Assembly: GCA_965228855.1 (NCBI GenBank)
Contig: CBDDIJ010000002.1
Location: 384,001-448,000, forward strand
Origin: Candidatus Obscuribacterales bacterium
Lineage (GTDB): Bacteria > Cyanobacteriota > Vampirovibrionia > Obscuribacterales > Obscuribacteraceae
Length of the DNA: 64,000 bases
Direction: 5' to 3'
In this document: one piece after another, positions 1 to 64,000 of the stretch
How positions within the stretch are numbered: position 1 is the stretch's first letter
How the letters are laid out: each line of letters opens with the position of its first letter
Program-made: the position numbers and the translations under genes
The notes under the pieces: model-generated
Told to the model about the DNA's origin: nothing
The model's database searches: none
What the model saw: the letters and a program-made list of their open reading frames with translations, nothing else

Positions 1-18
1 GCACTTCTGGCGCAGTCC

Positions 19-1341
19 ATGCTCGCAGAAGGTCTGGTTGAAGAACAAACCGCGCTGGAAACATTGAAGATTGCCAATCGCGAAAGAATGGCTTTTGGTC
101 AAGCTTTAGAGATGGTAAACAGCGTCAGCTATAAATCACCTGTCGCAGCGGACCTCGAAGAGTTGCTGGTTTCCTCCGGAATGGTTCAACAGCCAGTCGT
201 CGACGAAGCCAAAAGACAAAGTCTGGAAACCGGTCTCAGCCTTGGAAGCAGCCTGATGGCGACCCGCGCGATCGTCTTCGCACACCTCGACTATGCATTC
301 GAGTGCATCACGCTCATCGGTCAAGGTCGCATCACCAAACAAATCGCGGTGAGAGCACTTGCCGACGTCAAACGCGAAAATCTCGACCTCGGCCAAGCAC
401 TCCAGAGACAGCGCGTTTCGCCGAAGAGCACTCTATCGCAGTTGAAACTCGGCGACCTTCTCACCGCCGGTAGTATCATAACCGAAAAAGACAATTTGAA
501 CGCGATCGAGCAAGCACTGTCTGAAAAGCGCTTGATTGGCGACATTCTCGTAAGATCCGGCTTGGTCTCAAGCGAACATCTACAGAATGCTCTCGACATG
601 CAAAACCTGGTCCTCAAAGGTGTCGTGTCCAGGGACGAGGCAGCTTTCGTCCTCCGCCAAGTTGTCAGCGAAAACAAAGCTCTCACGAATGTTTTGAGAG
701 ACCGGAAGTCGCTCCAGGATGATCCGTCAACAGCAGGTTTCGCACTCGATCTTTTGATTCAGGCGAAACTTGTCGAAGTGCAAGCCGTTCCGCAGGCAAT
801 GGCTGCTCAAGGGCGTTTCGAAATGGATGCGCTTAAAAGTCTGGTCGCGTCAAATCTCGTAGCAGGCAACGTCTGCAGAGCAGCGATTGAGAACGCCAAA
901 CGCGTCACCATCGGCGAATTGACGCAGCAAGAAGCAGTCGCTGTTTTACATCACTGTGACCGCACCCGCTGCGAAGTCGAGCAAGCGACCAGAGAACTTG
1001 GTCTCAGTGCCGCAGAGAAAGCGAAGAAAGCACAGGAAGCAACCCAAGAATCGCCAATTCAACTTCCATCGTGGAAAAAATCAGCCGAGTGCATCCTGGC
1101 TATCGTAGCCGTTGTAGCCGGAATCGCAGGCGGTGTGGCGACATTCCTTATCCATCCGAGTTCAGTAGCCGGTTATCTTATCTGCGCCGTGGTTCTGGCT
1201 GTAGGAGTCACTTTCCTGGCTCTGGGCAAATTCTGGGAAGGTCGCGTTCAAGAGAAAAAACGCGAAATCAAACGTCAGGAAGAATCAGCCAAACAGCAAG
1301 TCAACAGGCTTGTGAAGATCAGAGCGAAAGAAACTTACTAA
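19..1341 (+). CDS. Membrane-anchored protein with repeated MshEN/GspE-N-like motifs (probably 5'-truncated by the window edge)
   Basis: Repeated motifs such as KLGDLLTAGSII, RLIGDILVRSGLVSSEHLQNALDMQ and LEELLVSSGMV resemble the MshEN pattern RLGxxLxxxGxxxxxxLxxxLxxQ; two hydrophobic helices near the C-terminus; the frame is open from base 1. Confidence 0.6.
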   Translation: MLAEGLVEEQTALETLKIANRERMAFGQALEMVNSVSYKSPVAADLEELLVSSGMVQQPVVDEAKRQSLETGLSLGSSLMATRAIVFAHLDYAFECITLIGQGRITKQIAVRALADVKRENLDLGQALQRQRVSPKSTLSQLKLGDLLTAGSIITEKDNLNAIEQALSEKRLIGDILVRSGLVSSEHLQNALDMQNLVLKGVVSRDEAAFVLRQVVSENKALTNVLRDRKSLQDDPSTAGFALDLLIQAKLVEVQAVPQAMAAQGRFEMDALKSLVASNLVAGNVCRAAIENAKRVTIGELTQQEAVAVLHHCDRTRCEVEQATRELGLSAAEKAKKAQEATQESPIQLPSWKKSAECILAIVAVVAGIAGGVATFLIHPSSVAGYLICAVVLAVGVTFLALGKFWEGRVQEKKREIKRQEESAKQQVNRLVKIRAKETY

Positions 1342-1455
1342 ATTCACTTTTGCAAAAACAGTTTTTCTCCAGGTAAGGGATAAAGCGAGACGGGCGCCGA
1401 CAAGGCGCCTTCTCTCTCCTAATTTCCTACTACATCCCGGAGTATCTTGGAATTA

Positions 1456-1721
1456 CTACTATAGTAGACAGTCTAAATTTCCTACCAGAAGAATCCCGAG
1501 ACGCAGCAATAGCAGCCCTTTCAAGATTTAAAACATATCCCACGTCAATTCAAATTCTATTTTGTCGCTGTCAGATAGCCGGATTTTCAGGAAAGCGTCA
1601 TACTGGGATAGACACGGCTCGTCCAGAAAAAGGGAACAGATGTCGAAGATGCGCTGCTGCCCCACCACATCGCAACTTCAGCATTTCGGACTTTTATAGT
1701 AGACACGGTTGCTTATAGTAG
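1456..1721. repeat. Composite palindromic element, locus 1 (54-bp core 1562-1615; arms CTACTATA 1456, TATAGTAG ending 1702 and 1721)
   Basis: TTGTCGCTGTCAGATAGCCGGATTTTCAGGAAAGCGTCATACTGGGATAGACAC aligns with the other 11 cores. Confidence 0.8.
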
Positions 1722-1735
1722 AGAAAGTTGGGAGA

Positions 1736-1763
1736 CGAGAGCCCCAACTTAATGGGGCTCTCG
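1736..1763 (-). terminator. Stem-loop downstream of the SPFH pair
   Basis: CGAGAGCCCCA-acttaa-TGGGGCTCTCG perfect 11-bp stem; weak U-tract. Confidence 0.6.
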
Positions 1764-1817
1764 AAACTCCGCTTCTGATGAACGTTTCCGTTCCGTTCAA
1801 TCAGTCGCGAACTGGGC

Positions 1818-2693
1818 TCACTTCCCCTTGCGCGGGTCGAGATTGATGAACGGGATCTCGCCTTCGCTCATGTACTCGGGGACTTCGCCATCCCACTTCT
1901 CCGCCCGGCGCAGCTCGAGGAGGCCGGCGGCATCCTTGAGCGCCTCGCCCTTCAGCTGGATAGCCGTCGCGCGCGCCTTGGAGAGAAGTTCGGTTTCGTA
2001 CGCGCGGGCATCGGCGATCTTCTTCTTCACGTCACCGGACGCGCGAGCGATCGTAGCCTTCTGGAGAGCTTCGCTCTCGGCCTGCTGCGCACGCTGCTCG
2101 GCCTCGACCTTCGAGTCGATGGAGTCGTTGAACTCCTTCGAGAAATCGAAGTCGGTGATCGCCACCATGTTGATGACGATGGCGCCGGCGAGACCCTTTT
2201 CAGCCAGGGCACCTTCGATCGCCTTGGTGAGCTCCTGAACGACGCGGTCCTTGACCTCGGGTCGCTTCTGGATGAGCTCCTCGGCGAGGTAGCCGCCGGT
2301 GACCTGCTTCAGCGCCTGCTGCACGTTGTTGTCGAAGTACGCGGCATTGATGGCGGCGACACCACCCACGGTGGCATACACGCGCGGCCACATATCGTCC
2401 TTGATCGAGTAGGCGACGGTGATCTCCGTCGGCGCCGACTGACCCTTCACGGTCGCGGCAGCAGCCTTGATGTGGTGGACGAGCTGCGTGGTCGGCAGCT
2501 GCACGACGCTCTTCAGGGGGCTGATGATCATGGGACCATCGCCGCTCTTGACCGGGGTGGGCTCGACCGAGCCGAACTGCGTGACGACGCCGACGTAGCC
2601 CGGGTTGACCCAGGTGACAGTCCGCGCAAGGAAACCGAGGCCGATGACCGCGGCGACGCCCACACCGATGAGGGCAATCTTCTTGGTGTTCAT
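1818..2693 (-). CDS. SPFH/prohibitin (band 7) family membrane protein
   Basis: N-terminal TM helix, VNPGYVGVVTQFG, ITDFDFSKEFNDSIDSKVEAEQ coiled coil, EKWDGEVP; GAAGGA RBS. Confidence 0.9.
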   Translation of the reverse strand: MNTKKIALIGVGVAAVIGLGFLARTVTWVNPGYVGVVTQFGSVEPTPVKSGDGPMIISPLKSVVQLPTTQLVHHIKAAAATVKGQSAPTEITVAYSIKDDMWPRVYATVGGVAAINAAYFDNNVQQALKQVTGGYLAEELIQKRPEVKDRVVQELTKAIEGALAEKGLAGAIVINMVAITDFDFSKEFNDSIDSKVEAEQRAQQAESEALQKATIARASGDVKKKIADARAYETELLSKARATAIQLKGEALKDAAGLLELRRAEKWDGEVPEYMSEGEIPFINLDPRKGK

Positions 2694-2716
2694 GTCCGTA
2701 ATTCCTTCTCGCTCGA

Positions 2717-3613
2717 TTACTTCGACGGGGTCAGCATGGGAACAGGCATCGTGCCGGAATACTTCGGCAGCTTGCCCTTCCAGCGGCTGATCGCGGTGAG
2801 TTCGACCAGGTCGGGATTCTCGCGCAGAGCGGCAGCCTCGCGCTTGATGGCGTCGGCTTCCTTCTTGGCCAGCTCGACGGTCGAGTAGGCTTCGGCTTCC
2901 GCGCTGGCGCGAATGCTCTGAGCCTCACCCTCAGCCTCGGCGACCATCTTGGCGCCCTCGTTGCGAGCACGCTCAGCGTCCTGGCCGGCCTTCACCTTCG
3001 CCTCGATGGCAGCGGCGAACTTCGGCGTGAAGTCGAGGTTGTCCAGGGTGGCGCGGCCGATCTGGATCGAGCCCGGAGCGCCCTTGGACGTCATCGAAGC
3101 GGCGACGTGCGCGCGAATTGTGGACTCGATTTCATCGCGAACGGTTTCGCGCCTCTTCACGAGGTCGGTGGCCGAGAAGTTGGCCGTCACAGCCTTGACC
3201 GATTCCTGGATGGCAGGATCGAGAATGGCAGCCTCGAAGTTTTCGATCGTGCCATATTCGCGGTAGAAAACCGGCGCCTGGGTGTCGATCAGGTTGTACG
3301 GGACGGTGACCACGGTCGTGACCTTCTGCAGGTCATGCGAGCCGGAATTGGCGGTCGCCTTCTTGGGATTGACGAACGTCTGCAGCAGGTCGACCCGCGA
3401 GAGCGGATTGACGATGTTGAACCCGGGGGCCAGCGGCTGCGGATTCATCACGCCGAACAGCGACGTCGCACCCACGTAGCCACGCGGCACGATCTGCACC
3501 GAGTTCCAGCCGGCGATCACCAGAGGGATCGCGATGAGCGCGTACTTGATCAGGCTCAGGGGGTTGAACGGAGCGGCTCCATCCGAACGCCCGTTGAGGA
3601 AGGGAATCTTCAT
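2717..3613 (-). CDS. SPFH/prohibitin (band 7) family membrane protein, paralog
   Basis: VPRGYVGATSLFG, SHDLQKV, NLDFTPKFAAAIEAKVKAGQ, RWKGKLP; start moved to the ATG at 3613 behind an AAGGA RBS. Confidence 0.9.
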   Translation of the reverse strand: MKIPFLNGRSDGAAPFNPLSLIKYALIAIPLVIAGWNSVQIVPRGYVGATSLFGVMNPQPLAPGFNIVNPLSRVDLLQTFVNPKKATANSGSHDLQKVTTVVTVPYNLIDTQAPVFYREYGTIENFEAAILDPAIQESVKAVTANFSATDLVKRRETVRDEIESTIRAHVAASMTSKGAPGSIQIGRATLDNLDFTPKFAAAIEAKVKAGQDAERARNEGAKMVAEAEGEAQSIRASAEAEAYSTVELAKKEADAIKREAAALRENPDLVELTAISRWKGKLPKYSGTMPVPMLTPSK

Positions 3614-3984
3614 CACATCATCCTTGAAGTTGGTTGCGTTGATGCCTGCTCGATTACATTCATTCCAACCCGAAACCGTTCGCGATTCCCTCCACGCAAG
3701 CCGATCTGAGCTCGCGTAAAGGAAATTCGGCTGTCGCAAAGGGGAATTCGGGGTGCGGAAACTTATGCAAATGAGAAACAAGGCATGCCCGTATGTTATG
3801 AAAGTCGCTCTTGGCTAGTTTGCAAAATCGTATTAACTCGGACGGTTTACCCTCCTTTACATCCTTCAAACAGCCCCGCCCCTCGAAACCATTAAGCGAT
3901 TCAAATCCGGCACATGAACCACCTCTCAGCTCGCTAAGCTCACGCAAACAGAGCCTTCCTCCAATATGACTTCTTAGAACCTTT

Positions 3985-4274
3985 CTACTATACATTTTCG
4001 TATCACCAAAATACTGCAAACGACTGCTGCGATGGTCTTTCGAGAATTACGCAGCAAGCAGAACGGGCTTCAAGAACCCGTTTGGCAACGACAGATAGAC
4101 GGAATTTCAAGAAAGCGTCATTCCAGGATAGACAAGAAGCGACTAGACTTGGGTCACATCCCCCGGAAGCTAGACGGGCGCACGAACATGACCCTATCTT
4201 CTATAGTAGCACTTCGGACCATCTACCCCGGAAGCTGGACGGGCGCACGAACATGACCCTATCTTCTATAGTAG
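3985..4274. repeat. Composite palindromic element, locus 2 (core 4082-4135; arms 3985, and ending 4209 and 4274)
   Basis: TTGGCAACGACAGATAGACGGAATTTCAAGAAAGCGTCATTCCAGGATAGACAA; the right arm is duplicated. Confidence 0.85.
4161..4274. repeat. Direct repeat, two 49-bp copies (4161-4209, 4226-4274)
   Basis: CCCCGGAAGCT(A/G)GACGGGCGCACGAACATGACCCTATCTTCTATAGTAG, one mismatch. Confidence 0.95.
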
Positions 4275-4289
4275 TCACTCGTGGGAGAC

Positions 4290-4314
4290 GCGGGGCGGTG
4301 AGGCACCACCCCGC
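4290..4314 (-). terminator. Stem-loop downstream of 4323..5348
   Basis: GCGGGGCGGTG-agg-CACCACCCCGC. Confidence 0.5.
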
Positions 4315-4322
4315 TTTGGAAA

Positions 4323-5348
4323 CTATCGCCTCGATTCGAACTCGCGCTTGTCGTCTTCCGTGAGGAGACGGAACGCGGGATCGCTGAGGAAGCGCACCGG
4401 CATGATCGGGTCGAGTAGACCGGTTCCAAGCCCGAGCAGCCCCGTTCCGTAATCGTTGGTCTTGATGCCGAGCCGATGATAGAACTCGAGACAGACGCCG
4501 ACGCAGGTCCAGTGGTCGGTGTGGCGCTGACCCGCGAAGAGACCGACCCAGTCGTAGCCGGTGACACGGAACTTCGCGCGCAGTTTCTCCTTCCAGGAGG
4601 TCGGCAGCGGCAAGCGGTTGATAAACCGATCACGCCCAGCCTGCGCCTGACAGCGCCAGGCCTCGTTCTGCGCGAGAAGAACCTTGACCAGGTGCGGAAT
4701 CATCGCCTTCTGGTCGTCCGTCAGCGTTGCATTGAGCCGAAGCACAATGTAGTGCCCCTTGCTCGCCAGGCTGCCGGCGACGCGCGACGCTTCCTGCAGC
4801 ACCGTGCCCTTCTCCATGTAAGAGCTGAGCAGGTAAACAGTTCCGTCCGGCATCCTCACCGCCACTTCGCCATGCCCGACAGTCTCGCGCAGGCGATTGG
4901 CCATGTTGCCGGAGGTGAGAATGAGCTCAAGGTTTCCGGTGAGCGCCTCGACGGGCGGGTTGACCCATGCGCCTTTCGGCAACGGACCATGCCCCTGCAC
5001 CCTGTACTTCTGCCGGTTGCGACGGTAGAGAACATAGATGGTGAGCCAGGCCGCGAGTTCCACACCCGCGACGATCTGGAGCTCAAAAACACCCTGCCAG
5101 AGCGCAAGTCCCGACATGACCACGCCGAGCGTGATCGGAATCGTCATTTTTAGACGGGAGAAGACATCGAAATACGTGCGAAACAGATGACCGAGTTCGG
5201 AAGCGGTCAACGCAATCCAGAACGCGCTCACCAGAACACAACTCAGGCTGAAGCCCCAGGAAAGATTGCCGTGGAACCACTCCCAGGTCAGCCAGATCAA
5301 AGCCAGGTACGCGAACGACGTCGCGACCTTTTTGAGCCGATAGAGCAT
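4323..5348 (-). CDS. Four-TM membrane protein with a C-terminal permuted NlpC/P60 (YiiX/YebB-like) domain
   Basis: Hydrophobic N-terminus; His (VGHGEVAV) precedes GYDW and HWTCVGVCLEFY, the permuted papain-like order. Confidence 0.55.
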   Translation of the reverse strand: MLYRLKKVATSFAYLALIWLTWEWFHGNLSWGFSLSCVLVSAFWIALTASELGHLFRTYFDVFSRLKMTIPITLGVVMSGLALWQGVFELQIVAGVELAAWLTIYVLYRRNRQKYRVQGHGPLPKGAWVNPPVEALTGNLELILTSGNMANRLRETVGHGEVAVRMPDGTVYLLSSYMEKGTVLQEASRVAGSLASKGHYIVLRLNATLTDDQKAMIPHLVKVLLAQNEAWRCQAQAGRDRFINRLPLPTSWKEKLRAKFRVTGYDWVGLFAGQRHTDHWTCVGVCLEFYHRLGIKTNDYGTGLLGLGTGLLDPIMPVRFLSDPAFRLLTEDDKREFESRR

Positions 5349-5834
5349 ACGATTATCCCTTCAGGTGAGAGATTTGAGCCGTTATGAACGAAACCACAGC
5401 TACTTGCGATTGCGCCCAACGACTGGAGTCAAACTCGACACGAACTTCTCCGCCTGCCTGGAAACAGAATCGAAGCGACGAAGTTAGTGAGGAGGAGTTC
5501 TTTGAAAAGTTCAGGTAACGGTGGCTAAAAGAACAGTGATAACGCACGTTATGAATTCAAGAGACCTAGAGTCAATCGAAACTAGTTTAATTGCTGTCAA
5601 GAGTTCGATCGCGTTGCTCGACCGGCACACAGACTAGTCTCAAGATCAAAACAACAAACCTTCAGACAAAAACCGCAAACGCCCGCCAGCAATGCGTCCT
5701 CGAATCAGCACCCACAATTTCCCGAGATGATAGCTGCGCTAGCGAAAGCCAAACGTTGAACCGATTTAAGCGAAACCGCGCTCTCTTCCTGCCGAGATCG
5801 GGTAAGTTATCCAGAGGAATCCTCGAATGCCGGA

Positions 5835-6494
5835 GTGGAAAAAATGCGCGCACCATTACTACTTGCCGTCGCAGCAGCGATACTACCCCTGGTATCAGCT
5901 TGCCAGAAGCCGCCAGAGAAAATCGTCGTAAAACTCGAGCCAACGACAAAAGCGGATTACGGCTTTTCAATCGACATGCCCGTCCCATACGTCGAAAGAG
6001 ACATTTCCTGCGGAAAGTGTCTCTACTACAACACACCACTTGGAACGTACAAAGTCGTAGTGAATATGTTCACGATGGCGATGTCCAATTCCTCGACCGC
6101 TCAAGCGCGAATGAATCGAGACCGAATGCAACTTCAGTCTCTTCAAGCACATGCGGGTACTTACGTTGACGCACTAAGTTCGCGTGGTTCCAAGACTATT
6201 TTGTTGAACTACAAACATCAGGGGTTCGAAGACAAAGGCAGCACAAACATCATCCCAAGTCCTGATGGACACCGGCGCTTGCGCACGAAGTGGGCAGACA
6301 ACGAAATTATTCTGAACGACTCGAATCCTGTCGGCGAGTACATAATCCGAGGCTACGTCGGAGAAAACGCCATCTACACAACATCCGTAGAAGGACGACC
6401 GGAATTCGTCAACACGCCGGAAGCCACACAGTTCCTGGATTCCTTCAAGATCGTCGGCTCATCGGCCCTGCCGCCAGGCAAAGCCGCGCCGTAA
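5835..6494 (+). CDS. Hypothetical lipoprotein
   Basis: Signal peptide ending in lipobox LVSAC; the start may be ATG 5844. Confidence 0.65.
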   Translation: MEKMRAPLLLAVAAAILPLVSACQKPPEKIVVKLEPTTKADYGFSIDMPVPYVERDISCGKCLYYNTPLGTYKVVVNMFTMAMSNSSTAQARMNRDRMQLQSLQAHAGTYVDALSSRGSKTILLNYKHQGFEDKGSTNIIPSPDGHRRLRTKWADNEIILNDSNPVGEYIIRGYVGENAIYTTSVEGRPEFVNTPEATQFLDSFKIVGSSALPPGKAAP

Positions 6495-6509
6495 GGCGAC
6501 AAATCCTGT

Positions 6510-6745
6510 CTACTATAAGACAAAGTATCCACAAAGTCCGAAAGGCCTTGTTCTACAATGCTTCCCGCTCTGCGACGTCCAATTACTGCGTCACTTGTCT
6601 ATCTGGCTATGACGGATTTGCCGAAATCCGTCGCTCTCCCGTAGCCAAGCAAGCAGGTTTCGCGCACACTCCGACGACGCACTCGCTGGAAACCCATCTC
6701 TCCCAGACCTTTCGAGGATCGCTATATACCCACTCTTTATAGTAG
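6510..6745. repeat. Composite palindromic element, locus 3 (core 6595-6648)
   Basis: TGTCTACTATAA (6507) ... TTATAGTAGACA (6748) 12-bp inverted repeat around TTGTCTATCTGGCTATGACGGATTTGCCGAAATCCGTCGCTCTCCCGTAGCCAA. Confidence 0.9.
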
Positions 6746-6756
6746 ACAATCCGGAG

Positions 6757-8109
6757 CTAGAAGCGGGTCACTTCGGTGAAATTGAAATCAGCAACTTTCA
6801 TCGCCGGCACCACCTGGGGAACACCCTCTTCACCAGCCGTTCGCCGAGGTTTACCGGATGAAACGATGTTGTTCAGCAATTCGATCAAGCTGACGTTGAA
6901 TCGCAAGTTCTTGATTCCGCGCGTGACTTCGCCGTTCTCCACAAGGAAAGTGCCATCGCGTGTCATACCAGTCACGATTTTGCGCGCCGGATCAACCTGA
7001 CGAACATACCAGACCCGTGTGAGGAGAATGCCTTTCTCAGTGCTTTTTACAAGATCATCGACACTTTTGCCTTCGCCAGCGATCACGAGATTCATAGGAT
7101 TATCGCCGAGCGAATTCGGCTCCGGAAGACCGTGTCCGGTAGGCGCAACACCCATGCGGTTAGCACTTCGGCGACCGTAAACCAGATTTCTCAAGACACC
7201 TTCTTCTACAATTTTGACTTTTTTGCGCGCCAGACCCTCGCCGTCAAACGGGCATCCAGCCTGCTGCGGATGGTAGACGTCATCCTCGATGGTGACATTG
7301 CTGCCGAACACTTTATCGCCCACTCGATCGAGCAAAGAAGAGCGTTTATCAAGATGGCTCGTTCCCGTAAAGTCCCACCAGAGGTACGAAAGCAGGTCGA
7401 GAAACGCGGAATGTTCCAAAATCACAGTGTAGCGCCCGGGCGTTATTCCTTCCGGACTGCTCGACGCCTTCGCCTTAAAAGCAGCTCTGCGAGCCAACTC
7501 CAGCGTATCGACCATCTGAAGGTTCGGACCTTGCGCTTTCGCCCAACCCGTCGAATCTTGCCCGCACATCGTCACAGAGCACTCTACATGCGTCTCACGG
7601 TGATAGCTGAATAAACCCTTTGAATTGCCCAGCGCCTCAAAAGCAGTTCCACTGGCATAAACACCTGCAGCTGACAGCTGACTCTCGCTGGCAACCGCAA
7701 TCATGCGCGAAATCGCAGCGGCTCGATCGGCGGCGGTGACGCTCAACACATTCGCCTCATACCGGTCCGGGTAAGAATGCCACTCTCCATCGTTGTCGGA
7801 AACAGTCAACGGAAGCAGACACTGATCCTTTTCCATCAGCTTTACAGCGCTAATAGCACCATCCACAACAGCGCATACGCCGGTCGTCGACAAATCATCT
7901 GTTTCCAATCGAATCTGGCGACCGTTGGACAGCACTCGCACAGCCAGCTTATCAATGGTATTCGCTTGATGCTGCGTCATCTCATTGTTAGCGAAGCGGG
8001 ACGTTTCGACGTCGGTGCCCAGCAAATGTACTTCGATTCCCTCGACGCTCTTACCAGCGTGGTGAATCGCAAGGTCGACAATCTTACGGGCTGATTGCTC
8101 AGTTAACAT
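6757..8109 (-). CDS. tldE: TldE/PmbA family protein
   Basis: SRFANNEMTQ, PFDGEG, VTGMTRDGTFLVENGEV; paired with tldD. Confidence 0.85.
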   Translation of the reverse strand: MLTEQSARKIVDLAIHHAGKSVEGIEVHLLGTDVETSRFANNEMTQHQANTIDKLAVRVLSNGRQIRLETDDLSTTGVCAVVDGAISAVKLMEKDQCLLPLTVSDNDGEWHSYPDRYEANVLSVTAADRAAAISRMIAVASESQLSAAGVYASGTAFEALGNSKGLFSYHRETHVECSVTMCGQDSTGWAKAQGPNLQMVDTLELARRAAFKAKASSSPEGITPGRYTVILEHSAFLDLLSYLWWDFTGTSHLDKRSSLLDRVGDKVFGSNVTIEDDVYHPQQAGCPFDGEGLARKKVKIVEEGVLRNLVYGRRSANRMGVAPTGHGLPEPNSLGDNPMNLVIAGEGKSVDDLVKSTEKGILLTRVWYVRQVDPARKIVTGMTRDGTFLVENGEVTRGIKNLRFNVSLIELLNNIVSSGKPRRTAGEEGVPQVVPAMKVADFNFTEVTRF

Positions 8110-8118
8110 TCCCTTCTC

Positions 8119-9567
8119 CTAAGTCAAATTTGCGATGCCGACCTGAACATTACGGAAGCGAGCCGGGCTCGCACCATGTCCGGTCCACATCGTCTGACAG
8201 GGCTGCCCTTTTCCACAATTAGGCTCACCCCACTCCACATACTCATCGGCACCACATATAGCATCACATAAATTCCAGAACTCAGGCGTAATGCCGCTGT
8301 AGCTCGGGTTCTTAAACATCCGACCGCGCTTGCCGTTTTTAATCTCCCAGGCAATTTCAGTAGAGAATTGGAAGTTGTAACGCATTTGATCGATTGACCA
8401 GGACTGGTTCGTCTCCATCAAAATGCCATCTTCCGTGTCTGAAATCAGATCTTCCAGTGAGCCGGCATTGCCTGGAACAATCGAAATATTCGTCATCCGA
8501 ATAATCGGAGCGTGGCTCCAGGACTGCGCCCTCATGGCACCGCCCGATCGCTCCAGCCCCACCATATGCGCTGTATCACGCGAACTCAGATAGCCCTGAA
8601 ACATACCATCCTTGACGAGAAAAACCTTTTGCGCCGCCACACCCTCATCGTCGAAACCAAAGGAGCCAAGCGCTCCTTGAGCGGTCGCGTCCGCAACCAG
8701 GTTTACTATTGGAGAACCATATTTCAGCTCATTCAGTTTCTCAGGCGTGAGAAAAGATGCACCGGCGAAATTGATTTCCTGACCTAGCGCGCGGTCGAGT
8801 TCGCTCGGATGCCCGCATGACTCGTGGATTTGCAAGCCGAGCTGCGACGCACCGAGTATCAAGTCCTTCTTGCCGGACGGACATTGTGGTGAGGAAAGAA
8901 GCGCCACCGCTTCTTCTGCGACGCGCTGCGCGTTTCCGGGCAGATCCCAATCCAGCACCATCTCCCAACCGGACAACTCGAATTGCCCGACATGCTTGGG
9001 ATAGCTGCGACGCTGCCGCTCATCGGCACTGGTGGCAAACGCTTCGATGCAGCAACCGGAACGCACAAATGTTTGTTCCAGGCGGGTTCCCAGCGTACTG
9101 CCGAATCTCTTTCTCTCACGCACAAAGGACAACCGTCCCTGCGCAAGTGCTACACCCTTGACGGCAAGCATGGTTTTCGCTGATGAAAACAGGACCTCGA
9201 GCTTATCCTCAGTGCTCACCGAAAACGGATCGATAAGGTGAGGCGAGGCCCAAACTGCGTTATACACCGGTTCATCCGCCATCGTCACCGGCTTCTTCAT
9301 GCACGACGAGCTGGCGGCGGCAATATCCACTGCGCGTTTTGCCGCTTTATCGATCTCCGTTTTGGTAATTTTCTGCGTAGCCGCAAAGCCCCAGCCGCCG
9401 TCCTTCAACACCCGGATGCCCATTCCGCGACTGACACCTTTGTTGAAACCGGAAACGAGAAGGTCCTTGGTTTGAATGTACTCGTACTGCTCTTCGATCA
9501 GCCTGACGTCTGCATAGTCTGCGCCTGCCTTCTGTGCCGAGTCGAGGGCGTATTGAACTAATGGCAT
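8119..9567 (-). CDS. tldD: TldD family metalloprotease
   Basis: HESCGHPSELDR zinc motif, FDDEGV, IIRMTN, CGKGQP. Confidence 0.92.
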   Translation of the reverse strand: MPLVQYALDSAQKAGADYADVRLIEEQYEYIQTKDLLVSGFNKGVSRGMGIRVLKDGGWGFAATQKITKTEIDKAAKRAVDIAAASSSCMKKPVTMADEPVYNAVWASPHLIDPFSVSTEDKLEVLFSSAKTMLAVKGVALAQGRLSFVRERKRFGSTLGTRLEQTFVRSGCCIEAFATSADERQRRSYPKHVGQFELSGWEMVLDWDLPGNAQRVAEEAVALLSSPQCPSGKKDLILGASQLGLQIHESCGHPSELDRALGQEINFAGASFLTPEKLNELKYGSPIVNLVADATAQGALGSFGFDDEGVAAQKVFLVKDGMFQGYLSSRDTAHMVGLERSGGAMRAQSWSHAPIIRMTNISIVPGNAGSLEDLISDTEDGILMETNQSWSIDQMRYNFQFSTEIAWEIKNGKRGRMFKNPSYSGITPEFWNLCDAICGADEYVEWGEPNCGKGQPCQTMWTGHGASPARFRNVQVGIANLT

Positions 9568-9690
9568 ATCTCTCACTTGAATTGGGCTGTGCCGCGCGCA
9601 ACTTCGTGCTCGAAGCCAAGACCATCCAACAGGACGGCGCACGCGACCCTATTAGACCACGCCAAAAAAACAGGCCCATCTGCCACAAGG

Positions 9691-10335
9691 CTAATCAGGA
9701 CGGTCGTTAGATGATCCTGGAGATTTAACGGCGTTCATTTTGTCGTAATGTACAGGCTTAAAGTAGTCGGGACTTCCCGCCTTGGCAGCTATATCCTTGA
9801 GCTCAGTCTTCTGCTTGACGTCGAGGACAGCAAGGATATCCGAGTGAAATTTTTCGGACTCTTTTACCATGGACATAAACAGCGTGCGACGCAAGTTAGA
9901 AGTCGAAGATTCCATGCCCTTTTCAGCTATCTCACGTTTCTTCTCTTCTCTGCTTTTCGGCGCGCCGACGTTCTCATTAGGTTTCTCATCGCGAGGATAC
10001 TCACCACGCAACTTGCCGATCACGTCCATGCGATTGCGAGACTTGGTGCGATAGGCAAAGTAGATCGATCGAATCTTGCCTTGCTGCGCTTTAGTCAAAC
10101 TTGGGACTAAAAGCGCATCCGTGACGATCGAAGGCGTAATTGAATTACCGTTGGAGAAACCGCTCCAGCCACCGCCGAAGCCACCATGCCATTCGCCGTG
10201 GTGATGCCTGCCACGTTCACCGAAGTGGGATGATGATCCGGAACCGGCAGCATCCTCGCCTTTCACCGCATGAGGAATGGAGAGCGCCAAAATAGTGAGG
10301 AATATAAATCCGATGAAGAAACGATTCGTTTTCAA
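9691..10335 (-). CDS. Secreted Spy/CpxP-like protein
   Basis: Signal peptide, Gly/His-rich linker, LTKAQQ and ILAVLDVKQK (LTxxQ-like motifs). Confidence 0.5.
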   Translation of the reverse strand: MKTNRFFIGFIFLTILALSIPHAVKGEDAAGSGSSSHFGERGRHHHGEWHGGFGGGWSGFSNGNSITPSIVTDALLVPSLTKAQQGKIRSIYFAYRTKSRNRMDVIGKLRGEYPRDEKPNENVGAPKSREEKKREIAEKGMESSTSNLRRTLFMSMVKESEKFHSDILAVLDVKQKTELKDIAAKAGSPDYFKPVHYDKMNAVKSPGSSNDRPD

Positions 10336-10375
10336 TTCATCTCCACGCCGGTGAGCCAGCCGATTGAACCGGTTT

Positions 10376-11842
10376 CTAGTACGAACGTGCGAAGATTACT
10401 TTGCGGTTCGTCTTGCGACCGGTAAGCATGCATTCACCTTCCTCGCTCTGATCGAACGGAATGCAGCGCACGGTAGCCTTGGTTTCATCCTTGATGCGAC
10501 CTTCGTCTTCGCCCGTACCGTCAAAGAACGTTTCGATGAAAACGTTTTTGTCTTTGAGAGCATCCTTCAGCTCATCGTAGGTCTTCACGCTCACCGTATT
10601 TTTCTTTCTAAATTCCAGCGCGTTATTGAAGATCTGCTTTTGGATTTGATCGAGCAAGCCGGAGAGTTCGTTGACAAGCCCGGCTTGACGCACTCCTCGA
10701 ATTTTTTCGCGAGTGTCGCGACGCGCAATCTCAACGACTTCATTGGCAATATCTTTTGGTCCCAGATTGATGCGCACAGGCACACCCTTTTGCTCCCAGT
10801 GGTTGAACTTGAAACCAGGTGTGTAGTTGTCGCGATCGTCGTACTGAACCCGGAAGTGCTCTTTCAATTCTTTCTCGATGCGGCGAGCATGCTCGTCTAC
10901 GAGCTTCTTCTCCTCATCGGTTTTGTAAATAGGAACGATCACAATTTGAATGGGAGCGATTTTAGGCGGAAGAATGAGGCCTTTCTCATCGCCGTGGCCA
11001 AGCACGATTGCGCCGACCAGACGAGTGGATACGCCCCAGCTTGTTTGCCAGGCGAATTCTAAGTTTCCGTCCTTATCTTGAAACTGAATCTCGAATGCCT
11101 TTGCAAAATTCTGTCCTAAGAAGTGCGATGTACCGGCTTGCAGAGCCTTTCCATCTCGCATCATTGCTTCGATACAGTAGGTATCCACGGCACCGGCGAA
11201 GCGCTCGCGCTCCGTCTTCAATCCTGTAAGAACGGGCAATGCCAGCCAATCTTCAGCGAGCTCGCGATACTTTTCAAGCATCAATTTCGCTTCGTCTTCA
11301 GCTTCTTCTTTGGTGGCGTGAGCAGTGTGACCTTCCTGCCAGAGAAATTCCGCAGTTCGCAAGAAGAGCCTGGTGCGCATCTCCCAGCGCACGACGTTTG
11401 CCCATTGATTGCACAAAATCGGCAGGTCTCTCCACGACTGAACCCATTTGGCGAACATAAAGTTGATGATGGTTTCTGAAGTCGGTCTTACGATATACGG
11501 CTCCTCAAGCTTCTTTCCACCGCCATGAGTGACAACGGCGCATTCAGGCGCAAAACCTTCAACGTGTTCTTTTTCTTTGTTGAGAAACGATTCGGGAATG
11601 AAAAGCGGGAAGTAAGCGTTCTGGTGACCGGTGTCCTTGATCATCTTATCGAGCGCTTTTTGAATGTTTTCCCAGAGCGCATAGCCGTACGGTCGAATCA
11701 CCATGCAACCCTTGACCGGTGCGTAATCGGCAAGCTCTGTCTGAAGAATGGTGTCGGTGTACCATTTCGAGCGATCGTTTTCCTTATCGTCGCCCTCCAG
11801 GCTGTCATCGATTTCGTTCACTTCGTTTTCCTTGACTGTCAT
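10376..11842 (-). CDS. proS: Proline--tRNA ligase (archaeal/eukaryotic type)
   Basis: VRPTSET, QWANVVRWE, FLRTAEFLWQEGHT, QTSWGVSTR, C-terminal FARSY. Confidence 0.97.
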   Translation of the reverse strand: MTVKENEVNEIDDSLEGDDKENDRSKWYTDTILQTELADYAPVKGCMVIRPYGYALWENIQKALDKMIKDTGHQNAYFPLFIPESFLNKEKEHVEGFAPECAVVTHGGGKKLEEPYIVRPTSETIINFMFAKWVQSWRDLPILCNQWANVVRWEMRTRLFLRTAEFLWQEGHTAHATKEEAEDEAKLMLEKYRELAEDWLALPVLTGLKTERERFAGAVDTYCIEAMMRDGKALQAGTSHFLGQNFAKAFEIQFQDKDGNLEFAWQTSWGVSTRLVGAIVLGHGDEKGLILPPKIAPIQIVIVPIYKTDEEKKLVDEHARRIEKELKEHFRVQYDDRDNYTPGFKFNHWEQKGVPVRINLGPKDIANEVVEIARRDTREKIRGVRQAGLVNELSGLLDQIQKQIFNNALEFRKKNTVSVKTYDELKDALKDKNVFIETFFDGTGEDEGRIKDETKATVRCIPFDQSEEGECMLTGRKTNRKVIFARSY

Positions 11843-12071
11843 GGTGAGACTGTACTCTCTTTTATCGGTGATTGATGCGGCTCCAATCGGTTTAAACCTA
11901 GTACTTAAACACGATTAAATCCAGAGGGGTCAGTATATCGCGTGGCAAAAGATTATGCCTTTTCTTTTTGCCTGGTGTTAAGGCCTTGGCTATACTAGGT
12001 GAGAAAGTTCGGCTTCGCGGCCATGCGACGCGTCGTACTTTCGTCGCACCTCATCGGATCAAGGAGACCAC

Positions 12072-13100
12072 GTGCAGCTTTCAGGCGAACTCGCCAAAGT
12101 AAACCTTGCCAATTTGCTTCAACTCGTCAAGACCGGCGGATTGACAGGCAAGCTCACCTTCTCGCAAGGAGCGCGTACAGCAAGCGTCTTCGTCAATGAC
12201 GGCGAACCGATTCACGCCGAGCTCGAAGGTGAAGAAGGTGCCGAAGCGTTGATGGAATTGTTTCTCTGGACGTCCGGCACCTTTTCCTTCAGCGAGGAAT
12301 CAACAGAAGGCGTCTTCTGGACTATCGATGATGAGGACCCCGACCAGTCGTTCGAGCGACTTTTGAAAGAAGGAATAGCCTATCAAGAAGCGAAGCACTA
12401 CCTTGACGTCTTCGAGATCACGCCGCGGTCTATTTTGAAACCGACCGGCACGGCAGTGAGTTTCGCGAAACAGGTCCTGGCGATGCCAGGACTGGAGCGT
12501 CTCGACGGCAAACTTACAATCGCAGAGGCGCTCTCAGACCTGGAGTTGACGAAACGCGAGTATGTGAAAACAGTTTCGAGCTGGTTGCTTGACGGTCTGG
12601 CCGACATTGCCGAGCCGGTTTTGCTCGAAGAGATGAATGGAGTCGACCTGCCGGCGTGGGTTGTGTCGCGCTTGAGACAGGACAATCCGGACATCTCGCA
12701 GGCGATTGTCGACATGGTCATATGGGTCGACCGGGTCAAATGTTGGATGTTCCAGGTCGATGTCGATTTCTACAAACTTCGCAAACGCATTGAGCAATCC
12801 ACCGGCGGGAGCGGTGAATTGGATGATTTCGACGATAACGCTGATGACGACGAGGACGACGGCAGCACATTCGGTCCGCCGGCGCCACCGCCGGGTCTCG
12901 ACATCTACTCGCCGAATTCATACGGAGATCAGCCCTACTGGCGACCTCCCAACTACTACCAGGGCGGCACGCTATTCCGCCCATCGGTACTGGACAACAT
13001 TGCCGAAGACCGCCCAGCTCTCGGAGGTCAAGGCGCAGAGCCGGACAAGAAGAAACAGTCGGACTCGGATTCTACGGGAACCCGATCGATCGAATTTTAG
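12072..13100 (+). CDS. DUF4388 (PatA-N-like) domain protein
   Basis: LSGELAKVNLANLLQLV..TGKL..GEPIHA..GAEALMELFLWTSGTFSF; AAGGAG RBS. Confidence 0.8.
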   Translation: MQLSGELAKVNLANLLQLVKTGGLTGKLTFSQGARTASVFVNDGEPIHAELEGEEGAEALMELFLWTSGTFSFSEESTEGVFWTIDDEDPDQSFERLLKEGIAYQEAKHYLDVFEITPRSILKPTGTAVSFAKQVLAMPGLERLDGKLTIAEALSDLELTKREYVKTVSSWLLDGLADIAEPVLLEEMNGVDLPAWVVSRLRQDNPDISQAIVDMVIWVDRVKCWMFQVDVDFYKLRKRIEQSTGGSGELDDFDDNADDDEDDGSTFGPPAPPPGLDIYSPNSYGDQPYWRPPNYYQGGTLFRPSVLDNIAEDRPALGGQGAEPDKKKQSDSDSTGTRSIEF

Positions 13101-13106
13101 TGCGAT

Positions 13107-14120
13107 TTACAGTTTCAGTCCCCGTGCGGGTTCTTCGTTCTTGAGCGGAGGGCCGAGTTTGCGTCCAGGGTTCTCTTCATTTACAGTTTGCCAAACTTGA
13201 GTTTCAACATCAATCGCGAGATCGCCCGTGACAGGGATATGCGACTCGTCGCCTTCATTTCCGTGAAACATGAATTTCTCTGCGATTAGTTTGGGCTTCT
13301 GATTAGTGAGCACCGAATACAGAGCCGCTGCGGCTAACCATGCGCCTATAGAAGAGACATGGTGTTTATCTGCGACGTAGGGGTGAATCTCTTTGTGTTT
13401 GTTTGATACGGCAAAAAGTACGTCTCCGGCAGGCGCAATATCGATGGAAAGCCGCTCGGCAAGCTTTCGGGAGACGGCACTTAAAACTTCCTGGCGCTTA
13501 TTCTCGCCGGAGTCAGCCCAGGGAACAAACAACACGACGCGACTTCCTCGGTCGCGAGCGGTTTTAGAAAGTGTGCGAACAGAATCCAACATTCCGGCCG
13601 GATCCTGGAGAGGCTGGAGCCAACGGTCTTGAAGAACCACGAAATCCCAGCGCTGCTCCTTAATTAATGCCTCAGCATCCTTTTCCTGGAGATGCTGCGC
13701 CAGGCTGTAGTCCTCCTTAGCAAGACATGTTACTTCAAGCGGACGCCAGGACTTTGACATGTTCGCGACTTCGCGAAGCATGTTTGGAACGTCATTGATG
13801 TGGAGCGTGTCGTTGCCGATGATTAGAACTTTAATCGGTTTTTCTTCATCAGGTACATCGACCTGTGCATTCGGAAACATCAAATACCAGACACCACCGA
13901 TGATGGCAACCAGAATAAGAAAAACGGATGTGTACAAGAGCGCGATTCGCGGACCGCGCCTGGTGGGAGCGGAATCGGAACCGTTGGCGAAATGATTTTT
14001 TAGACCGGAATTTTCGGCAGCTCGGGAGGTGGAACCGGATTCAATTCCGTTCCGCGATGAGACCGCATCTTCGACATCGTCATCATCGTACTCAGGTATT
14101 GATGAACCATCCTCAACCAC
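13107..14120 (-). CDS. Membrane-anchored SGNH/GDSL-like (DUF4886-like) protein
   Basis: TM helix, KVLIIGND, WDFVVLQD, DKHH. Confidence 0.65.
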   Translation of the reverse strand: MVEDGSSIPEYDDDDVEDAVSSRNGIESGSTSRAAENSGLKNHFANGSDSAPTRRGPRIALLYTSVFLILVAIIGGVWYLMFPNAQVDVPDEEKPIKVLIIGNDTLHINDVPNMLREVANMSKSWRPLEVTCLAKEDYSLAQHLQEKDAEALIKEQRWDFVVLQDRWLQPLQDPAGMLDSVRTLSKTARDRGSRVVLFVPWADSGENKRQEVLSAVSRKLAERLSIDIAPAGDVLFAVSNKHKEIHPYVADKHHVSSIGAWLAAAALYSVLTNQKPKLIAEKFMFHGNEGDESHIPVTGDLAIDVETQVWQTVNEENPGRKLGPPLKNEEPARGLKL

Positions 14121-14126
14121 TACCGT

Positions 14127-14933
14127 CTACCTGACTGCGTTGACAACATTCAAAAGACTTCTGACACGCTCGACATCCACCGGATTTTCAAGAACGCCCT
14201 GTCGCTTCAACGAGCTGGCAACGATGATACCATCAGCAGTACCAAGCAACGACTTGACGTTCTCTTGAGTCGACCCACTTCCAATTAGAATAGGCGTGGT
14301 GGGAACAGCCTTGCGGACGGTTTCGATATCCTCCTGCGAAGGCGCGTCGCCAGTGGCGACACCACTGACAATGACAGCGTCGGCAAGTGAACGTTTTACA
14401 GTGTCTTTTGCGACTTGCCCGATGTCATAGCCGATAGCAAGCGGATAGGCATGTTTCACCATCACGTCGGCGAAAACTTTCACGCTATCTTTCGCCATCA
14501 ATTCCCGGCGATACATATGAAGCTCGCGCGCCGCACTCTCGATAATGCCCTGATCGGTCACCATGGCGCCGCTGAGAATATTTACACGGATAAACTTCGC
14601 GCCACTGGAAACAGCGACAGCAAGCGCAGTCAGCGCATCGTTGCGTAGAACATTCACGCCAATCGGCAGATCCGTAACGCTCATTATTCGCTTAACCGCA
14701 AGAGTAAGAGCGCATGCGGTAGAGACGTCCACGCGACCTTTAGCGAACGGCGCATCAAAGAAGTTTTCGACAACTATGCCATCAACCCCGCCCGAAGACA
14801 AAGCGACCGCTTCTTGCTCTGCCCTGGCGAAGACTTCTTCAAGATCGCCGGCCCACTGGCAAGAGCCCGGAAGAGGCAGAAGGTGTACGACACCAATGAC
14901 AGGTTTGTTTGTGCCAAAAAGATTTTCGAGCAT
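14127..14933 (-). CDS. btpA: BtpA/SgcQ family protein
   Basis: KPVIGVVHLLPLPG, ENFFDAPF, GVNVLRND, DQGIIE, ADVMVKHA. Confidence 0.9.
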   Translation of the reverse strand: MLENLFGTNKPVIGVVHLLPLPGSCQWAGDLEEVFARAEQEAVALSSGGVDGIVVENFFDAPFAKGRVDVSTACALTLAVKRIMSVTDLPIGVNVLRNDALTALAVAVSSGAKFIRVNILSGAMVTDQGIIESAARELHMYRRELMAKDSVKVFADVMVKHAYPLAIGYDIGQVAKDTVKRSLADAVIVSGVATGDAPSQEDIETVRKAVPTTPILIGSGSTQENVKSLLGTADGIIVASSLKRQGVLENPVDVERVRSLLNVVNAVR

Positions 14934-15840
14934 ACGGTTTAGTAAAAGTCCTGAAGCGATGAATGCGAATGCACATAGAAGTCTACTAGATGCCCGTCGA
15001 CACGGAGAACCATAAAAGCGCCCGCTTGACATCAAGGCACCATTGACGCCACCAGACACACAACCACAGCCCTCATCTTCTTGACATCAAGGGCGCAGTT
15101 CGCCAGATTTTCATCGACCTCTCACACTTGCGCAAACCGTTGCGCAGCAAGCGTTTCAGCCCCTAATTGTCAAGCGCTCGCGCAGCATCGCAAAACAATA
15201 CAATTTCAGCTATCTAAGACAAGTCTTTTCTACATAGATGTCATATAGTCCAGATTTGGTTTATTTCGAGTTGTCATGAAACTCGTCTTGTAGAGAGCGT
15301 TTCCAAAGGGAACTTACTCTCATCTTTTCTGGGTCCGATGGTCATTGAGTTGATATGGCGTTTGTATCTAATCTTTGAGTTAACCCTTCCTTTAGATTTG
15401 CTCAGAGCTAAACACCCAGTTATTTAGCCGTTCGAAATAGAAACCGAACCTACCTGTCCCGCTTCCGCGCGACTTGTAGCTGAGCATCCCGTTTCTCAGA
15501 GCAAAGGCGATCAGGTCCACCAGGTTGTTCTGGAGCGAAAGCTTCCGAGCGCCTCGGTTTCGTACCTGAGATCGCAGATGTCCCGAACGGGTTTCCGCGC
15601 AGAATTTACCACCAGAAGCAACCTGTTGCAGAACACTTCGCACGCCCTCTCGTGCGAAGCCGGTTGAACGACTCCGAGCGCTCCCCAAGCACTCCTCGGT
15701 GGCGTTGTCGTGTGGTTCCCCGGTTAAGGGTCCCGGGCTGCCGATTTTCAGCATGAGCCGCAAGGCGAGTGCTCGTCTCATACCGTGCGCATGTCGCGCC
15801 GGTAGACCAACAAGCTCAAAACCATAAAAGGAGCACCACA

Positions 15841-16395
15841 ATGGCAAATCAAAACAACACCGCAGGCGACCGCAGCCTCCAGAAGCGCAAGGGCATGGCG
15901 ATCAAGGGTCTCAAGGCCTGGATCAAGGCGCTTGAGCTCAACGAAGGCGTCAAGGTCAGCGCTCACAGCTACCGCTACGAAATCGCCGCCAACGGCGAGA
16001 CCGCTCGCATCTACCTGGCAGCCACCGGCGCCACGGTCGACGGCACCGAGCGCACGCTGACCGAATGGGCCGACAGTGGCAAGCCCTGCCGCCTGGCTCT
16101 CATCGGTCTGCGCTACACCAAGGACCAGCTCGAGCGCGATGGCGACCGTGTCCTGTACACGATGAACGTCATCACCCGCGAAGCCTACCTGTCCCGCCGT
16201 GGCGAGCGCCTGACGGACCAGCCCGCGACCATCGAAGCGTGGGCCGAGGTCGGCAAGCCCATCGAGAAGCGCGAATTCGAAAGCCTTCGCGTGGCGATGG
16301 ACTACCACAACGAGGAAGCGGCTGCCAGCGTCAAGGCGAACATGATTCGCTGGGGCATCATCCGTCCGGCGAAGGACGGCCAGGACGCCGCCTGA
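15841..16395 (+). CDS. Hypothetical protein
   Basis: AAAGGAG RBS, strongly GC3-biased codons, 184 aa. Confidence 0.8.
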   Translation: MANQNNTAGDRSLQKRKGMAIKGLKAWIKALELNEGVKVSAHSYRYEIAANGETARIYLAATGATVDGTERTLTEWADSGKPCRLALIGLRYTKDQLERDGDRVLYTMNVITREAYLSRRGERLTDQPATIEAWAEVGKPIEKREFESLRVAMDYHNEEAAASVKANMIRWGIIRPAKDGQDAA

Positions 16396-16553
16396 GAATT
16401 CCGGGACACGCGGGGCGCCATAAAGTCGAGGGACCTCGACCAGGCGCTCCGCGTACCTTCCGGTTTTTCATTCATCCAACTCAGAGTCGTTTAATTCCGG
16501 ATGTAGAAAAACCAAAAAGGTGCCCGCCGCAAGGTGGGTAGTGAGTACGACAA

Positions 16554-18554
16554 ATGAACAAAAAAGGCTTCATTTGGTTCGTGGCGCTCGTCTTCATCGG
16601 CCTCTTCCTGTTCCAGGGAAGCAACAACAACGGCGGCCAGTCTGCTGCCGAGGTGGTGAAGCCGGAAGTCGTCTCCTTCGACCAGGTGCGCAAGACGGTT
16701 GAGACCAACCCGACTGCCGTGGAGAAGGTGACCTTCGTGAAGGACGCCAACGGAACCGTTCAGGAGGTTCTCCTTACGTTCAAGGAGAGCTCCCAGAAAT
16801 CGCTCTCGGCGCAGATTCCCGGCGACGCCGGCAGTTCGCGCCTCCTTGCTGCAGCTGAAAGCGCCGGTGTTCCCACCGACGCGAAGGGCTACGAGCCGCC
16901 ACCGGTCAGTCCGTGGCAGCCGCTGTTCTCGATCCTGGGATGGATCCTGCCGTTCGTCATCATCTTCTTCCTGTTCCAGTGGCTCATGAAGGGTGCTGCG
17001 AACGCTCAGAACGGCATGCGAGACAAGCTGGCCAGCGCGAACGCCACCAAGTTCGAGCCGCAGAAGGACCGCAAGACGTTCAAGGACGTCGCGGGATGCG
17101 ATGAAGCCAAGCAGGAGCTGCAGGAAGTCATCGACTACCTGCGCAACCCCGGACTGCTGGCCGAACTCGGTGGCAAGCCTCCCAAGGGCGTGCTGCTGGT
17201 GGGCGGACCCGGTACGGGCAAGACGCTCCTCGCCAAGGCAGTCGCCGGCGAAGCCAACGCTGCGTTCTTCTCGATCTCTGCTTCGCAGTTCGTCGAGATG
17301 TTCGTCGGCGTCGGTGCCGCCCGCGTGCGCGACCTCTTCAACCAGGCGCGTGAACACAAGCCCGCCATCGTGTTCATCGACGAACTCGATGCGGTCGGTC
17401 GCCAGCGTGGCACCGGCCTCGGTGGCGGCAATGATGAGCGCGAACAGACGCTCAACCAGCTGCTGGTCGAGATGGACGGTTTCAAGGTCAATGACGGCAT
17501 CATCCTGATGGCCGCGACCAACCGCCCGGATGTTCTCGATCCGGCGCTCATCCGTCCGGGTCGTTTCGACCTCCAGGTGCTGGTCGACAACCCGGACAGG
17601 GTCGGTCGTCAGGACATCCTGAAGATCCACTCCCGCAACAAGAAGCTGGCTCCGGAAGTCAACCTCGACATCATCGCCACCAACACGCCCGGCTTCTCCG
17701 GCGCTGAGCTCGAAGGTGCCGTCAACAACGGTGCCATCGTCGCTGCTCGCCGCATCAAGGAAGAAGTAGCCGCGCTTCGTGCCAAGGGCGTTTCGGAAGC
17801 CGACATCAAGAAGCAGGTGCCGCACCACATCACCATTGCCGACCTCGACGAAGGCGTTGATCGCGTTCAGATGGGTCCGGCGAAGGAGAACGCGGCCAAG
17901 CGCATGTCCAGGGTCGACATGGAGAACACGGCCTATCACGAGCTCGGGCACGCCTGGGTCTCGCAGGTCATGTTCGAGAAGGGCCAGGGCGGCGACCCCG
18001 TCACCAAGATCACCATCGTGCCCCGCGCTCGCGCGCTCGGGTACACGCAGGCTCTGCCGCGCGGTGACCGCTTCAACATGACGAGGGACAACCTCAAGGC
18101 TCGCATCATGATGGCGATGGGCGGTCGCGCGGCTCAGGAAATCTTCCTGAACACGATCGACACCGGCGCCTCCAACGACTTCAAGCAGGCGAAAGCCTGG
18201 GCCCACCGCATGGTCACCGAATTCGGCATGTCCGATCTCGGTCCGATCTCGGTCGGTGAGGGCGGTCCCAATCCGTTCCTCGGCCGTTCGATGGCTTCCA
18301 ACCACGAGACCGGTCCTGCCCTCCAGGATCGCATCGACGAAGCCTGGGTGAAGATCGTCAACGAGTGCTACAAGGAGACCGTGGAACTCCTCAAGGCAGA
18401 CGCCGAGTGCATCCGCAAGATCGCCGACGTTCTGCTCGAGAAGGAAACCATCCTCGGTCCCGAGTTCGAGCAGCTCCGCAACGAGTCGAAATGCGCCATC
18501 AAGCCCTGCAGCGACTGCGAAGTCGACCAGGACGGCGGCGACAACGACAAGTAG
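16554..18554 (+). CDS. ftsH: ATP-dependent zinc metalloprotease FtsH
   Basis: 2 TM helices, GGPGTGKT Walker A, FIDELD Walker [27 protein letters not shown]. Confidence 0.97.
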
Positions 18555-18833
18555 CTTCCGGTCGCTATTCGCGACAAGTCTATTCGTGCCGGTCGATGGC
18601 GCCATCACCAGTGGTGACTCGACCGGCACGGTAGTTTTCCGTACGACACGCTAACACGGTCTCCCGGGCAACCTTGCCAGCCTGGGAGACACGCGTGCAG
18701 TTGAACCGCTGCTGTCTGGGATAGTTCGTGACCCACTCAGCCGGCAAGGTATTCCTCGAAGCGAAGGCGTCAAATCCGTTCCGCGCGGACGTCTCTCGCT
18801 CGAACACTGCGCGGGTTAGAAGGAGTAACCACC

Positions 18834-19232
18834 ATGCAAAAGCAACAAACTGCGATCTACGTGCCTGTTACCGCGGGCAAGGTTCAGTGGTACTTCCTCA
18901 ATCGGACCGAGGCGTTCCGCCTCAAGTTCGACGCTGGCACCGACGCACTGATCGGCTACAAGCACTACGACGACGCGGTCAAAGCCGGCCGCGTCCGTTT
19001 TGCTGATCAGGACTGCTTCGCGGTCCTGTCGATCAGCTGCGACGACCGCGTGCGCGAAGCGCTCGCGATGTCCAAGCAGTTCGACGAGTCCATCGAGGAC
19101 AAGACCAATGCGCCCGTCTGGCGCGTGCTTTCGAAGGGTGCCGAGATTCTCGCGAAACCCGAGAACGCCGCCATGTGGGCTCAGTTTATCTCCAAGGTCG
19201 ACCAGAAGAAGACCGAAGAGAAGAAGGCCTAA
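18834..19232 (+). CDS. Hypothetical protein
   Basis: AAGGAG RBS, GC3-biased codons, downstream terminator. Confidence 0.75.
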   Translation: MQKQQTAIYVPVTAGKVQWYFLNRTEAFRLKFDAGTDALIGYKHYDDAVKAGRVRFADQDCFAVLSISCDDRVREALAMSKQFDESIEDKTNAPVWRVLSKGAEILAKPENAAMWAQFISKVDQKKTEEKKA

Positions 19233-19239
19233 TCGCCGT

Positions 19240-19285
19240 GGAGACCCTCGCTGCGCCTTTACAGCGCAGCGAGGTTTCTCCTTTT
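19240..19285 (+). terminator. Intrinsic terminator
   Basis: GGAGACCCTCGCTGCGC...GCGCAGCGAGGTTTCTCC followed by TTTT. Confidence 0.7.
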
Positions 19286-19397
19286 CGTCATTTCAACGTC
19301 ATCCGTTTCCACTCTGGCGGCATCACCTGCGGTGGCGCCACCAGTTCGGCAACCAACAAGGCAAGCCTGTGAAAGGGCTTGAATCGGTACCACACAC

Positions 19398-20522
19398 ATG
19401 GATTTAGCATCGCTCTACGTCGCCGCGGCAGGCGCCCTTCCGGGCATTCTGTCGATGGTGCTCGGGATCATGTTTCTAATTCTGATTCACGAGTTCGGTC
19501 ACTGGATCGTGGCACGCACACTCGGGTTTCAGACTCCCGTATTTTCGATCGGCTTCGGCAAGAGAAGCTGGTCTCTCGTTCTCGGTAAATTCTGGGATAC
19601 CGAGTTCCGACTCAGCCCCATTCTCCTGGGCGGCTACGTCAGCATTCCTGAACTTCAGGACGAGACGACCGCCAAGGAATCGCAGGGCGACGAGTTCAAG
19701 AGCTACACGTTCTTCCCAGTCTGGAAGCGCATGTCTGTCGCCGTTGCCGGCGTGGTCATGAACGTCCTCTTCGCCATCGTGGCAATCGCGATGTTGTTTG
19801 CGTTCATCGGCAAGCCGACGGACAGCATCACCGCGACCCGCATCGGCGGTTTCGACCCGGCGGTTTCCATCGCTCAAGACTCCGGTCTCAAGGCTGGCGA
19901 CAAATTCGTTTCCATCGATGGCAACAAGGTCGTCGTGCCGAACGATTTGCTGCACGCCGTGCAGTCGAAGAAGGGTCAGCCCATCGACATCATCGTCGAC
20001 CGGCAAGGACAGCCCGTCTCTGTGACCGTCACCCCCAACGCGGACGGGCGCATCGGTGTGCAAATCGCCGTCGACGCCGCCCGCACGTACGAGAAGCAGG
20101 ACGCCTGGACTGCCACCAAGGAAGGTGTCACGACCTCCTTCTCCTCGATGTGGGGAATGCTCAAGGGTTTCGGCATGATGCTCGGCATCGTCGAGAAGCC
20201 GGCGAACATTCCTGACGGCGCGCTGGAGATGCACGGCATCGTCGGCATCGTCCAGGTAGGCGCACAGGCTTTCGACATGGGCATCTTCGCCTTCGTCTGG
20301 ATGGTCTCGATGATCAGCCTCAACCTGGCTATCATCAACATTCTTCCGATTCCGATGCTCGATGGCGGACACATGCTGTTCTTCACCATCGAGAAAATCC
20401 GTGGCAAGCCGATCGCTCTGGAAACGCGCAACCGCATCTCGAGCATCTTCGCGCTTCTGCTCTTCGGATTGATGTTCTGGGGTCTGTTCAACGACATCGT
20501 GAAACCGATCCAGCTTCCGTAA
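19398..20522 (+). CDS. rseP: Site-2 protease (M50) with PDZ domain, RseP-like
   Basis: HEFGH, FSIGFG, AVAGVVMN, PDZ GLKAGD, NILPIPMLDGG. Confidence 0.93.
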   Translation: MDLASLYVAAAGALPGILSMVLGIMFLILIHEFGHWIVARTLGFQTPVFSIGFGKRSWSLVLGKFWDTEFRLSPILLGGYVSIPELQDETTAKESQGDEFKSYTFFPVWKRMSVAVAGVVMNVLFAIVAIAMLFAFIGKPTDSITATRIGGFDPAVSIAQDSGLKAGDKFVSIDGNKVVVPNDLLHAVQSKKGQPIDIIVDRQGQPVSVTVTPNADGRIGVQIAVDAARTYEKQDAWTATKEGVTTSFSSMWGMLKGFGMMLGIVEKPANIPDGALEMHGIVGIVQVGAQAFDMGIFAFVWMVSMISLNLAIINILPIPMLDGGHMLFFTIEKIRGKPIALETRNRISSIFALLLFGLMFWGLFNDIVKPIQLP

Positions 20523-20532
20523 TAGCTTTCTG

Positions 20533-20572
20533 GAACGGCGTCGCTAGCACAAAACCGCTACCGATGCCGTTC
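20533..20572 (+). terminator. Stem-loop after rseP
   Basis: GAACGGCGTCG...CGATGCCGTTC followed by TTCT. Confidence 0.6.
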
Positions 20573-20587
20573 TTCTCAAATGCCATA

Positions 20588-21046
20588 CTACTATATGATC
20601 CCGTTTTTCCCGCCGCCCTACTATATGATCTCGTTTCTTTTCAACGACCGCTGACACCCGGCTAGCCTTGTGGCGCAACCAAGGACAGCCTCGCTCCCGT
20701 CCAGGGCACTCGTCGCAAGGCACTTTTGGCTACGTAGCGTAGACGGATTTTCAAAAATCCGGCAACGCCACAGCGCCAAAACGCAGTTGATCTCACTTTA
20801 AAACGCAACCAAAGCGGACTAAAAACCAGACGAACTCTGACTTCTAGCGCATCCACGCTATCCTACGGCATCTAGTAGCTATGCAACAGGCACTTTTGGC
20901 TACGCTGCGTAGACGGAATTTTCAAAAATCCGGCAACGCCACAGCGCCAAAACGCAGTTCGCAAACCTCAAACTGAAATCAAACGCCCAAGAACTAGTCT
21001 CACTAGGTCCTTTCAAGGAACGAGCTTATACGTCGGCTTATAGTAG
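20588..21046. repeat. Composite palindromic element, locus 4 (two cores, 20726-20779 and 20896-20950)
   Basis: AGGCACTTTTGGCTACG..GCGTAGACGGA(A)TTTTCAAAAATCCGGCAACGCCACAGCGCCAAAACGCAGTT twice, 170 bp apart; arms CTACTATA 20588 and 20618, TCTAGTAG 20871, TATAGTAG 21039. Confidence 0.9.
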
Positions 21047-21091
21047 CCATGGTATGATCATCGCATTTCCTAGAATGAAAGGGGTATATGC

Positions 21092-22201
21092 ATGTCCAGA
21101 CTGGCTCTCGTTCGTGACGAGAAATTTCGCGAACACCTGACACCGGAGGAGCATCCCGAGTCACCCGCCCGTCTTGTCGCAATCGATAAACGATTGAAGT
21201 CTATGGCACTGGAAACCGCGTTCAAACAGCTGGCACCGCGTGCGGCATCAGAAGACGAAATTGCCATAATCCATTCGCAGTCCTATATAGAGATGTTGAA
21301 GGAGGACTCCGAAGCAGCAAACAATCGTAAGAGTTTTATTCCACTGGACGGCGACACATTCATGAGTCCAAGAACTTACGATATTGCCAAGCTCGCTGCT
21401 GGAGCGGGTTTAGTAGGAGTCGAAGCGGTAAGCGGCGAGGAGCACGACAGTTCCTTCGTCGCAGTGCGACCTCCCGGGCACCATGCTCTGGTTGATAAAC
21501 CGATGGGATTCTGCCTCTTCAACAACGTAGCCATAGCGGCTCGCCATGCGCAAAAGAAGTTGAATGCCAAACGTGTCATGATTATCGACTGGGATGTGCA
21601 TCACGGAAACGGAACCCAGGACATATTCTACGATGACCCATCCGTTCTATTTTGCTCGCTCCACCAATACCCTTTCTGGCCGCCGGATTCCGGCTGGTTC
21701 ATGGAAGACGGCAAAGGCGAGGGACGCGGATACAACATCAACATTCCGCTGCCGAACGGTACAGGCGACCGCGGATACTTCGCCGCGTTCGATCGGCTTG
21801 TAAAGCCGGTTTGTGCAGAATATGCACCGGACGTAATCATGTTATCGGCTGGATACGACGCGCATGAACTTGACCCGCTCGCCCAGCAACGCATAACCAC
21901 GCTGGGTTTTGCGATGCTCTCCCAGAGAATTGCGGATTTGCGCGATATGACTGGAGCTAAATTGGTTTGCTTCCTCGAAGGCGGCTATAACACTCAATCG
22001 CTCTCGGAATCAGCGTTGGCGACGATGCAAATTTTGAATGCCGACAGCGCCGAAGCCTCTGCCGTCGTTCAAACTTCATATGCAATGCCGGCCGCATCCG
22101 GAGAAAAACCCATCAACCAAGACAAATCGCCGGACCGGGTGGACGAGCGCATTGAAGATATAAGGCAACACTTTTCGAAGTACTGGAAAAACTTGCGATA
22201 A
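21092..22201 (+). CDS. Histone deacetylase family protein
   Basis: HPESPARL, RPPGHHA, GFCLFNN, DWDVHHGNGTQ, SAGYD, LEGGY. Confidence 0.95.
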   Translation: MSRLALVRDEKFREHLTPEEHPESPARLVAIDKRLKSMALETAFKQLAPRAASEDEIAIIHSQSYIEMLKEDSEAANNRKSFIPLDGDTFMSPRTYDIAKLAAGAGLVGVEAVSGEEHDSSFVAVRPPGHHALVDKPMGFCLFNNVAIAARHAQKKLNAKRVMIIDWDVHHGNGTQDIFYDDPSVLFCSLHQYPFWPPDSGWFMEDGKGEGRGYNINIPLPNGTGDRGYFAAFDRLVKPVCAEYAPDVIMLSAGYDAHELDPLAQQRITTLGFAMLSQRIADLRDMTGAKLVCFLEGGYNTQSLSESALATMQILNADSAEASAVVQTSYAMPAASGEKPINQDKSPDRVDERIEDIRQHFSKYWKNLR

Positions 22202-22211
22202 CGATGACTCG

Positions 22212-23261
22212 ATGAACAGAATGTTCACGCTTAAAAACAGCACAGCGCTGCTCGTCGCGCTGATGCTAACAGCGTGCGCGCAAGAAACGCGAACTGAAGT
22301 ATCGTGGAAAACAAACTTCGATGACGCCAAGTATCTGGACATTCAACAAGATCGAGACAAGGCAAAGGAGCAGTACAAGCTCGCCCTGGCAAAGCTTCCG
22401 AAGGAAGAATTGCCGGACTGGCGCGCTGAAATTTTAGCGCGCCTGGCACGGCTTGAAGTTATTGACGGAAATCTGGAAGAAGCAAACAAACTCGCCGACG
22501 AAGCCTTGAAGCTGACCCTCGATCCCAAAGCTCAAGGTGAAAACCATGGCGAGGTTCTCATTGCCATCGATGACCTCGCCGAAGCCTACAGCGAGCGTTC
22601 CTACAAAGCCAAAAGCGACAGGGCATCCTGTCTGGCGATGGCAATAAAGTTGCTCGACGGGCCGTTCAAGCGTCCCAGCAAAGTTTTGAGCAGGAGCCGA
22701 GTGCAACTCGCCGCAATCTATCTTGTCAACGGCGAAAAACAGAAGGCAGAACCTCTGGCAAAAATTCTCATCGAAAGAGCTAAGGCAACCAAGACCCACA
22801 GGTCACTGCGCGAGTTAGCCGCGGGTTATAAAATTGCCGGTGACGAAAAACGATGCAAGGAAATTCTTGCAATCGAAAAGTCCCTTTTGAAGGAGCCCGG
22901 AAGAGAGGGTCCGATGCTTGCGCTCTTCACAGGCGAGGTCGCAAAACTCTACGCCGACAACGGGAAATATGAAGAAGCCGCCAAAACCATCACCGACTTG
23001 GAAGCGAAGATCAAACCTAAGAAGTTAACGGCGGCCTTCTACGAGCAGCTTGCCACCATATATGAGGCACAAGGGAAAGTCAAAGAAGCAGACGCCAGCT
23101 TTGAGGACGCCATCGAGGTTGACCGACCGAATCCCGCCCACAGAAAGGATCTCAGAAAACGCATGGAAGCCTACGCCCGCTATCTGCGCAGAACGCATCG
23201 CCAGCAAAAGGCCGATGAGATGCAAGCAAAAGCTGATGCGTTGCGCGATCAGAACTATTAA
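22212..23261 (+). CDS. TPR-repeat lipoprotein
   Basis: Lipobox LTAC; helical TPR-like repeats (LYADNGKYEEA, IYEAQGKVKEA). Confidence 0.75.
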   Translation: MNRMFTLKNSTALLVALMLTACAQETRTEVSWKTNFDDAKYLDIQQDRDKAKEQYKLALAKLPKEELPDWRAEILARLARLEVIDGNLEEANKLADEALKLTLDPKAQGENHGEVLIAIDDLAEAYSERSYKAKSDRASCLAMAIKLLDGPFKRPSKVLSRSRVQLAAIYLVNGEKQKAEPLAKILIERAKATKTHRSLRELAAGYKIAGDEKRCKEILAIEKSLLKEPGREGPMLALFTGEVAKLYADNGKYEEAAKTITDLEAKIKPKKLTAAFYEQLATIYEAQGKVKEADASFEDAIEVDRPNPAHRKDLRKRMEAYARYLRRTHRQQKADEMQAKADALRDQNY

Positions 23262-23277
23262 TTAGTTTCAAAAACAC

Positions 23278-24246
23278 CTACCGAGCAGAGAACAAAGCAA
23301 GCGAAGTCTTTCTCTCCTTCGCCTGTGCAAGCGCCTTTTCGCAGGCGGCAAGCACGATTCCAGGATGCTCGCATGTGTCAGGGATGCTCGCCACGCCGGC
23401 GCAGAATATGCCCTGATTGGCGTCAAGACCAGGCTGAAGAGGACCTTCCATCAAAACCTTTTCGACTTTCTGACCAAATTGAATGGCGTCGTTAGAAGTG
23501 CTGCCAGGCAATATGAAGGCGAATTGTCGTTCTTTGTAATGCGAAACGATATCAACGCCTTTCATCACTGATTGAAATCGACGAAAAGCCTCTTTCAATG
23601 CGCGTTCCGGCATCGGCATGATCTTGTCGCCGCCGTAGTTAGCAAGGAGTTCAAAAACGATGACAGCCATAGGGGTCTTGAAAGCCTCATAACGAGAGTA
23701 CTCTCTCGCCATGAAGTAGAAGAAGCCCGCACGTGTGATAAAGCCGGTCTCCGGATTTCGAAGGTTTCGGTCGATTTCGTCCACCAGAGCCCGGTCGAAC
23801 TCCACCGGAGGCGGCAAGTTCAACTGCGGCACCGCCGGCGGTGCTGACAATCCTCCACCCTGCAAGCCTCCGTTAGGACCAGACAATTGGCTCACCGTCT
23901 GGCTTTTCGCTGGCAACGCAGCAGTTACGGAACGTTCGGCGCCACACTCGGCGACAATGAGACTCTCGATCAAAGTGGTATCATCACTGTCGAAGCTCCA
24001 GAGAACAGCAGCATCAGCGGTTTCACCCTGATATAAAACCCAGTTGGCGTCATCTTCGCCGGGGAAGCAAGAGACTTTCAGCAAAAAGGTCGGACTGGAC
24101 TGGCTCTTCCAGGGCAATTCGATGACCGCACTGGTGTTCTTTTTGGCTTGCTCAAGAGCAAAATCCAAATCTGCAGTGCCTGGAATATTGCTTAGCTTTC
24201 CCAGGCGCAGACTGGCGCCAGAGCTCGAATTATCATCTAGTGGCAT
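23278..24246 (-). CDS. Degenerate GGDEF-domain protein
   Basis: NPETGFITR (DxLTG-like), DIVSHYKERQFAFILP replacing RxGGDEF, AGVA, ALAQAKE. Confidence 0.7.
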   Translation of the reverse strand: MPLDDNSSSGASLRLGKLSNIPGTADLDFALEQAKKNTSAVIELPWKSQSSPTFLLKVSCFPGEDDANWVLYQGETADAAVLWSFDSDDTTLIESLIVAECGAERSVTAALPAKSQTVSQLSGPNGGLQGGGLSAPPAVPQLNLPPPVEFDRALVDEIDRNLRNPETGFITRAGFFYFMAREYSRYEAFKTPMAVIVFELLANYGGDKIMPMPERALKEAFRRFQSVMKGVDIVSHYKERQFAFILPGSTSNDAIQFGQKVEKVLMEGPLQPGLDANQGIFCAGVASIPDTCEHPGIVLAACEKALAQAKERKTSLALFSAR

Positions 24247-24831
24247 GTTTCAGGGAGTCCATTTACACAGCAAAACGGATTGGAAGAATGCGCGCACCTC
24301 GCAGTCGAGGCGTCAGCACCCTGCCATAAACTCTCTACCCACTGACGAGAACAAAATCACCCGGATCGATCGAGGACAGGAGCTGAAGCCGATCTCGCCT
24401 ACTGACAACCCGGAATTACCGAAAGAAACTCCTGAAATGACACTATGAAGAATACCTCACGTTAGCTATTTGCAGAGCTAGCGAAGCATCGCCAAAACCC
24501 GCACCTGTTGGCGTTCGCCCCGATCCGTATGTCCTGTTCCGGTCGAGCTCGGTATAGCTTTCCGAATCCAGAACCTTTCAAGCTAGTTATTATTAAACTC
24601 TTCGCGGTTGTCATCAAATACCGCCTATTACTACTTTAAAAGCATCATTAGTTTTTCTTTTGACCATCCAAACGCAAGCACTGTTATAGCTAGATTTTTC
24701 ACGCGACATTTTCCTCTACCCGAGGATAAATTCAACTCGCGCTGAGAACCTCGCTCTAGCTGTGCGCGTCACTGCTGTCGGCGTCTCGCGATGTCGACAT
24801 CACAGGCGTTAGCCTCCATAGGACAGGGAAT

Positions 24832-25851
24832 ATGATTCTCGCAAATCCACTATGGCTCTTGCTTGTGCTGCTGCTGCCAATCCCGTGGTTGGTGGCGCGA
24901 CGCAAGGGCTACGTCGGTCTACCCGGCGTCGGCAGAATCGCCCCCATTAAGGGCGGCTGGATTCTGCATCTGATTCCTGTTTTGCTTCTTGTCGCTGGTT
25001 TCGCAAGTTTGTCCATCGCACTGGCACGCCCTCAGAAGCTGCATGTTGTAACGACCAACTCGTTCAAGTCTCGCGACATTTTGATTGGCGTGGACATCTC
25101 CGGCTCGATGGCAGGACACTTCGGCAAACCGCCCGAGAGTGTCGTCGGCCAGACCGAGCTGGATAAGGACTTCCCAGGACGTCCCGATCGCCAGCCCAAG
25201 GGCAAGCAGGACCCGTTTAGCGGGATTGGTGAGCGGCGCATCGACAACGCGCAAGCAGCCACTCTCGACTTCATTCGCAACCGTTATCTCGCCAAAGCCG
25301 GCGACCGCGTCGGACTTTTCGTGTTCGACACCGAGCAGTACTGGCACTGGCCGCTGACGCATGACCTCAAGATGATCTACCGGAAAGTGCACTTTGCAGA
25401 CGAAGGTCTGGGCGGCGGCACCAATTTCGGCAGTTATCCTCCCGGTCCGCTCGACGCAGCTGCTGAGCATCTCGATGACATGGGTCGCGCCGCCACGCGC
25501 GTGCTGATCATGGTCACCGACTGCGAAGACAGCGTCTACGGCGACACTTTCAATCGCCTGGAAGCGCTCGCAGCAAAATACAGGTTGAAACTGTATGTCG
25601 TGGTCGTCGGCTCGTCGCAGGCGGACCCGGACATCATCCGGCTCGCCGAAGCGACCGGCGGAAAAGGTTTTCGCGCCGACAACCCTCAGGACCTCAAGGA
25701 CTGCTTTCAGACCATCGACAAGATGGAGCAGTCTACGGTCACTGTGGAGACTTCGGAGAACCGCGAAGAGCTTTTCTTCTACTTCGCCTGGGCGGCAATC
25801 GGTCTCTTTCTTCTCGGCACCATCGGCGAGGCACTCGTCCTCAACCGATAG
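24832..25851 (+). CDS. vWA-domain membrane protein (BatA/MxaC-like)
   Basis: NPLWLLL, ALARP, MIDAS DISGSM, DRVGLFVF, PLTHD, VTD. Confidence 0.85.
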   Translation: MILANPLWLLLVLLLPIPWLVARRKGYVGLPGVGRIAPIKGGWILHLIPVLLLVAGFASLSIALARPQKLHVVTTNSFKSRDILIGVDISGSMAGHFGKPPESVVGQTELDKDFPGRPDRQPKGKQDPFSGIGERRIDNAQAATLDFIRNRYLAKAGDRVGLFVFDTEQYWHWPLTHDLKMIYRKVHFADEGLGGGTNFGSYPPGPLDAAAEHLDDMGRAATRVLIMVTDCEDSVYGDTFNRLEALAAKYRLKLYVVVVGSSQADPDIIRLAEATGGKGFRADNPQDLKDCFQTIDKMEQSTVTVETSENREELFFYFAWAAIGLFLLGTIGEALVLNR

Positions 25852-25924
25852 TTCGATTGGCAGCAGGGTGAACAACTCCCGCCGGGAGTCGCTACTGCCG
25901 CCTGGAATCAGGAGTTAGCACACG

Positions 25925-26461
25925 ATGACAAATCTAGCAGATTTCATCCGTGCTTATCGTGTTCAGGCTATGACCCTACTGATGGTGGCAAGCATCTGCG
26001 CGTCGCTGTACGGGGTTTACCGCCTGGTTTCTTATTCGGTACCGATGGCGTCTGAGGATTTCGTTGGCGCAGTCGAATCGCCGGTTGCGGATCGTCCGCT
26101 GGTTCTCTACAACTTGGGGCTGCAAGCCTACAAGATGGAGAACCACGACATCGCCAAGCAGATTCTGACTGATGCGTTCAATGAGCTCACCAGGAACACG
26201 GGCGTGGTTCCTCCCGACAGGAAGGAACTCGCCGGCCAGATCCAGTTCATGCTGGGTGTGGTCAACGAACACGAAAAGCAGTTTCGCGTTGCGATCACGG
26301 CGTACGAAGATTGTCTTCGTCAGACGCCGGAGAATCTCAATGCCAAGTACAACCTCGAGCGGCTGAAGCAGCAATTTCCCGACATGGGCAAGGGCGGCTC
26401 ACCGCAAGATCCGTCCGGAGATCCCTCCTCCGGCAAACGCAATGACAAGAAGGGCATCTAG
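25925..26461 (+). CDS. TPR protein (MxaK/BatC-like)
   Basis: YNLG...AITAYEDCLRQTPENLNAKYNLE. Confidence 0.75.
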   Translation: MTNLADFIRAYRVQAMTLLMVASICASLYGVYRLVSYSVPMASEDFVGAVESPVADRPLVLYNLGLQAYKMENHDIAKQILTDAFNELTRNTGVVPPDRKELAGQIQFMLGVVNEHEKQFRVAITAYEDCLRQTPENLNAKYNLERLKQQFPDMGKGGSPQDPSGDPSSGKRNDKKGI

Positions 26462-26472
26462 GAGAGATAACT

Positions 26473-27600
26473 ATGCATCTCATCAATCCGACGGTGCTCT
26501 GGCTGCTCGTGGCGATTCCGCCGCTGGCAGGCTTGGCACTGTGGTTCGCCTGGAAACAGAACGAAAGTTTCCAGGATCGTTTCGGTGACAGAAAGCTGTT
26601 CGGGCGGCTCTCCGAGTTCGTCACGTCCGGCACTTACGCGGTCAAGGCAGTCTGCCTGATCGTGGGATTGTCACTACTAGTGGTGGCGCTCGCGCGTCCG
26701 TCGATTAAGAACGGTACCGCTGAGTTCCCGCACGGTAACATCGATGTGATTGCCATCGTCGACGTCAGTCGCTCGATGGCGGTGCCTGACTACAAAGGCA
26801 CACTCGATGGCACCACCTATGCCGAAGGGCGCAGGCTGGATATGGCGCGGCATCTTATCCTCACGGACATGATTCCGTCGCTCAACTACAACCGGCTCGG
26901 CATCGTATCCTACGCCGGCTCCGGTTTCCCGATGGCCTTCCTGTCGGACGACATGCTGGCACTGGACTGGATGCTGAAACGCGCGCTCGTCATGGGCAGC
27001 GCTCCGGGCGAAAACTCGGAACTCGGCAAAGCCTTCCAGATGGCAAACACGCTGTTCGACCTCGACTCGAAGCCGGGGAATCGGCGCATCGTCGTGCTGT
27101 TCTCGGATGGTGGCAACGACACGGAACTGCCGGAATTGCATGAGGCGATTGCCGAAATGCAAAAGCGCGGTGTCGAGCTCATCATCGTCGGTCTCGGCAA
27201 GCCAGTCGGACAGCCCATCCCGGTGAAGCTTCTGAGCAGAGCGGACCAAAACCGCTTCTCCGACTCGGAGTTCTACCAGCACGAGGGACAAACGGTCACG
27301 TCCAAGCTCGAGGAGAACACGCTTCTTCTCATGCGCAACATGACAGGCGCGCGCTATGTTCGCGTCGTCAATCCGTCCGACTTCAAGATTGGCAATCTGA
27401 TTTCGCGGGCCGATGTAAAATTCAAAGATGGTGAACAGGAACTGTTCGTCTGGCCGCTCATGTTGGCGGCGCTGTTCCTGATGGCCACTCTGTTCATCCC
27501 ACGCACTCGCAAGAGCGGTAATTTGTCGCAATACAAGTTCCGCCGAGACGAGAAGCATAAGTCTCCTGGTCGAGCGCAACGCGACCGGGCGAACGAATGA
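26473..27600 (+). CDS. vWA-domain membrane protein (BatB/MxaL-like)
   Basis: ALARP, DVSRSMAVPD, LFSDGG. Confidence 0.85.
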   Translation: MHLINPTVLWLLVAIPPLAGLALWFAWKQNESFQDRFGDRKLFGRLSEFVTSGTYAVKAVCLIVGLSLLVVALARPSIKNGTAEFPHGNIDVIAIVDVSRSMAVPDYKGTLDGTTYAEGRRLDMARHLILTDMIPSLNYNRLGIVSYAGSGFPMAFLSDDMLALDWMLKRALVMGSAPGENSELGKAFQMANTLFDLDSKPGNRRIVVLFSDGGNDTELPELHEAIAEMQKRGVELIIVGLGKPVGQPIPVKLLSRADQNRFSDSEFYQHEGQTVTSKLEENTLLLMRNMTGARYVRVVNPSDFKIGNLISRADVKFKDGEQELFVWPLMLAALFLMATLFIPRTRKSGNLSQYKFRRDEKHKSPGRAQRDRANE

Positions 27601-27615
27601 GGCAAGGAGTTTTCC

Positions 27616-28596
27616 ATGAAAACAATCCTGACCAACCTCGTCGCGCTCGTCGTCTGCGTGTCCCTCGCACTCGGGGGTCTCGTGTGGCTGACCAAGAGCG
27701 ACTTGACGGCTTGGCCTGATTTCAGCGCCGCCTCGCAAAATCCGGAAGATCCCCTGTCACCGCAGGTGGTGTCGGATTTCGATCGCGATTTCGGCTGGCG
27801 CATCGGGGACATTGTTCCCGTTCAGCTCTACCTGCACCAGAAGCCCGGCACCATTGTGGACCTCCACAGCCTGGCGGTGGAAGGGGACTTCGACATTCTC
27901 GAAGAACCCACGATCGTCACTCGCGACTACGAAGACGGCTCGAAGGACATCGGCATCAAGTTCCGAATCCAGAGCATGTCTCCCGCGAAGAAGCTCAACC
28001 TGAAGGTGAGCATGCTCTACCGGCATCTCGCCGGCGGTGACGACAAGCTGATTTCGATTCCCGCATTCGAAGCATACACCTCGCCGACCTGGGATGGTCG
28101 CGACATCATCAAGGATGGCAAGCCGGATTTCATCCAGGAGCACCACATGCTCTGGACCCTGGCGTTCATCTTCGGTGGTATCGCCCTTGCCACCACTGCG
28201 CGCTCCATGCGCCGGCGGTTCGTCGCCGAGGTCGAGCGCGCAAAGAAGAAAGCCTGGGAGACGCGAAGGCAGACCGCCAGACGCGAATTCGACGAAGCCT
28301 GGGCGCGTTTCGAAGCCGGTGAATACCGAGTTGAAAACTACAAAGCGATTGTTCGATGCCTGCGCAAGCTGTTTCGCATCGAATCAAAGGTCCGGCGCGA
28401 GATCGAGCTGGAACTCGGAGGCGGTCATCCCTATCGGGAGCAGACGCTGAAGATTCTCGAGATCACCAGCCGGGTCCTGTACGAAGAACGCGTCCTCAGC
28501 CGGGACGAGCACCAATCCATCAAAGATCTGTTCGATCAGATCGTCCCACCTCAAGTGGGACCAGGAGCGGTCGCCGAAGGCCAGAACGCGAACTAG
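27616..28596 (+). CDS. MxaA/BatD-like membrane protein
   Basis: RDFGWRIGD near the N-terminus, a TM helix and a helical C-terminus; context of vWA-TPR-vWA genes. Confidence 0.5.
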   Translation: MKTILTNLVALVVCVSLALGGLVWLTKSDLTAWPDFSAASQNPEDPLSPQVVSDFDRDFGWRIGDIVPVQLYLHQKPGTIVDLHSLAVEGDFDILEEPTIVTRDYEDGSKDIGIKFRIQSMSPAKKLNLKVSMLYRHLAGGDDKLISIPAFEAYTSPTWDGRDIIKDGKPDFIQEHHMLWTLAFIFGGIALATTARSMRRRFVAEVERAKKKAWETRRQTARREFDEAWARFEAGEYRVENYKAIVRCLRKLFRIESKVRREIELELGGGHPYREQTLKILEITSRVLYEERVLSRDEHQSIKDLFDQIVPPQVGPGAVAEGQNAN

Positions 28597-28601
28597 CAGC
28601 C

Positions 28602-28658
28602 GAACGGACCGTCCGCGAAGGGGCTTGTAACCCTGGTTGCGGACGGTCCCGTTCTTTT
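28602..28658 (+). terminator. Intrinsic terminator
   Basis: GAACGGACCGTCCGC...GCGGACGGTCCCGTTC followed by TTTT. Confidence 0.7.
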
Positions 28659-28713
28659 CACGCTTAGCCCGCGCGAGACAACTGCTCGTGCGGACTCCAA
28701 TCGAGTAACTGCC

Positions 28714-29577
28714 ATGACTAAAAGGACTTTCACCCTTCTCGTCGGAGTCCTCCTGCTGGTCGCATTTGCGCCAGTCTGGGCATCCTTGCAGTCCGGGAAG
28801 GGACAAACCATTTCAAATGAGAGGTCATCCTCACAAAAAACCGAATCCATTGCTCGCGGACGTTCGGCGAAAGCCGCTGTTCGCACCCATGAAAACTGCG
28901 TCGACGCGGAGGAAGCCTGCCTGCCGCCCGAAGCACCACCGGTGCTACCACTCAACGGCATCACGATCTTGCTGGACGCCGGTCACGGCGGCAGCGACAG
29001 CGGTGCCATTCGTGCCGGTGTCTACGAAAAGGACGTCAACCTGTCGGTGACCTTGAAGCTCCGCGACCTGCTGGTAAAGCAAGGCGCGACTGTTTATCTC
29101 ACGCGCAAGGACGATACTTTTCTGACACTCGACGAGCGCAAAGCGCTCATCGCGAAGTACGCCCCCACCCTCTTCTTGAGCATTCATTCGAATGCCAATG
29201 ACAAAACCGCAATCGACGGAATTGAGGCGTACTACTGGAATACCGTCAGTCCGACGCTCGCCCAGTCTATTTACCAGGCTGTCGCAGATGGCCTGGGCGA
29301 GCGAGGAAACTGGGTCCGCAAGCGCGAACTTGCCGTGGTACACCACGACTTCGCGCCAGCCGCCCTCATCGAAATCGGCTATTTGTCGAACGCACGCACG
29401 CGCAAGCTGCTCGCGGACGACAAATATCAAACTCGCGTTGCCGACTCGATTGAAGACGGAATCCTCGACTACGTTTCGAAACAGCGCCCTGGAGGCGCTG
29501 GTGGTCCTTCCGGAAACGGAAGCGACACCCCTACCGCTAAGCCTCCCGCGGACAAGTTGTCCGTGGTCGGCCTTTAG
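28714..29577 (+). CDS. N-acetylmuramoyl-L-alanine amidase (Amidase_3) with signal peptide
   Basis: LDAGHGG, YEKDVNL, TRKDD, SIHSN, IEIGYLSN. Confidence 0.93.
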   Translation: MTKRTFTLLVGVLLLVAFAPVWASLQSGKGQTISNERSSSQKTESIARGRSAKAAVRTHENCVDAEEACLPPEAPPVLPLNGITILLDAGHGGSDSGAIRAGVYEKDVNLSVTLKLRDLLVKQGATVYLTRKDDTFLTLDERKALIAKYAPTLFLSIHSNANDKTAIDGIEAYYWNTVSPTLAQSIYQAVADGLGERGNWVRKRELAVVHHDFAPAALIEIGYLSNARTRKLLADDKYQTRVADSIEDGILDYVSKQRPGGAGGPSGNGSDTPTAKPPADKLSVVGL

Positions 29578-29610
29578 CGTTCGCAATCAACGAATAGGAG
29601 AAACAGAATC

Positions 29611-29973
29611 ATGGAATTTCTGATCAGCATCGCGCTGCAAGTCCTGGCCCTTCTCGTCGTCGTCCCCGCCGTCACCGGCAACGGCGTCGCTGTTCGCCAG
29701 GGCGGCTTCTTCCGTGGTCTGCTCGTGCTCTTCTGCATCGGGCTCACCAACATGATCCTCTGGTTCGGGCTCACGCTCGTGACCGTGGGCATGACCATCG
29801 TCACCCAGTGGCTGACCTTCGGTCTCGTCGGTCTCCTGATCAACGCGCTGGCGATCAAACTCGTCGGCAATGCCCTCAACGACGTCCTCTACGTCCGCAG
29901 CTACGGCTCGGCGTTCCTGGCGGCCATCGTGATGGTGCTGACCAACTGCGCCATCCGCTACTTCCTGTTCTAA
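29611..29973 (+). CDS. Phage holin family / YvlD-like 4-TM protein
   Basis: Highly hydrophobic; LTFGLVGLLINAL and SYGSAFLAAIV motifs; AGGAG RBS. Confidence 0.75.
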   Translation: MEFLISIALQVLALLVVVPAVTGNGVAVRQGGFFRGLLVLFCIGLTNMILWFGLTLVTVGMTIVTQWLTFGLVGLLINALAIKLVGNALNDVLYVRSYGSAFLAAIVMVLTNCAIRYFLF

Positions 29974-29990
29974 CGAACAGCCGCTGAGAA

Positions 29991-30032
29991 GCAGCACCCG
30001 GAACCGCTCACAAAGCGACTTCCGGGTGCTGC
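29991..30032 (+). terminator. Stem-loop after the holin gene
   Basis: GCAGCACCCGGAA...TTCCGGGTGCTGC 13-bp stem; no U-tract. Confidence 0.55.
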
Positions 30033-30047
30033 CCTCCTCCAGAATTC

Positions 30048-30297
30048 CTACTATAAAGCCCAGTGTTTCCGTTTCTTCCAAATCGCACTCTGACACAGGG
30101 TTTAGGATGCCACTATGTGCGAGCTCAATCGATTTTGTCTATCACACGATGACGAATTTCGCGAAAAGTGTCATCTTGTCGTAGACAGACTCAGAGTTTC
30201 CGCGGTCAAAGCACCCGGGACTCGTAGCAAAGAAGCGCTCACCCACTGCTTTTAAGAGCGGCAGGACGCTAGCCAAGTTTACTTGTCTTTATAGTAG
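30048..30297. repeat. Composite palindromic element, locus 5 (core 30135-30188)
   Basis: TTGTCTATCACACGATGACGAATTTCGCGAAAAGTGTCATCTTGTCGTAGACAG; arms CTACTATAAAG...CTTTATAGTAG (11-bp inverted repeat). Confidence 0.9.
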
Positions 30298-30306
30298 CAA
30301 AATTTG

Positions 30307-30403
30307 AAAAAAAAAACGGCGACGAAAGCGCCGTGTTCCAGTTTGTTTTCCTTTTGCGGACGTTCAGACAAGGGACAAGCCGGATTTCTCCGGCTTGTCC
30401 CTT
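30307..30403 (-). terminator. Two stem-loops (30370-30403; 30316-30334 followed by a long U-run on the minus strand)
   Basis: AAGGGACAAGCCGGA/TCCGGCTTGTCCCTT; ACGGCG/CGCCGT next to an A-run. Confidence 0.7.
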
Positions 30404-30423
30404 TTCCGATGCGGCGATGGTGT

Positions 30424-31608
30424 TCAGTACTTACCGTACCCGTTCGGATAGATCGGGTCGTAGCCCGGGACCTTCTCCATCAGAGCCTTCAGTTCGGCGG
30501 CGCGCTTCTCCTTCTCAGCCGCAGCCTCGGCGCTCAGACGAACCTGCGCTTCCTCGAGGTCCTTGCTCGTGAACGGTCCAGCCACGCCGAACGTGCGCCG
30601 AACCTTCGCGATCGCGGACTCGCCGGCAGCTTCACGAACCTGAGCAGCGGTGAAACCGCTATCGAGGTCGAACATGCTGCGAACGATTCTGCCGGACTCC
30701 TCACCACGCGAGAGAGCGATGGCAGACTCGCTGCAGTTGTTCTCGTCAATACCTTTGACGAGGTACTCGGAGTCACGAGCTCCCAGAGCCTCCGACAGCG
30801 AAGTTTCGCTGATCGGTCCGTTCAGGGAGAGGTCTTCACGCTGCAAGCGCAGGCGCTTCTCGCCGAGTTTCATCGCGAGCTCGTCGAACGTCCAGGTCTC
30901 GGGCAGCTTCTTTTCCGCAGCGAAGACTTTCTGAAGATGGGCGGCGACTGCCCGCTTCATGTCCTCGTAGCCGGCATCGCGTTTGAAGTCGTATTCCGCG
31001 CGAAACCAGCCTGAAGTCTCCGGTCCGGCGACTTCGCGATACTGCTCGTAGGCGAAACGAGCCGACAGCCCCGGATAGATTTTGACCTTCTCCTGAAGAA
31101 GCGCCTCGGCTTCCCGCTGGAAGTATTCGGTCGAGTCCTTCGGATAGTTGGTCATAACCCCCTTGGAGAGGTCGTAGCCATTCATATGACCGAACATGAA
31201 ACGGAGTTCGTCGCGACCCAGAGCCATGATGTAATCGCGCTCAGTGAAGCCGGTCGCCAATCCGAGGTACTCCATCCGCTCCGCGAGCCGATTGGCACCG
31301 ACTGCGCGACGCAGATCAGCGCAAGTAAAATTCGGACCGATGCTGTACCGGCGCCGAAGTTCCTGAATGGACCGCTCGCCGCTTGAACGCACGATATCCG
31401 CCTCGGTGAAGGCTTCGCCGACGCGATATGACTTCTGGATGGACTCGACTGCGAGGTCGCCGGCGCTCTTGCGAATCATCTCCGCGTCGAACTTGGCGGG
31501 CAGGTTGTGAGTGGCGCGCAGCGATTCGAGAGCATTACGCTCGGCGAACGCACTGGTCGAGAGAACCGCGGTGAAAGCGACCGAGAGAAGGAGAGCCAAC
31601 TTGCGCAT
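30424..31608 (-). CDS. Secreted protein with ~26-aa degenerate repeats
   Basis: Signal peptide MRKLALLLSVAFTAVLSTSAFA; repeats FTEADIVRSSGE, FTCADLRRAVGA, FTERDYIMALGR, WTFDELAMKLGE, FTAAQVREAAGE. Confidence 0.75.
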   Translation of the reverse strand: MRKLALLLSVAFTAVLSTSAFAERNALESLRATHNLPAKFDAEMIRKSAGDLAVESIQKSYRVGEAFTEADIVRSSGERSIQELRRRYSIGPNFTCADLRRAVGANRLAERMEYLGLATGFTERDYIMALGRDELRFMFGHMNGYDLSKGVMTNYPKDSTEYFQREAEALLQEKVKIYPGLSARFAYEQYREVAGPETSGWFRAEYDFKRDAGYEDMKRAVAAHLQKVFAAEKKLPETWTFDELAMKLGEKRLRLQREDLSLNGPISETSLSEALGARDSEYLVKGIDENNCSESAIALSRGEESGRIVRSMFDLDSGFTAAQVREAAGESAIAKVRRTFGVAGPFTSKDLEEAQVRLSAEAAAEKEKRAAELKALMEKVPGYDPIYPNGYGKY

Positions 31609-31946
31609 TTGAAGACCTATCGATTTGAGGTTCAAGAATGCGAACCCAGCTATTCGACCGCAAGTCAAACCCAGAATTCCATCAAAGTCGTACACCCAGA
31701 CCAATCCCAGAAGCGTTGCGGCAACTGGCAGTGGTTTGGATTAGTGACGATGACGGTGTTCTGGTTTTGTGTACGACGCATAGATGAGTTCAGTGAAGGA
31801 CTTGAACCTACACGCGCAAACGGTTTAAACCTAAGAAAATCGGTTGCAAAACCGACACCACGCGCACCATCAGTGGTGCAATTACGCAATCGCATGCTCA
31901 CCAGTATCACGTGACCGGTAACGTTCCCGTCACGCCCTTCCGCCTC

Positions 31947-32175
31947 CTACTATGGAAAACCCAGTTCATTTTTCGAGCGTGTAATCGAAGGGTGGCGACC
32001 AGTTTCACAAAATGCAGTCCCATCACCTGCCTCGGTTGTCTATCACTCGTTGACGGATTTTCGAAAATTCGTCAACGAGCGATAGACAAAACTATTCAAG
32101 CGAAACTGACGGCGAAGCGAAACATGCACACAATCAGCCTTACCGACTCAAAGCAACCACGAAGGCATATAGTAG
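31947..32175. repeat. Composite palindromic element, locus 6 (core 32036-32089, near-perfect palindrome)
   Basis: TTGTCTATCACTCGTTGACGGATTTTCGAAAATTCGTCAACGAGCGATAGACAA; arms CTACTATG 31947 and TATAGTAG 32168. Confidence 0.95.
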
Positions 32176-32194
32176 AGTCTTGGGGGAGAAGCAA

Positions 32195-32302
32195 AGGGCA
32201 TAGCGCAACGCACTCCGAAAAGTACGCTGGCTACGCCCTCTGCAACCCCTCGCCGAAGGGCATAGCGCAGGACTCTCGTTACAAGAGCCCTGGCTACACC
32301 CT
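32195..32302 (-). terminator. Tandem pair of related hairpins
   Basis: AGGGCATAGCGCA...TGGCTAC(G/A)CCCT twice (32195-32239, 32257-32302) with different inner stems. Confidence 0.6.
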
Positions 32303-32399
32303 CCGGGTCAGTTGGAGTTTTAACCTGCTGGTTTCGACGCGCCCCCGGCAGGGTTTGGCGTCGTCCTCGCAGGTACTCAGGCGGGTCCCGATATTGCTA

Positions 32400-33551
32400 T
32401 CAGGAATCCGCGCCTTCGCCTCCCTCATCTTCGTCGTCGATCTCGAGGACAACGTCCGTCTTGACTCGACGAGGATCTTCCCCATCGCTGAAGTTGTCGA
32501 CCTTGCGCGGCTCGAGCGAAATCTCGTGGCCGTTGGGCAGGCAGCCCGGCTCGGTCTCCGTGTACGGAACGGCATCGACCACGAACGAGCGTCGACCGTC
32601 GTCGCCCCGGATGACCGGAACCGACACGCCGAACAGTTCGTTGTGGCAGAGCACGCCCGTGAAGAAGCCGGTGGCGCGGCGGTCGTAGTCCCGCAGGTGG
32701 CCCATGCGCGCCGGATCCCAGAGGTAGCCGACTTCATGGTACTCGTGGAACTTCAACTGCAGACCAGGCAGCGTGTGGTCCGGCGTGGTGTGCCAGCCCG
32801 ACGCGACCTTGCCGTCGAAGGAGCGAACGATGTTGAGCTGGCGCTGCTCGTGTTCGACACCCGCAGCGTCTGCACCATTCCGGCGACGGAAGTCACCGAT
32901 CATGAACAGCGTGCGCTTGTTGACCAGAACAGCCGAGCCGTAACGCAGCACGTGAATGTTGGGATTCTTGTGCAGGTTGAACAGCACGTCCAGGCTCTTC
33001 GGGAGCGAAATCGTCGGATCCGACGGATGCTCCTTCGCCTTCGGATGGCCGACGACCCAGGCGTCCCAGACGCGCTTGGTCTGCTGGATCCATTCCATCA
33101 GACGAATTTCGTTCGGCATCGACAGGTGCGTCGCGGAAGGGATGTAGATCACCTTGCCGCCGGACGCTTCCTGGAACTGCTCGATGAACTTGCCGCACAT
33201 CTCGCCCAGCGCGAGGACCTGGTCCTCGAAGCCGCCCGCCGCCATGGCTTCCGCCACTTCGGGAGCGTCCGGGTAGTCGTGCAGGTAGTTCTCTTCGTCT
33301 TCACCGAAGCGCTTGAAGGCGTCCTCGTCGACGATACCACCGAGCAGAAAGACAACCTCCGGTTTCGTGTCCCGGAGGTAGTTGAGCACCTGCTCCACCA
33401 TGGAGCGGTCGTGGTGCGGGAAGTACATGTGAGCGAGAGCGACCACGCGCATCCCATCCTTCAGCTGCATCGGGTAGATGCCAGCCTCGTGGAGAGACGT
33501 CTTCGGATCCTCCTTCACCGTAACCCGCTTGTGATGTGTGCCTCTTGGCAT
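32400..33551 (-). CDS. Calcineurin-like phosphoesterase paralog with degenerate metal motifs
   Basis: VVALAHMYFPHHD, LLGGIVD, IPSATH align with PDIHVPAHD, GDVAD, GNHE of 34374..35369; AGGAG RBS. Confidence 0.65.
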   Translation of the reverse strand: MPRGTHHKRVTVKEDPKTSLHEAGIYPMQLKDGMRVVALAHMYFPHHDRSMVEQVLNYLRDTKPEVVFLLGGIVDEDAFKRFGEDEENYLHDYPDAPEVAEAMAAGGFEDQVLALGEMCGKFIEQFQEASGGKVIYIPSATHLSMPNEIRLMEWIQQTKRVWDAWVVGHPKAKEHPSDPTISLPKSLDVLFNLHKNPNIHVLRYGSAVLVNKRTLFMIGDFRRRNGADAAGVEHEQRQLNIVRSFDGKVASGWHTTPDHTLPGLQLKFHEYHEVGYLWDPARMGHLRDYDRRATGFFTGVLCHNELFGVSVPVIRGDDGRRSFVVDAVPYTETEPGCLPNGHEISLEPRKVDNFSDGEDPRRVKTDVVLEIDDEDEGGEGADS

Positions 33552-33567
33552 AACAATAACTCCTAGG

Positions 33568-34347
33568 TTAGAGGAGCAGCCCGGCCGCGTCGAGCTTCTT
33601 GTAGAAGTCGATAACGGTCGGAGCGAGCTGCTCGCGGTCGTTGAGACGGAGAACGTTGGGCGCCTTGATCCCACGGTTGTAGGATTCGGGCACGAGGATC
33701 GCAGCGTGGGCCATCTGGCCGACGCCAACCGCGGTTTCAGCGGAGTCTTCGACGATCAGAGGGATGTGCTCCTCCGCCATCTCGTACTTCTTCTGACCGG
33801 GGGTGACGAACCGAACGTCGACGTCGGGGTTGAGCCCGAGGCGAGCAATCAAGTCCTTGGTGACGCGCTGCGCGATGCCGGTGCCGTAGCCCTGGGCATG
33901 GTTGTCGATGCGCATCTCGGCCGCACCCGGAACCCAGGTCCAGACCTTGACGTCGATGCCGGCGTCCTTGATGGCCTTGATCGCTTCGACCACGCCGGGG
34001 TACGGCTGCAGGTCGGCGTAACCACCCTGCGCGCGACGCGCGAAGGTGATGAAGGCCTCCAGGAATTCCTTGCCGGACAGAGCGTTGTCCGGGTCCATCT
34101 GCATGTGGTAGAAGGCGGTCTTGCGAGCATCGATGTTGTGACCGAAGTGCAAGTTGCAGAACCCGGCGAAGGCGCCGAGCCAATCGACCAGCGTGTTGTG
34201 CAGGTCGAGGACCACCGCGCGCTCCCAACGGAAGTCGGGATCGCTCGGGGTCAAAACGCTACGCGGAGGCCAGTTCGGCGCCGTCGCTGCGGGAACCGCA
34301 ACGACCTTCGCCCGGCGACCGCTCGTAGATTTCTTCTTGGAAGTCAT
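33568..34347 (-). CDS. HAD-superfamily 5'(3')-nucleotidase-like protein
   Basis: VLDLHNTLVDW (motif I), LQPYPGVVEAI, LIVEDS, YNR; AAAGGAG RBS. Confidence 0.7.
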   Translation of the reverse strand: MTSKKKSTSGRRAKVVAVPAATAPNWPPRSVLTPSDPDFRWERAVVLDLHNTLVDWLGAFAGFCNLHFGHNIDARKTAFYHMQMDPDNALSGKEFLEAFITFARRAQGGYADLQPYPGVVEAIKAIKDAGIDVKVWTWVPGAAEMRIDNHAQGYGTGIAQRVTKDLIARLGLNPDVDVRFVTPGQKKYEMAEEHIPLIVEDSAETAVGVGQMAHAAILVPESYNRGIKAPNVLRLNDREQLAPTVIDFYKKLDAAGLLL

Positions 34348-34373
34348 GTTGATGATCTCCTTTGTAAAATCGC

Positions 34374-35369
34374 CTAGCGGTCCGGCGAACGATAGGTCTT
34401 ACCCGCGAAGGTAAAGCCCATCTTCGGACGGCCGTCGACGGTGACTTGTTTGATGGGAACCGGCTGCAAGTGAACCTTGCCGCCAACGATCTTGCCGACG
34501 CCGATGGCCTCGTGCCAGTTGTTGGTCAGGTTCGAGTACGCCAGGTACGGATGGGTCGGGTCGACCAGGTGACCGAGCTCGATGGCACGGATTTCGCCAT
34601 TGGTCGTCTGACGGACCGTCATGCCGACGCGGTGCGTGTGACCGGTCGAGGTCGAGCGGCCCGACATGTCGGCGTCAGCGCGGGGGCTGGCAGCCGGCTT
34701 GGGGCGCACGATGCGACCGTGGTGGAATTCCATGTCCCCGTTGATGAGGATGGCACCACCGAAGCCGCCGCGCTCCGCCAGGTCGTAGATGAACGTCACC
34801 GGATCACCAGGCTTGTAGCCCATCAGGCCGTGGAACGACATGATCGGCTCGCGCGTGTTGAAGTCCAGGATGTTCGCGACAGCGGGGGCGGGGTCGGACA
34901 GATACCGCAGCATCCGATCTTCGTGGTTGCCCATGATGTAGAACACATGGATGCAGTTCGAGATCTTGATGAGCGAATCGACCAGACGACGGGTCTCATC
35001 CAGCTCAGCCTGCTGGTTGACGGCAACGCGAGGCGGCCGTGCCCAACGGGAGAGAGCGAACACATCGGCGACGTCGCCGATGAAGATGATGATGTGCGGC
35101 TGGTAGTCCTTCAGGAAAGCTTTGATCGCCCAGAGAGCCAGCTTGTCGTGCGCCGGGACGTGGATGTCCGGCAGAACGACGATGCGGGTACCGTCGGGCA
35201 GATCGAGGGGAAGAATGCCGGCGTACGAAAGAAAGCCGAGGCCCTTGTTGCTGTTGCGAGCAGCAATTTCGTTGGCGAGCAGCTGACGAATTTCAGCGGG
35301 CTCCGCGCCAGTAGCCTTGGCCAGCTTGCGAGCCGCATCTTCCAGAGAAGACGCGTGTGTCTTGTGCAT
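34374..35369 (-). CDS. Calcineurin-like metallophosphoesterase (phage-type)
   Basis: DIH, GDVAD, GNHEDR, HHG, GHTHR all intact; AAGGAG RBS. Confidence 0.9.
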   Translation of the reverse strand: MHKTHASSLEDAARKLAKATGAEPAEIRQLLANEIAARNSNKGLGFLSYAGILPLDLPDGTRIVVLPDIHVPAHDKLALWAIKAFLKDYQPHIIIFIGDVADVFALSRWARPPRVAVNQQAELDETRRLVDSLIKISNCIHVFYIMGNHEDRMLRYLSDPAPAVANILDFNTREPIMSFHGLMGYKPGDPVTFIYDLAERGGFGGAILINGDMEFHHGRIVRPKPAASPRADADMSGRSTSTGHTHRVGMTVRQTTNGEIRAIELGHLVDPTHPYLAYSNLTNNWHEAIGVGKIVGGKVHLQPVPIKQVTVDGRPKMGFTFAGKTYRSPDR

Positions 35370-36234
35370 GGCAATTTACTCCTTCTCGCCTCAGTCATGA
35401 TTCGGAGGCGTGGGTTAAGAACTTCGAGTCTCTGGTGTGCAATGGGCAGCGCCAGCTCGAAGTTGGAAATCGCAGGCCTCATGAGAGGCGAGAATTGTTG
35501 TTGCGAGAGAAACAGACCTTACGACCCATCTCTCACAGGGAGGAAAGACCCGCTTGCCGGAGCAAGGTCTTCTGGGTTGGTGGAAACGATGGTTGTGCTT
35601 GAATTTGGGAAGTGGACAACCGGTACAGCGATTTGGAACGAAGATACCTAGAGACTAGGAAAACCACAGAACCGCGAACAATGAAGATTTCGGTAATAAT
35701 TGAAAAGCTGAGTTCCTTCTAATCCCGCACCAGGGTTGCCAAGAAGCCGATCCCCGCCGGCACACATGCGCTGAAACCGCGCGCACAAGCCCTATCTCAC
35801 GCGCGCGAAAGTATTCTTGCCAGCAAAACCTTTAGCTCCAAATTCTCTATAGCTTAGAAAAGCGAGGACAAACTGACAGTTAGCGAGGCTAAGAAAGCTC
35901 TTCCAGCAAGCTTTTCCAGACGGACAAGATGATACTGATTTCAGCTTTTGTCACTGGTACTTACTGGTTATGCCAACTGTTAAGCCTTCGCGCTCGATGC
36001 GCGAATCCCAAAGCTCGCCAAGCGTAGCGCATTAATGCCGACTAACCAGGACTGAAAGACACTCACATTCTGCAGTTCGGTTTGGCATTCCAGAAGCACT
36101 ATTTACTAAACCGCATTCAGACGCGGTTTATTTTTCCATCCGGCGAATGACACCATCGGCGGTATCAGAAGCAAAGGCGCGACAATTTCGACCCGTTTCA
36201 TAATCGAGAGAATGCAACGGTTTATCGCTTACAA

Positions 36235-37224
36235 CTAAGAGATGTGTTCGATCTTCTCGTACATCGCCTGACGCGGATTCGGCTCCTGCGAAATCTCCTG
36301 AAGCCGCTTGTACAGCTTCACTTCTTCCCCGGAAAGCTTTTTCGGAATGACGACATCGATAATCACCAGCATGTCGGCACCAGCCAAACCTTTGCCTTTC
36401 AGGCGATACATCCGTCCTTGCTGAGTGAGCGGTTGAATCTGCATGGAGACCTTACCGGTCGCAGTCGGTATTTGAATATCCGCGCCGAGCATAGCCTCGT
36501 AAATCGTGACCGGAACGACGCACTTAATTTCCTTGCCGATCACCTTCAGCACCGGGTGCTCGCGGAGCTTTATTTTGAAGATCAAATCCCCATATTTTCC
36601 GGCTCTCAAATCCCAGCGCCCTTGTCCCTGTTTACGAATCTCGTCACCGTGACACATTCCCGGTGGCAAATCAAATTCCGCAGTCCGGTCGACGTTGAAA
36701 TATCCCAGTCCCCGACAGGCGTCGCATTGCATTCGCTCCAGCGGTTTCTTATCTGCGCACTGTTCGCATGGCGTCGGATCGGTAATGATGATCGATTTAT
36801 GCGTGCCTTTGACGGCTTCTTTCAAACTGATCTCAAGCTCCATTTCGAGCGATTGAGCTTGGATTAAGACCTCTTCGGCACCCTTGGGACGAACCGCTTC
36901 AGCCGTAGCCTTCGCGGTTTTCGTAACCTTGCCCCAGAGGGCGCGCACGTCCGACGTCTGCCGAAAAACCTCGGAATTTTTGTCGTACTCTTTCCTTTTG
37001 GCAGGATTCATGAGCACTTCGTACGCTTCGGTTATGTCGCGGAAGGTGCGAGCCTGCACCTCATTGTCCACGGTATTTGCCGCAACATGAGGTCCAAACT
37101 TCTCGTAGAGGTCATGGTAGTTTTCAGAAATTTCTTGTGTCGTCGCGTTCGGTCTGACACCAAGGATGTAGTAATAATCCTTGTGCGTCTTCAACTGAGC
37201 GTTCGATTTGTCATCATCAGCCAT
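36235..37224 (-). CDS. DnaJ/CbpA-like protein with an atypical J domain
   Basis: KDYYYILGV, ITEAYEVL, CEQC/CDACRGLG, DnaJ C-terminal domain; HPD replaced by GPH. Confidence 0.8.
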   Translation of the reverse strand: MADDDKSNAQLKTHKDYYYILGVRPNATTQEISENYHDLYEKFGPHVAANTVDNEVQARTFRDITEAYEVLMNPAKRKEYDKNSEVFRQTSDVRALWGKVTKTAKATAEAVRPKGAEEVLIQAQSLEMELEISLKEAVKGTHKSIIITDPTPCEQCADKKPLERMQCDACRGLGYFNVDRTAEFDLPPGMCHGDEIRKQGQGRWDLRAGKYGDLIFKIKLREHPVLKVIGKEIKCVVPVTIYEAMLGADIQIPTATGKVSMQIQPLTQQGRMYRLKGKGLAGADMLVIIDVVIPKKLSGEEVKLYKRLQEISQEPNPRQAMYEKIEHIS

Positions 37225-37435
37225 GCGTAAATTCTCGCAAAACAACCTTCCAGTAAGGAAAGTGATGGGCTCCGAAAAGCCAGCGAATATTCGGTCTAAT
37301 TACTAAGTCGCCCGAACGGGCAGCCGTATCCATAATACACAGTTAAAACCATCAAGCAACTATTACATACCACGCCGGACGCGCAAATCTCGCCGCGCAA
37401 GCCAGGGTTTCCGCCCATCATCGCTCTGCCTCATC

Positions 37436-37645
37436 AGTCTCAGTCAGGGTGTTCAATCTGAAGGAACGCAAGGGGTACTCCGTCCAAACAAAAATCTGCC
37501 GTCTCATAAACAATTACTGGAACTCAAACATTTAATTCAAAAACCGAGACCAACAAAAAGATTCTGGGCAATCTTCCAGTAGAACAAACTACCACCTGAC
37601 AAAACTGTCCGAATCGAACCGCTTCGCAAGAGGCGGTTTTTCTCT
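37436..37645 (+). ncRNA. Candidate structured ncRNA (6S-like rod)
   Basis: GTCAGG(37443)/CCTGAC(37595), TGTTC/GAACA, AATCT/AGATT and GTCTC/GAGAC nested pairings; plus-strand terminator AACCGCTTC-gcaa-GAGGCGGTTTTT with no plus-strand ORF to terminate. Confidence 0.4.
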
Positions 37646-37721
37646 TGCCTGGGCAAACGGCGTCGTTCGACCGGGTTGATCCCGCTAGCGCAATCGATTA
37701 GCAAATGTTTTTAAAGCAAAC

Positions 37722-37743
37722 AGCCGCCTGTCGACAGGCGGCT
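37722..37743 (-). terminator. Terminator for nrdJ
   Basis: AGCCGCCTG-tcga-CAGGCGGCT followed by GTTTGCTTT on the minus strand. Confidence 0.65.
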
Positions 37744-37861
37744 ATTCACTTGCTTTCGGTCAGTCGGAAATGACTTTCTTTAGCGATGCGGTGGTCGGGG
37801 TCGATTCTATTTCCGGCAGTGCGCTATTCGCCCTCACTGCCGGGCAAAAACCGATCGCCGA

Positions 37862-40800
37862 TTATCCGCACTTCGAGTATCCACAGGACTGACAGACGTT
37901 GCATCCGTCGATCTTGAGGAACTCTGCGCTTCCGCACTTGCCACACGATTTACCACGAGGTCCAGCGGTTTCAGTTGGAGAAACGCTTGCCGAGTTTGTG
38001 ATGGCAGCTTGCGGAACGAGTGTGTGATTCAGGGACTCTTCTGCTTCTGCCATGCCTTCGTGGTTGAGGGCATAGTGACGTCTGTAGTTCTGGATAGCTT
38101 TCGCCAATCCATCGCAAGGAGACTGGACTACGACTGCTTTGTCGGAGTCTTTGAACTTGAAGAATGCCGGATAACCGGACTGAATGTTGACGAGCTGTTT
38201 AACGATTTCCATCTCCGCCTTGGAACGCTCAACTTCACCGAATTCGGCTGCGTATTTCAGGAACGCCGAGGCGAGACGACCAACCGCTTCAAAGAGACCG
38301 CCCTCAATCGCGCCCGGTTTACCCATGCGAGCATAAACTTCGATGAGTTCGCCCGCACGTTCGACTTCGTGGTTCAAGCTGACGTGGAGAGTGGAGCCAC
38401 CATCCTCGGTACCAACTCTGACTTTGTAGGTCTGACCGGTCGTTTCTTCTACGTTGATTGCTCTGCGCTCGCTGTGTCCGAGAAGGGTTAACAAGTCGGA
38501 TTGACGATCGTAGTCCTGAGCGGCAATCTTCTCGACCGGCTGGCTCAAACGAGCACCGTCCGGATAGAAGGTGATGTCTTTCACTCCGAGCTTCCATGCC
38601 AGCATGGTGGCTTCGGCAACCAGGTCCTCACTGGACTCCAGCGGAATAGAGCAGGTGTTCGACACCGAGTTGAACGCTTCCGGATACTCGACAGCGCCTT
38701 TGTGAATTGCCGCCAGGTGTTTGATGTATTTATCCGGATCGACTTCGACACGCACGGGGAAAGCCTTCTGAACGGCGGCCGGAACTTCCTTCAAACCGCG
38801 GCACGATTTATGGTTGTCGCGAATCCGCTTGAGAAGAGCCTTTTCGCCTTCTTCATCAGCCGGCCAGGCGCCATGTTTGACCATCGCTTCTTTGAAGCCG
38901 GGTGCGAGGAAGTCGACGAAGCGGCTGCGAACCTTACGAGAGAAGACGATGCCGTTATGCGGATCCACGCCCCAACTTGTTTGTAGCGCTTGAGCGAGAG
39001 TTCCAGTCGGTGCATTGTTGGTCATGCAGCTGTTGCGAACACGCAAGCCCTTCTTCTGGAATTTGCTTCCTTCCCATAGAGGGTAAACGCCACGTTCCTT
39101 AGCCATCTCGATCGAAGCATCGACACTGGCTTTCGTGTATTGGCGGAAGAGGTTTTCGGTCGCCTCCAGTCCTTCCGGACTTCCGAATTCGACACCCAGG
39201 CGGGAGAGGAATTCTGCGATACCGGCGAATCCGCCGCCATTACGACGCTCCATACGAGCGGTCATGTTCTGAGCCGGAATCGGGTACCAGCTCACATCGG
39301 TAACGTTATCCATGAAGCGCTGCTGCACTCTGGTAGCCGCTTTCATAGCCTGCATGTTGTACGTGCCGTCCGGATTCCAGAAATCGAGGTGGGCGGCGTG
39401 GACGGAAGAGAGGTTGCAGTTGCCCATGTAGAAGTTGCCGTCTTTTCCGGGTCCGGCAGGGAGGAATTGCTCTCCGCAAGGATTGCAGGTGTTTAAATCA
39501 TAGATATGATCGTTGGCATTGCCTTCGTTGATGTGTTCATAGAAGCCGATACCAGGCTCGCCCGAGTCACGCATTCCTTCAACGATGCGCTGGAAAACCT
39601 CCGGTGCGTAGAAGTGACCTTTGACTTTCACGTATTTGTCGGTGATTTCAACGATCGCGTTCTTCAAATTCCGCGCCGCTTCAATAGCTCCGGGATAGGC
39701 TTTGATGTCGACCGCGTATTCATTGTAGACAGGCTCTTTGGTGAGTCTGTTTACTTTGACCTGTCCGGTTTTCTCATCCATGACAGGCTTTCTGGGATCG
39801 TAGAGCTCGCCGGACCACTTTTCTTTCGCGAATGAAGCTTGATAGAAGCTCTTGTTCGCGACCGCTTCCATAAAGCCGGGCATAGCGAGAACGGTTACGT
39901 TGGTGTTCTTGAGATAATTTTGGCGTTCCATATAAGAGTGGAAGCGCTCGCCATAACGTTTCTCCGAAATCTCGAGGATGCGTTTCTTATACGAAAGCGA
40001 GTCTTCGCCGATTTCCTGTCTGAATTCAGCGCGCACTTCCTCGAAGATACGTGACATCACCGGCGGTGGTATCAGTTTCTTCTTATCGATAAAGAACAGG
40101 ATGTCCGGGTGGTCAGAGTTGCGCAACTCGATCAACGCACCGCCGCGGCGGCCGCCCTGAGCAACAGCCTCAACTGCTTTGGCGATTGTCTTCTCGTAAA
40201 AACGATCGGGACCCGAAGCCGCAGCACCATTGGATATAATCGATGCCCAGGGGCGCAAGGTCGAGGTGTTGATACCCATTCCCATTGCAGCTTTGGCAGC
40301 AAGCGCCTCGATACGAGCGGCTTCCTGAATTCCTTCGAGGCTGTCTTCAACGTACGCAACGCCACAAGCGGCTAAACAGCCCTTGCCGCGCAGATTACCG
40401 GAAAGGCGACCCATCGCGACTTCGTGGTCGGACAGGTTGGCAGTGTTACCTGAGATGACTGCCTTTCTCAATTCCTCGGAACGCAACCAGATAGTCGCTT
40501 CTTTCAAACCAGCGAGCTTGCCGTGAGCCCAGTATTTCAAGACATCGAGCGAGACTTCCGGATCGGCATTGATGTTAGCAGGAGTGTTTGCCCAGAACTT
40601 CTGATTGCCGATGTGGTCAGCAAAGGTTTGACCCCACTGGACGACGACAGGGTGCTTCAGAGCATCTGCAAGTGAGATCTCGATAATTTCTTGCGGGCTT
40701 AGAACGTACTTCAACTCGGCCAGACCGACGGAAGTCGCTACTCTATTAATGATGCCGGAGGTGTCTTCGATAGGTTGCCCTGTGGTGGTGTCACGCTTTG

Positions 40801-40999
40801 CGTAGAGGCCGGTAAGCGTTTCCTGAGTGGCTTCGAAATATCTCTCGTTATAGTCAATATTTTTTCTGACTTGAACCGGCACCGCCGGTGCTACCGGTGC
40901 GGCAGGAGCAGCAGGCGTGGAACCCGTGACGACGGGTAGTTCCACCTTGTTCTCCGGTTTCTTGTCTTGGCCTTCTTTAGTATCAGTGACTTTCAGCAT
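37862..40999 (-). CDS. nrdJ: Adenosylcobalamin-dependent (class II) ribonucleotide reductase with C-terminal TSCPD-like domain and Zn ribbon
   Basis: CLAAC, QGGRRGGA, HPDI, CNPCGEQ, CNLSS, NAPTGT, terminal CGKC...CNVCQSCGYSKCG; no beta subunit nearby. Confidence 0.9.
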   Translation of the reverse strand: MLKVTDTKEGQDKKPENKVELPVVTGSTPAAPAAPVAPAVPVQVRKNIDYNERYFEATQETLTGLYAKRDTTTGQPIEDTSGIINRVATSVGLAELKYVLSPQEIIEISLADALKHPVVVQWGQTFADHIGNQKFWANTPANINADPEVSLDVLKYWAHGKLAGLKEATIWLRSEELRKAVISGNTANLSDHEVAMGRLSGNLRGKGCLAACGVAYVEDSLEGIQEAARIEALAAKAAMGMGINTSTLRPWASIISNGAAASGPDRFYEKTIAKAVEAVAQGGRRGGALIELRNSDHPDILFFIDKKKLIPPPVMSRIFEEVRAEFRQEIGEDSLSYKKRILEISEKRYGERFHSYMERQNYLKNTNVTVLAMPGFMEAVANKSFYQASFAKEKWSGELYDPRKPVMDEKTGQVKVNRLTKEPVYNEYAVDIKAYPGAIEAARNLKNAIVEITDKYVKVKGHFYAPEVFQRIVEGMRDSGEPGIGFYEHINEGNANDHIYDLNTCNPCGEQFLPAGPGKDGNFYMGNCNLSSVHAAHLDFWNPDGTYNMQAMKAATRVQQRFMDNVTDVSWYPIPAQNMTARMERRNGGGFAGIAEFLSRLGVEFGSPEGLEATENLFRQYTKASVDASIEMAKERGVYPLWEGSKFQKKGLRVRNSCMTNNAPTGTLAQALQTSWGVDPHNGIVFSRKVRSRFVDFLAPGFKEAMVKHGAWPADEEGEKALLKRIRDNHKSCRGLKEVPAAVQKAFPVRVEVDPDKYIKHLAAIHKGAVEYPEAFNSVSNTCSIPLESSEDLVAEATMLAWKLGVKDITFYPDGARLSQPVEKIAAQDYDRQSDLLTLLGHSERRAINVEETTGQTYKVRVGTEDGGSTLHVSLNHEVERAGELIEVYARMGKPGAIEGGLFEAVGRLASAFLKYAAEFGEVERSKAEMEIVKQLVNIQSGYPAFFKFKDSDKAVVVQSPCDGLAKAIQNYRRHYALNHEGMAEAEESLNHTLVPQAAITNSASVSPTETAGPRGKSCGKCGSAEFLKIDGCNVCQSCGYSKCG

Positions 41000-41363
41000 G
41001 CGGGCTTCCCTTCCTTCTAATGGATGTGGATTGAAAAACAGACGGGATCTATCTATAACGTGCACAGCAAGTTACCGTGAGCTCTTGCGAGCAAACGGGC
41101 GCAATGTAAATTCACCCAGGCTGGTCAGGCAGAGGGAAAGCAATGGTGGGACCAGAAAGCAAATTAGTTTTGCCTTAGAGCCTTTCGTGAATTTGAAATT
41201 GTGCGTTCAAAAATTCGTTGAAATTTATGGTACTAGGGATGGGGTCATGGTTCAAGTATGTAAAGTTCAAATGACAACAATCCCAAAAGCCCTATTCTCT
41301 GAACCTGTGTGCGTTTTCAGACTTATACACAGAATTATTTCTAATCTTGGATCCAAACCGCTT

Positions 41364-41626
41364 TACCCAGATGTAGCGTAAGTGCTAGTCGTTGCAATGA
41401 TATATACGATGCTCAAAACATTGACCGGGTTTGCTTTCCGAGACACAAGGGTTCCGATCGCATATACACCATAGACGCCACCACTTAGAACGAATTATCG
41501 GCTGCTCATATTAGAGTGATACCACCGGTGGAGCAAGATAGGTTATAGGCCTCCGGCTGCAAACCCAGAACGCATAATGATCTACAGCCGACGGATAATA
41601 AATGGTAGGCACGCTATATATAGCGC
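41364..41626. promoter_or_regulatory. Possible NrdR boxes upstream of nrdJ (41364-41379, 41611-41626)
   Basis: ACGCTACATCTGGGTA (minus strand) and ACGCTATATATAGCGC resemble the acaCwAtATaTwGtg consensus; both are far from the start codon. Confidence 0.3.
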
Positions 41627-41757
41627 CGCTTTCGCGCCAGATCTCGAACACTATGCGATACACTCATCCCACCGATACGAACACTATCGGTCTGATATAT
41701 TCTTTCAAAACCCTGATGGACAGCTAACTGTTATAGGCACAGATCGATATATTTTGC

Positions 41758-42467
41758 CTACTATATCCGAGAGTGTCTTGCTACTCCCGTCAAATCCGTT
41801 CAGGATAGGCATCTCGGGAATTTTGATGCGATCGCAAACCAGATAAACTGGTGATTTGTCTATCGCTCAATGCCAGTTTTGAGCAGATCCGTCATTCAGG
41901 GATAGACAGAATTCAAAACTTGTCTACTATATCCGAGAGTGTCCCGCCACTCCCGTGAAATCCTTACACGATAGGGTTTTCTGGGATTTTGACAAGATGG
42001 CAAACCAGGTAAACGTGGTTACTTGTCTATCGCTCAATGCCAGTTTTGAGCGAATCCGTCGTTCAGGAATAGACAGAATTCACGGTTCGTCCCGTATAAA
42101 GATCGTTCTAAAATAGTCCGTGAGATTCTCGCGGTGGAAGCAAGCGGCCATGGCTTGGCCGCCAGGCTGTCAGCTCACAGGCTAACCGTGCTTGGCTTTG
42201 GACAAGAGCCATCGCTCTTCTAATTCCGGTTTCAGTCTCGGCTTAAATTGTAGTTACTCCAATTTAAGAGGAGAACGTTCATTTTACAGATAACGTAAGA
42301 ACGTCCTTGTCTACGCCAGATAGACGATTTTGGCGAATTCCGGCATTCTGGCATAGACATACCTTGCCGTTCCTTCTGTATCGCGGAGTCCACGTTCGCG
42401 CATCGCGCCAACTGGAGCCAACTGCCGAGGCTGGTTCCGCCGGAGACACTATGCCTCTCTATAGTAG
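41758..42467. repeat. Composite palindromic element, locus 7 (three cores: 41856-41909, 42023-42076, 42307-42360)
   Basis: A ~160-bp arm+core unit is tandemly duplicated (41758, 41924); third core TTGTCTACGCCAGATAGACGATTTTGGCGAATTCCGGCATTCTGGCATAGACAT; TATAGTAG 42460. Confidence 0.9.
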
Positions 42468-42482
42468 AGGTTTTCAAAAGAA

Positions 42483-42524
42483 GCCGATGGCGGAGGTCCT
42501 GTTGGTACAGGCTCCGCCACCGGC
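42483..42524 (-). terminator. Terminator at the end of the 42.5-49.5 kb block
   Basis: GCCGATGGCGGAG...CTCCGCCACCGGC followed by TTCTTTT on the minus strand. Confidence 0.7.
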
Positions 42525-42536
42525 GATTACTTCAGG

Positions 42537-42797
42537 TCAGACGTACAGCGACTGGCGACCGAAGAGGCGCTCTTCGCGCATCGCCTGCTTGTCGATGCGA
42601 CCGTCCTCGGTCAGGATGACGCGGGCGGTCGAGACCGGGCGGCGGTTGCGGCGGCGGTTGGAACCGCGACCGATGCCGAGGATGCGTTCGATGCGCTGTT
42701 CGCGCATGACGTCCTTGGCGGTGGCGCCGATGTCGAAGCCGGGGTCGTAGTCGTTGTTGTCGGTGGCGGTGGTGGTGGTGTTGTTCTGCGTGGTCAT
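42537..42797 (-). CDS. Small Arg-rich hypothetical protein
   Basis: TAAGGAG RBS, strong GC3 bias. Confidence 0.75.
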   Translation of the reverse strand: MTTQNNTTTTATDNNDYDPGFDIGATAKDVMREQRIERILGIGRGSNRRRNRRPVSTARVILTEDGRIDKQAMREERLFGRQSLYV

Positions 42798-43078
42798 AGT
42801 AACTCTCCTTAGTGCCCTCTCGGGCGGTTGTGATTTGGCACCACCTTTGGTGGCGCCGCCTCGGTGGTTGTGTCGACTCGACGGCACCCGCCGCCAGCCG
42901 ACTGTTTTGCCGAATGGAACTCCCACGCGGCGAAATTCGTTGCTAAAAGAGAATCCTGATGACCAGCAACAAACCGGGGCAGACAAGTCTGTCCGCCCCG
43001 GTTGTTAGTCCAGTCACCACAATGCAGTCGCCTGCATCGCGCTCGAAACCTGCCGGAGGCATTGGTCTGTTGAGCGGG

Positions 43079-43552
43079 TCAGACCTCGACGACGAGCACG
43101 ACCGAATCGCGCGGACCGAAGTCCATGCGATTCATGTCGAACGGCTCGATCGTCTCTTCGGGCTCGTACCGGCGGAGCACACGGTCGACGAAATCCAGGC
43201 CCTCGGCTTCCTCGGCGACGATGTCGGCGAGGTTTTCGAGAGCGCCGTTGAGGTCGTCGACCGACAGGTTGCGGAGCGTGTCGCCGAAGCTGTCCGCCTG
43301 AATCATGCCGGCTTCCAGCATGTCAGCCAGGAGAGCGACATTGATGCCGCGGTCGCGCAGCTCGTCCGCGTCGGGGAAGAGGGCGAGCCCGTCCTCGTCC
43401 TCGAACAGCGCCAGGGCGCGGTCGCCGCGGTCGGCGAAGCGGTACTGGTCGATGATCGAGTCGACGCGCAGTTCTTCGTTCGCGAGCATGCCAGCCACCT
43501 GCGAGGTGAGCTGCGAGCCGGAAACGACGGCGATGAGAGTGATGTTCTTCAT
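43079..43552 (-). CDS. Acidic hypothetical protein
   Basis: AAAGGA RBS before MKNITLIAV; GC3 bias; Asp/Glu-rich. Confidence 0.75.
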   Translation of the reverse strand: MKNITLIAVVSGSQLTSQVAGMLANEELRVDSIIDQYRFADRGDRALALFEDEDGLALFPDADELRDRGINVALLADMLEAGMIQADSFGDTLRNLSVDDLNGALENLADIVAEEAEGLDFVDRVLRRYEPEETIEPFDMNRMDFGPRDSVVLVVEV

Positions 43553-43719
43553 GGTCAAGTATCCTTTCGGTTTGAGGTTGTGCACCACTAGTGGTGCGGT
43601 GAAACAAAACCAGGTGCGACGTCCACCCGGACATCGCACCCTCTCCGAGCACGCGCACAGAGTCGCGCTCCGAACGAACCAGGGACGGATGCAGAAGCAT
43701 CCGCCCCCGGGAAACAGGC

Positions 43720-43950
43720 TTAGCGCCGCTTGCCGCTATTCCGAATCTCGAAATCCGACTTGCGACGCTTCACCAGCGTTGCCGAACCGTAGTTCAGCTT
43801 CATGCTGCCCTCCTTGCTGGTGCGCTCCAGCTGGACGCCGGTGTGGAACTCCCCACCGATCGCCTCGCTGCAGCCAACGCACACCTTCGTGTCCGGCAGC
43901 GCCTCGAGACGCTTGGCCGGAATGGGCTCATCACAACGAATGCAAAACAT
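43720..43950 (-). CDS. TraR/DksA C4-type zinc-finger protein
   Basis: CIRCDEPIPAKRLEALPDTKVCVGC; GGAGGT RBS. Confidence 0.9.
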   Translation of the reverse strand: MFCIRCDEPIPAKRLEALPDTKVCVGCSEAIGGEFHTGVQLERTSKEGSMKLNYGSATLVKRRKSDFEIRNSGKRR

Positions 43951-44021
43951 GCAGCACCTCCTAGGTTTGACCTATCCCCCATTGGATTCGGTCTGATTGA
44001 CACGCCACCGTATACGGTGGT

Positions 44022-44420
44022 CTACCCGATCAGCTTCTCGACCTTCGCGCGGTTCGCCGCGTGCCGGAGCACGTAGCGCGCGAAGCTCAGGTTGCTGGTC
44101 GTGGTGTACTGGGGCGCCTCCATCACGGAAGCGTACCCGCGAACAGCCCGCTCGAGCTGGCGGAACTGCTGCTTCGTCAGCGTCACCGCGAAGCCGCCGG
44201 CGTAGAGCGCCAGCTGCGTCATGGCTCGGCTGTGCTTGGTCGTGCGGCGCTCGCCCTCCTCGTCGACAGGGTTGTGATAGAGCGCAGCGATCGTGCCGCA
44301 CACCATCTGCCTGTCGAACGTCAGGAAATTCCTGGGCAAGCCCTCACCCATCGGTCCGAAGCCGCGACTCATGGAGAAGTCGACGGCGACGTTGACCTGA
44401 GGACCATTTTTCGTGGCCAT
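44022..44420 (-). CDS. Hypothetical protein
   Basis: AAGGAG RBS before MATKNGPQ; GC3 bias. Confidence 0.75.
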   Translation of the reverse strand: MATKNGPQVNVAVDFSMSRGFGPMGEGLPRNFLTFDRQMVCGTIAALYHNPVDEEGERRTTKHSRAMTQLALYAGGFAVTLTKQQFRQLERAVRGYASVMEAPQYTTTSNLSFARYVLRHAANRAKVEKLIG

Positions 44421-44488
44421 GTTTGGCTCCTTGTTAGAGAGTGTTTTGAACTGAGAGCTAACAACCACTGTCTGATGGGTCCAGCGAA

Positions 44489-44914
44489 CTAGACCCACCG
44501 GATGTTTTCGTGTCGCGGGAACGGTCCACCGAAGACCTTGTCGAAGCACGCATCCTGCACGACCTCCTGCTCGCTGTCGGGGCACGCCAGAAGGAGACCT
44601 TCGGACGTTTCGGCAACGCAGCAATAGGTTTCCGCGCCGGTGATGCGGAACTTCGCCATCTCCCAACCGCGCTTCACGCAGGCCTCGATGACCTCGTTGG
44701 CGCCGCCGAAGGTGCGCTTGACGGCGCGGGCGAACTTGCCGTAGCCGTGCAGCTTGTCGAGGATGTGGTCGTAAGTGGGACCGCCGTAGTAATACTCGAG
44801 AAGGACGATGGGCTCGCCCTTGGCTTTTGCCGAATCCAGCTCACGTTCGATCGCCTCCAGGACGGGGCCGAACGGTACGTAAGCGATCTGGCAATCAACG
44901 ATTACGTGAACCAT
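44489..44914 (-). CDS. Isochorismatase/cysteine hydrolase family protein
   Basis: VIVDCQ (Asp), KRTFG (Lys), ITGAETYCCVAET (Cys). Confidence 0.75.
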   Translation of the reverse strand: MVHVIVDCQIAYVPFGPVLEAIERELDSAKAKGEPIVLLEYYYGGPTYDHILDKLHGYGKFARAVKRTFGGANEVIEACVKRGWEMAKFRITGAETYCCVAETSEGLLLACPDSEQEVVQDACFDKVFGGPFPRHENIRWV

Positions 44915-45029
44915 CCTGTTCTCCTTTCTTATTTTTGAGGCGAAACGCGTGCGCGGTTTCGGCTCGGGTTAAGAAGACGGGGCGGGCGCAACTCGCGCCT
45001 GCCCCATCGCTAGAAACGAACTTGTGACG

Positions 45030-45566
45030 TCAGGCCAGAGCCTTACGCGACAGCACGACGTCGTCGCCGATGATGCGGAGAACGACGGCGTGAACCGACG
45101 TCCCCTTCTTCAGCGACGAGACCTTCATCGAACCGAGTTCGCTGACCGGCAAGAGTGCGCGCACGCCGTCAAGGAGGATGACGCCGGCTTCACCTGCCAT
45201 GTGAGCGAACTTGCCCTTCACCTTCTTGCCGACCGGAAACTGAGCGACGAGCGCCGGGTCCGGACGGTTGGGCTGACGAGAAGCAGGAGCAGCGGCGGGC
45301 TCGACCTCGATGACCTCGTCCAGCCGCTCGGAAACCGTGTGGAACGGTTTGCCGAAGCGGTCATCCGATGTCGCGATGACGAGAACGCGAATCTCCATGC
45401 CGACCTTGAGCTCGTCGAAACGAGCGCCACGGTTGTTGCCCTTGAGCTTGCAGAACGGAAGGCGAGCGGGTTCTGCGCTGTCGAGTTCGAGGATAGCGAA
45501 CTGCTTATCCCGGTTGATGACGGTGATTTCACCGCCTGTGACTGAGCCTACTTTTGATAGAGCCAT
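45030..45566 (-). CDS. Two-S1-domain RNA-binding protein
   Basis: KVGSVTGGEI..ELKVGMEIRVLVI; VGKKVKGK..GVRALLPVSEL..LKKGTSVHAVVLRI..VVLSRK; AAGGAGG RBS. Confidence 0.8.
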   Translation of the reverse strand: MALSKVGSVTGGEITVINRDKQFAILELDSAEPARLPFCKLKGNNRGARFDELKVGMEIRVLVIATSDDRFGKPFHTVSERLDEVIEVEPAAAPASRQPNRPDPALVAQFPVGKKVKGKFAHMAGEAGVILLDGVRALLPVSELGSMKVSSLKKGTSVHAVVLRIIGDDVVLSRKALA

Positions 45567-45954
45567 GGTAATAACCTCCTTCCAGTCACCGGCGTGCAAA
45601 GGCCGGCGCTGAAACATGTTTGGATTTTGCCTAACTCGGACACCACCGACGGTGGCGCCCCTTCGAAGCAGAAAAGCGAGTCCGAATCGCTCCGAACCCG
45701 CCTCTGCCTCATTCAGCCGACTGCGCTCGCAATCGACCGGTTGGGTCTCTCGGGGGCGATTTCTTCGCCCTGCGAGTGACCTCCACTTCAACCGCGGCAT
45801 AACGACCGCCATCGCGGCAGTCTCTCGTCCGCGGCACCGTACGTGCATTTGCACCAGCTACGGTATCGCTGGGCAAAGTCGACACGCGCCGGCGAACCGC
45901 CGCGTGTGAGTTTGGTTCACGAAGAGCAGCTGTTCACTGCCTTCTTGGACGAAC

Positions 45955-46581
45955 TCAGTTCTTGTCCGACACCGCCGCCAGGAACTGGAGCAGGTACAGG
46001 AAGAAGTTGAGGAAGTCCAGGTAGATGGACATCGTCAGCTCCACGGCCTTCGCCCAGGTGTTCTCGGAGTGACCGAGCCGGAAGAAGTCGTAGACGAAGT
46101 AGCCGGCGAAGATCACCATGCCGAACAGGCTGTAGACGATGTTGACCGTGCGGGACATGCGGACGAAGATGCCGATGACACCGACGATGATCAGCCCGAA
46201 CAGACCGAAGCCCAGGTAGGTGCCCCAGCCGCTCAGGTTGGCCGTGGTCAGAAGACCGTAGGCGCCGCAGCCGGCCATGACGCCAGCGGTGCCGAGGAAG
46301 GCGCCGCAGACCGTCTGCCAGCCGAGCTTCTGCGAGTACATCTCGACCGACGGACCCATGACGAGACCGGACAGATACGCCCAGCCCATCAGCAGGATGA
46401 TGCCGACGACCGGGTTGATGTTGGCGGCGACGATGACGGCGATGGTGCCGAGCACGAAGCCGACGAGGAGCGCGATCAGACCGCCGAGCGACTGCACACG
46501 ACGACCACACAGGGTCCCGAAGGCGCCCATGAGCATGGTGCCGGTGAGCAGCAGCGCGACTTTTGCGAACAGGGTTTCCAT
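45955..46581 (-). CDS. Bax inhibitor-1/YccA family membrane protein
   Basis: 7 TM helices, AFLGTA, FAGYFVYDF, IYLDFLNFFLYLL. Confidence 0.9.
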   Translation of the reverse strand: METLFAKVALLLTGTMLMGAFGTLCGRRVQSLGGLIALLVGFVLGTIAVIVAANINPVVGIILLMGWAYLSGLVMGPSVEMYSQKLGWQTVCGAFLGTAGVMAGCGAYGLLTTANLSGWGTYLGFGLFGLIIVGVIGIFVRMSRTVNIVYSLFGMVIFAGYFVYDFFRLGHSENTWAKAVELTMSIYLDFLNFFLYLLQFLAAVSDKN

Positions 46582-46752
46582 GTTGTAAACCTTTCGATGA
46601 CAGGCAGAGCCTGCCGGGTTAGGCGCGACTTCGCGCCAGAGATGAGTCGCAGCGAACTGCGACTCGAACCTACATGACTCAACGTCGAGCCATGTACTCC
46701 GGGGCGTTGCCGCCCCGGAGCATCAAGCTACGTCAGGCCGGAGCCCGACGCG

Positions 46753-47691
46753 TCAGACCGCAACGCGGCGCGGCAAGCGCATCCGCAGGTTGACCATCTC
46801 GATGCCCTCCGCAGTCGCATGCAGCGACTCGTCGGAAGGCAACGCCGGCACACTTGCGGTGAGCGTCTGCATTGCACCGTACTGCGGCGAGCCGACCAAC
46901 GCTGACAGCAGACTGGCACCGTTGGGAACGGGGCGCGGTTGCTCCCGCCGACGAACCGGTGCCACCGCGGGGGAAGCCGCGAAGTGGCTCAGCTTGCCAC
47001 TCACCTCGCTGCCGACCTTGCGGGCGGCTTTGCGGTGAGCCTCGACCTTGTTGGTCTTGGTGCCCCAGACTCCACGAGCCAGGCTGGACAATGCCACGAC
47101 CCGGACCAGAAGCTGGCTCTCCTGAGCCGACCGCCGGTAGTCCCAGGTCATGCCGGACACGTCCAGATACGCCCCAGCTTCCTTGTCGTACTCGGGACCG
47201 GAGAACCAGCCCCACTCACGCTTCGGAATCTGGAAGTACTGCCGGAACATGGTGGTCGTTCCGTGCGCGCCGTCGGTATATCCGCGCGGCATGCTTCCCT
47301 TGCCGCCAACGGCGGCGAGCGTGGGCAGAATCTCGTGCTTCCGCTCCGGTTCGAAGCCACGCTGGCCGACCAGAATTGAAGCCACTTTCATCAGCCCAGC
47401 GCTTTCGACTGCGCTCCGGAGGATGTCGAAGAGCGACACCGACCGGTGATTCAGCATGCGGACAGCGATGGTATCGCCATCCTCCGAGACTCCGAAACCG
47501 GCGAACCGCGTTTCATGGCGATCGCCAGTCACCCCGGTGTGTTCGGCGCCATTGAGCAGGTCAATGGTGTCGATGCCGTCGAAGCCCGGTCCGTCGAATC
47601 CAACGAGTCCAGCGAAACCGTGACCGACTGCATCGAACCCGTCGAGACCACCGCAGTGGCCTCCTGCGTCCAAACCATCACAGGCGTCCAT
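46753..47691 (-). CDS. Hypothetical protein with a Gly/Asp-rich N-terminus
   Basis: AAGGAGG RBS; 312-aa ORF co-oriented with the block. Confidence 0.7.
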   Translation of the reverse strand: MDACDGLDAGGHCGGLDGFDAVGHGFAGLVGFDGPGFDGIDTIDLLNGAEHTGVTGDRHETRFAGFGVSEDGDTIAVRMLNHRSVSLFDILRSAVESAGLMKVASILVGQRGFEPERKHEILPTLAAVGGKGSMPRGYTDGAHGTTTMFRQYFQIPKREWGWFSGPEYDKEAGAYLDVSGMTWDYRRSAQESQLLVRVVALSSLARGVWGTKTNKVEAHRKAARKVGSEVSGKLSHFAASPAVAPVRRREQPRPVPNGASLLSALVGSPQYGAMQTLTASVPALPSDESLHATAEGIEMVNLRMRLPRRVAV

Positions 47692-47823
47692 AGTTGAGAC
47701 CTCCTTTTGCTTTGAGTTGCGACGAGAACCCTCGTCATGGTGATAAGAAAGTCAGGCGCGACGTCCACCCGGACGCCGCACCCAGCCTACCGACCGTGTC
47801 TCCACGTCCGGCGGCTGTCGTTG

Positions 47824-48744
47824 CTAGCCCTGCAGGACCACCAGGTGCTGGTGACCATTGGGGGCCAGTTCGGCGATGTTGGAACCGACAGCAGCGATTG
47901 CGTCCGACGCCTCTTCCTGGGTTTCTTTCCAGGCAGCGAACGCCGAGCAACCGTTCCTGTACGGGCAACCTTCGCAGTGGAGACCGGTGTTCGCTTTGAA
48001 CTCGCCGGACTCCACCGCCTTTTCGATGCGCCGAATCACCGAGGCGACACGGAACATGTTGCGTTCGGTAGCCGCACGCGAATACCAGAACACATGCTCC
48101 TGCTTCGAGCGGAGAAGGCGGATGACGAGCTTTACCGGACCGTCGTACGACAGAGCCCGACCAACCTGCGCCACCATGCCGGCGAAGAACACCTGGTCCT
48201 TCGCCTTCTTCCTGAGGTAGAACGCCGTCTTCTTCTCGACGAGCTGGAGAACATCGCGTCCCTTCCCTCCGTCGACCATGCCGGTCTCGTCGGGCTTGGC
48301 CACCAGTTCCCAGTGCTGGACCGGAGCCGCACAGCGCAGCAGGAGCTTGTCCTTCTGCTGGTCATGCACCTCGTCGCCAGCCTCGTCGAGAATCTCGTCG
48401 TTCTCGATCAGCTCCCGCACGATGCGCTCGGCTTCCACCCGGGTTTCCTCAGGCAGGCGCTCGAGCTGACGAGCGAGGTCCGCTTCGCGCTCCTCACCTC
48501 CCACTTTGGCCGTGGCGCGGTGCGTCAGGTCGCCGATGATCTGGTGGATCTCGCGCGGGGCCTTACGCTCGCGTTTCTTGCTCTTGCAGTAGGCGAGTTC
48601 GCACTCCTCGAATTTGCGCCAGTCCGAGAAGGACAGGCTGCGGTCCCAGGGCTTGAGGCCCGGGGGTGTCTCTTTCTGCTCCCGCCTGGGGCTGGGAGTG
48701 GAGTTACCCGTACGGGTCTCCTTGATGTCTGTTTCGTGTTTCAT
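47824..48744 (-). CDS. PD-(D/E)XK nuclease with a 1+3 Cys (Cas4/AddB-like) arrangement
   Basis: SLSFSDWRKFEECELAY, GDLTH, AKPD...VEKKT, HCEGCPYRNGC. Confidence 0.8.
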   Translation of the reverse strand: MKHETDIKETRTGNSTPSPRREQKETPPGLKPWDRSLSFSDWRKFEECELAYCKSKKRERKAPREIHQIIGDLTHRATAKVGGEEREADLARQLERLPEETRVEAERIVRELIENDEILDEAGDEVHDQQKDKLLLRCAAPVQHWELVAKPDETGMVDGGKGRDVLQLVEKKTAFYLRKKAKDQVFFAGMVAQVGRALSYDGPVKLVIRLLRSKQEHVFWYSRAATERNMFRVASVIRRIEKAVESGEFKANTGLHCEGCPYRNGCSAFAAWKETQEEASDAIAAVGSNIAELAPNGHQHLVVLQG

Positions 48745-49099
48745 ATGAACCTCCGATGGAGAATTTGCGAGCGCCGTTGAGCGCTCTGGTTAACCTGGGA
48801 GAACGTCTCCCCAGTCAGCCCCCAGCAGCTCAAACGAGCTACCACCCGGGCTGACCAGCACCGCATTTCAGCGGCCCCACCGAAGGGTCCGAACGCGCGC
48901 AGCACAAGAGGCGCGACACCATGGACGGTGTCACGCATCGAGCCGGCGAGCGTCAGAGGTTCGGATAGGGGATTGTGTTGGGCTTAACTGGTGAACTGGA
49001 AGTCGCCGGCGCGTGTACCGAGAAGCGGCAGCAGCCTTCGGTTAATCACGCGCATGCGATGAGTCCTGTTCGGTCAGCTAAGCTGCTAGCCTGGTTGAA

Positions 49100-49528
49100 C
49101 TAGTTGACGCGAACCGCGCCGACCATCTCAGCCAGCTGGTCGCCGTCATCGAGGACGATGACTTCGCCTTCGCCGAACATCGTGCGAGCCTTGAGCCCAT
49201 CCGTGTTGACGTCACCGTTCGGCAGCACGGCGTCATCAGTGATGATGAAGCGGTTGTCGACGATGGACGCGAAACCAGGAATGTCCTTGGCGACGACGGC
49301 GGGCACGGCGCCGGCGAGCACATGGAAGCTGCGGCGTTTGCCACTGCGGGTCGAACGAACGACGAAGTCGCCTTCACCGAGACCGTTGATGGTCGCCATC
49401 ACGGCTTTGCCGGTCTCGTGCTCGACGGGCGTGGTGTTGACGATGGCTTCGCGAGATGCGAAGAGAGCGCTGACGAGTTTGCCGCCGTGGTCGCTGGTGA
49501 TAACCGGAATGTTTTTGGACTGTGTCAT
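49100..49528 (-). CDS. Hypothetical protein
   Basis: AAAGGAG RBS before MTQSKNIP; GC3 bias. Confidence 0.75.
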   Translation of the reverse strand: MTQSKNIPVITSDHGGKLVSALFASREAIVNTTPVEHETGKAVMATINGLGEGDFVVRSTRSGKRRSFHVLAGAVPAVVAKDIPGFASIVDNRFIITDDAVLPNGDVNTDGLKARTMFGEGEVIVLDDGDQLAEMVGAVRVN

Positions 49529-50515
49529 GAGTGTCTCCTTTTGTTTTTCTTGTTTTTGCTCAATATCGAGCGGTTTATGAAACAACACGACTGCCATCCG
49601 GGAAGGCACGAGAAACTCGTGTCTGCCCCTTCATCGGACGGCGAGTCTATATCACGAGCAGCTTGGAGCGGCGCGTGAGAAATGCGGTTACCCGCGAATT
49701 TCCGGAAGAATCAGGCGCGAATCGAAACCAACATGCAGCGAAGCTAGCTCCACCGAGGTCGACAACTTCATCCCAGCAGGGTTTTCACCTGCGTTGGCTG
49801 GTCTATGGAGAACCAGGCAGTCTTGCTAAACGATGGGATTCCGCTTGCCGCCCCGATGGAGCTAGCTTCGCTGCATCATGGATGCAGGGTAAATGTTTCG
49901 ATTGCGTGAACCAGATTGGTTTTGAGCTGGTTTGTTCGCCTGAAGAGGAAGTGAATCTGTTTTAGAGATAAGTCGAGTCTAATAAACAGCATTGATGTCA
50001 AGCAATAGCGGGGTACATTCCCGTTTACGTTCTAAACACGGCGAATGCCTGAGCGGCCAGTCTTCTGAGCTCCCACTAGATAAGCGTTTACAGGCTTGAT
50101 CCCGACCCTTTTGCTCTTAAAAGCCCTCTTTTTAAAATAGATATGAGTTCGTAGCCTTACGTAGATAAACTGGTATTAATGCCTAGCGCGGCTAGATTAA
50201 CCCCGAGTAATTTCGAATCGGCAGTTCTGCAGTTCGATCTCGCGCGACATAGGCCTAAGCTGTCATGTTCTTTTTGACACAGTTGTTCCACCATCAGATC
50301 TAAATAGATCTGATGAACGAAACAGGCCAAACTGAAGATGAACTGATCAGTTCGCGCAGCTTGCCTAGATTTAATCTTTGCGGTTTTCAGACCAAACCAT
50401 GTCAAATCATCGAGTACTCGATGAGAACTTGAACTCTAAATTCGAGCGTTAGCGCTTCGCATGCATGCAAAGTCCGTCCCGTTCGAAATAGAAACGGGCC
50501 CCGTTTCTATTCAGG

Positions 50516-51580
50516 TCATTGAACCTGACGCAGACGAGCCAGACCGTGATTAGCCATAAACTGAAAAATCACGGCACTTGAATCAAAGTCGCGACTGGTA
50601 GTGCCTTTAGAATTCTTTCCGTTGGAGTGCACCTGCGGCCATCCATGACCGCCGCCCACGATTGCGTAGATCAGCACCTCGTGATTGTTCGGACAGTTGG
50701 CGTAACGCGCCACTCTCAGACTAGTGCCATCTATGCCTTTCACATCCGGATATTCTTCATGGGTGTAGTCGTTTCCACACTTGTTTCCCTGAAGCCAGAA
50801 ATCAATTGCCTGGGAGGCCGACGCACCGATTCCGCGGTTGTAACCATGAGCACCCGGATTGATGGGTCCGCCGTTGAACGGCACGACTTTGTCGTCCGTG
50901 CCAAGGATGTACATCATTGAACAATTGCCCTTCAATCGCATTTTGTTTATCAAAACCTGCGATATGGTACCGGCGACAGACGCGACCGCCTGTATCTGCC
51001 CCTGCAATTTCAAAGCCGCATATTGCGCAAAGAAACCGCCGTCAGAGAATCCACAAGCATAGACTCCGGTTCGATCAAGACGCCACTTGCGCTCGAGGGT
51101 ATCCAGAATTTGAGAAACGAAGCCAACATCGTCCATCTGCTGAGCGTCGGTTCTTCTCCCGTCGCTCCAGGTACCAACTCCTTCCGGATAAACAACGAGG
51201 AAACCATATTGGTCGGACAATTCGTTAAACCGCGCCATGCGACTCATCGCGCGAGCATTGGAACCTTCCTGATGAAACACTAGAAGCGCAGGAGTTGGTT
51301 GTTGTGGGTTGAAAGTAGGCGGCACGTGAATGTAAAACGTCCGCTTGTAACCCTCGTGCCCGACGAAATCTTTGATCAACTGGTCGTGCGATTGCGGCTT
51401 AGGCTTCTTGTTCCGTGCCTGCGCGGCGCCCGCGTTGTTCGGATTGGGTTGGTAATCTTGCAAACCGCCTGACACCACAGGCGATATCAAAGCACATAAA
51501 AGACTGACCACTGCGAGCGTGGTTTTGGAAGCGGTTTTTCGCTTCTGGCACAAATCGCTACTGGAAAAAACCATACTCAA
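50516..51580 (-). CDS. PHB-depolymerase/LpqC family esterase (alpha/beta hydrolase)
   Basis: RTFYIHVP, VVYPEG, DDVGFV, GFSDGG, GTDDKVVP, GGGHGWP. Confidence 0.88.
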   Translation of the reverse strand: MSMVFSSSDLCQKRKTASKTTLAVVSLLCALISPVVSGGLQDYQPNPNNAGAAQARNKKPKPQSHDQLIKDFVGHEGYKRTFYIHVPPTFNPQQPTPALLVFHQEGSNARAMSRMARFNELSDQYGFLVVYPEGVGTWSDGRRTDAQQMDDVGFVSQILDTLERKWRLDRTGVYACGFSDGGFFAQYAALKLQGQIQAVASVAGTISQVLINKMRLKGNCSMMYILGTDDKVVPFNGGPINPGAHGYNRGIGASASQAIDFWLQGNKCGNDYTHEEYPDVKGIDGTSLRVARYANCPNNHEVLIYAIVGGGHGWPQVHSNGKNSKGTTSRDFDSSAVIFQFMANHGLARLRQVQ

Positions 51581-51634
51581 ATAAGATTTCCATGTTCGAA
51601 CACTAGATGCCCGCGGACCAGCATCTATCCGATT

Positions 51635-52270
51635 TTAGTGATGTGTCAGCTTTCCGAAGAAAGCGAGAATTTCGTGGAAGTAAGTTACTCCGTACAGCAC
51701 CGCAGTAAAGCCTATGATTATGAACAGCCCAGCCTTAGCGATTCTCCACATACCCAGGTTGAACTTGCGCGCTTTGCTCTTCTTGGCCGTTGCCACCACG
51801 GGCGGCGCGGTTGAAATCTCGTCCGCCTTAGGTTCAAGGGACATCGGCAGATTTGAACCCAGGTCGACTTGTCCAGCTTTCATACTGTGCTGCACTTCAG
51901 GCTGCTTATCGAGCAGACCGTCAGGATTCTCGGGCAAGTTAGGCAGCAAAGCGACAATCTTGTCAACTTTAAGCCAGAGAGACTGATTGACGTCCGTAAT
52001 GTGCTTGCGAAGTGGATCCAGAATGGCATAATTGCCTTCTTCAATTGTCAGCAAGCGTCGCACGGCGGTGTAACCAATTTCGTTAGTCTGGTTTACTTTG
52101 CCACCAATGATGTAACCACCTTGCGAGAACGCAATCTGCCCCTGCAATTCCGAACCGTTGTCGTTGATGCGAAGAATAGGTGTTTTCACCGACTTGATCT
52201 CGGCGCAGGTTTTAAGAACCTCATCAATTCCCTCTTCCGGCGTTATTTTGCCTTCGATGATAACGTCCAC
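51635..52270 (-). CDS. Hypothetical membrane protein (DUF4388-like N-terminus)
   Basis: GTG start after GAGGT; GQIAFSQGGYIIGG..GYTAVRRLLTIEEGNY; C-terminal TM helix. Confidence 0.6.
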   Translation of the reverse strand: MDVIIEGKITPEEGIDEVLKTCAEIKSVKTPILRINDNGSELQGQIAFSQGGYIIGGKVNQTNEIGYTAVRRLLTIEEGNYAILDPLRKHITDVNQSLWLKVDKIVALLPNLPENPDGLLDKQPEVQHSMKAGQVDLGSNLPMSLEPKADEISTAPPVVATAKKSKARKFNLGMWRIAKAGLFIIIGFTAVLYGVTYFHEILAFFGKLTHH

Positions 52271-52468
52271 AAAAACCTCGGTTTGATAAGCCTGAACGAT
52301 AAAAAATACGGTGGACACCCAGTCAGGAGACTAGTCTAACAGATCTGTTCAAACTGGTGTCAGTTGCCAGCCAGGCGCCCGCCGACACGCTTGACGACGT
52401 GTCGATAAAACAAAGCATTATCGGTTCTATCGCCTGCGCAACTCGAAAGTACGGTAAAATCTGTCGCC

Positions 52469-53596
52469 ATGAAGAAGCGCATAATGTGTGTGTTTGGAAC
52501 GCGTCCCGAAGCTGTCAAGTTGGCTCCGGTGGTTCACGCTTTGAGAGAGTCGGAAAAAGTAGAACCTGTTGTCGTTCTCACAGCCCAACATCGAGAGATG
52601 TTGGACCAGATGCTGAAATGGTTTCAAATCACACCGGACCACGATTTAAACTTGATGCAGCACGGGCAAACCCTCGCGCAACTCACCAGCCGCGTCGTAA
52701 TAAGCGTCGATGAAGTTCTGGAAAAGGTGAAGCCGGATTTGCTTCTCGTGCAAGGCGACACGACAACTGTGATGGCCGCCTCGCTGGCTGCCTTCTATCA
52801 GAAAGTACCGGTCGGTCACGTCGAGGCTGGGCTGCGCACAGCCGATCGCTATAATCCGTTCCCCGAAGAAATGTCGCGCAGACAAACCAGTCAGATAGCC
52901 AGTCTGCACTTTGCACCGACCCAGCTCGCCGTCGACAATTTGAAACGCGAAGGCATCACTGAAAACGTCTTTCTTACCGGCAACACCGTCATCGATGCTT
53001 TGCTTGAAACCTCGCGCAGGCTAGCGGATACCCCGGTCGACACCTCACTTTTCGGCAAGGTAGACTTCGAGAAATTCAAAGTTCTTCTCGTCACCGCGCA
53101 CAGAAGAGAGAACTGGGGTGAGTCCATGGACGAGATAGCAAGAGCGTTACGACAGATCGCAGATGAATTTCCCGACGTTCAAATCCTCTATCCGATTCAC
53201 AAAAATCCTGTCGTCAGGCAGTCAATCGAACCAGTCTTTCAGGGACACGACAGACTGATTACAATAGAGCCACTTGACTATGTTCCGTTCGTCTATGCGA
53301 TGAAACGCAGCTATCTGATTCTCACAGATTCAGGTGGAATTCAGGAGGAAGCGCCGTCGCTTGGCAAACCGGTTCTGGTTATGCGCACGAACACTGAGCG
53401 CCCGGAGGCAGTGAACGCCGGTGCTGCGCGACTGGTCGGAGTCAAATCGGCCGGAATAGTTGAAGGCGCTCGCGCACTTATCGGAACACCTGAGAACTAT
53501 GAAAAAATGGCTTGCGCCATCAATCCATTCGGCGATGGCAGAGCCGCCAGGCGCATAGTTGAAGCCATCGAAGACTTTCTATGTATTAAGAAATAA
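52469..53596 (+). CDS. wecB: UDP-N-acetylglucosamine 2-epimerase (non-hydrolysing)
   Basis: FGTRPEAVK, QGDTTT, HVEAGLR, PFPEE, HRREN, TDSGGIQEE, NPFGDG. Confidence 0.96.
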   Translation: MKKRIMCVFGTRPEAVKLAPVVHALRESEKVEPVVVLTAQHREMLDQMLKWFQITPDHDLNLMQHGQTLAQLTSRVVISVDEVLEKVKPDLLLVQGDTTTVMAASLAAFYQKVPVGHVEAGLRTADRYNPFPEEMSRRQTSQIASLHFAPTQLAVDNLKREGITENVFLTGNTVIDALLETSRRLADTPVDTSLFGKVDFEKFKVLLVTAHRRENWGESMDEIARALRQIADEFPDVQILYPIHKNPVVRQSIEPVFQGHDRLITIEPLDYVPFVYAMKRSYLILTDSGGIQEEAPSLGKPVLVMRTNTERPEAVNAGAARLVGVKSAGIVEGARALIGTPENYEKMACAINPFGDGRAARRIVEAIEDFLCIKK

Positions 53597-53768
53597 CTAC
53601 CACCCTGTTTTTTAGCGTTATGATCAATGCGGTGAGTTTGCTAAATCAAAACCACGAACGTGATCAGTCGCGTCCCCCTTGCCCCTGGGTCGCGCCGAAG
53701 TCCGAAAGCGACCACGCAAAAGAGGGAAGTTAACCCTGGCAAAAACAGGGTCAGCAAGGAGAACAACG

Positions 53769-54944
53769 GTGAGCACCATGATTACAAGTCAGGACGTTTT
53801 ACCATTCGGCGAATTCTTAAACGATGATCACCACGCGATCAGAGAAATGGTGCGCGACTTCGCGACCAAGGAAATTGCGCCGAAGGCCGCAGAAGTAGAC
53901 AAAGAAGCCCGCTTTCCGATCGAAACATTCGCCAAACTTGGCGAACTCGATCTTCTCGGTCTAACTGTTGACCCCGAATATGGTGGCGCCGGGGCAGATT
54001 ATCGCAGCTACGTTATAGCAGTCGAAGAGATCGCAAGAGCTTGCGGAAGCACCGGATTGAGCTACGCGGCCCACTGTTCGCTTGGAACGAATCCGATCAA
54101 GCTGTTCGGAACAGAAGAGCAGAAGAAGAAATATTTGCCCAAACTTGTCTCCGGAGAATGGCTTGGTTGCTGGGCATTGACGGAACCTGGAACAGGATCG
54201 GATGCTGCAGCCCAGAAGACAACCGCTAAGCTTGTTGGCGACCAGTATGTTTTAAACGGCACCAAACAGTTCATCACCAACGCAACTCACGCGAAAGTGA
54301 ACATCATTATGGCGATGACGGATCAGTCGGAAGGCAAGAAAGGAATTTCTTCCTTCATCGTGGACGAAGGCACGCCCGGCTTTTACGTTTCCAAAGTCGA
54401 AAAGAAAATGGGCATGAAGGGCTCGCCGACTGCCAGCTTGACTATGGAAGACTGCAAAATCGGCAAAGGCCAGCTCATCGGCGAGGAAGGGGATGGATAC
54501 CGGCAAGCGCTCACAACGCTCGAAGGCGGACGCCTCTCTATCGCGGCACTCGCTCTCGGCATAAGCCAGGCGGCTTTCGATGCAGCTCTCAGCTACGCGA
54601 ATCAACGCGAATCATTCGGTGTTCCGATTGGCAAACACCAGTTTATTCAAGGCTACCTCGCCGACATGTCGACGCAGATTACCGCTGCCAGACTGCTTCT
54701 CTATCATGCTGCCTGGATGAAGGATCACGGCAAGCGTGTCACTCTCGAAGGCTCGCAAGCAAAGCTATACGCTTCGGAAGTATCTTCAAAAGTAACCAAC
54801 CTGGCCGTGCAAATTCACGGCGGCTACGGATACGTAGAAGACTTCCCGGCAGAGCGCTTCCTTCGCGACGCTAAGCTCTGCGAAATCGGCGAAGGCACTT
54901 CGGAAATCCAACGCCTGGTCATCGCTCGTCAGCTCGGCTTGTAA
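53769..54944 (+). CDS. Acyl-CoA dehydrogenase
   Basis: LTEPGTGSD, NGTKQFITN, QIHGGYGY, RDAKLCEIGEGTSEIQR. Confidence 0.95.
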   Translation: MSTMITSQDVLPFGEFLNDDHHAIREMVRDFATKEIAPKAAEVDKEARFPIETFAKLGELDLLGLTVDPEYGGAGADYRSYVIAVEEIARACGSTGLSYAAHCSLGTNPIKLFGTEEQKKKYLPKLVSGEWLGCWALTEPGTGSDAAAQKTTAKLVGDQYVLNGTKQFITNATHAKVNIIMAMTDQSEGKKGISSFIVDEGTPGFYVSKVEKKMGMKGSPTASLTMEDCKIGKGQLIGEEGDGYRQALTTLEGGRLSIAALALGISQAAFDAALSYANQRESFGVPIGKHQFIQGYLADMSTQITAARLLLYHAAWMKDHGKRVTLEGSQAKLYASEVSSKVTNLAVQIHGGYGYVEDFPAERFLRDAKLCEIGEGTSEIQRLVIARQLGL

Positions 54945-54978
54945 TTTATCGCGCCGAACGGCTCGGAAAATAAACATT

Positions 54979-55015
54979 AGCGAAGAGACCGCGGCATGGC
55001 CGCGGTCTCTTCGCT
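54979..55015 (+). terminator. Stem-loop after the acyl-CoA dehydrogenase gene
   Basis: AGCGAAGAGACCGCGG-catgg-CCGCGGTCTCTTCGCT 16-bp stem. Confidence 0.65.
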
Positions 55016-55046
55016 TCTGGGTAGAATGAAAACGGGTTGGCAGTTA

Positions 55047-56183
55047 ATGACAAAACGCGCAATTGTCGATAAGCATCTAAAACCGGCATTGCAAGCCGGT
55101 TTCATTGTGCTGTTTGCTTTTAACGGCAATGCCTGTGCCGCACCCCTACATTCGCATGCGGAAAAACAGGCCGCAGTTAAAACTGAAACTGCGAAAGCTG
55201 CTGCGTCAGCTGGAACTCGCGAACCTGAATCAAAATCCAGAGCGATGTTCTATCTGCACCAGGCCCAAGATGCACAAAAACGACAGGACCACGGCGCCGT
55301 GCTGGATTTCTGCAGGAAAGCACTGGACATTGATCCCAAATTCGCTATGGCCTACGCGGTCCGCGCCAGGACTTATATGCACAGAAAGCGCTGGGACAAG
55401 GCAATAGCCGATGCCGACCGCGCGATCAGTTTAGATCCAAAAACATCACTGGCGTATGTCGTGCGCGGCAAGAGTGGCTATCTAAGCGGGCTCGAGTCAA
55501 ACGAGAAAGTGCAGCGAGATTTTGCAGAGGCGGTTCGGATTGACCCGAACGATTCGGACGCCAATTTCTACCTGGGCATAATGTTCACGGTCAGCAAGAA
55601 CTATGAGCTTGCCGTCAAACATTTGACGGTAGCAGCAAAGTACGACCCGTCAAACAAAAACATCTTCCAGTATCGCTCGGCGTGCTACACGTTGATGAAA
55701 AAACCGGATCTGGCGATAGCCGATCTCTCAACAGTGATCCGGATAGACCCCAAGGCTTATGAGGCTTATGCAACGCGCGCGGATGTTTACTCGCGTTTAG
55801 GGAAGAACGAACAGGCAATCGCAGACTGCTCGGAGGCGATTAAGCTCAAGCCCCGCGATTACACCTTGCGAAATCTGCGAGCCTCGCTGCTCATCAAAAT
55901 GGGCAAACATGCCGACGCAATCAAGGACTTCACCGAAGCAATTGCACTCAACCCTCTGGATGAAGACCTGTTCTTGAGGCGAGCGAACTCTTACGCGGCG
56001 CTGAAAGAGTACGAGAAGGCAGTCGCCGACTACTCTGAGTCGATAAGCCTGGAACCGGACTATGAGAGCGCATATCGCCTCAGATCCAAGGTTTACGACT
56101 CGCTGGGTAAACGGGACCTGGCGGCAAAAGACCGCGCCCGAGCCGCCGAACTGAAGAAACTCCCCGCCGAAAAACGGATCTAG
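55047..56183 (+). CDS. Secreted TPR-repeat protein
   Basis: About 8 canonical TPRs (AIADxxxAIxLDP); start uncertain (54996, 55026 or 55047). Confidence 0.9.
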   Translation: MTKRAIVDKHLKPALQAGFIVLFAFNGNACAAPLHSHAEKQAAVKTETAKAAASAGTREPESKSRAMFYLHQAQDAQKRQDHGAVLDFCRKALDIDPKFAMAYAVRARTYMHRKRWDKAIADADRAISLDPKTSLAYVVRGKSGYLSGLESNEKVQRDFAEAVRIDPNDSDANFYLGIMFTVSKNYELAVKHLTVAAKYDPSNKNIFQYRSACYTLMKKPDLAIADLSTVIRIDPKAYEAYATRADVYSRLGKNEQAIADCSEAIKLKPRDYTLRNLRASLLIKMGKHADAIKDFTEAIALNPLDEDLFLRRANSYAALKEYEKAVADYSESISLEPDYESAYRLRSKVYDSLGKRDLAAKDRARAAELKKLPAEKRI

Positions 56184-56191
56184 GCCCAGCC

Positions 56192-56309
56192 CCCTCCCTA
56201 CTACTCCATTTAAAACTGCTAAGCGTCCAAGAACGCCTCCCTACCGAGATCCCTTCCTACTACTCCATATAAAACTGCCAAGCGTCCAAGAACGCCTCCC
56301 TACCGGGAT
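56192..56309. repeat. Tandem 59-bp duplication containing the left arm of locus 8
   Basis: CCCT(C/T)CCTACTACTCCAT(T/A)TAAAACTGC(T/C)AAGCGTCCAAGAACGCCTCCCTACCG(A/G)GAT twice. Confidence 0.95.
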
Positions 56310-56502
56310 TGCAGGGGACGAGGGAAATTCCACTCCGGAGTTTGGCTATCCTGCATAGACGGATTTTCGAAAATCCGTCTATGCAGCGTAGCCAAAGCCA
56401 GGGTCAAGGCGGCTGCGGTTCCGATTGGAATCGCGCGATGGCTGACCCTGCTGCCCTTCTGAGTCTTAACACGCTCGAAGATTCTAGTACTTCCTATAGT
56501 AG
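56198..56502. repeat. Composite palindromic element, locus 8 (core 56342-56395)
   Basis: TTGGCTATCCTGCATAGACGGATTTTCGAAAATCCGTCTATGCAGCGTAGCCAA; arms CTACTACT 56198 and 56257, TATAGTAG 56495. Confidence 0.95.
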
Positions 56503-56519
56503 ACTTGTTCTTAAAGAAA

Positions 56520-56561
56520 AGCGAGGGCGAAGCAGCCTGGGGAGCTGGTTTCGCCCTCGCT
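56520..56561 (-). terminator. Terminator downstream of 56671..57315
   Basis: AGCGAGGGCGAA...TTCGCCCTCGCT followed by TTTCTTT on the minus strand. Confidence 0.7.
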
Positions 56562-56670
56562 GGGTCGGGAGGATTCAGGCATTCGCGAACGCGGCCTGGG
56601 TGGGTTTGGAGCCCGCAAAGTGAATCGCGGGTCTCCAGCTTCTGTTCTCACCACTTGCGTCGTCGCCGGA

Positions 56671-57315
56671 CTAGATGTCCAGAACGATGACGTTTTCCGT
56701 CGGTTGATACTTCTCCGTCAGACAGGCGGCATTGACGAAGGTCGTGCCGTTCTGCTCCGTGACGCCGGCAGAGTGATGGACGTGTCCGAAACAGTGAACC
56801 TTCGGGCGAACCTGAAGGACACGTTCGAGCAGGAACTCATCTCCGAGCGTCGGCCAGAGCGGCGCGCGGTCCAGAATGCCTTTGGGCGGACCGTGCGTCA
56901 CGAGGACATCGACATGGTCAGGAACCTTCTGCCAGACGGCGGCCAGTTCCGGAGAACTGCGCGGCAGGTTGAATGCCCACTTGCGATACTCGGGTTGCCA
57001 CGGACTTCCGTAGATGCGGAGGCCGGCGAGCTCGACGAGTTCATCCTGCAAGTAAACGGCATTGGTAAGCAAAGCACGAGCTTCCGCGTTCATCTGCTCG
57101 AACACGGTTTCGTGATTGCCAGCAACGACAACCTTGAAGCGGTGAGGCAATTCACCGAGCTCCCGGTTGAAATTTGCGACTTGGCTGAGATGTTCAGATG
57201 GCGTTTTTGCCTCCACTCGCATGGTGAAGTCACCGCAGTGGATCAGCATGTCACCGTCCGGCACCTTCACTCTGCCAAGTCTGTTGTGAGTATCGCTCAC
57301 AAAGACCAGTCTCAT
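56671..57315 (-). CDS. Metallophosphoesterase (MPPED/239AB-like)
   Basis: SDTH, HCGDFT, AGNHE, YGSPWQP, THGPP, FGHVH. Confidence 0.92.
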   Translation of the reverse strand: MRLVFVSDTHNRLGRVKVPDGDMLIHCGDFTMRVEAKTPSEHLSQVANFNRELGELPHRFKVVVAGNHETVFEQMNAEARALLTNAVYLQDELVELAGLRIYGSPWQPEYRKWAFNLPRSSPELAAVWQKVPDHVDVLVTHGPPKGILDRAPLWPTLGDEFLLERVLQVRPKVHCFGHVHHSAGVTEQNGTTFVNAACLTEKYQPTENVIVLDI

Positions 57316-57847
57316 ACGCTATTCGCTCCTCTTGCTTTTAGCCGATGTTATTGAAAGAGGCACAGCGAAGCTACTTCCGATAGCGACGACAAAGACAAGC
57401 CCAAAGCAAAAGCCTGTCGAATGTCATCGCTGCGGGACGTCGCCAGCAAGGCGTATCACAACACACATCACGGCGATGTATGTGTTACCTGCTTTTAGTG
57501 CTGTTGCTGTCTTGGAAACCTGGGTTTAGTTGCTTAGCGAGTTGAAAGAAATATCGATAAAGCGAACCTAGCTCTTATGTGCGTAAGTATCAAGAAACGC
57601 TCTGGACCTAGTATTAAACTTTGGATTAAATCTGGTGAGCGGGGCTTAAGCTGAAATCTTAAACACACACCAGTTCAGCGTTTCGAGCCCAGACTATCGC
57701 TAACTACGCGAACTGTTGGTATTTCGCCTAAAATATACCTCGGTCGAAACCGAACAGCCTTGCATCTAGCGACGTTAGCAGGTCCGCGCGCCCACTTTTC
57801 AACTTTGGATACCCGTAGACTTTTGTGCAATTACCAGGGAGTACAAC

Positions 57848-58597
57848 GTGAACCAGGTAAGCCTTTACGCCATGCCTCTTTTTGCGTTTGTGGCCGCCCT
57901 ATACTCCTCAGTCGGACATGGTGGAGCAACTGGGTATCTGGCGCTAATGTCATTCATGGACATGCCACCGCAGGTGATGTCAACCACGGCGCTTATTTTA
58001 AATCTGCTAACTGCCGGAATCTCATGTTTTGTCTACGCCAGAGCCGGATTTCTGTCAATCAAACTGACTTTTCCGTTCATCCTGGCCTCGATACCCGCAG
58101 CCCTTGTCGGCTCAATGGTGCCGATTAGCGAACGACAATACAGTTGGATGTTGGCGGCAGCCCTGATAGTCACGGCTGCATTACTGATCGGGGCGAAACG
58201 CAAGACTCAGGAGGCGACGTCATTTGCTTCACCTCCGCCGCTTTACCAGGGCGGTCTGGTTGGAGCTACTCTCGGCTTCGTCTCCGGCGCTATCGGCATA
58301 GGCGGAGGTGTTTTCCTCAGTCCGATCATCATTCTCATGCGCTGGGCTGATACGAAGACGACTTCAGCGACCGCGGCTCTATTCATAATCGCAAACTCGA
58401 CATCCGGTCTAGTTGGTCGCACCCTGGCTGGAACCCTGGCGTTCGGAAACGTGCTGCCATTTTTACTGTGCGCATTTGTCGGCGCTGTCGCCGGATCCAT
58501 CTGGGGAGCGAAACTGTCCAGCGCCACGAAACTCAGACTTGCGCTTGCAGTGGTTCTTCTGGTGGCCGCAGTGAAGATGTTTCTCCCAAAATCTTAG
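57848..58597 (+). CDS. Sulfite exporter TauE/SafE family protein
   Basis: YSSVGHGGATGY, GFVSGAIGIGGGVFLSP; about 8 TM helices. Confidence 0.9.
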   Translation: MNQVSLYAMPLFAFVAALYSSVGHGGATGYLALMSFMDMPPQVMSTTALILNLLTAGISCFVYARAGFLSIKLTFPFILASIPAALVGSMVPISERQYSWMLAAALIVTAALLIGAKRKTQEATSFASPPPLYQGGLVGATLGFVSGAIGIGGGVFLSPIIILMRWADTKTTSATAALFIIANSTSGLVGRTLAGTLAFGNVLPFLLCAFVGAVAGSIWGAKLSSATKLRLALAVVLLVAAVKMFLPKS

Positions 58598-59127
58598 CAA
58601 TCACCGCATGTAATACCAGCAACATGTTCACAACAGGCTGTTCACCTCGAGTTCACATTGAAGACTGCGCTAACTGAGCAATGTCAGCTTGCACCGAATG
58701 CGCTTCATGACAGCATCGTTTTTTGTTTATTTTTGTCCGGCGCGAGAGGTCTAGATGTCCAATGGCGCCGGCTTTCGACCAGATATTTACATTTGTGAAA
58801 GAACGTTGTTGCGGGAGCTTCATAAAGCTGGAGCTTTGTTCCCGACACCGTAAGTGGTACCACACAGTCACTTCTTCTTTCAATTCCCGGACGTCCCCTG
58901 CACATTTACCAATAGCCAGTTCTGCGCCAATCCAAACACTTTCCTTCCAGCCTGCGGCCGGAAGAATTGTGCGGCGTTCGGTGAATGGCTGAATTGCGAG
59001 ACTGGGGACGTTAAACATCTGGAGAACTGAATGAACGGGTAGTGAGCAGAACCTAAACGCAGCGCAGCTTTCTCGGTACTGACTCGTCGTCAGGCCGGTT
59101 GTGCAACCCTCCATAAGAGACCTCCGC

Positions 59128-59625
59128 ATGAGCACAAGAATCGAAAAAATTATCTACGCATCACGATGGCTGCTCGCGCCGATCTATCTGGGTCTGGCGT
59201 TGGGCTTGCTGTTGTACGGTGTTCGCTTTGTCGCAGAACTCTGGCACCTCGCCCACGATGTTCTGACGGCATCCGATGAAAAAATGCTGTTGTCGGTGCT
59301 GCATCTGATCGAAATCGCCATGCTCGCGAACTTCATGATCATGGTCATAATCGGCGGCTTCGCACTCTTCGTGAAACAGCTAAAGGGCGAAGCCACGCAG
59401 CTGCAGTGGCTCGACCATATCGACCCAGGCGTCTTGAAACTCAAAATGAGTATGTCTTTGCTGGGCGTCTCAAGCGTTCACCTCTTGGAGGCCTTTGTGA
59501 ACGCTGCTTCCGTCACGACGGGGACTCTGGCGAAGCTGCTCGTCATCCATCTGGTTTTCGTCGCATCCACAATGGCAATCGCGTGGGTCAACCGCATCGG
59601 TCGCCGAGAGCCGAACGACCACTAA
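59128..59625 (+). CDS. TIGR00645 / UPF0114 (YqhA) family membrane protein
   Basis: ASRWLLAPIYLGL, IAMLANF, LKLKMSMS, SSVHLLEAF. Confidence 0.9.
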   Translation: MSTRIEKIIYASRWLLAPIYLGLALGLLLYGVRFVAELWHLAHDVLTASDEKMLLSVLHLIEIAMLANFMIMVIIGGFALFVKQLKGEATQLQWLDHIDPGVLKLKMSMSLLGVSSVHLLEAFVNAASVTTGTLAKLLVIHLVFVASTMAIAWVNRIGRREPNDH

Positions 59626-59660
59626 CGCTTCCTGAACGGGGCGTTTTGAAGTAGTCCCTG

Positions 59661-59708
59661 GAAGGGCTGTAGGTCCGGATATCCGGCTCTGCAGCCCTTC
59701 TTTTTTTT
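59661..59708 (+). terminator. Intrinsic terminator
   Basis: GAAGGGCTGTAG...CTGCAGCCCTTC followed by T8. Confidence 0.85.
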
Positions 59709-59725
59709 CCAGCCCAGCCGCTCAT

Positions 59726-59972
59726 CTACTAAAGTATCTAGTTTCTAAAACAGTCCAAAAGCAGTCATGGCAGCTGGTTTCCACTTTCACGTCCGTCACT
59801 TGCTCCGCATTGGCGGCGTGGCGATGACGCTTTCGGCGAAATTCGTCAATGCCCGATAGACAAGATCTAGTTACAAGCATGCTCGATTGAACGGAGAAAA
59901 CCGGAAAGCATTAGCCCCACAGCTGCGCTGGACTCCGGCGGAGTTCGAAGCCCCCGCTATATTACCTAGTAG
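59726..59972. repeat. Composite palindromic element, locus 9 (core 59810-59863)
   Basis: TTGGCGGCGTGGCGATGACGCTTTCGGCGAAATTCGTCAATGCCCGATAGACAA; arms CTACTAAA 59726 and CCTAGTAG 59965. Confidence 0.8.
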
Positions 59973-59989
59973 AGATTTCGCAAGGTGAA

Positions 59990-60027
59990 AAGGTCGATGC
60001 CGTCTGGATATCCAGGGCATCGACCTT
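59990..60027 (-). terminator. Terminator after the fumC operon
   Basis: AAGGTCGATGCC...GGCATCGACCTT. Confidence 0.65.
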
Positions 60028-60051
60028 CCCGTCTGCAATCAAGCGCAGCCG

Positions 60052-60492
60052 TTACTTCGCCTGCACGGCTTCGAGGAGGCGCTGGAGATCATCGGCCGTG
60101 ACGAGCACGCCAGACGGTCCAGCGACTTCACCCTGCCCATAGACGAAGCAGAAACCAGGCTGCCTGAAGGCACCATGCGCGAACGCGATCGGCAGATTCT
60201 CGACGTGCGAGACGTTGACCGAAACCACTTTCACTTTGCCGGCGGTTTTCCAGGCGAAATCACGAACCTGCTGATTCTGCCGATCCGCCTCGGGAGACCT
60301 GTCGTTCTCCCGATAGAAATAGACGAGCACCGGACGAGAGTCCTTGACCTTGTCGACCTCCTGGTCCCAGGTGACGAGACTCACTTCCGTGACGGTACCA
60401 TGGACCTTGCGGAACTGATTGTCCTGGTAGAAGAAGAAGCCACCGAAAGCCACGGCGGCGGCAAGCACAGCGAATGTGAGAGGACGTTTCAT
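60052..60492 (-). CDS. Membrane-anchored thioredoxin-like protein lacking CxxC
   Basis: VTEVSLVTWDQEV..SRPVLVYFY..KVKVVSVNV; RENDRSPE where WCxxC is expected. Confidence 0.6.
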   Translation of the reverse strand: MKRPLTFAVLAAAVAFGGFFFYQDNQFRKVHGTVTEVSLVTWDQEVDKVKDSRPVLVYFYRENDRSPEADRQNQQVRDFAWKTAGKVKVVSVNVSHVENLPIAFAHGAFRQPGFCFVYGQGEVAGPSGVLVTADDLQRLLEAVQAK

Positions 60493-60520
60493 GTTTCTGT
60501 TCTCCGGGTAGTTTTCGACC

Positions 60521-61918
60521 CTAACGGGTCAACTTGAGGGGATCGAGCAGTCGCTTCAACTTCGCTTCGGGAATTTTGGTCTCCCGAAGAGCGACTACGA
60601 AAACTGTTTCTCCTGTCTTTGACGCAATCTTGGCGAGTCGCGCCGACTCGTCGTAACCGATTTCGGGCACCAGCGCCGTTACCAGCGCAAGCCCCTTTTC
60701 GACCAACTCGGGACCGCGAGTCGTTGCGGTTATTCCATCGACGCACTTCGCTGCAAAATTGTCGGTAGCATTCGCCAGAATCGAAATGGACTGCAAGAGA
60801 TTGTATGCCACCACGGGCAGCATCACACTCAACTCGAAGTTTTCCGACTGACCAGCAAAAGCGATTGATGCGTCGTTGCCGATCACCTGCACGACCACCT
60901 GACGAAGCGATTCGGCAATCACCGGATTGACCTTGCCGGGCATGATCGAACTGCCAGGCTGCACCTCCGGAATGCTGATCTCTCCAAATCCAGCGCGAGG
61001 TCCACTGCCCATCCAGCGTACATCGTCAGCTATTTTCATGAGGGCGACAGCGCAAACGCGCACCGCACCACTGACAGCGACGACATCATCGATGGTCGAT
61101 TGAGCTCGGAAGTGATTGCGTGCCTCTCGCACGGAGAAGCCGAAATCCTTCGAGAGCAGCTTGCAGACGCCGGGTGCGAACTGCGGATGAGCATTGAGAC
61201 CAGTACCGACAGCGGTGCCACCAAGAGCTACCCGAGAGAGAGAACGGCTTGTGGACTTCAGATGCTTAATAGCCTCGCCGACCTGAGCGGCGTACCCACC
61301 AAACACCTGACCGAGCGTGACCGGCGTGGCATCCTGAAGATGCGTGCGACCGGTTTTCACAACTGAGCGAAACTGTTTCGACTTCGTCTTCAGGCTCTTC
61401 TCGAGACGAGTCAGAGCCGGAATCAGTCGCGCCAGAATCAGTTCGTAGGCACTCAGGTGAATGGCTGTCGGAATCACATCGTTGGACGATTGACCGAGGT
61501 TGACGTGATCGTTGGGATGCACAAGATCGCGGCTATCGGCGTGACCGAGAATCTCGCGCGCGCGACGTGCCACCACCTCGTTGATGTTCATATTGGTCGA
61601 CGTACCGGAGCCGGTCTGGAACACATCCACGACCATGTCTCTGTCGAAACGCCCCACCAACACTTCTTCAAGCGCAAGCTCGATTGCCTCGGCGATCTCG
61701 TGGTCGAGGAGTCCCAAGCGGTAATTGGTTTTGCACGCCGCGAGCTTGATGCGCGCGAGCGTCCGGTTGAACTCCGCTTGCAATCGCAGATCGCTGATTG
61801 GGAAATTCTCGACTGCACGCTGCGTACTGGCACCGTAATAAGCATCTGCTGGAACCAGGACGGTCCCCATAGAATCGCGCTCTTCGCGCTTCCCTTGCGG
61901 GGTTGGATGTTCCTGCAT
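60521..61918 (-). CDS. fumC: Class II fumarate hydratase
   Basis: YGASTQRA, FQTGSGTSTNMN, HPNDHVNLGQSSND, GRTHLQDA, GSSIMPGKVNP. Confidence 0.9.
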   Translation of the reverse strand: MQEHPTPQGKREERDSMGTVLVPADAYYGASTQRAVENFPISDLRLQAEFNRTLARIKLAACKTNYRLGLLDHEIAEAIELALEEVLVGRFDRDMVVDVFQTGSGTSTNMNINEVVARRAREILGHADSRDLVHPNDHVNLGQSSNDVIPTAIHLSAYELILARLIPALTRLEKSLKTKSKQFRSVVKTGRTHLQDATPVTLGQVFGGYAAQVGEAIKHLKSTSRSLSRVALGGTAVGTGLNAHPQFAPGVCKLLSKDFGFSVREARNHFRAQSTIDDVVAVSGAVRVCAVALMKIADDVRWMGSGPRAGFGEISIPEVQPGSSIMPGKVNPVIAESLRQVVVQVIGNDASIAFAGQSENFELSVMLPVVAYNLLQSISILANATDNFAAKCVDGITATTRGPELVEKGLALVTALVPEIGYDESARLAKIASKTGETVFVVALRETKIPEAKLKRLLDPLKLTR

Positions 61919-62324
61919 CGGATTGTTTCTCCTGCTTCAGTTACAGGTTCGAACGGCACAGAGAGCGCTGAGCAGCAGCATCTCGATGCCGAACAAAAGA
62001 AGAGCTCTCGGGAACCAGCCTTAACAGCCGGTTCTCAGAGGATAAATTAGTCGCGGGATATGAATTTGGTTGGCAGTAAAGTTAAAACGTCAAAGAAAAG
62101 TGCACTAGAACTTAGCTCCTTCTATTGATGTAGATCAATGAAGCCCCGCTTGTCATGTGGTTAAACATTGACAAGGTCCGTCTTGATTCAACACGCATTC
62201 GCCGCGTGACATCGTCAATTGTTTGGTGAGAGGCAGGCCGCTAGGTTAATATCTAGAAACCGACAGGCACAGCTGCACCACCTCGCGAAGCCATGCTCAA
62301 CCTGTAGAAAGCTAGTCGACACCG

Positions 62325-63572
62325 ATGACAAAGGCAACCACCGAATCGAAGACTAAACGATATCGACTCAAGTCGATGGTACTGGCACGAATTCTTGCCG
62401 AAATATCAGTGCTATTGATACTTGTTACGCTTCCTGCGATTCTCGCCTTCACCGGTCATTTTCAGTCTTCGCCGATGACCGCGAAATTCTTAGTCCTCGC
62501 TCTGTCGCTCATATCGGGTCTCATTCTGCCGGCGTACGCGTTTATCACATTCATGGTCGCCGTCGATAAACACGGCGTCACTGCAATGTCTCTGGCAAAT
62601 CATCAGCGTTGCGAGTTCCATCAGATGAGACGATTATCGCGTCGCAGCAACTGGAACTGGGTTCGATATGTCGTCGAACATCAGCATGGGGAGTTGAGCT
62701 TCCCAATTTGGCTCGTCAATTGCGACGAACTCCTCGAGACTATAAAGAAACAGCTTCCAGCCGGAAACGGCTTACCAAACCCGTTTCGCAAGTTCTCGCA
62801 GGACAAGATCTCGTTGCTGTTCCAATGCATGCAGGCTTTGCTGGGAATCGGACTCGTGGTCGTATTCTGGATCTTTTTCAAAGAACTGACCGGAGAGAAA
62901 TTTACAAATCAAACAGATCTGGTAATCGTGCTCGGCTTCTGCGTGGTCATAACCCTGATATTTACCTGGCGCAGCATCGTCGTCTTTCTAATTCCTAAAA
63001 GCATCGAGCTCACGCCAAGCGGTATCATAATTGATACCATGGCTTTTTCGAGAAAAGTCGGCTGGCAAAATGTTTTGAGTTTAAAACCCGCTGTGCCACT
63101 TCTTCCTGAAGGCTTTATGCTGAAAACCGCACGAGGTTCATTTCTAATCGGAAATGGAATGGACGCTGCAGACGAATTGGTTTCGGCGATTCAAAGTAAA
63201 CTGCCACCAGATCCAAAACTGCTGACAGCGCCAGAAAGGTCCGCGGCCAAACCGGCACCACCAGCCCCTTTGAACCTGTCCGCGAACGAGCGGAACCAGA
63301 TAGACCTTTACGAAGAAACCTCATTAGAGGAATCAAGCGAGGAAACTTTGCTCGCTACAACCAGTGAAGAGGCACCCGAGAACGGCGATTCAGCCGATGA
63401 GACGAAAGCGGTTCAGGATACCGAAGTGACAACGGCTAGTACTGAACCGGAAGCGGCCGACTCCAATTCGAAAAAGTCACCCTCCGAAACCAGCAGCCCG
63501 AGCGAGAAAATAACGTCCGGCAAAAAAGCGGATCGCAAATTTCGAAAACGCAAAAACAAGAAGAAACCGTAA
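62325..63572 (+). CDS. Membrane protein with a duplicated 2TM + soluble domain and an acidic/basic tail
   Basis: Two pairs of TM helices, each followed by a beta-rich segment; Glu/Ser-rich tail. Confidence 0.7.
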   Translation: MTKATTESKTKRYRLKSMVLARILAEISVLLILVTLPAILAFTGHFQSSPMTAKFLVLALSLISGLILPAYAFITFMVAVDKHGVTAMSLANHQRCEFHQMRRLSRRSNWNWVRYVVEHQHGELSFPIWLVNCDELLETIKKQLPAGNGLPNPFRKFSQDKISLLFQCMQALLGIGLVVVFWIFFKELTGEKFTNQTDLVIVLGFCVVITLIFTWRSIVVFLIPKSIELTPSGIIIDTMAFSRKVGWQNVLSLKPAVPLLPEGFMLKTARGSFLIGNGMDAADELVSAIQSKLPPDPKLLTAPERSAAKPAPPAPLNLSANERNQIDLYEETSLEESSEETLLATTSEEAPENGDSADETKAVQDTEVTTASTEPEAADSNSKKSPSETSSPSEKITSGKKADRKFRKRKNKKKP

Positions 63573-63577
63573 TAGCG

Positions 63578-64000
63578 CTAGCGCCCGTTGTTTCCCTCGA
63601 AATACTGTTTAATCATCTTGCGGTGCAGGTCGAAACAAACATTGCTTGGTAACTCGTGTCTTTTAAACACCCCCACATCCGACGCATCATCTCCGGCTCG
63701 CATCTTGCCTCTGACCTTCTCGCCGGCAAGGTAAAACAAGATAATCACATTGATTCCACGCCCAGGAGAAAATGCTCCGAGGATTTGTTTGATGTCGACT
63801 TCCAATCCGGTCTCTTCCCGAACCTCTCTGGCAGCCGATTCTTCCGGGCTCTCTCTAGCTTCGATGAAGCCGCCGGGCAAACACCAATCGTTGACAAACG
63901 GCTCACAATTGCGCTTGACGAGAACCAGACCCCCATCTATGGGAATCAGCGTAGCGGTAACGGGCTTTGGATTGTCCCAGTGAACAAAATCGCAAGAATC
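63578..64000 (-). CDS. NUDIX hydrolase (5'-truncated by the window edge)
   Basis: CDFVHWDNPKP... then WCLPGGFIEARESPEESAAREVREETGL Nudix box. Confidence 0.92.
   Translation of the reverse strand, partial: DSCDFVHWDNPKPVTATLIPIDGGLVLVKRNCEPFVNDWCLPGGFIEARESPEESAAREVREETGLEVDIKQILGAFSPGRGINVIILFYLAGEKVRGKMRAGDDASDVGVFKRHELPSNVCFDLHRKMIKQYFEGNNGR

Follow-up and report, generated by a model that had tools for sequence, protein, structure and literature searches.

Repeat units in the window

The window, by which we mean the whole stretch of 64,000 nucleotides analysed here, belongs to the 8.2-Mb genome of a member of the Obscuribacterales, a non-photosynthetic relative of cyanobacteria (G000, 95% complete; its congeners are called G001-G007, and C2 and C4 are two of its contigs). 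It harbors twelve copies of a palindromic core, each accompanied by at least one arm motif and arranged singly, in tandem or on both sides of genes (Table 1). The cores had been listed in an earlier note on this DNA and were all present at those coordinates, with a length of 54 bp in eleven copies and 55 bp in the copy at 20896. Flanking arms, genome-wide copy number and clustering around the origin had been overlooked there. The 54-bp palindrome is in fact the centre of a larger arm-core-arm repeat of about 225-250 bp. Genes enclosed by two units are possible cargo: the pair of SPFH/Band-7 genes, which is present in four closer strains and absent from the syntenic place in G002 and G006, and the 426-aa ORF. 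The block with the core at 6595 sits between two convergent stop codons.

Table 1. Repeat units and enclosed genes in the window
Feature	Position	Strand	Remarks
Full unit	left arm motif 1456-1463; core 1562-1615; right arm motif 1695-1702, second copy 1714-1721	.	
Two SPFH/Band-7 genes	1818..3781	-	Pfam; between units at 1562 and 4082
Full unit	arm 3985-3992; core 4082-4135; arm 4202-4209	.	
Full unit	arm 6510-6517; core 6595-6648; arm 6738-6745	.	block 6491..6754 includes 19 and 9 outer bases
Tandem unit	20588..21046: arm motifs 20588, 20618; core 20726-20779; degenerate arm 20871-20878; 55-bp core 20896-20950; arm 21039-21046	.	
Full unit	arm 30048-30055; core 30135-30188; arm 30290-30297	.	
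426-aa ORF	30424..31704	-	between two units; no Pfam or NCBIfam match
Full unit	arm 31947-31954; core 32036-32089; arm 32168-32175	.	one mismatch in first arm
Tandem duplication of arm and core	41758..42076: arms 41758, 41924; cores 41856-41909, 42023-42076	+	period 167
Core with one arm	core 42307-42360; arm 42460-42467	.	
Near-perfect palindromic core with arm	core 56342-56395; arm 56495-56502	.	
Unit	59726..59972: arm 59726-59733; core 59810-59863; degenerate right arm to ~59972	.	one mismatch in first arm

Anatomy and conservation of the repeat

A genome-wide scan, proposed in the earlier note and run here with a symmetric weight matrix, recovered 210 cores at 161 loci, whereas 16.4 Mb of control sequence, reversed or complemented, gave none. 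The core ends in TTGKCT/AGMCAA and consists of two 17-bp sites spaced 33 bp; the two sub-palindromes that the earlier note placed at this distance were confirmed, in the form GTC/GGC-N11-GAC/GCC, with outer G and C positions that are essentially invariant. Among 63 orthologous core pairs of sister genomes, differences fell on 7 of 756 invariant-type and 59 of 756 variable-type positions, an 8-fold lower rate of change; specific positions are conserved in place and are under purifying selection. Nearly all cores (206/210) lie outside called ORFs, and the loci favor convergent gene gaps (65/161 against 66/339) and avoid divergent ones (13/161 against 97/339).

The arms, which end in CTACTATA, flank the core at about 66, 77, 88 or 99 bp. 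With at most one mismatch, the arm motif occurs 60-105 bp out from 179 of the 210 cores, as against 0.9% of random windows, and the distances peak at 66, 76-79, 87-91 and 98-100 bp, in steps of ~11 bp. The arm contains a TAnnnT hexamer, ends in GTAG and has no hairpin, and its logo showed no -35 or extended -10 signal. Helical phasing of the distinct tandem periods is weak (p = 0.04 at 10.45 bp), a 12-bp period fitting equally well. The geometry recurs with other sequences, also in other genera: a TGCAA-type family with the same 33-bp spacing has 46 copies in G000, and families of this kind have 54 copies in G013 and 17 in G026, where all ten cores examined had the same arm at 59-61, 70-72 or 83-84 bp. 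A scan of the origin zone found no further family at this spacing.

That the family is undescribed, as the earlier note had suspected, was borne out insofar as an Rfam scan gave no match at the gathering threshold and a literature search found no description of the repeat, although the REP catalogues of PMC3733652 and PMC12306157 might contain related motifs. The repeat is not a dif site. Integron attC sites were rejected because the ends are not RYYYAAC/GTTRRRY, the fold is not conserved and the units are symmetric and dispersed; a CRISPR array was rejected because the spacers of the tandem arrays are copies of one another and not unique. Viral contigs searched for a phage attP gave no core hit.

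Folding or protein binding

The stems of the core had been described as covarying. This claim holds only weakly. Across the 161 loci, left and right halves are complementary at 17.8 of their 27 positions, compared with 16.6 once the halves are shuffled. In a further count 74.7% of cells were paired, against 71.4% after shuffling, a level reached by none of 500 shuffles. The four complementary N6 segments given as examples are among the best cases, whereas three of ten tested window cores (1562, 4082 and 59810) fold no better than shuffles. Pairing inside the 17-bp unit is no better than column composition predicts. Between the halves of the core, positions 18 and 21-23 pair below expectation. 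Pairs with double changes number 17, with 16.2 expected by chance, and of the 158 changed pairs seen when orthologous cores from two sister genomes are compared, only 3 are compensatory. This substitution pattern already largely refutes the conserved hairpin or cruciform that the earlier note had considered. A function of the core as a hairpin in RNA or as a cruciform extruded from DNA might draw on the better-than-shuffled folding of seven of the ten cores, on the small surplus of paired cells and on an intergenic, convergent placement like that of REPs; against it, about one third of positions are on average unpaired, central positions pair below expectation, and the helical-step spacing is conserved across unrelated sequences. 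We regard it as very improbable. Positional conservation, a fixed 33-bp spacing in several families of unrelated sequence and the ~11-bp steps of the arms fit instead the binding of a protein to double-stranded DNA, and favor the other option offered, namely that the core might be a tetramer-binding site.

Turnover between strains

The repeat is mobile: between strains its units have been gained, exchanged for others and duplicated. Contigs of runs X5, X6 and X10, from three studies, skip exactly 6491-6754 with two letters between, the junction of this empty allele reading CTAG, and a loose end in run X7 agrees with the absence of the block. Units were exchanged at 1420-1712 and 3870-4280: run X7 has a different 270-bp stretch in place of the unit at 1456..1702, whose arm start differs in X6 and X10, and in X10 the second interval is replaced by 311 other letters. 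In strain L239 (96-98% identical) one different unit substitutes for the units at 30135 and 32036 together with the 426-aa gene between them. Of 74 indel breakpoints between G000 and G007, 41 fall no farther than 130 bp from a core, in DNA that makes up 3.6% of the region. Of 42 duplications, 30 begin within 5 nt of CTACTATA, where 5.1 would be expected. Their far ends are variable, so no fixed cut could be mapped in the core; many junctions carry 4-12 extra letters, for which no source was found in nearby sequence. Distant loci with related arms have both core halves in common (0.80 and 0.79 against 0.61) and not the far arm (0.265, equal to background), and a serine-integrase-style strand exchange at the central dinucleotide was rejected because related units share both halves. 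As 64 of 65 aligned cores are common to G000 and G007, most copies predate that split.

The only multi-copy insertion sequences are two IS110 families of four and three copies (1258-1267 bp, DEDD and Transposase_20 domains), which match NF033542 above its cut-off, as putative IS110 bridge recombinases, and insert at fixed core positions. Their left ends have 5-8-nt matches to both target flanks, with guide-like matches at left-end positions ~102-108, 127-129 and 175. These inserts explain seven interrupted cores, three of whose loci have intact cores in G007, and they interrupt the outer end of 3 of the 210 counted cores; the IS110s use the cores as landing sites and did not make them.

Could the unit itself be a MITE- or REPIN-like non-autonomous element whose transposase or reverse transcriptase was lost or escaped recognition, be it an IS630-like enzyme targeting CTAG, an enzyme of the HUH type or the retron-type reverse transcriptase at C2:945k? 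The inverted terminal motifs and the CTAG junction would agree with this, as would copies with a fixed start and a variable end, which resemble one-ended or rolling-circle transposition. The polymorphic block, however, runs past the terminal motifs by 19 and 9 bases and has no target duplication, as judged from one empty site. DDE_3 (PF13358) is absent from G000 and its seven congeners, no resolvase was found, and the HUH/RAYT nuclease suggested in the earlier note (Y1, PF01797) had no match in G000, G006 or G007, its matches being confined to the core-less G002 and G005. The reverse transcriptase gene of G000 ends beside an arm and has orthologues in G007 and G013, none being found in G001-G006; yet the G007 copy is truncated, G026 gave none, orthologues occur in ~16 further genomes, and eight such loci in other genomes lack arm and dual site. 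We consider such an element distinctly unlikely. There are also 17 tyrosine-recombinase matches in G000.

A candidate partner protein

A family of PLD-nuclease-XRE-HTH proteins, called only "hypothetical" by the sources, is linked to these sites. Clustering at 50% identity gives 385 or more clusters (E up to 1e-30). A dual site with 33-bp spacing and a score of at least 28 lies beside 13 of 43 PLD-HTH genes (11 of 37 outside G000 and G007) as against 3 of 600 control flanks, and at 30- or 36-bp spacing the count is 2/43. In 5 of 37 genes an upstream arm is oriented towards the gene, the control rate being 1.3%, which also speaks for a link. Each site-flanked gene, in several genera, has its own site sequence. 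The gene at C2:103k has family 1A cores on both sides, that at C2:1043k is flanked by family-2 arrays, and related 1A and 1B cores adjoin sister proteins in a quick tree of which we cite only well-supported forks. The H, K and D of the HKD motif, a CxxC and the XRE HTH are conserved; H107, K109 and D114 are invariant in 38 aligned sequences, and a paralogue outside the alignment, at C2:918k, lacks H and K. The domain match is PLDc_2, and the predicted model (pLDDT 93) has NucT, PLD3, Zucchini and Nuc as best folds (Foldseek, NucT 6ehi, E 1.2e-6), so that the HxKxxxxD motif and the modelled Nuc-like fold would place the family in the PLD superfamily. The C-terminal HTH most resembles controller (C) proteins and HipB, which bind paired operators; no methyltransferase was noted at the PLD-HTH loci viewed.

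Our data suggest, with a probability of about one half, that the palindrome is the core of a mobile repeat and likely the double-stranded binding site of a cognate PLD-HTH protein, whose cutting near the unit would spread it. Two HTH dimers would occupy the two sites from the same face of the helix, while the single-HKD PLD domains would dimerise into a Nuc/BfiI-type active site. By looping, the core-bound protein could reach the arm and make a nick or break at its outer edge, repair of which would copy arm and core from another copy and now and then capture a neighbouring gene. A fuller version, in which each PLD-HTH protein of a new class of repeat system binds its own palindrome pair, three helical turns apart, cuts and rejoins at the arm common to the whole family via phosphohistidine, spreads the units and captures genes, and in which ~200 phased sites across a 1-Mb origin domain replace the missing ParB-parS centromere, seems to us doubtful.

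Some observations count against the partnership. Of 107 genomes from the order, 57 have PLD-HTH genes, and these include all seven congeners, five of which have no cores; 30 of the 43 loci, among them three of five in G000, have no dual site. The genes are gained or lost at these loci and may therefore be cargo or parasites. Furthermore, as some of them have the arm, a possible promoter, upstream, the site could be an autoregulatory operator and not a mobility substrate. On this view the core would serve PLD-HTH genes only as operator and the arm as their promoter, and the cassette would spread passively by gene conversion and slippage with the nuclease uninvolved. The likeness of the HTH to proteins known to bind paired operators speaks for this, and so does the arm with its TAnnnT hexamer, found 158-334 bp upstream of 5 of 37 genes and pointing at them (control rate 1.3%). 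Nevertheless, of the eleven dual sites outside G000 and G007, eight lie 2-64 bp past the stop codon and three upstream, the units prefer gaps between convergent genes to those between divergent ones, the arm logo lacks promoter signals, and passive slippage without microhomology gives no fixed duplication start. We consider this explanation quite improbable.

Clustering around the origin

Within 1.07 Mb around dnaA lie 174 of the 210 cores, a 32-fold enrichment (162 per Mb in the zone against 5 per Mb), a strong clustering as in parS- or ram-type arrays, and the dnaA-dnaN-yidC cluster and the GC-skew switch fall inside this zone. A chimeric assembly was rejected as the cause, G007 being collinear at ~95% with the same clustering and contigs of run X3 matching the window. 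The origin domain is GC3-rich (0.61-0.75 against 0.51-0.57). The cores did not cause this, as core-less congeners have equally GC-rich orthologous DNA, and codon bias of core genes is not supported either, most housekeeping markers lying outside. Multiple origins or DnaA boxes at the arms were likewise rejected: none of 232 arms had a box within 60 bp, and the skew has a single sharp switch. C2:1-77k and C4 have a higher GC content and may be foreign.

The units might be organisers of the origin domain maintained by the host, centromere- or ram-like, the arm being bound by a host protein and cores and turnover being secondary. Besides the clustering in a GC3-rich domain and the conservation of core positions in place, this would suit a lineage without ParB-parS: ParB (TIGR00180) was found in 5 of 61 genomes searched and in G000 solely on contig C4, and parS was not found within two mismatches near dnaA, a single two-mismatch parS-like match lying 560 kb from it, so that G000 has neither the 16-bp parS near oriC nor the chromosomal ParB of such a centromere. 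In other genera the arm motif is origin-proximal in 4/4 hits of G061, 6/6 of G012 and 4/5 of G091, three genomes picked after their counts were seen. RacA provides a precedent, binding 25 regions that span -412 to +200 kb according to PMC4914108. On the other hand, in five congeners whose genomes are of similar size cores are lacking and strict arm hits number 0-3, which implies that the array is dispensable at genus level; whole units can be missing in close strains, and an arm-binding protein was not found. We deem a host organiser unlikely as the primary explanation, and it can coexist with a mobile repeat spread by PLD-HTH proteins.

Comparison with known systems

The spread of long palindromic repeats in bacteria is known in part, and only for REP/RAYT, where a HUH enzyme acts on a single-stranded hairpin. 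Our best reading is a putative REP/RAYT-like partnership of repeat and enzyme that works by double-strand HTH recognition and a PLD nuclease. New here would be a repeat read as double-stranded DNA with a fixed helical geometry, linked to a predicted PLD nuclease with a controller-like HTH. The dozens of natural protein-site pairs with different 17-bp sequences make recognition code and cutting chemistry directly testable, and the PLD-HTH proteins might yield compact site-specific nucleases. That the units keep to a GC-rich origin domain, in an order mostly without ParB, raises the separate question of how these large chromosomes organise their origin.

As described in the parts of PMC3733652 and PMC8266576 available to us, REP/BIME/REPIN elements with RAYT, REPtrons and TIRtrons share with our repeat hundreds of intergenic, lineage-specific palindromes in tandem and convergent gaps, arrays of tandem copies, an enzyme gene bordered by the cognate repeat, repeat-specific enzyme paralogues and targeting by IS110. 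In contrast, the carriers here lack a HUH/Y1 transposase, the linked enzyme being PLD-HTH; no constant 5' GTAG or CGTC tag precedes the hairpin (GTAG stands before the central hairpin in 27 of 322 half-cores); the stem is not kept by compensation; the unit measures ~240 bp, with a 54-bp four-site core and phased arms, against 20-50 nt; and the repeat is confined to the origin domain. IS621 and other IS110 bridge recombinases also insert into REPs (PMC11208160), and the two IS110s described here provide further natural bridge-RNA targets, within a new repeat.

Correia and RUP MITEs are likewise non-coding, 150-250 bp long, bounded by inverted terminal motifs and present or absent between strains. 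They differ from our repeat, for which no cognate transposase or target duplication was found and whose degenerate arms recombine separately from the core. The parS/ParB and RacA/ram systems also comprise numerous sites that are distributed asymmetrically around oriC, across several hundred kb, as outlined in PMC4914108, with 10-25 sites of 14-16 bp compared with ~200 composite 240-bp units here; unlike parS, our repeat is lineage-restricted and mobile, with no chromosomal ParB and no parS consensus.

Nuc, NucT, Zucchini and BfiI/BmrI have the same single HKD motif and Nuc-like fold, as outlined in PMC2853115. With its HKD motif, predicted Nuc-like fold and controller-like C-terminal HTH, the PLD-HTH family appears to have the layout of BmrI198-C.BclI, an engineered fusion of the BmrI cleavage domain with the controller protein C.BclI that, as summarised in PMC2094064, cuts near its binding site. 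Our literature search otherwise found this layout only as that engineered fusion, whereas the proteins described here form a natural family, for which no link to dispersed repeats had been described.

Number, distribution and anatomy of the repeat

The 54-bp palindromic core, made of two 17-bp sites 33 bp apart, is a real repeat and a larger one than the earlier note reported. All 12 cores that the note had located in the window were found where it had placed them, and the whole-genome scan that it had proposed, carried out with a symmetric 54-position matrix, yielded 210 copies, each above 30 bits, at 161 loci of the window's own genome (G000), which belongs to a relative of cyanobacteria that does not photosynthesise; the same matrix gave no match in control sequence of twice the genome length. 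The core had no match in Rfam, a check also proposed there, and our search of the literature for a description of the repeat returned none. Among the 107 genomes of the order Obscuribacterales, the core pattern was present in three: G000 (193), its collinear congener G007 (175; about 95% identity) and another congener, G006 (1). A scan of 185,579 species led to a single matching genome, with 17 loci whose cores are identical in sequence to those of G007. Two metagenome assemblies also contain the pattern, at 28 loci (27 alignable to G000), and the viral contigs searched lack it. As for placement, 206 of the 210 cores lie outside called ORFs, with convergent gaps preferred and divergent ones avoided.

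In each half-core the positions G3, C5, G17 and C19 are near-invariant; together with discrete modules of four bases, a free trinucleotide and an A/T tract they give a 17-16-17 bp layout. The earlier note had missed the arms: read outward, TATAGTAG is enriched 124-fold in the core flanks, with distances to the core edge of about 66, 76-79, 87-91 or 98-100 bp, and 179/210 cores are flanked by one or two arms. In the inward orientation the arm has the sequence CTACTATA-N6-MGTA, after which come an A tract (33-35) and a T tract (54-56); the full arm-core-arm unit measures 225-250 bp.

Folding or protein binding

The earlier note had described covarying stems and proposed a folded hairpin or cruciform as one option, the other being a tetramer-binding site. 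Halves of the same copy are indeed slightly more complementary than random halves (17.8/27 vs 16.6/27; 74.7% vs 71.4% of cells paired), but double-change pairs occur at chance level. A folding function is not supported by the substitutions between 63 orthologous G000/G007 core pairs (one pair with 12 differences was excluded), where compensatory changes make up 3 of the 158 changed pairs and one-sided gains or losses of pairing make up 109. Pairing at the central core positions is below expectation, and no folding was seen in 3/10 window cores tested. Substitution at invariant-type positions is 8-fold lower than at variable ones; taken with the few compensatory and the many one-sided changes, this is the pattern expected where a protein recognises double-stranded DNA. 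Template switching now and then may account for the slight surplus of symmetry.

Mobility of the unit and linkage to genes

Sixty-four of 65 aligned cores are common to G000 and G007 (12 more lie outside aligned blocks), so most cores are older than the split of these genomes. Nonetheless, the unit is mobile: 41 of the 74 breakpoints between the two genomes are located at units. The block holding the unit at 6595 (Table) is skipped exactly in contigs of three sequencing runs of related strains, from three studies; the empty allele joins two convergent stop codons, and a loose end in a fourth run agrees. Since the congeners G002 and G006 are likewise core-free at this slot, the 6595 unit looks like a gain. 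The strains with the empty site also differ from the window where it has the units at 1562 and 4082, and a strain at 96-98% identity carries a single different unit in place of the window's unit, a 426-aa gene and a second unit.

The arm's first C is where tandem duplications begin (30/42 within 5 nt, against 5.1 expected); their far ends vary between 24 and 227 bp inward, and the junction often contains a few letters of unrelated sequence. Where distant loci have related arms, they have the entire core in common but not the far arm, so arm plus core is what is usually copied. Genes that G002 lacks in its syntenic 160 kb adjoin a unit in 18/26 cases, vs 33/87 for common genes (p = 0.007; counted by hand in this one comparison), a modest association, and two gene-size indels terminate exactly at an arm.

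Related families and candidate partners

The same geometry, 33 bp centre to centre with an A/T-tract spacer, recurs in other families. A second family, TGCAA-N6-TTGCA twice, is present in G000 and G007 (46 and 41 copies) and forms arrays with a 102-103-bp period. Other genomes of the order carry GATTGC-N5-GCAATC pairs (G013, 54 copies), a CGWATWCG type (G026, at least 17 copies) and yet another type (G016, 2 copies). The arm of the main family was found in 10/10 cores examined of G026, at 59-61, 70-72 or 83-84 bp, and the G013 cores have no arm. By itself, the strict arm motif is near background in most genomes; where frequent it is origin-proximal (4/4 in G061, 6/6 in G012, 4/5 in G091, genomes picked after the counts were known).

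The candidate partner, which would bind and cut DNA, is a protein approximately 260-310 aa long that combines a PLD domain with a CxxC motif and an XRE HTH; G000 has five genes for it. One of these has main-family cores on both sides and another has second-family arrays; one stands in place of a core kept by G007 and another in place of a two-core cassette. A further gene in G007 lies between arrays of a 73-bp subfamily, and in a quick tree the genes adjoining the two similar subfamilies are sisters. Flanks of 43 PLD-HTH genes from about 20 genomes (37 fetched loci outside G000 and G007 plus six own; two are near-identical copies) were evaluated with a sequence-free score: a 33-bp dual site, each different in sequence, adjoins 13 of them, vs 3/600 controls, and eight sites lie within 64 bp 3' of the stop. 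An arm upstream of the gene and pointing at it was seen in 5/37. The catalytic motif is conserved, the structure model is confident and Nuc-like, the HTH is nearest to HipB and controller proteins, and the family comprises at least 385 clusters. In two published reports, the PLD dimer of BfiI cleaves both strands through one shared active site (PMC2853115), and a BmrI-C.BclI fusion cleaves near the site of its HTH (PMC2094064). Against this partnership, the gene family is found in 57/107 genomes, core-free congeners included, and 30/43 loci lack a dual site. An alternative candidate is a retron-type reverse transcriptase, present once and extended at its C terminus, which ends 17 bp before an arm; it is truncated in G007, and orthologues occur in about 17 further Obscuribacterales genomes.

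Table. Locations of features in G000 (contigs C2-C5), in the window and at individual loci (L numbers)
Feature	Location	Remarks
Core-rich domain	C2:77-1150 kb	sharply bounded
dnaA-dnaN-yidC	C2:793 kb
PLD-HTH genes	C2:67-1043 kb	all five
Second-family loci	C2:145.6k, 572.6k, 907.9k, 1043.7k, 1488.8k; C5:885.5k, 1605k
Retron-type reverse transcriptase	L182:1381-2550 (C2:944.5k)
IS110 copies	L143 (C2:987.6k), L144 (C2:774.7k)	five more
Skipped block	window 6491-6754	entire 6595 unit plus 19 and 9 outer bases
Swapped intergenic stretch	window 5603-5691	88 bp; three related strains have 90-91 different letters here
440-aa protein	window 19-1341 (+)	two MshE-type c-di-GMP-binding motifs, no Pfam match
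Slot in G002 orthologous to window 20618	L109:4540-4870	arm motif then 36-bp tandem repeat, no core; arm-like motifs in congeners G001, G003, G006
tRNA array	C3:724-727 kb	~21 genes in 4 kb

The origin domain

The core-rich domain holds 174 cores (162 per Mb), vs 36 (5 per Mb) in the remaining 7.1 Mb of G000, and includes the dnaA region and the GC-skew switch. Outside it lie the 16S gene and the majority of both housekeeping markers and tRNAs. Its GC3 is 0.61-0.75, vs 0.51-0.57 elsewhere; as core-free congeners have the same genes in synteny with equally high GC, the GC domain predates the cores. No canonical DnaA box was found at C2:785-800 kb, nor a parS near dnaA in G000. ParB (TIGR00180) was detected in 5/61 Obscuribacterales genomes searched, in an order whose chromosomes reach 9 Mb. 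The repeat might have a role in origin organisation. The sole ParB-domain gene of G000 is on C4; this contig and C2:1-77 kb have a GC content of 60-66%, are unmatched by the fetched G007 stretches and are possibly foreign sequence in the assembly.

Comparison with known systems

The repeat fails the defining tests of MITEs, attC sites, CRISPR and parS. The cores are themselves targets of insertion: two IS110 families (proteins 52% identical), the sole multi-copy IS elements in G000, interrupt seven cores at fixed positions. Their left ends have guide-like matches to both target flanks, at a different core position in each family, and one family's left end matches the donor as well. Such matches have been described for IS621, an element that inserts into REPs (PMC11208160). 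Although the repeat also fails the defining tests of REP/RAYT, by analogy it may work like that partnership.

Follow-up and report, generated by a model that had tools for sequence, protein, structure and literature searches.

Helically phased arm-and-core repeats in the origin domain of an Obscuribacteraceae genome, and a PLD-HTH nuclease as a candidate for their copying

Why do the palindromes that recur in a 64-kb stretch of DNA (the window) carry inward-facing arms at distances differing by whole helical turns, and what has distributed them? The genome holding the window, G000, belongs to a lineage of non-photosynthetic relatives of cyanobacteria, and its sister lineage G007 is about 95% identical to it. 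The window contains 19 exact occurrences of the arm 8-mer, CTACTATA, versus 0.18 expected; Rfam and tRNA scans over it gave no match. Arm distances from the core centre, recomputed for 10 of the ungapped cores (11 in all), agree with the initial annotation. The ungapped scan misses a second core at 20895, which has a 1-bp insertion, and the arms earlier placed at 56257 and 59972 are degenerate 8-mers.

The type example, at 6510..6745, has arms at 6510-6517 (112 bp from the core centre) and 6738-6745 (124) on either side of a core at 6594-6649. In a related strain 6491-6754 is absent (joint 6490-6755, one contig of run X5), with the consequence that two convergent stops abut there; in this single allele 2 nt stand in place of 264 nt, with no clear direct repeat. 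Flanking genes are also convergent at 1456..1721 (arm 1456-1463 (133), core 1561-1616, arms 1695-1702 (114) and 1714-1721 (133)), a site at which L149 has an unrelated arm-spacer-core allele. The element at 3985..4274 (arm 3985-3992 (124), core 4081-4136, arm 4202-4209 (101)) bears an additional 65-bp partial duplication that terminates in an arm at 4267-4274. Further two-armed elements are at 30048..30297 (arm 30048-30055 (114), core 30134-30189, arm 30290-30297 (136)), where L131 has a different allele (102/136), and at 31947..32175 (one-mismatch arm 31947-31954 (116), core 32035-32090, arm 32168-32175 (113)). At 59726..59972 a core (59809-59864) stands between a one-mismatch arm at 59726-59733 (111) and a degenerate right arm reaching to 59972. 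More elaborate is 20588..21046, 3′ of an rseP-like gene, a position at which relatives retain just an arm-like motif: here duplicated arms at 20588 and 20618 (135) precede a core at 20725-20780, the insertion-bearing core at approximately 20895-20951 and an arm at 21039-21046. At 41758..42467 two tandem half-units (arm 41758 with core 41855-41910; arm 41924 with core 42022-42077) are followed by 228 bp of other DNA and then by a core at 42306-42361 with an arm at 42460-42467 (134), while at 56198..56502 a degenerate left arm is duplicated (56198 and 56257) beside a near-perfect core at 56341-56396 and an arm at 56495-56502 (134).

Genome-wide, G000 has 210 copies of the 56-bp dyad core, 117 of them one-armed, and 23 cores form an armless subtype. 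Among its 292 exact arm 8-mers, 187 face inward at 95-140 bp from a core, 45 lie farther out, at no more than 450 bp, and the other 60 are orphans, so that CTACTATA is not equally frequent without the core. The 182 non-redundant exact arms form four distance classes, with means of 101.0, 112.35, 123.65 and 135.0 bp from the core centre and a step of 11.3 bp, which rules out a uniform distribution and extends the clustering first seen in the window to the whole genome. The intervening gaps (103-109, 115-119 and 127-132, intervals picked after inspection of the data) hold none of the 182 arms, versus the 46% that a smooth curve puts there; they hold 0 of 109 arms in G007 and 4 of 77 in a third population, sets that are mostly orthologous and hence not independent of the G000 spacing. 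Of the period initially proposed, about 11 bp or 10.5-11, the phasing stands and 10.5 does not (Rayleigh Z 121.6 at period 11.5 versus 104.6 at 10.5); similarly, of the two ranges first described as empty, 127-132 stays empty and 117-122 does not, with 19 of 182 arms at 120-122. A raised helical repeat is described for tightly bent, protein-looped DNA (PMC10888926). The looped or wrapped nucleoprotein complex envisaged at the outset gains support from the 11.3-bp steps, from phased A/T tracts and from selection on the motif letters. Individual distances are unchanged between G000 and G007 in 62 of 85 cases, comparable to 277 of 369 windows of other intergenic DNA, so there is no extra stability.

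The arm is the head of a module of approximately 64 bp positioned directly after terminators. Its invariant letters are CTACTA, and between G000 and G007 letters 0-7 changed 1, 0, 0, 1, 0, 2, 2 and 1 times of 88; at four-fold sites 12% differ. In core-less relatives arm-like motifs already follow orthologous terminators, 14 times versus 2-3 when shuffled. A separate search of 41 genomes for the arm pattern did not discriminate, its reversed control being compositionally richer. The core, for its part, appears to behave as two double-stranded operators, not as a hairpin: two predicted 17-bp operators, G[TG]C-N11-G[AC]C, are 33 bp apart. Pairing across the dyad in 160 cores is not in excess at the K/M/W positions (z 0.8, -1.3, -3.0, -3.3, -0.5), nor at positions 4, 18 and 21-23; at 6-16 and 27 the excess is weak (z 1.6-7), and full pairing of the 5-mer occurs in 7% of these cores. 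On this missing covariation an RNA or single-stranded DNA hairpin role was rejected, and the arm module's own dyad has no covariation either. In 70 core pairs from G000 and G007, positions 5, 17 and 19 changed 1, 0 and 0 times of 140, and changes at three others are restricted in kind, solely between A and C at position 18 (8), C and G at 9 (8) and A and T at 23 (9). Decay is nearly absent (210 cores score above 22 bits and 211 above 14), and all 38 mappable core clusters are retained in G007. Stability in place and so few decayed cores are unusual for a repeat that is purely selfish.

Nevertheless the arm, spacer and core together are, judging by sequence comparison, a non-autonomous mobile unit. 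In 18 inter-locus pairs within G000 spacer identity is 0.60-0.90, where the 99th percentile for random pairs is 0.53; in all 18 homology continues for 0-4 nt on the outer side of the arm, and in 17 of them it ends 0-12 nt past the core, with look-alikes 200-800 kb apart having the same ends. Arm-to-arm duplications number 121 in G000 and G007 combined, 71 partial and 50 with a core, and begin at or slightly before CTACTATA, their other end being either variable or placed where the core ends on its far side. In 104 of these, sequence left of -11 matches no better than background, while identity is 0.40-0.57 at -10 to -1 and 0.84-0.98 at +8 to +15, making the fixed end a window of about 10 nt rather than a single bond. 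Whole halves are swapped for unrelated ones at the same locus, an 11-nt block within the half-core is occasionally exchanged wholesale, and G000/G007 rearrangement breakpoints are often at elements. Two-armed copies resemble MITEs, looking like elements of 240 bp bounded by 8-bp terminal inverted repeats; however, the copied entity is the half-unit from arm to core edge, terminal inverted repeats are not at both ends, and the interiors are just 33-36% alike. The initial view that the family is unlike a recently spread MITE is right as to age, but the units do move. Tandem periods of 73, 83, 145-146 and 156-159 amount to an integral number of turns in linear DNA, with no phase in partial duplication lengths. 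Small double-stranded circles as intermediates were dropped because 73 and 83 bp are half-integral for circles (PMC10888926), and a lagging-strand (Okazaki flap) origin of duplications was rejected in the absence of replichore bias (hand count 31/87, 19/65, 6/30 and 5/28). The viral contigs examined contain no core. Small-share sequencing runs were left out of the comparison.

These features bear on the two models of the initial annotation, a distal activator site with a promoter and arm-and-core recombination sites as in attP, which share phased spacing as a point in their favor and which we consider highly improbable. For a promoter, TATAGT is like a -10 box and the duplication window is where a start site would be; but 151 of 208 arms (73%) point at gene 3′ ends, those facing gene starts are 24-876 bp away without a peak, the logo has no -35 box, the letters critical to a -10 box are the variable ones and read C in relatives, and no canonical sigma54 activator was found. 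Wholesale half-core swaps and breakage at elements are what attP-like sites might yield, but the copied units run from the arm to the far edge of the core and carry all of it, not half, apparently without a crossover inside it, and no resolvase gene was found in G000.

A candidate for the copying enzyme is a PLD (HKD) nuclease with a C-terminal XRE HTH, 257 aa long and encoded at C2:103074-103847 of G000 between an arm-core and a core-arm half. About five stretches are bracketed by cores, the others being gene-free or holding a gene for a TPR protein or for an unannotated one. In G007 a 54% paralogue has an array of armless-subtype cores to each side of it; G000 lacks this paralogue in spite of its own armless cores. 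Another paralogue, at C2:1042.6k, is flanked on both sides by arrays of a different dispersed repeat, of 102 bp, an arrangement found in G000 and G007 only, 2 of 104 genomes; a paralogue at C2:918k is without HxK. The PLD-HTH clade itself is confined to G000 and G007 among 104 family genomes (next best 37%), the same two that have the core pattern among 41 genomes, though, these being sister lineages, its co-distribution with the core counts as one event, and other genes, e.g. that for a retron-type RT, share it. Further homologues are P0002, P0003 and P0005, at 53-76% identity. The candidate has HxKxxxxD and GSxN motifs, with H107, K109, D114, S122 and N124 invariant across 27 homologues, and a PLD fold in the predicted model (pLDDT 90), for which NucT, Zucchini and Nuc are near the top of the fold matches; its HTH is nearest C.BclI and HipB. 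The single HKD motif with GSxN and the predicted fold are likenesses to BfiI, which cuts 4-5 nt outside its own site and transesterifies, as well as to the other nucleases named; unlike them, the candidate fuses PLD, a Cys/His cluster and the XRE HTH, and no methyltransferase is adjacent among predicted neighbors. BfiI is described as forming a 5′-phosphohistidine and freeing a 3′-OH, and as able to join DNA ends (PMC2475615), chemistry that would permit rolling-circle-like copying. Among 23 homologue loci from other genomes, 10 carry strong tandem repeats, versus 18 of 173 control windows, drawn from genomes other than those of most of these loci (p=2e-4); the remaining 13 are without strong repeats, and arm-like motifs are not enriched (7 in 76 kb versus 55 in 593 kb). 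The putative link of the PLD-HTH protein to repeat copying is one of association only. No prior account of the element, of the PLD–XRE pairing or of a repeat-mobilising role was found in the literature, mostly open-access main texts.

That the PLD-HTH nuclease copies the arm-spacer-core unit, as a non-autonomous repeat, from a fixed start at CTACTATA is put, on sequence considerations, at just under an even chance. HTH dimers would bind the two operators of the core on double-stranded DNA, the spacer being bent or looped such that the nuclease domain could reach the arm, provided that arm and core are separated by an integral number of turns of about 11.3 bp. A single-strand nick at most about 10 nt 5′ of CTACTATA would yield a 5′-phosphohistidine and a free 3′-OH, which host polymerase would extend inward until it stalls, either at variable points or where the bound core ends on its far side. 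The enzyme could then join the displaced 5′ end to the new 3′-OH, giving a tandem copy, or to a 3′-OH after another terminator, giving a new site. Since the core is symmetric, two opposed half-units may share one.

REP, BIME and REPIN sequences with their TnpA-REP (RAYT) proteins, the ‘REPtrons’ (PMC3333891, PMC3733652), are pertinent here. In both, intergenic palindromes peculiar to a species lie at convergent sites and 3′ of genes, are amplified in tandem, flank a nuclease gene and are targeted by IS elements; GTAG is present in the arm here, and the core has a CGTC-like box. Unlike in REP or REPIN, however, GTAG is 65-100 bp outside the core edge and not at a hairpin foot, the hairpin beyond being an unconserved terminator; the core is without hairpin covariation; the 130-170 bp unit has quantised spacing and does not spread beyond the origin domain; PLD-HTH is the enzyme proposed; and no Y1 HUH gene was found (PF01797, 0 matches among 10 candidates in an assembly 95% complete). 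IS91 and ISCR elements have one fixed and one variable end, form tandem copies and capture neighboring DNA. The fixed end of about 10 nt, the variable end, the tandem copies and the capture of neighboring DNA are reminiscent of them; a Y2 transposase was not found (PF04986, 0 matches at E 0.1), and the palindromic operator core, helical phasing and hundreds of non-coding copies are differences. The Ssn (SsnA) GIY-YIG nucleases, with NTS/dRS3 and CGTC-tagged repeats (PMC11893778, PMC3733652), provide another small nuclease gene flanked by a lineage-specific repeat family, though their targets are short single-stranded DNA hairpins, whereas the present site reads as a double-stranded operator pair, and the flanked gene here is PLD, the GIY-YIG gene being without flanking cores.

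Such parallels raise the alternative, in our estimate quite unlikely, that the same unit is mobilised by another enzyme (a divergent HUH protein, Xer-like paralogues, IS110 recombinases or an RT) that is unrecognised or absent from the assembly, its incompleteness leaving room for this, and that PLD-HTH is captured cargo or an autoregulated nuclease with a core-like operator. A fixed start with a variable stop fits the rolling-circle amplification model for TnpA-REP (PMC3333891), but searches for Y1, Y2 and resolvase families gave 0 matches, and a local HUH motif screen one weak, unconvincing match. The wider scan for another enzyme took in 177 filtered proteins of the origin domain, out of about 6250 genes predicted. 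Two IS110 families (7 copies) are inserted into cores; the first has ends unlike those of the unit, and its three copies are identical and hence younger than the units. The domain holds two Xer-like genes with altered catalytic residues, but congeners throughout the genus carry Xer-like genes comparable in size and score (the only terms of the comparison), on which none of the 17 PF00589 matches stands out as specific to core-bearing genomes. The domain also holds the retron-type RT, rejected as driver since it is truncated in G007, which carries more tandem copies. The small GIY-YIG gene, at C2:2134.5k and about 130 kb off the nearest core, is genus-wide with no cores around, and two others are long and UvrC-sized.

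Distribution along the chromosome is the remaining feature: 174 of 210 cores are within a 1.04-Mb domain around dnaA (ori -0.72/+0.33 Mb). The PLD-HTH reading leaves this confinement without account. It is among the features expected if these are instead host chromosome-organising or supercoil-insulating sites at which a host protein, possibly a domesticated PLD-HTH, binds core and arm beyond terminators and bends or bridges the origin domain, with duplications as a by-product of polymerase stalling at the bound protein, an alternative we judge unlikely. Per-locus selection with hardly any decayed cores is also in its favor, as is placement, core clusters being convergent in 68 of 160 cases versus 76 of 402 long intergenic regions of the domain, and arms following 151 of 618 gene ends inside it versus 9 of 976 sampled outside. 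Gyrase is described as using periodic DNA and BIME-2 repeats (PMC6379681), but its motif is degenerate versus the near-invariant CTACTA. No chromosomal ParB was found in G000, but 23 of 24 relatives, almost all of them core-less, lack it as well, and replacement of ParB was rejected as not specific. The rpoB, tuf, atpD, gyrA/B and rRNA genes are outside the domain, which disposes of sites serving highly expressed genes. Also against host sites, six congeners are without the core, one related strain lacks a whole element, and stalling alone leaves same-ended copies 200-800 kb apart unaccounted for.

A broader proposal is tentative, plausible and on balance somewhat doubtful: that Obscuribacteraceae have PLD-nuclease/XRE-HTH ‘transposases’, each paralogue spreading its own intergenic repeat by phosphohistidine nicking and rolling-circle copying in a phased double-stranded DNA loop, and that these have paved the origin domain of this lineage. 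To our knowledge, the transposases so far described rely on DDE, tyrosine, serine, HUH or RNA-guided RuvC-like chemistry. If true, the proposal would provide a counterpart to REPtrons with catalytic chemistry new to transposition, a new transposase class consisting of a small, metal-independent, site-specific nick-and-join enzyme, and a lead to the missing mobilisers of repeats that have no dedicated transposase, e.g. CGTC-tagged repeats (PMC3733652). Even without the enzyme, some 240 natural spacer variants are an evolutionary read-out of the 11.3-bp looping period, and a repeat domain confined to the origin, in a class mostly without ParB, is a testable lead for chromosome organisation.

The window is C2:384001-448000 of the studied genome, G000. 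The eight-base motif CTACTATA occurs 19 times in it against a chance expectation of 0.18, and 232 of the motif's 292 exact copies in G000 lie inward-facing within 450 bp of a core. The core itself, a 56-bp dyad palindrome, is present in 210 copies according to a weight matrix seeded with the nine palindromes of the window and iterated to convergence (a much lower threshold brings in just one more); arms flank 62 of them on both sides and 117 on one side, the other 31 being without any, and an armless subtype builds 73-bp arrays. The initial annotation had arms phased around each palindrome, and its distances, from core centre to outer edge of the arm motif, were reproduced on recomputation; the arrangement is real and larger in extent than was then seen. 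Genome-wide, 182 non-redundant exact arms fall into four classes with means of 101.0, 112.35, 123.65 and 135.0 bp, and therefore a step of 11.3 bp, with none in the intervening gaps, whose limits were picked post hoc. The gaps also hold none of 109 arms from the sister lineage G007 and 4 of 77 from a metagenome population, the sites in both being mostly orthologous to those of G000, and between G000 and G007 the stability of arm–core spacing is not measurably above that of other intergenic DNA.

Each arm is the start of an ungapped module of ~64 bp (CTACTATA, MGTAT at +14-18, CCnAAA at +29-34, TTTnGG at +53-58), identical in layout between the 112 and 124 classes; outside it, spacers are 33-36% alike versus 25% when shuffled. 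Beside the 19-bp arm motif, at -3 to -1 and +19 to +23, 22-37% of orthologous pairs differ, a two- to threefold excess over four-fold sites to which mis-pairing of tandem copies may contribute. Half-cores read G[TG]C-N11-G[AC]C, are spaced at 33 bp and enclose two A/T tracts. Their two-letter positions show no covariation across the dyad and, in 70 orthologous G000/G007 core pairs of which at least two are mis-paired, vary solely inside their own alphabet, the fixed letters being nearly unchanged and four-fold sites differing at 12%. G/T (keto) alternation is compatible with major-groove reading of duplex DNA. The reading that best fits these features is a pair of operators sharing one face of the helix, and the core is probably such a pair on double-stranded DNA.

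Eighteen pairs of units at distant G000 loci are 60-90% alike, with homology that starts from the C of CTACTATA and runs out close to the far edge of the core. Local duplications beginning at an arm number 121: 71 end within the spacer and 50 take in a core, the latter commonly at periods of 145-146 or 156-159. Once 17 array-internal pairs are set aside, 104 remain, and in these the left breakpoint falls between -10 and 0. Unrelated halves occupy one and the same locus in different strains, and the element at 6491-6754 is wholly absent in one contig of sequencing run X5, a single contig compatible with change in either direction. Of 46 clusters, 38 are mappable and every one of these is retained in G007, with differing copy numbers; turnover of clusters is slow. 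Strong selection on every site, together with how rarely cores are decayed, may be a sign that the host now uses the core and arm sites, a possibility compatible with mobility; arm, spacer and core together very probably make up a mobile phased unit.

The dnaA gene at C2:793k marks the GC-skew switch, and 174 of the 210 cores lie within C2:77k-1121k, ~13% of the genome. Core clusters are intergenic, and of 160, on gene calls made within the analysis, 68 are between convergent, 78 between co-directional and 14 between divergent genes. A hairpin of -10 kcal/mol or below stands upstream of 90 of the 126 arms that face a 3' end, most commonly at a gap of 12-16 nt. Outside the domain, hairpins were found at 295 of 976 sampled gene ends, 2 of the 295 with an arm; since they are frequent there too, hairpin supply leaves the confinement to the origin unaccounted for. 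The origin domain (C2:60k-1.13M) is higher in G+C (~55% versus 50%) and repeat-rich (34/200 windows versus 5/200), and rpoB, tuf, atpD, gyrA/B and the single rRNA operon are all outside it. By motif there are two RpoB-like genes (C3:2668579-2672370, C5:142266-146150), with just one GyrA-like and one GyrB-like gene, and a search of 24 relatives turned up no ParB in 23. C4, C1, C6 and C2:1-60k, at 29-66% G+C, are atypical of the genome and possibly plasmid or contaminant DNA, and the equivalent of C2:122-566k, window included, is missing from G007.

The core pattern is present in 2 of 41 genomes, G000 and G007, and a stricter version matched one genome (Ca. Obscuribacterales) in the GTDB collection, from which G000 itself may be missing; 56 metagenome loci carry it, nearly all 81-98% identical to G000. 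It was not found in viral contigs and is absent from syntenic stretches of six congeners. Several core-less congeners retain a CTACTAC-type motif and the same downstream CGT behind orthologous terminators. In the core-less congener G002 there is a separate family of ~38-bp tandem repeats (C94:1-445, 44.6k, 91.6k, 149.4k; C101:97.4k), one array of which ends near TATAGTAG and a terminator.

Family searches of G000 for Y1, Y2 and resolvase enzymes found none. As mobilisers, a small GIY-YIG gene was rejected for want of flanking cores and a retron-type RT because its gene is broken in G007. The latter (C2:944459-945628) has a C-terminal extension and an upstream region of just 116 bp, its G007 truncation being a deletion that ends just before an arm. 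In two Xer-like tyrosine recombinase paralogues (C2:369775-370713, 923144-924055), Lys replaces the first catalytic Arg and Gln the His of HxxR. Genes between neighbouring cores, and a scan of 177 filtered proteins of the 822 in the domain, yielded as candidate the 257-aa PLD-HTH protein (C2:103074-103847), which combines a PLD fold, in which the HKD and GSxN residues are invariant, with a Cys/His cluster and an XRE helix-turn-helix. Its gene is bracketed by an arm–core half 170 bp upstream and a core–arm half 35 bp downstream, as other genes too are bracketed by cores.

All five G000 paralogues are inside the origin domain. A 54% paralogue in G007, which G000 does not have, is flanked on each side by an armless core array, and that at C2:1042.6k has a distinct 102-bp dispersed repeat on either side. 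The 102-bp-period family (30 matches: C2:145.6k, 218.9k, 318.2k, 572.6k, 907.9k, 1040.8k, 1043.7k; C5:885.5k, 1605k) also occurs between cores or replacing them. Other paralogues (C2:66-67k, 918k, 1002.5k) are accompanied by local 38-39-bp arrays, ~40-bp repeats and a ~170-bp duplication, and that at 918k has lost the catalytic HxK. Of 24 family genomes, 17 contain distant homologues; strong tandem repeats accompany 10 of 23 homologue loci versus 18 of 173 control windows, with no enrichment there of arm-like motifs. Among 104 genomes the close clades are restricted to G000 and G007, a co-distribution with the core that is one lineage event. We consider PLD-HTH somewhat more likely than not to be the binding protein of the mobile unit.

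Two IS110-family elements sit in or beside cores, as three identical copies (C2:774.7k, 858.6k, 1120.8k) and four of a 70% relative (C2:197.2k, 987.7k; C5:861k, 1461.4k). Where ends could be read, the first inserts at the outer G-A-C box and the second at the inner; the target sites are uninterrupted cores in G007 and in L122 and L152, two loci from outside G000. These insertions constitute a natural bridge-RNA target set.

In its working the phased unit resembles a REPtron (PMC3333891, PMC3733652) or a non-autonomous IS91-type element, but it departs from what defines them: no HUH gene was found, no stem is maintained, and GTAG lies away from the foot of the hairpin. From MITEs and from Ssn repeats (PMC11893778, PMC3733652) it likewise departs in defining features. 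A literature search beyond whose reach most subscription journals lay found no description of this element or of a PLD-HTH/repeat pairing.

Mechanistically, HTH dimers would sit on the core, linked to the arm by a DNA loop of whole 11.3-bp turns, a raised helical repeat being reported for bent and looped DNA in PMC10888926. A nick just outside CTACTATA would start displacement synthesis running inward and stalling at the protein-bound core, and the strand would be transferred in tandem or behind another terminator. As BfiI shows (PMC2475615), a PLD nuclease can carry a 5' phosphate on histidine and release a 3'-OH, and a DNA 3'-OH can then resolve this linkage; the polarity is that of the rolling-circle model for BIME amplification (PMC3333891). 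Such nick-and-copy by the PLD-HTH protein, in full, is given a little short of an even chance; its chemistry, if it holds, would represent a new transposase class.

What the first reader, a model, noticed from the sequence alone, without database searches (positions are those of the whole stretch)
1714..60027. Elements mark the 3' end of every GC-rich block, 14-19 nt past a terminator hairpin
Seen in sequence: read in the transcript's direction, the order is stop codon, long hairpin, short gap, CTACTATA arm, palindrome. Gaps are 14 (1722-1735), 15 (4275-4289), 15 (20573-20587), 15 (30033-30047), 18 (30298-30315), 19 (32176-32194), 15 (42468-42482), 17 (56503-56519) and 17 (59973-59989). One exception is 25 nt (59701-59725). 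Convergent junctions between backbone genes (13100/13107, 23261/23278, 63572/63578) lack the element. Inference, three models: (a) a gene-capture or cassette system that leaves one site downstream of each acquired transcription unit, analogous to but distinct from attC; (b) an element that targets terminators; (c) outward-firing antisense promoters that start almost where the acquired mRNA ends, which could silence or regulate foreign genes.
Basis: partly seen in the sequence, partly recalled or inferred. Interest (0 to 1): 0.85.

Follow-up and report, generated by a model that had tools for sequence, protein, structure and literature searches.

The report
Operon-end DNA sites and gene-gain hotspots
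In this non-photosynthetic relative of cyanobacteria, about 400 old GC-rich genes clustered round the replication origin mostly end their operons with a mirror-image 17-base DNA site just past the terminator, which relatives share; it is likely a protein-bound boundary whose outer edge likely breaks and rejoins, which would explain why genes are gained and lost there.

Summary
But the GC-rich blocks are not recent captures: they are syntenic and still GC-rich in relatives at 40-80% amino-acid identity that lack the palindrome, and they cluster round oriC. The 'arm' is half of a 17-bp dyad, TACTA-N7-TAGTA, found at GC-rich block ends across the family (G012 41/57, G002 22/28). Only two close genomes add the 52-bp double-box palindrome, helically phased to the arms and evolving like a protein site, not an RNA hairpin. 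New here: tandem duplications stop 0-11 nt outside the arm (54/67, 16 expected), often with short filler; block ends are gene gain/loss hotspots (9/14 vs 11/76); all 7 IS110 copies sit inside palindromes. Best reading: a protein-bound operon-end boundary whose edge breaks and rejoins. The protein is not identified; RNA-templated capture, antisense promoters and att-like recombination stay open. Not REP/BIME, attC or a MITE by the features tested. No earlier scan note matches this DNA; nothing found in 10 paper searches.

The parts
1427..1721 (.). Element 1: left arms (1427, 1456), central palindrome 1561-1616, right arms (1695-1702, 1714-1721)
1818..3613 (-). High-GC3 block, two SPFH/Band 7 genes; no hit at the syntenic place in G002 (lineage-specific unit ending at element 1)
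3985..4274 (.). Element 2: palindrome 4081-4136; right arm duplicated (65-nt unit, 98% identical, 16-nt unmatched filler after the inner arm)
   Evidence: (D12)
4323..5348 (-). High-GC3 gene, present in G002, G005 and (relocated) G012
6510..6745 (.). Element 3 between two low-GC3 genes; palindrome 6594-6649; arms 15 and 11 nt from the stop codons; G002 has no such element at this junction
15841..20522 (+). High-GC3 operon (unknown, FtsH, unknown, RseP); syntenic in G001, G002, G005, G012
20588..21046 (.). Element 4: duplicated left arm (20588, 20618), two palindromes 20725-20780 and 20896-20951, right arm 21039-21046 facing a 5' end
24832..29973 (+). High-GC3 operon (VWA, TPR, VWA, unknown, amidase, 4-TM holin-like); syntenic across genera
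30048..30297 (.). Element 5, palindrome 30134-30189, an arm at each convergent terminator; G004 has one 17-bp site after the same terminator
30424..31608 (-). High-GC3 single gene between elements 5 and 6, absent at this junction in G002; G004 and G012 carry other genes here
31947..32175 (.). Element 6, palindrome 32035-32090
32400..35369 (-). High-GC3 operon (unknown, HAD-like, metallophosphoesterase); first gene found in 18 of 36 other family genomes and 0 of 24 outside the family
41758..42467 (.). Element 7: tandem units (166 nt), palindromes 41855-41910, 42022-42077, 42306-42361, right arm 42460-42467
42537..49597 (-). High-GC3 block (Bax inhibitor, PD-(D/E)XK nuclease, isochorismatase, unknowns); the genes nearest the element differ from G002
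56198..56502 (.). Element 8: duplicated CTACTAC left arms (59-nt unit), palindrome 56341-56396, right arm 56495-56502
   Evidence: (D9)
56671..57315 (-). Metallophosphoesterase (GC3 0.68) ending at element 8
59128..59625 (+). UPF0114 gene (GC3 0.72), no hit at the syntenic place in G002, ends at element 9 with the 25-nt gap
59726..59972 (.). Element 9, palindrome 59809-59864, arms CTACTAAA and CCTAGTAG
60052..60492 (-). High-GC3 gene (GC3 0.72) ending at element 9; syntenic in G002

Best explanation
The arm is half of a 17-bp mirror-image DNA site (TACTA-N7-TAGTA) that sits about 15 nt past the last terminator of a family-wide, origin-proximal class of GC-rich operons, and it is likely bound by a dimeric protein that likely marks the 3' boundary of these units, with its outer edge likely a point of repeated DNA breakage and sloppy rejoining. 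Shown: the site, its position, its conservation in relatives, the age and clustering of the gene class, the lineage-specific 52-bp double box in helical phase, duplications that stop at the outer edge, and gene turnover at block ends. Inferred: rejoining inward gives the tandem duplications with filler; rejoining outward erodes flanking DNA until it meets something essential (terminator plus U-tract, or a stop codon), which would give the sharp 14-nt floor; rejoining to other DNA gives gene gain and loss. Inferred: in G000/G007 the palindrome (two boxes with the same CTAT-N5-ATAG geometry, 33 bp apart) and phased linker are accessory sites of a looped or wrapped complex. The purpose (insulating the units from read-through or relieving transcription-generated supercoils) and the protein are not identified.
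For: Site at high-GC3 block ends: G012 41/57 (0.8 expected from shuffles), G002 22/28 (1.0), nine other genomes 16/21, against block-internal spacers 6/61, 3/39, 2/28 and low-GC3 block ends on C3 0/155 (matrix built from G000 only); 0/46 and 0/21 in 5'-5' regions of G012, G002. Both halves conserved as TACTA/TAGTA, spacer free. Palindrome halves vary almost independently (18.1 vs 17.0 pairs of 28, 168 copies) and the top dependencies are adjacent bases. Arm distances cluster at 100-102, 110-114, 120-126, 132-137 nt (243 of 245 arms), best period 11.3-11.5 bp. Duplication homology ends <=11 nt outside the arm in 54/67 outermost pairs (16 expected), 32/44 for units >=60 nt (5.5 expected); one copy is 130/130 identical then carries 7 new bases. 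Extra genes at block ends 9/14 vs 11/76 (G002) and 14/16 vs 36/104 (G012). Gap floor at 14 in G000 and G012; 16 of 41 arms facing low-GC3 3' ends lie within 30 nt of the stop codon with no hairpin.
Against: No binding protein or breaking enzyme was found. Site-linked hairpins have U-tracts no weaker than ordinary terminators (3.5 vs 3.2 T of 8, p=0.39), so there is no sign that they need a roadblock. In the origin region low-GC3 block ends also score (G012 23/57, G002 6/25, G000 47/140; many share a region with a convergent GC-rich end; G012 low-low convergent 8/13). G000-G007 indels are only modestly enriched at the edge (25/129 vs 9%, with many fragmented alignments). Duplication pairs from G000 and G007 are partly the same events. 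Four runs' contigs show no joints at elements. A whole-genome count with one mismatch is not above its reversed control.
Confidence: 0.45

Rival explanations
1. RNA-templated capture: a DNA 3' end just outside the arm primes synthesis on mRNA 3' ends (terminator-protected or stop-codon-proximal), so new or relocated transcription units are joined 3'-end first; read-through RNAs ending inside the element give the duplications.
For: The fixed boundary coincides with where the mRNA should end (gap = U-tract plus 5-12 nt filler); fillers match neither the outer gap well (0.54) nor the inward neighbour (0.28); inserted units point their 3' ends at a site; a retron-like RT is conserved at >=56% identity in 15 of 81 genomes.
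Against: That RT was not found (E<=1e-60) in G013, G017, G024, G085, G018, which carry sites; cDNA would lack promoters, whereas core GC-rich operons keep conserved upstream promoter-like motifs; synonymous divergence is lower, not higher, in the class (0.091 vs 0.148), against frequent passage through RNA.
Confidence: 0.2
2. Outward antisense promoter with an upstream enhancer: TATAGT is a -10 element starting antisense RNA where the mRNA ends, and the double box is an activator site looping to it, silencing the GC-rich programme in the other life stage.
For: TATAGT is near-invariant in G000 arms; box spacing of 33 bp and helical phasing resemble enhancer geometry (recalled NtrC sites); two back-to-back TATAGT would give start sites about 28-29 bp apart, one of the bidirectional-promoter spacings in 10.1101/2020.01.31.928960; GC-rich genes lack TATAAT-type motifs upstream (0-1 of 287).
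Against: TAnnnT in that register in only 56/128 site orientations of G012 and 13/64 of same-genus relatives; no -35 at the right distance; the best-conserved bases are not those that matter in a -10; it does not explain the fixed duplication edge.
Confidence: 0.15
3. att-like site of a site-specific recombinase: the 5-7-5 dyad is a tyrosine-recombinase core, the phased boxes are accessory sites, and gene units move as cassettes.
For: Dyad geometry and phased accessory sites resemble lambda att and Xer cer/psi (recalled); gene turnover at sites; two atypical Xer-like proteins lie in the region (C2:369775, 923144), 92% identical in G002.
Against: Spacers are not shared between sites; breakpoints lie outside the dyad, not in the spacer; sites are missing at 5' ends, so units are not flanked on both sides; the Xer-like proteins have altered catalytic motifs and were not found in G024, G085, G018 (an insensitive search); no serine resolvase in G000/G007.
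Confidence: 0.12
4. A selfish miniature element that targets terminators.
For: About 40 palindromes lie outside the origin region beside ordinary genes; one G007-only array of 73-bp units; element 3 occupies a junction that is empty in G002.
Against: Linkers share almost no sequence between loci while short positions are held; positions are fixed between G000 and G007 (61/62); the dyad predates the palindrome; no Y1 transposase in G000/G007. A past burst probably spread the palindrome, but not the dyad.
Confidence: 0.08

Closest known systems
REP / BIME / REPIN repeats of Proteobacteria (GTAG and CGTC families, PMC3733652, passages read)
   Same: Hundreds of extragenic palindromes downstream of genes, clusters and tandem copies, lineage-restricted, targeted by IS110 elements (PMC11208160, passages); BIMEs bind gyrase and IHF (recalled).
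   Different: REPs are 5-13 bp stems tagged directly by GTAG or CGTC with complementary stem variants and RAYT genes; here the GTAG lies 14-19 nt from unrelated terminators, the palindrome shows little compensatory change, no Y1 transposase is present, and a simpler site is conserved family-wide at one gene class.
Integron attC / 59-base elements (features recalled)
   Same: About 56 nt, two 7-5-7 sub-sites in inverted orientation, GTCTA..TAGAC ends reminiscent of R''/R', located at gene 3' ends that turn over.
   Different: No RYYYAAC/GTTRRRY, no structural covariation, no IntI above cut-off among the two candidates scanned, units carry their own promoters and both orientations, backbone genes are interspersed.
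Core plus accessory-site recombination loci (Xer cer/psi, lambda attP, Tn3 res; recalled)
   Same: Short dyad plus protein sites in helical phase over 100-250 bp.
   Different: About 150 loci tied to transcript 3' ends, variable spacers, breakpoints outside the dyad.
Origin-region chromosome-organising sites (B. subtilis RacA ram, parS) and protein-assisted terminators (Reb1/TTF-I, mTERF) (recalled)
   Same: Many degenerate palindromes spread asymmetrically round oriC; a protein site a fixed short distance downstream of an RNA 3' end.
   Different: Placement follows a codon-distinct gene class, not chromosome position alone; no such system is recalled for bacteria.
Bidirectional sigma-70 promoters (10.1101/2020.01.31.928960, part 1 of 2 read)
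   Same: Symmetric AT-rich motif that contains TAnnnT on both strands in many copies.
   Different: Conservation peaks at positions that are not key -10 bases; confined to 3' ends.

Membership tests
REP/BIME (GTAG or CGTC) | GTAG or CGTC tag adjoining a conserved 5-13 bp stem-loop | tested here: not met
   GTAG is 14-19 nt from heterogeneous terminators; palindrome is 52-56 bp (definition from PMC3733652)
REP/BIME (GTAG or CGTC) | Complementary stem variation (hairpin conserved as structure) | tested here: not met
   18.1 vs 17.0 pairs of 28 after shuffling halves; significant but small, mostly one subfamily and the central pair
REP/BIME (GTAG or CGTC) | RAYT (Y1 HUH) transposase in the genome | tested here: not met
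   PF01797: 0 matches in G000 and G007; CGTC families also lack one
REP/BIME (GTAG or CGTC) | Extragenic, downstream of genes, IS110 target | tested here: met
   217 of 218 intergenic; 7 of 7 IS110 copies inside palindromes
Integron attC | R'' RYYYAAC and R' GTTRRRY ends | tested here: not met
   Ends are TGKCTAY / RTAGMCA
Integron attC | Folded single-strand structure with extrahelical bases conserved by covariation | tested here: not met
Integron attC | Integron integrase IntI | tested here: inconclusive
   The two region-encoded tyrosine recombinases score 44 and 57 bits against TIGR02249 (cut-off 265); the other 15 PF00589 matches of G000 were not scanned
Integron attC | Co-oriented promoterless cassettes in an array | tested here: not met
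   Both orientations, multi-gene operons, conserved upstream motifs, backbone genes between
MITE | Conserved internal sequence among copies | tested here: not met
   Linkers share only short phased tracts
MITE | Terminal inverted repeats | tested here: met
   CTACTATA ... TATAGTAG, both arms on 72 of 218 palindromes, one on 109
MITE | Target-site duplication and presence/absence between close strains | tested here: inconclusive
   61 shared, 1 G007-only array, 0 G000-only of 511 orthologous regions; no clean empty site to read a duplication
Sigma-70 (bidirectional) promoter | Conserved -12T/-11A/-7T and a -35 about 17 nt upstream | tested here: not met
   Met for -10 in G000, not in relatives (13/64, 56/128); no -35 peak
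Sigma-70 (bidirectional) promoter | Mapped transcription start | not testable with these tools
   No stranded raw RNA reads were available
Tyrosine-recombinase core site | Crossover inside a 6-8 bp spacer shared between partner sites | tested here: not met
   Spacer variable; duplication edges lie outside the dyad
Protein-assisted terminator / boundary | Sequence-specific protein occupancy that changes termination or read-through | not testable with these tools
   Only indirect: position and conservation; U-tracts not weaker than controls

The most novel reading that the evidence does not exclude
Obscuribacterales run an undescribed programmed system in which a site-specific factor opens the DNA just outside a dyad at operon ends and joins it, with untemplated filler, to the 3' ends of transcription units, so that a separate 400-gene life-stage gene set round oriC is built, reshuffled and bounded at these sites.
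Probability: 0.25. Interest if true: 0.92.

Novelty: categorically new. Interest (0 to 1): 0.74.

Why it matters
It shows a bacterial chromosome with two interleaved gene classes: about 400 genes round oriC that keep their own codon usage over deep divergence and carry their own 3'-end signal. A sequence-specific mark tied to operon ends of one gene class, which is also where genes are gained and lost, fits no family tested here. It offers a handle on the unknown life cycle of Obscuribacterales (the class is rich in peptidases, lipid and nucleotide catabolism, FtsH, PrkA/YhbH/SpoVR), a precise probe sequence for finding the binding protein, and two new IS110 bridge-recombinase variants with known natural targets.

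Tried and rejected
Phage or plasmid origin of the blocks: family scans show peptidases, beta-oxidation, TCA, NAD salvage, no virion genes among the proteins scanned (305 of 327 class genes between C2:180-1125 kb outside the window could be referenced, batches used different libraries and cut-offs); palindrome pattern 0 hits in viral contigs. Assembly artefact: contigs of runs X2 and X4 span both gene classes with no differences listed. Mutator or deaminase as cause of GC3: divergence is lower in the class. MazF-type motif avoidance: TAA/TAG depletion equals that of unrelated GC-rich contaminant genes and the MazF-like gene is in 1 of 61 genomes. Ordinary high-expression bias: ribosomal genes are less biased. 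Weak terminators needing a roadblock: not seen. Structured RNA: no Rfam or tRNA hit in the window. Candidate enzymes: retron-like RTs, Xer-like pair, class sigma factor (5 of 61 genomes at E<=1e-75), a PLD-like neighbour (atlas hits under 0.9): none tracks the site convincingly. No RNA holder listed; X1 is probably DNA. Whole-genome dyad counts: exact form 74 vs 22 control matches in 107 genomes (my tally) but with one mismatch below control, so counts do not give the range. One search used a pattern two bases short and is void. Paper searches gave no description of this element or gene class; subscription papers and supplements were not seen.


Full report
Setting. The window is G000:C2:384001-448000 of an 8.2-Mb, 6-contig genome. 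Gene calls are my own dicodon caller, so class counts are approximate.

Observation. All ten gaps are exact and the three backbone junctions are empty. A profile of the palindrome finds 218 copies at E<=0.01: 183 on C2, 25 on C3, 10 on C5, nearly all C2 copies before 1.13 Mb; 217 are intergenic. In C2:77-1125 kb, 101 of 372 regions with a high-GC3 3' end hold one against 30 of 421 others. Of 154 outer arms that face a 3' end, 121 have a hairpin 5-32 nt away, 87 of these at 14-19 nt with 27 at 14 and 3 at 13; 16 of the 41 facing low-GC3 genes instead lie within 30 nt of the stop codon. 'Every' is too strong genome-wide: 98 of 142 block ends have the palindrome, and arms also face 46 5' ends.

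The blocks are old. GC3 is bimodal. Most window blocks are syntenic in G001, G002, G004, G005 and in other genera; across 12 stretches of 11 relatives, orthologues of class genes keep GC3 0.72-0.81 at 40-80% amino-acid identity while orthologues of backbone genes have 0.46-0.70 (the gap is small in G012, G013, G018). The palindrome pattern occurs 199 times in G000, 184 in G007, once in G006 and not in the other 101 family genomes searched; the G006 contig is 86% identical to G000 against 74-80% for its other contigs, so probably a stray. dnaA lies at C2:792753 and the skew minimum at 789 kb: the class (383 genes at GC3>=0.70) spans about 720 kb left and 330 kb right of oriC and continues on the end of C5, which G007 joins to C2 near 70 kb; C2:1-70 kb and C4 are unrelated GC-rich DNA almost without sites. 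Backbone genes inside the region have ordinary codon usage, ribosomal genes are less biased than the class, fourfold divergence from G007 is 0.091 against 0.148 (points to selection or biased conversion, inference), and upstream regions lack TATAAT-type hexamers (0-1 of 287). Four of five aligned upstream regions share, by eye, TTG-N3-N18-TAnnnT-N6-ATC. Functions are peptidases, lipid and nucleotide catabolism, TCA and NAD salvage enzymes, FtsH, MoxR-VWA, PrkA/YhbH/SpoVR and a group-2-like sigma factor; a life-stage programme is inference.

The arm is half of a family-wide dyad. At the orthologous terminators relatives have TACTA-N7-TAGTA. A symmetrised matrix built only from G000 arms finds it at 41 of 57 class block ends in G012 (0.8 expected), 22 of 28 in G002 (1.0) and 16 of 21 in nine other genomes, at 6/61, 3/39 and 2/28 internal spacers, and at 0 of 155 low-GC3 block ends on C3. 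Low-GC3 block ends inside the region score 23/57, 6/25, 5/30 and 47/140, partly because they share regions with convergent class ends. No 5'-5' region has it in G012 (0/46) or G002 (0/21); G000 has 10/123. The 14-nt floor recurs in G012. The promoter register TAnnnT is present in 56 of 128 orientations in G012 and 13 of 64 in same-genus relatives, with no -35 peak, so a dimeric protein site is the better reading (inference).

The G000/G007 elaboration. The palindrome is two 17-bp boxes G[TG]C-N11-G[AC]C, 33 bp apart, sharing the CTAT-N5-ATAG core with the dyad. 245 of 436 sides have an arm (1.2% in random windows), at 100-102, 110-114, 120-126 or 132-137 nt from the centre, best period 11.3-11.5 bp from four clusters. 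Linkers keep only short phased A and T tracts. Halves vary almost independently. Positions are fixed between G000 and G007 (61 shared, 1 G007-only, 449 empty) while copy number varies from 1 to 10. All 7 IS110 transposases of G000 sit inside palindromes at two fixed positions, with empty sites in G007 for two, as IS621 does in REPs (PMC11208160, passages).

A fixed edge. Among tandem same-direction arms, homology ends within 11 nt outside TATAGTAG in 54 of 67 outermost pairs (16 expected if uniform) and 32 of 44 for units of 60 nt or more (5.5 expected), while the inner end is anywhere (G000 and G007 pairs overlap in part). Recent copies often carry 4-12 unmatched bases after the inner arm, for example 130 of 130 identical then 7 new bases; others share 8-11 nt of the gap. 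The gap diverges somewhat faster than the linker between G000 and G007 (about 0.76 vs 0.9 identity in 32 pairs chosen for inward similarity). Junctions at class 3' ends carry extra genes in 9 of 14 cases against 11 of 76 (G002) and 14 of 16 against 36 of 104 (G012), and the inserted GC-rich units mapped end in their own site. G000-G007 indels are enriched at the edge only twofold (25 of 129 vs 9%), and public contigs show no joints at elements.

Mechanism. I commit to a protein-bound 3' boundary whose outer edge breaks and rejoins (0.45): inward rejoining duplicates, outward rejoining erodes to the nearest essential feature, foreign rejoining gains genes. Against it: no protein found, and site-linked U-tracts are no weaker than ordinary ones. 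RNA-templated capture (0.2), antisense promoter with enhancer (0.15), att-like recombination (0.12) and a selfish element (0.08) remain. Candidate enzymes did not track the site: conserved retron-like RT in 15 of 81 genomes at >=56% identity but not found in five site-bearing ones; atypical Xer-like pair in 18 of 81; no Y1 transposase or serine resolvase in G000/G007.

Comparison and novelty. It works most like BIME/REP repeats or a core-plus-accessory recombination locus but fails their defining features (membership table). Features of attC, cer/psi, lambda att, NtrC enhancers, RacA, Reb1/mTERF and BIME-gyrase are recalled, not read. Read: PMC3733652 (passages), PMC11208160 (passages), 10.1101/2020.01.31.928960 (part 1 of 2); other papers were seen as search listings only. 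Ten searches found no account of this element or gene class. The scan's own index has no look-alike DNA; terminator-hopping repeats noted in other genomes insert into hairpins and keep a conserved body, unlike this one.

Noticed in passing
G000 C2:197223, 774711, 858572, 988082, 1120781; C5:861390, 1461428 (e.g. L096:14711-15673): Two IS110 variants, 4 and 3 copies, insert at two fixed positions in the palindrome boxes; long left ends likely hold bridge RNAs.
   Followed up: partly
L210:3508-4395 (G000 C3:2800508-2801395): Retron-like RT conserved like a core gene (85% in G002, 66% and syntenic in G012), after a 695-aa P-loop protein and a 420-nt intergenic region with no Rfam hit; possibly domesticated.
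   Followed up: partly
L104:4342-5628 (G000 C2:944459-945628): Second retron-like RT with a short upstream inverted repeat and a C-terminal extension; an arm starts 17 nt after its stop codon; also in G007.
   Followed up: partly
L079:9775-10713 and L103:3144-4055: Pair of Xer-like proteins with Lys for the first catalytic Arg and no HxxR histidine but the Tyr kept; 92% identical in G002.
   Followed up: partly
G000 C2:77347, 322812, 552342, 652827; G007 arrays: A palindrome subfamily (GTCAAT ... GTCGCT boxes) forms 71-73-bp tandem arrays without its own arms; one array is G007-only.
   Followed up: partly
G000 C2:1-70000 and C4: GC-rich DNA with unrelated gene content and no elements; G007 joins C2 near 70 kb to the end of C5, so the first 70 kb of C2 is probably chimeric.
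   Followed up: yes
window 31911-31946: A strong hairpin lies about 13 nt outside the left arm of element 6 although no gene ends there: remnant of a lost unit or an unannotated RNA.
   Followed up: no
window 32195-32400, 35369-35800, 15400-15840: Long structured 3' and 5' regions of GC-rich operons are conserved in relatives (repeated GGGCATRGCGCA hairpins; CCTTGCTCCGGCAAG block); 119 of 138 internal spacers of the class hold a hairpin with few U.
   Followed up: no
L072:13322-13702: Orphan PemK/MazF-like gene appended to the GC-rich NAD-salvage operon, found only in G000 of 61 genomes, with GC3 0.78.
   Followed up: yes
G000 C2:572500-573040: Microsatellite-like 73-nt repeats replace an element plus SDR gene that G007 has at this junction.
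   Followed up: partly
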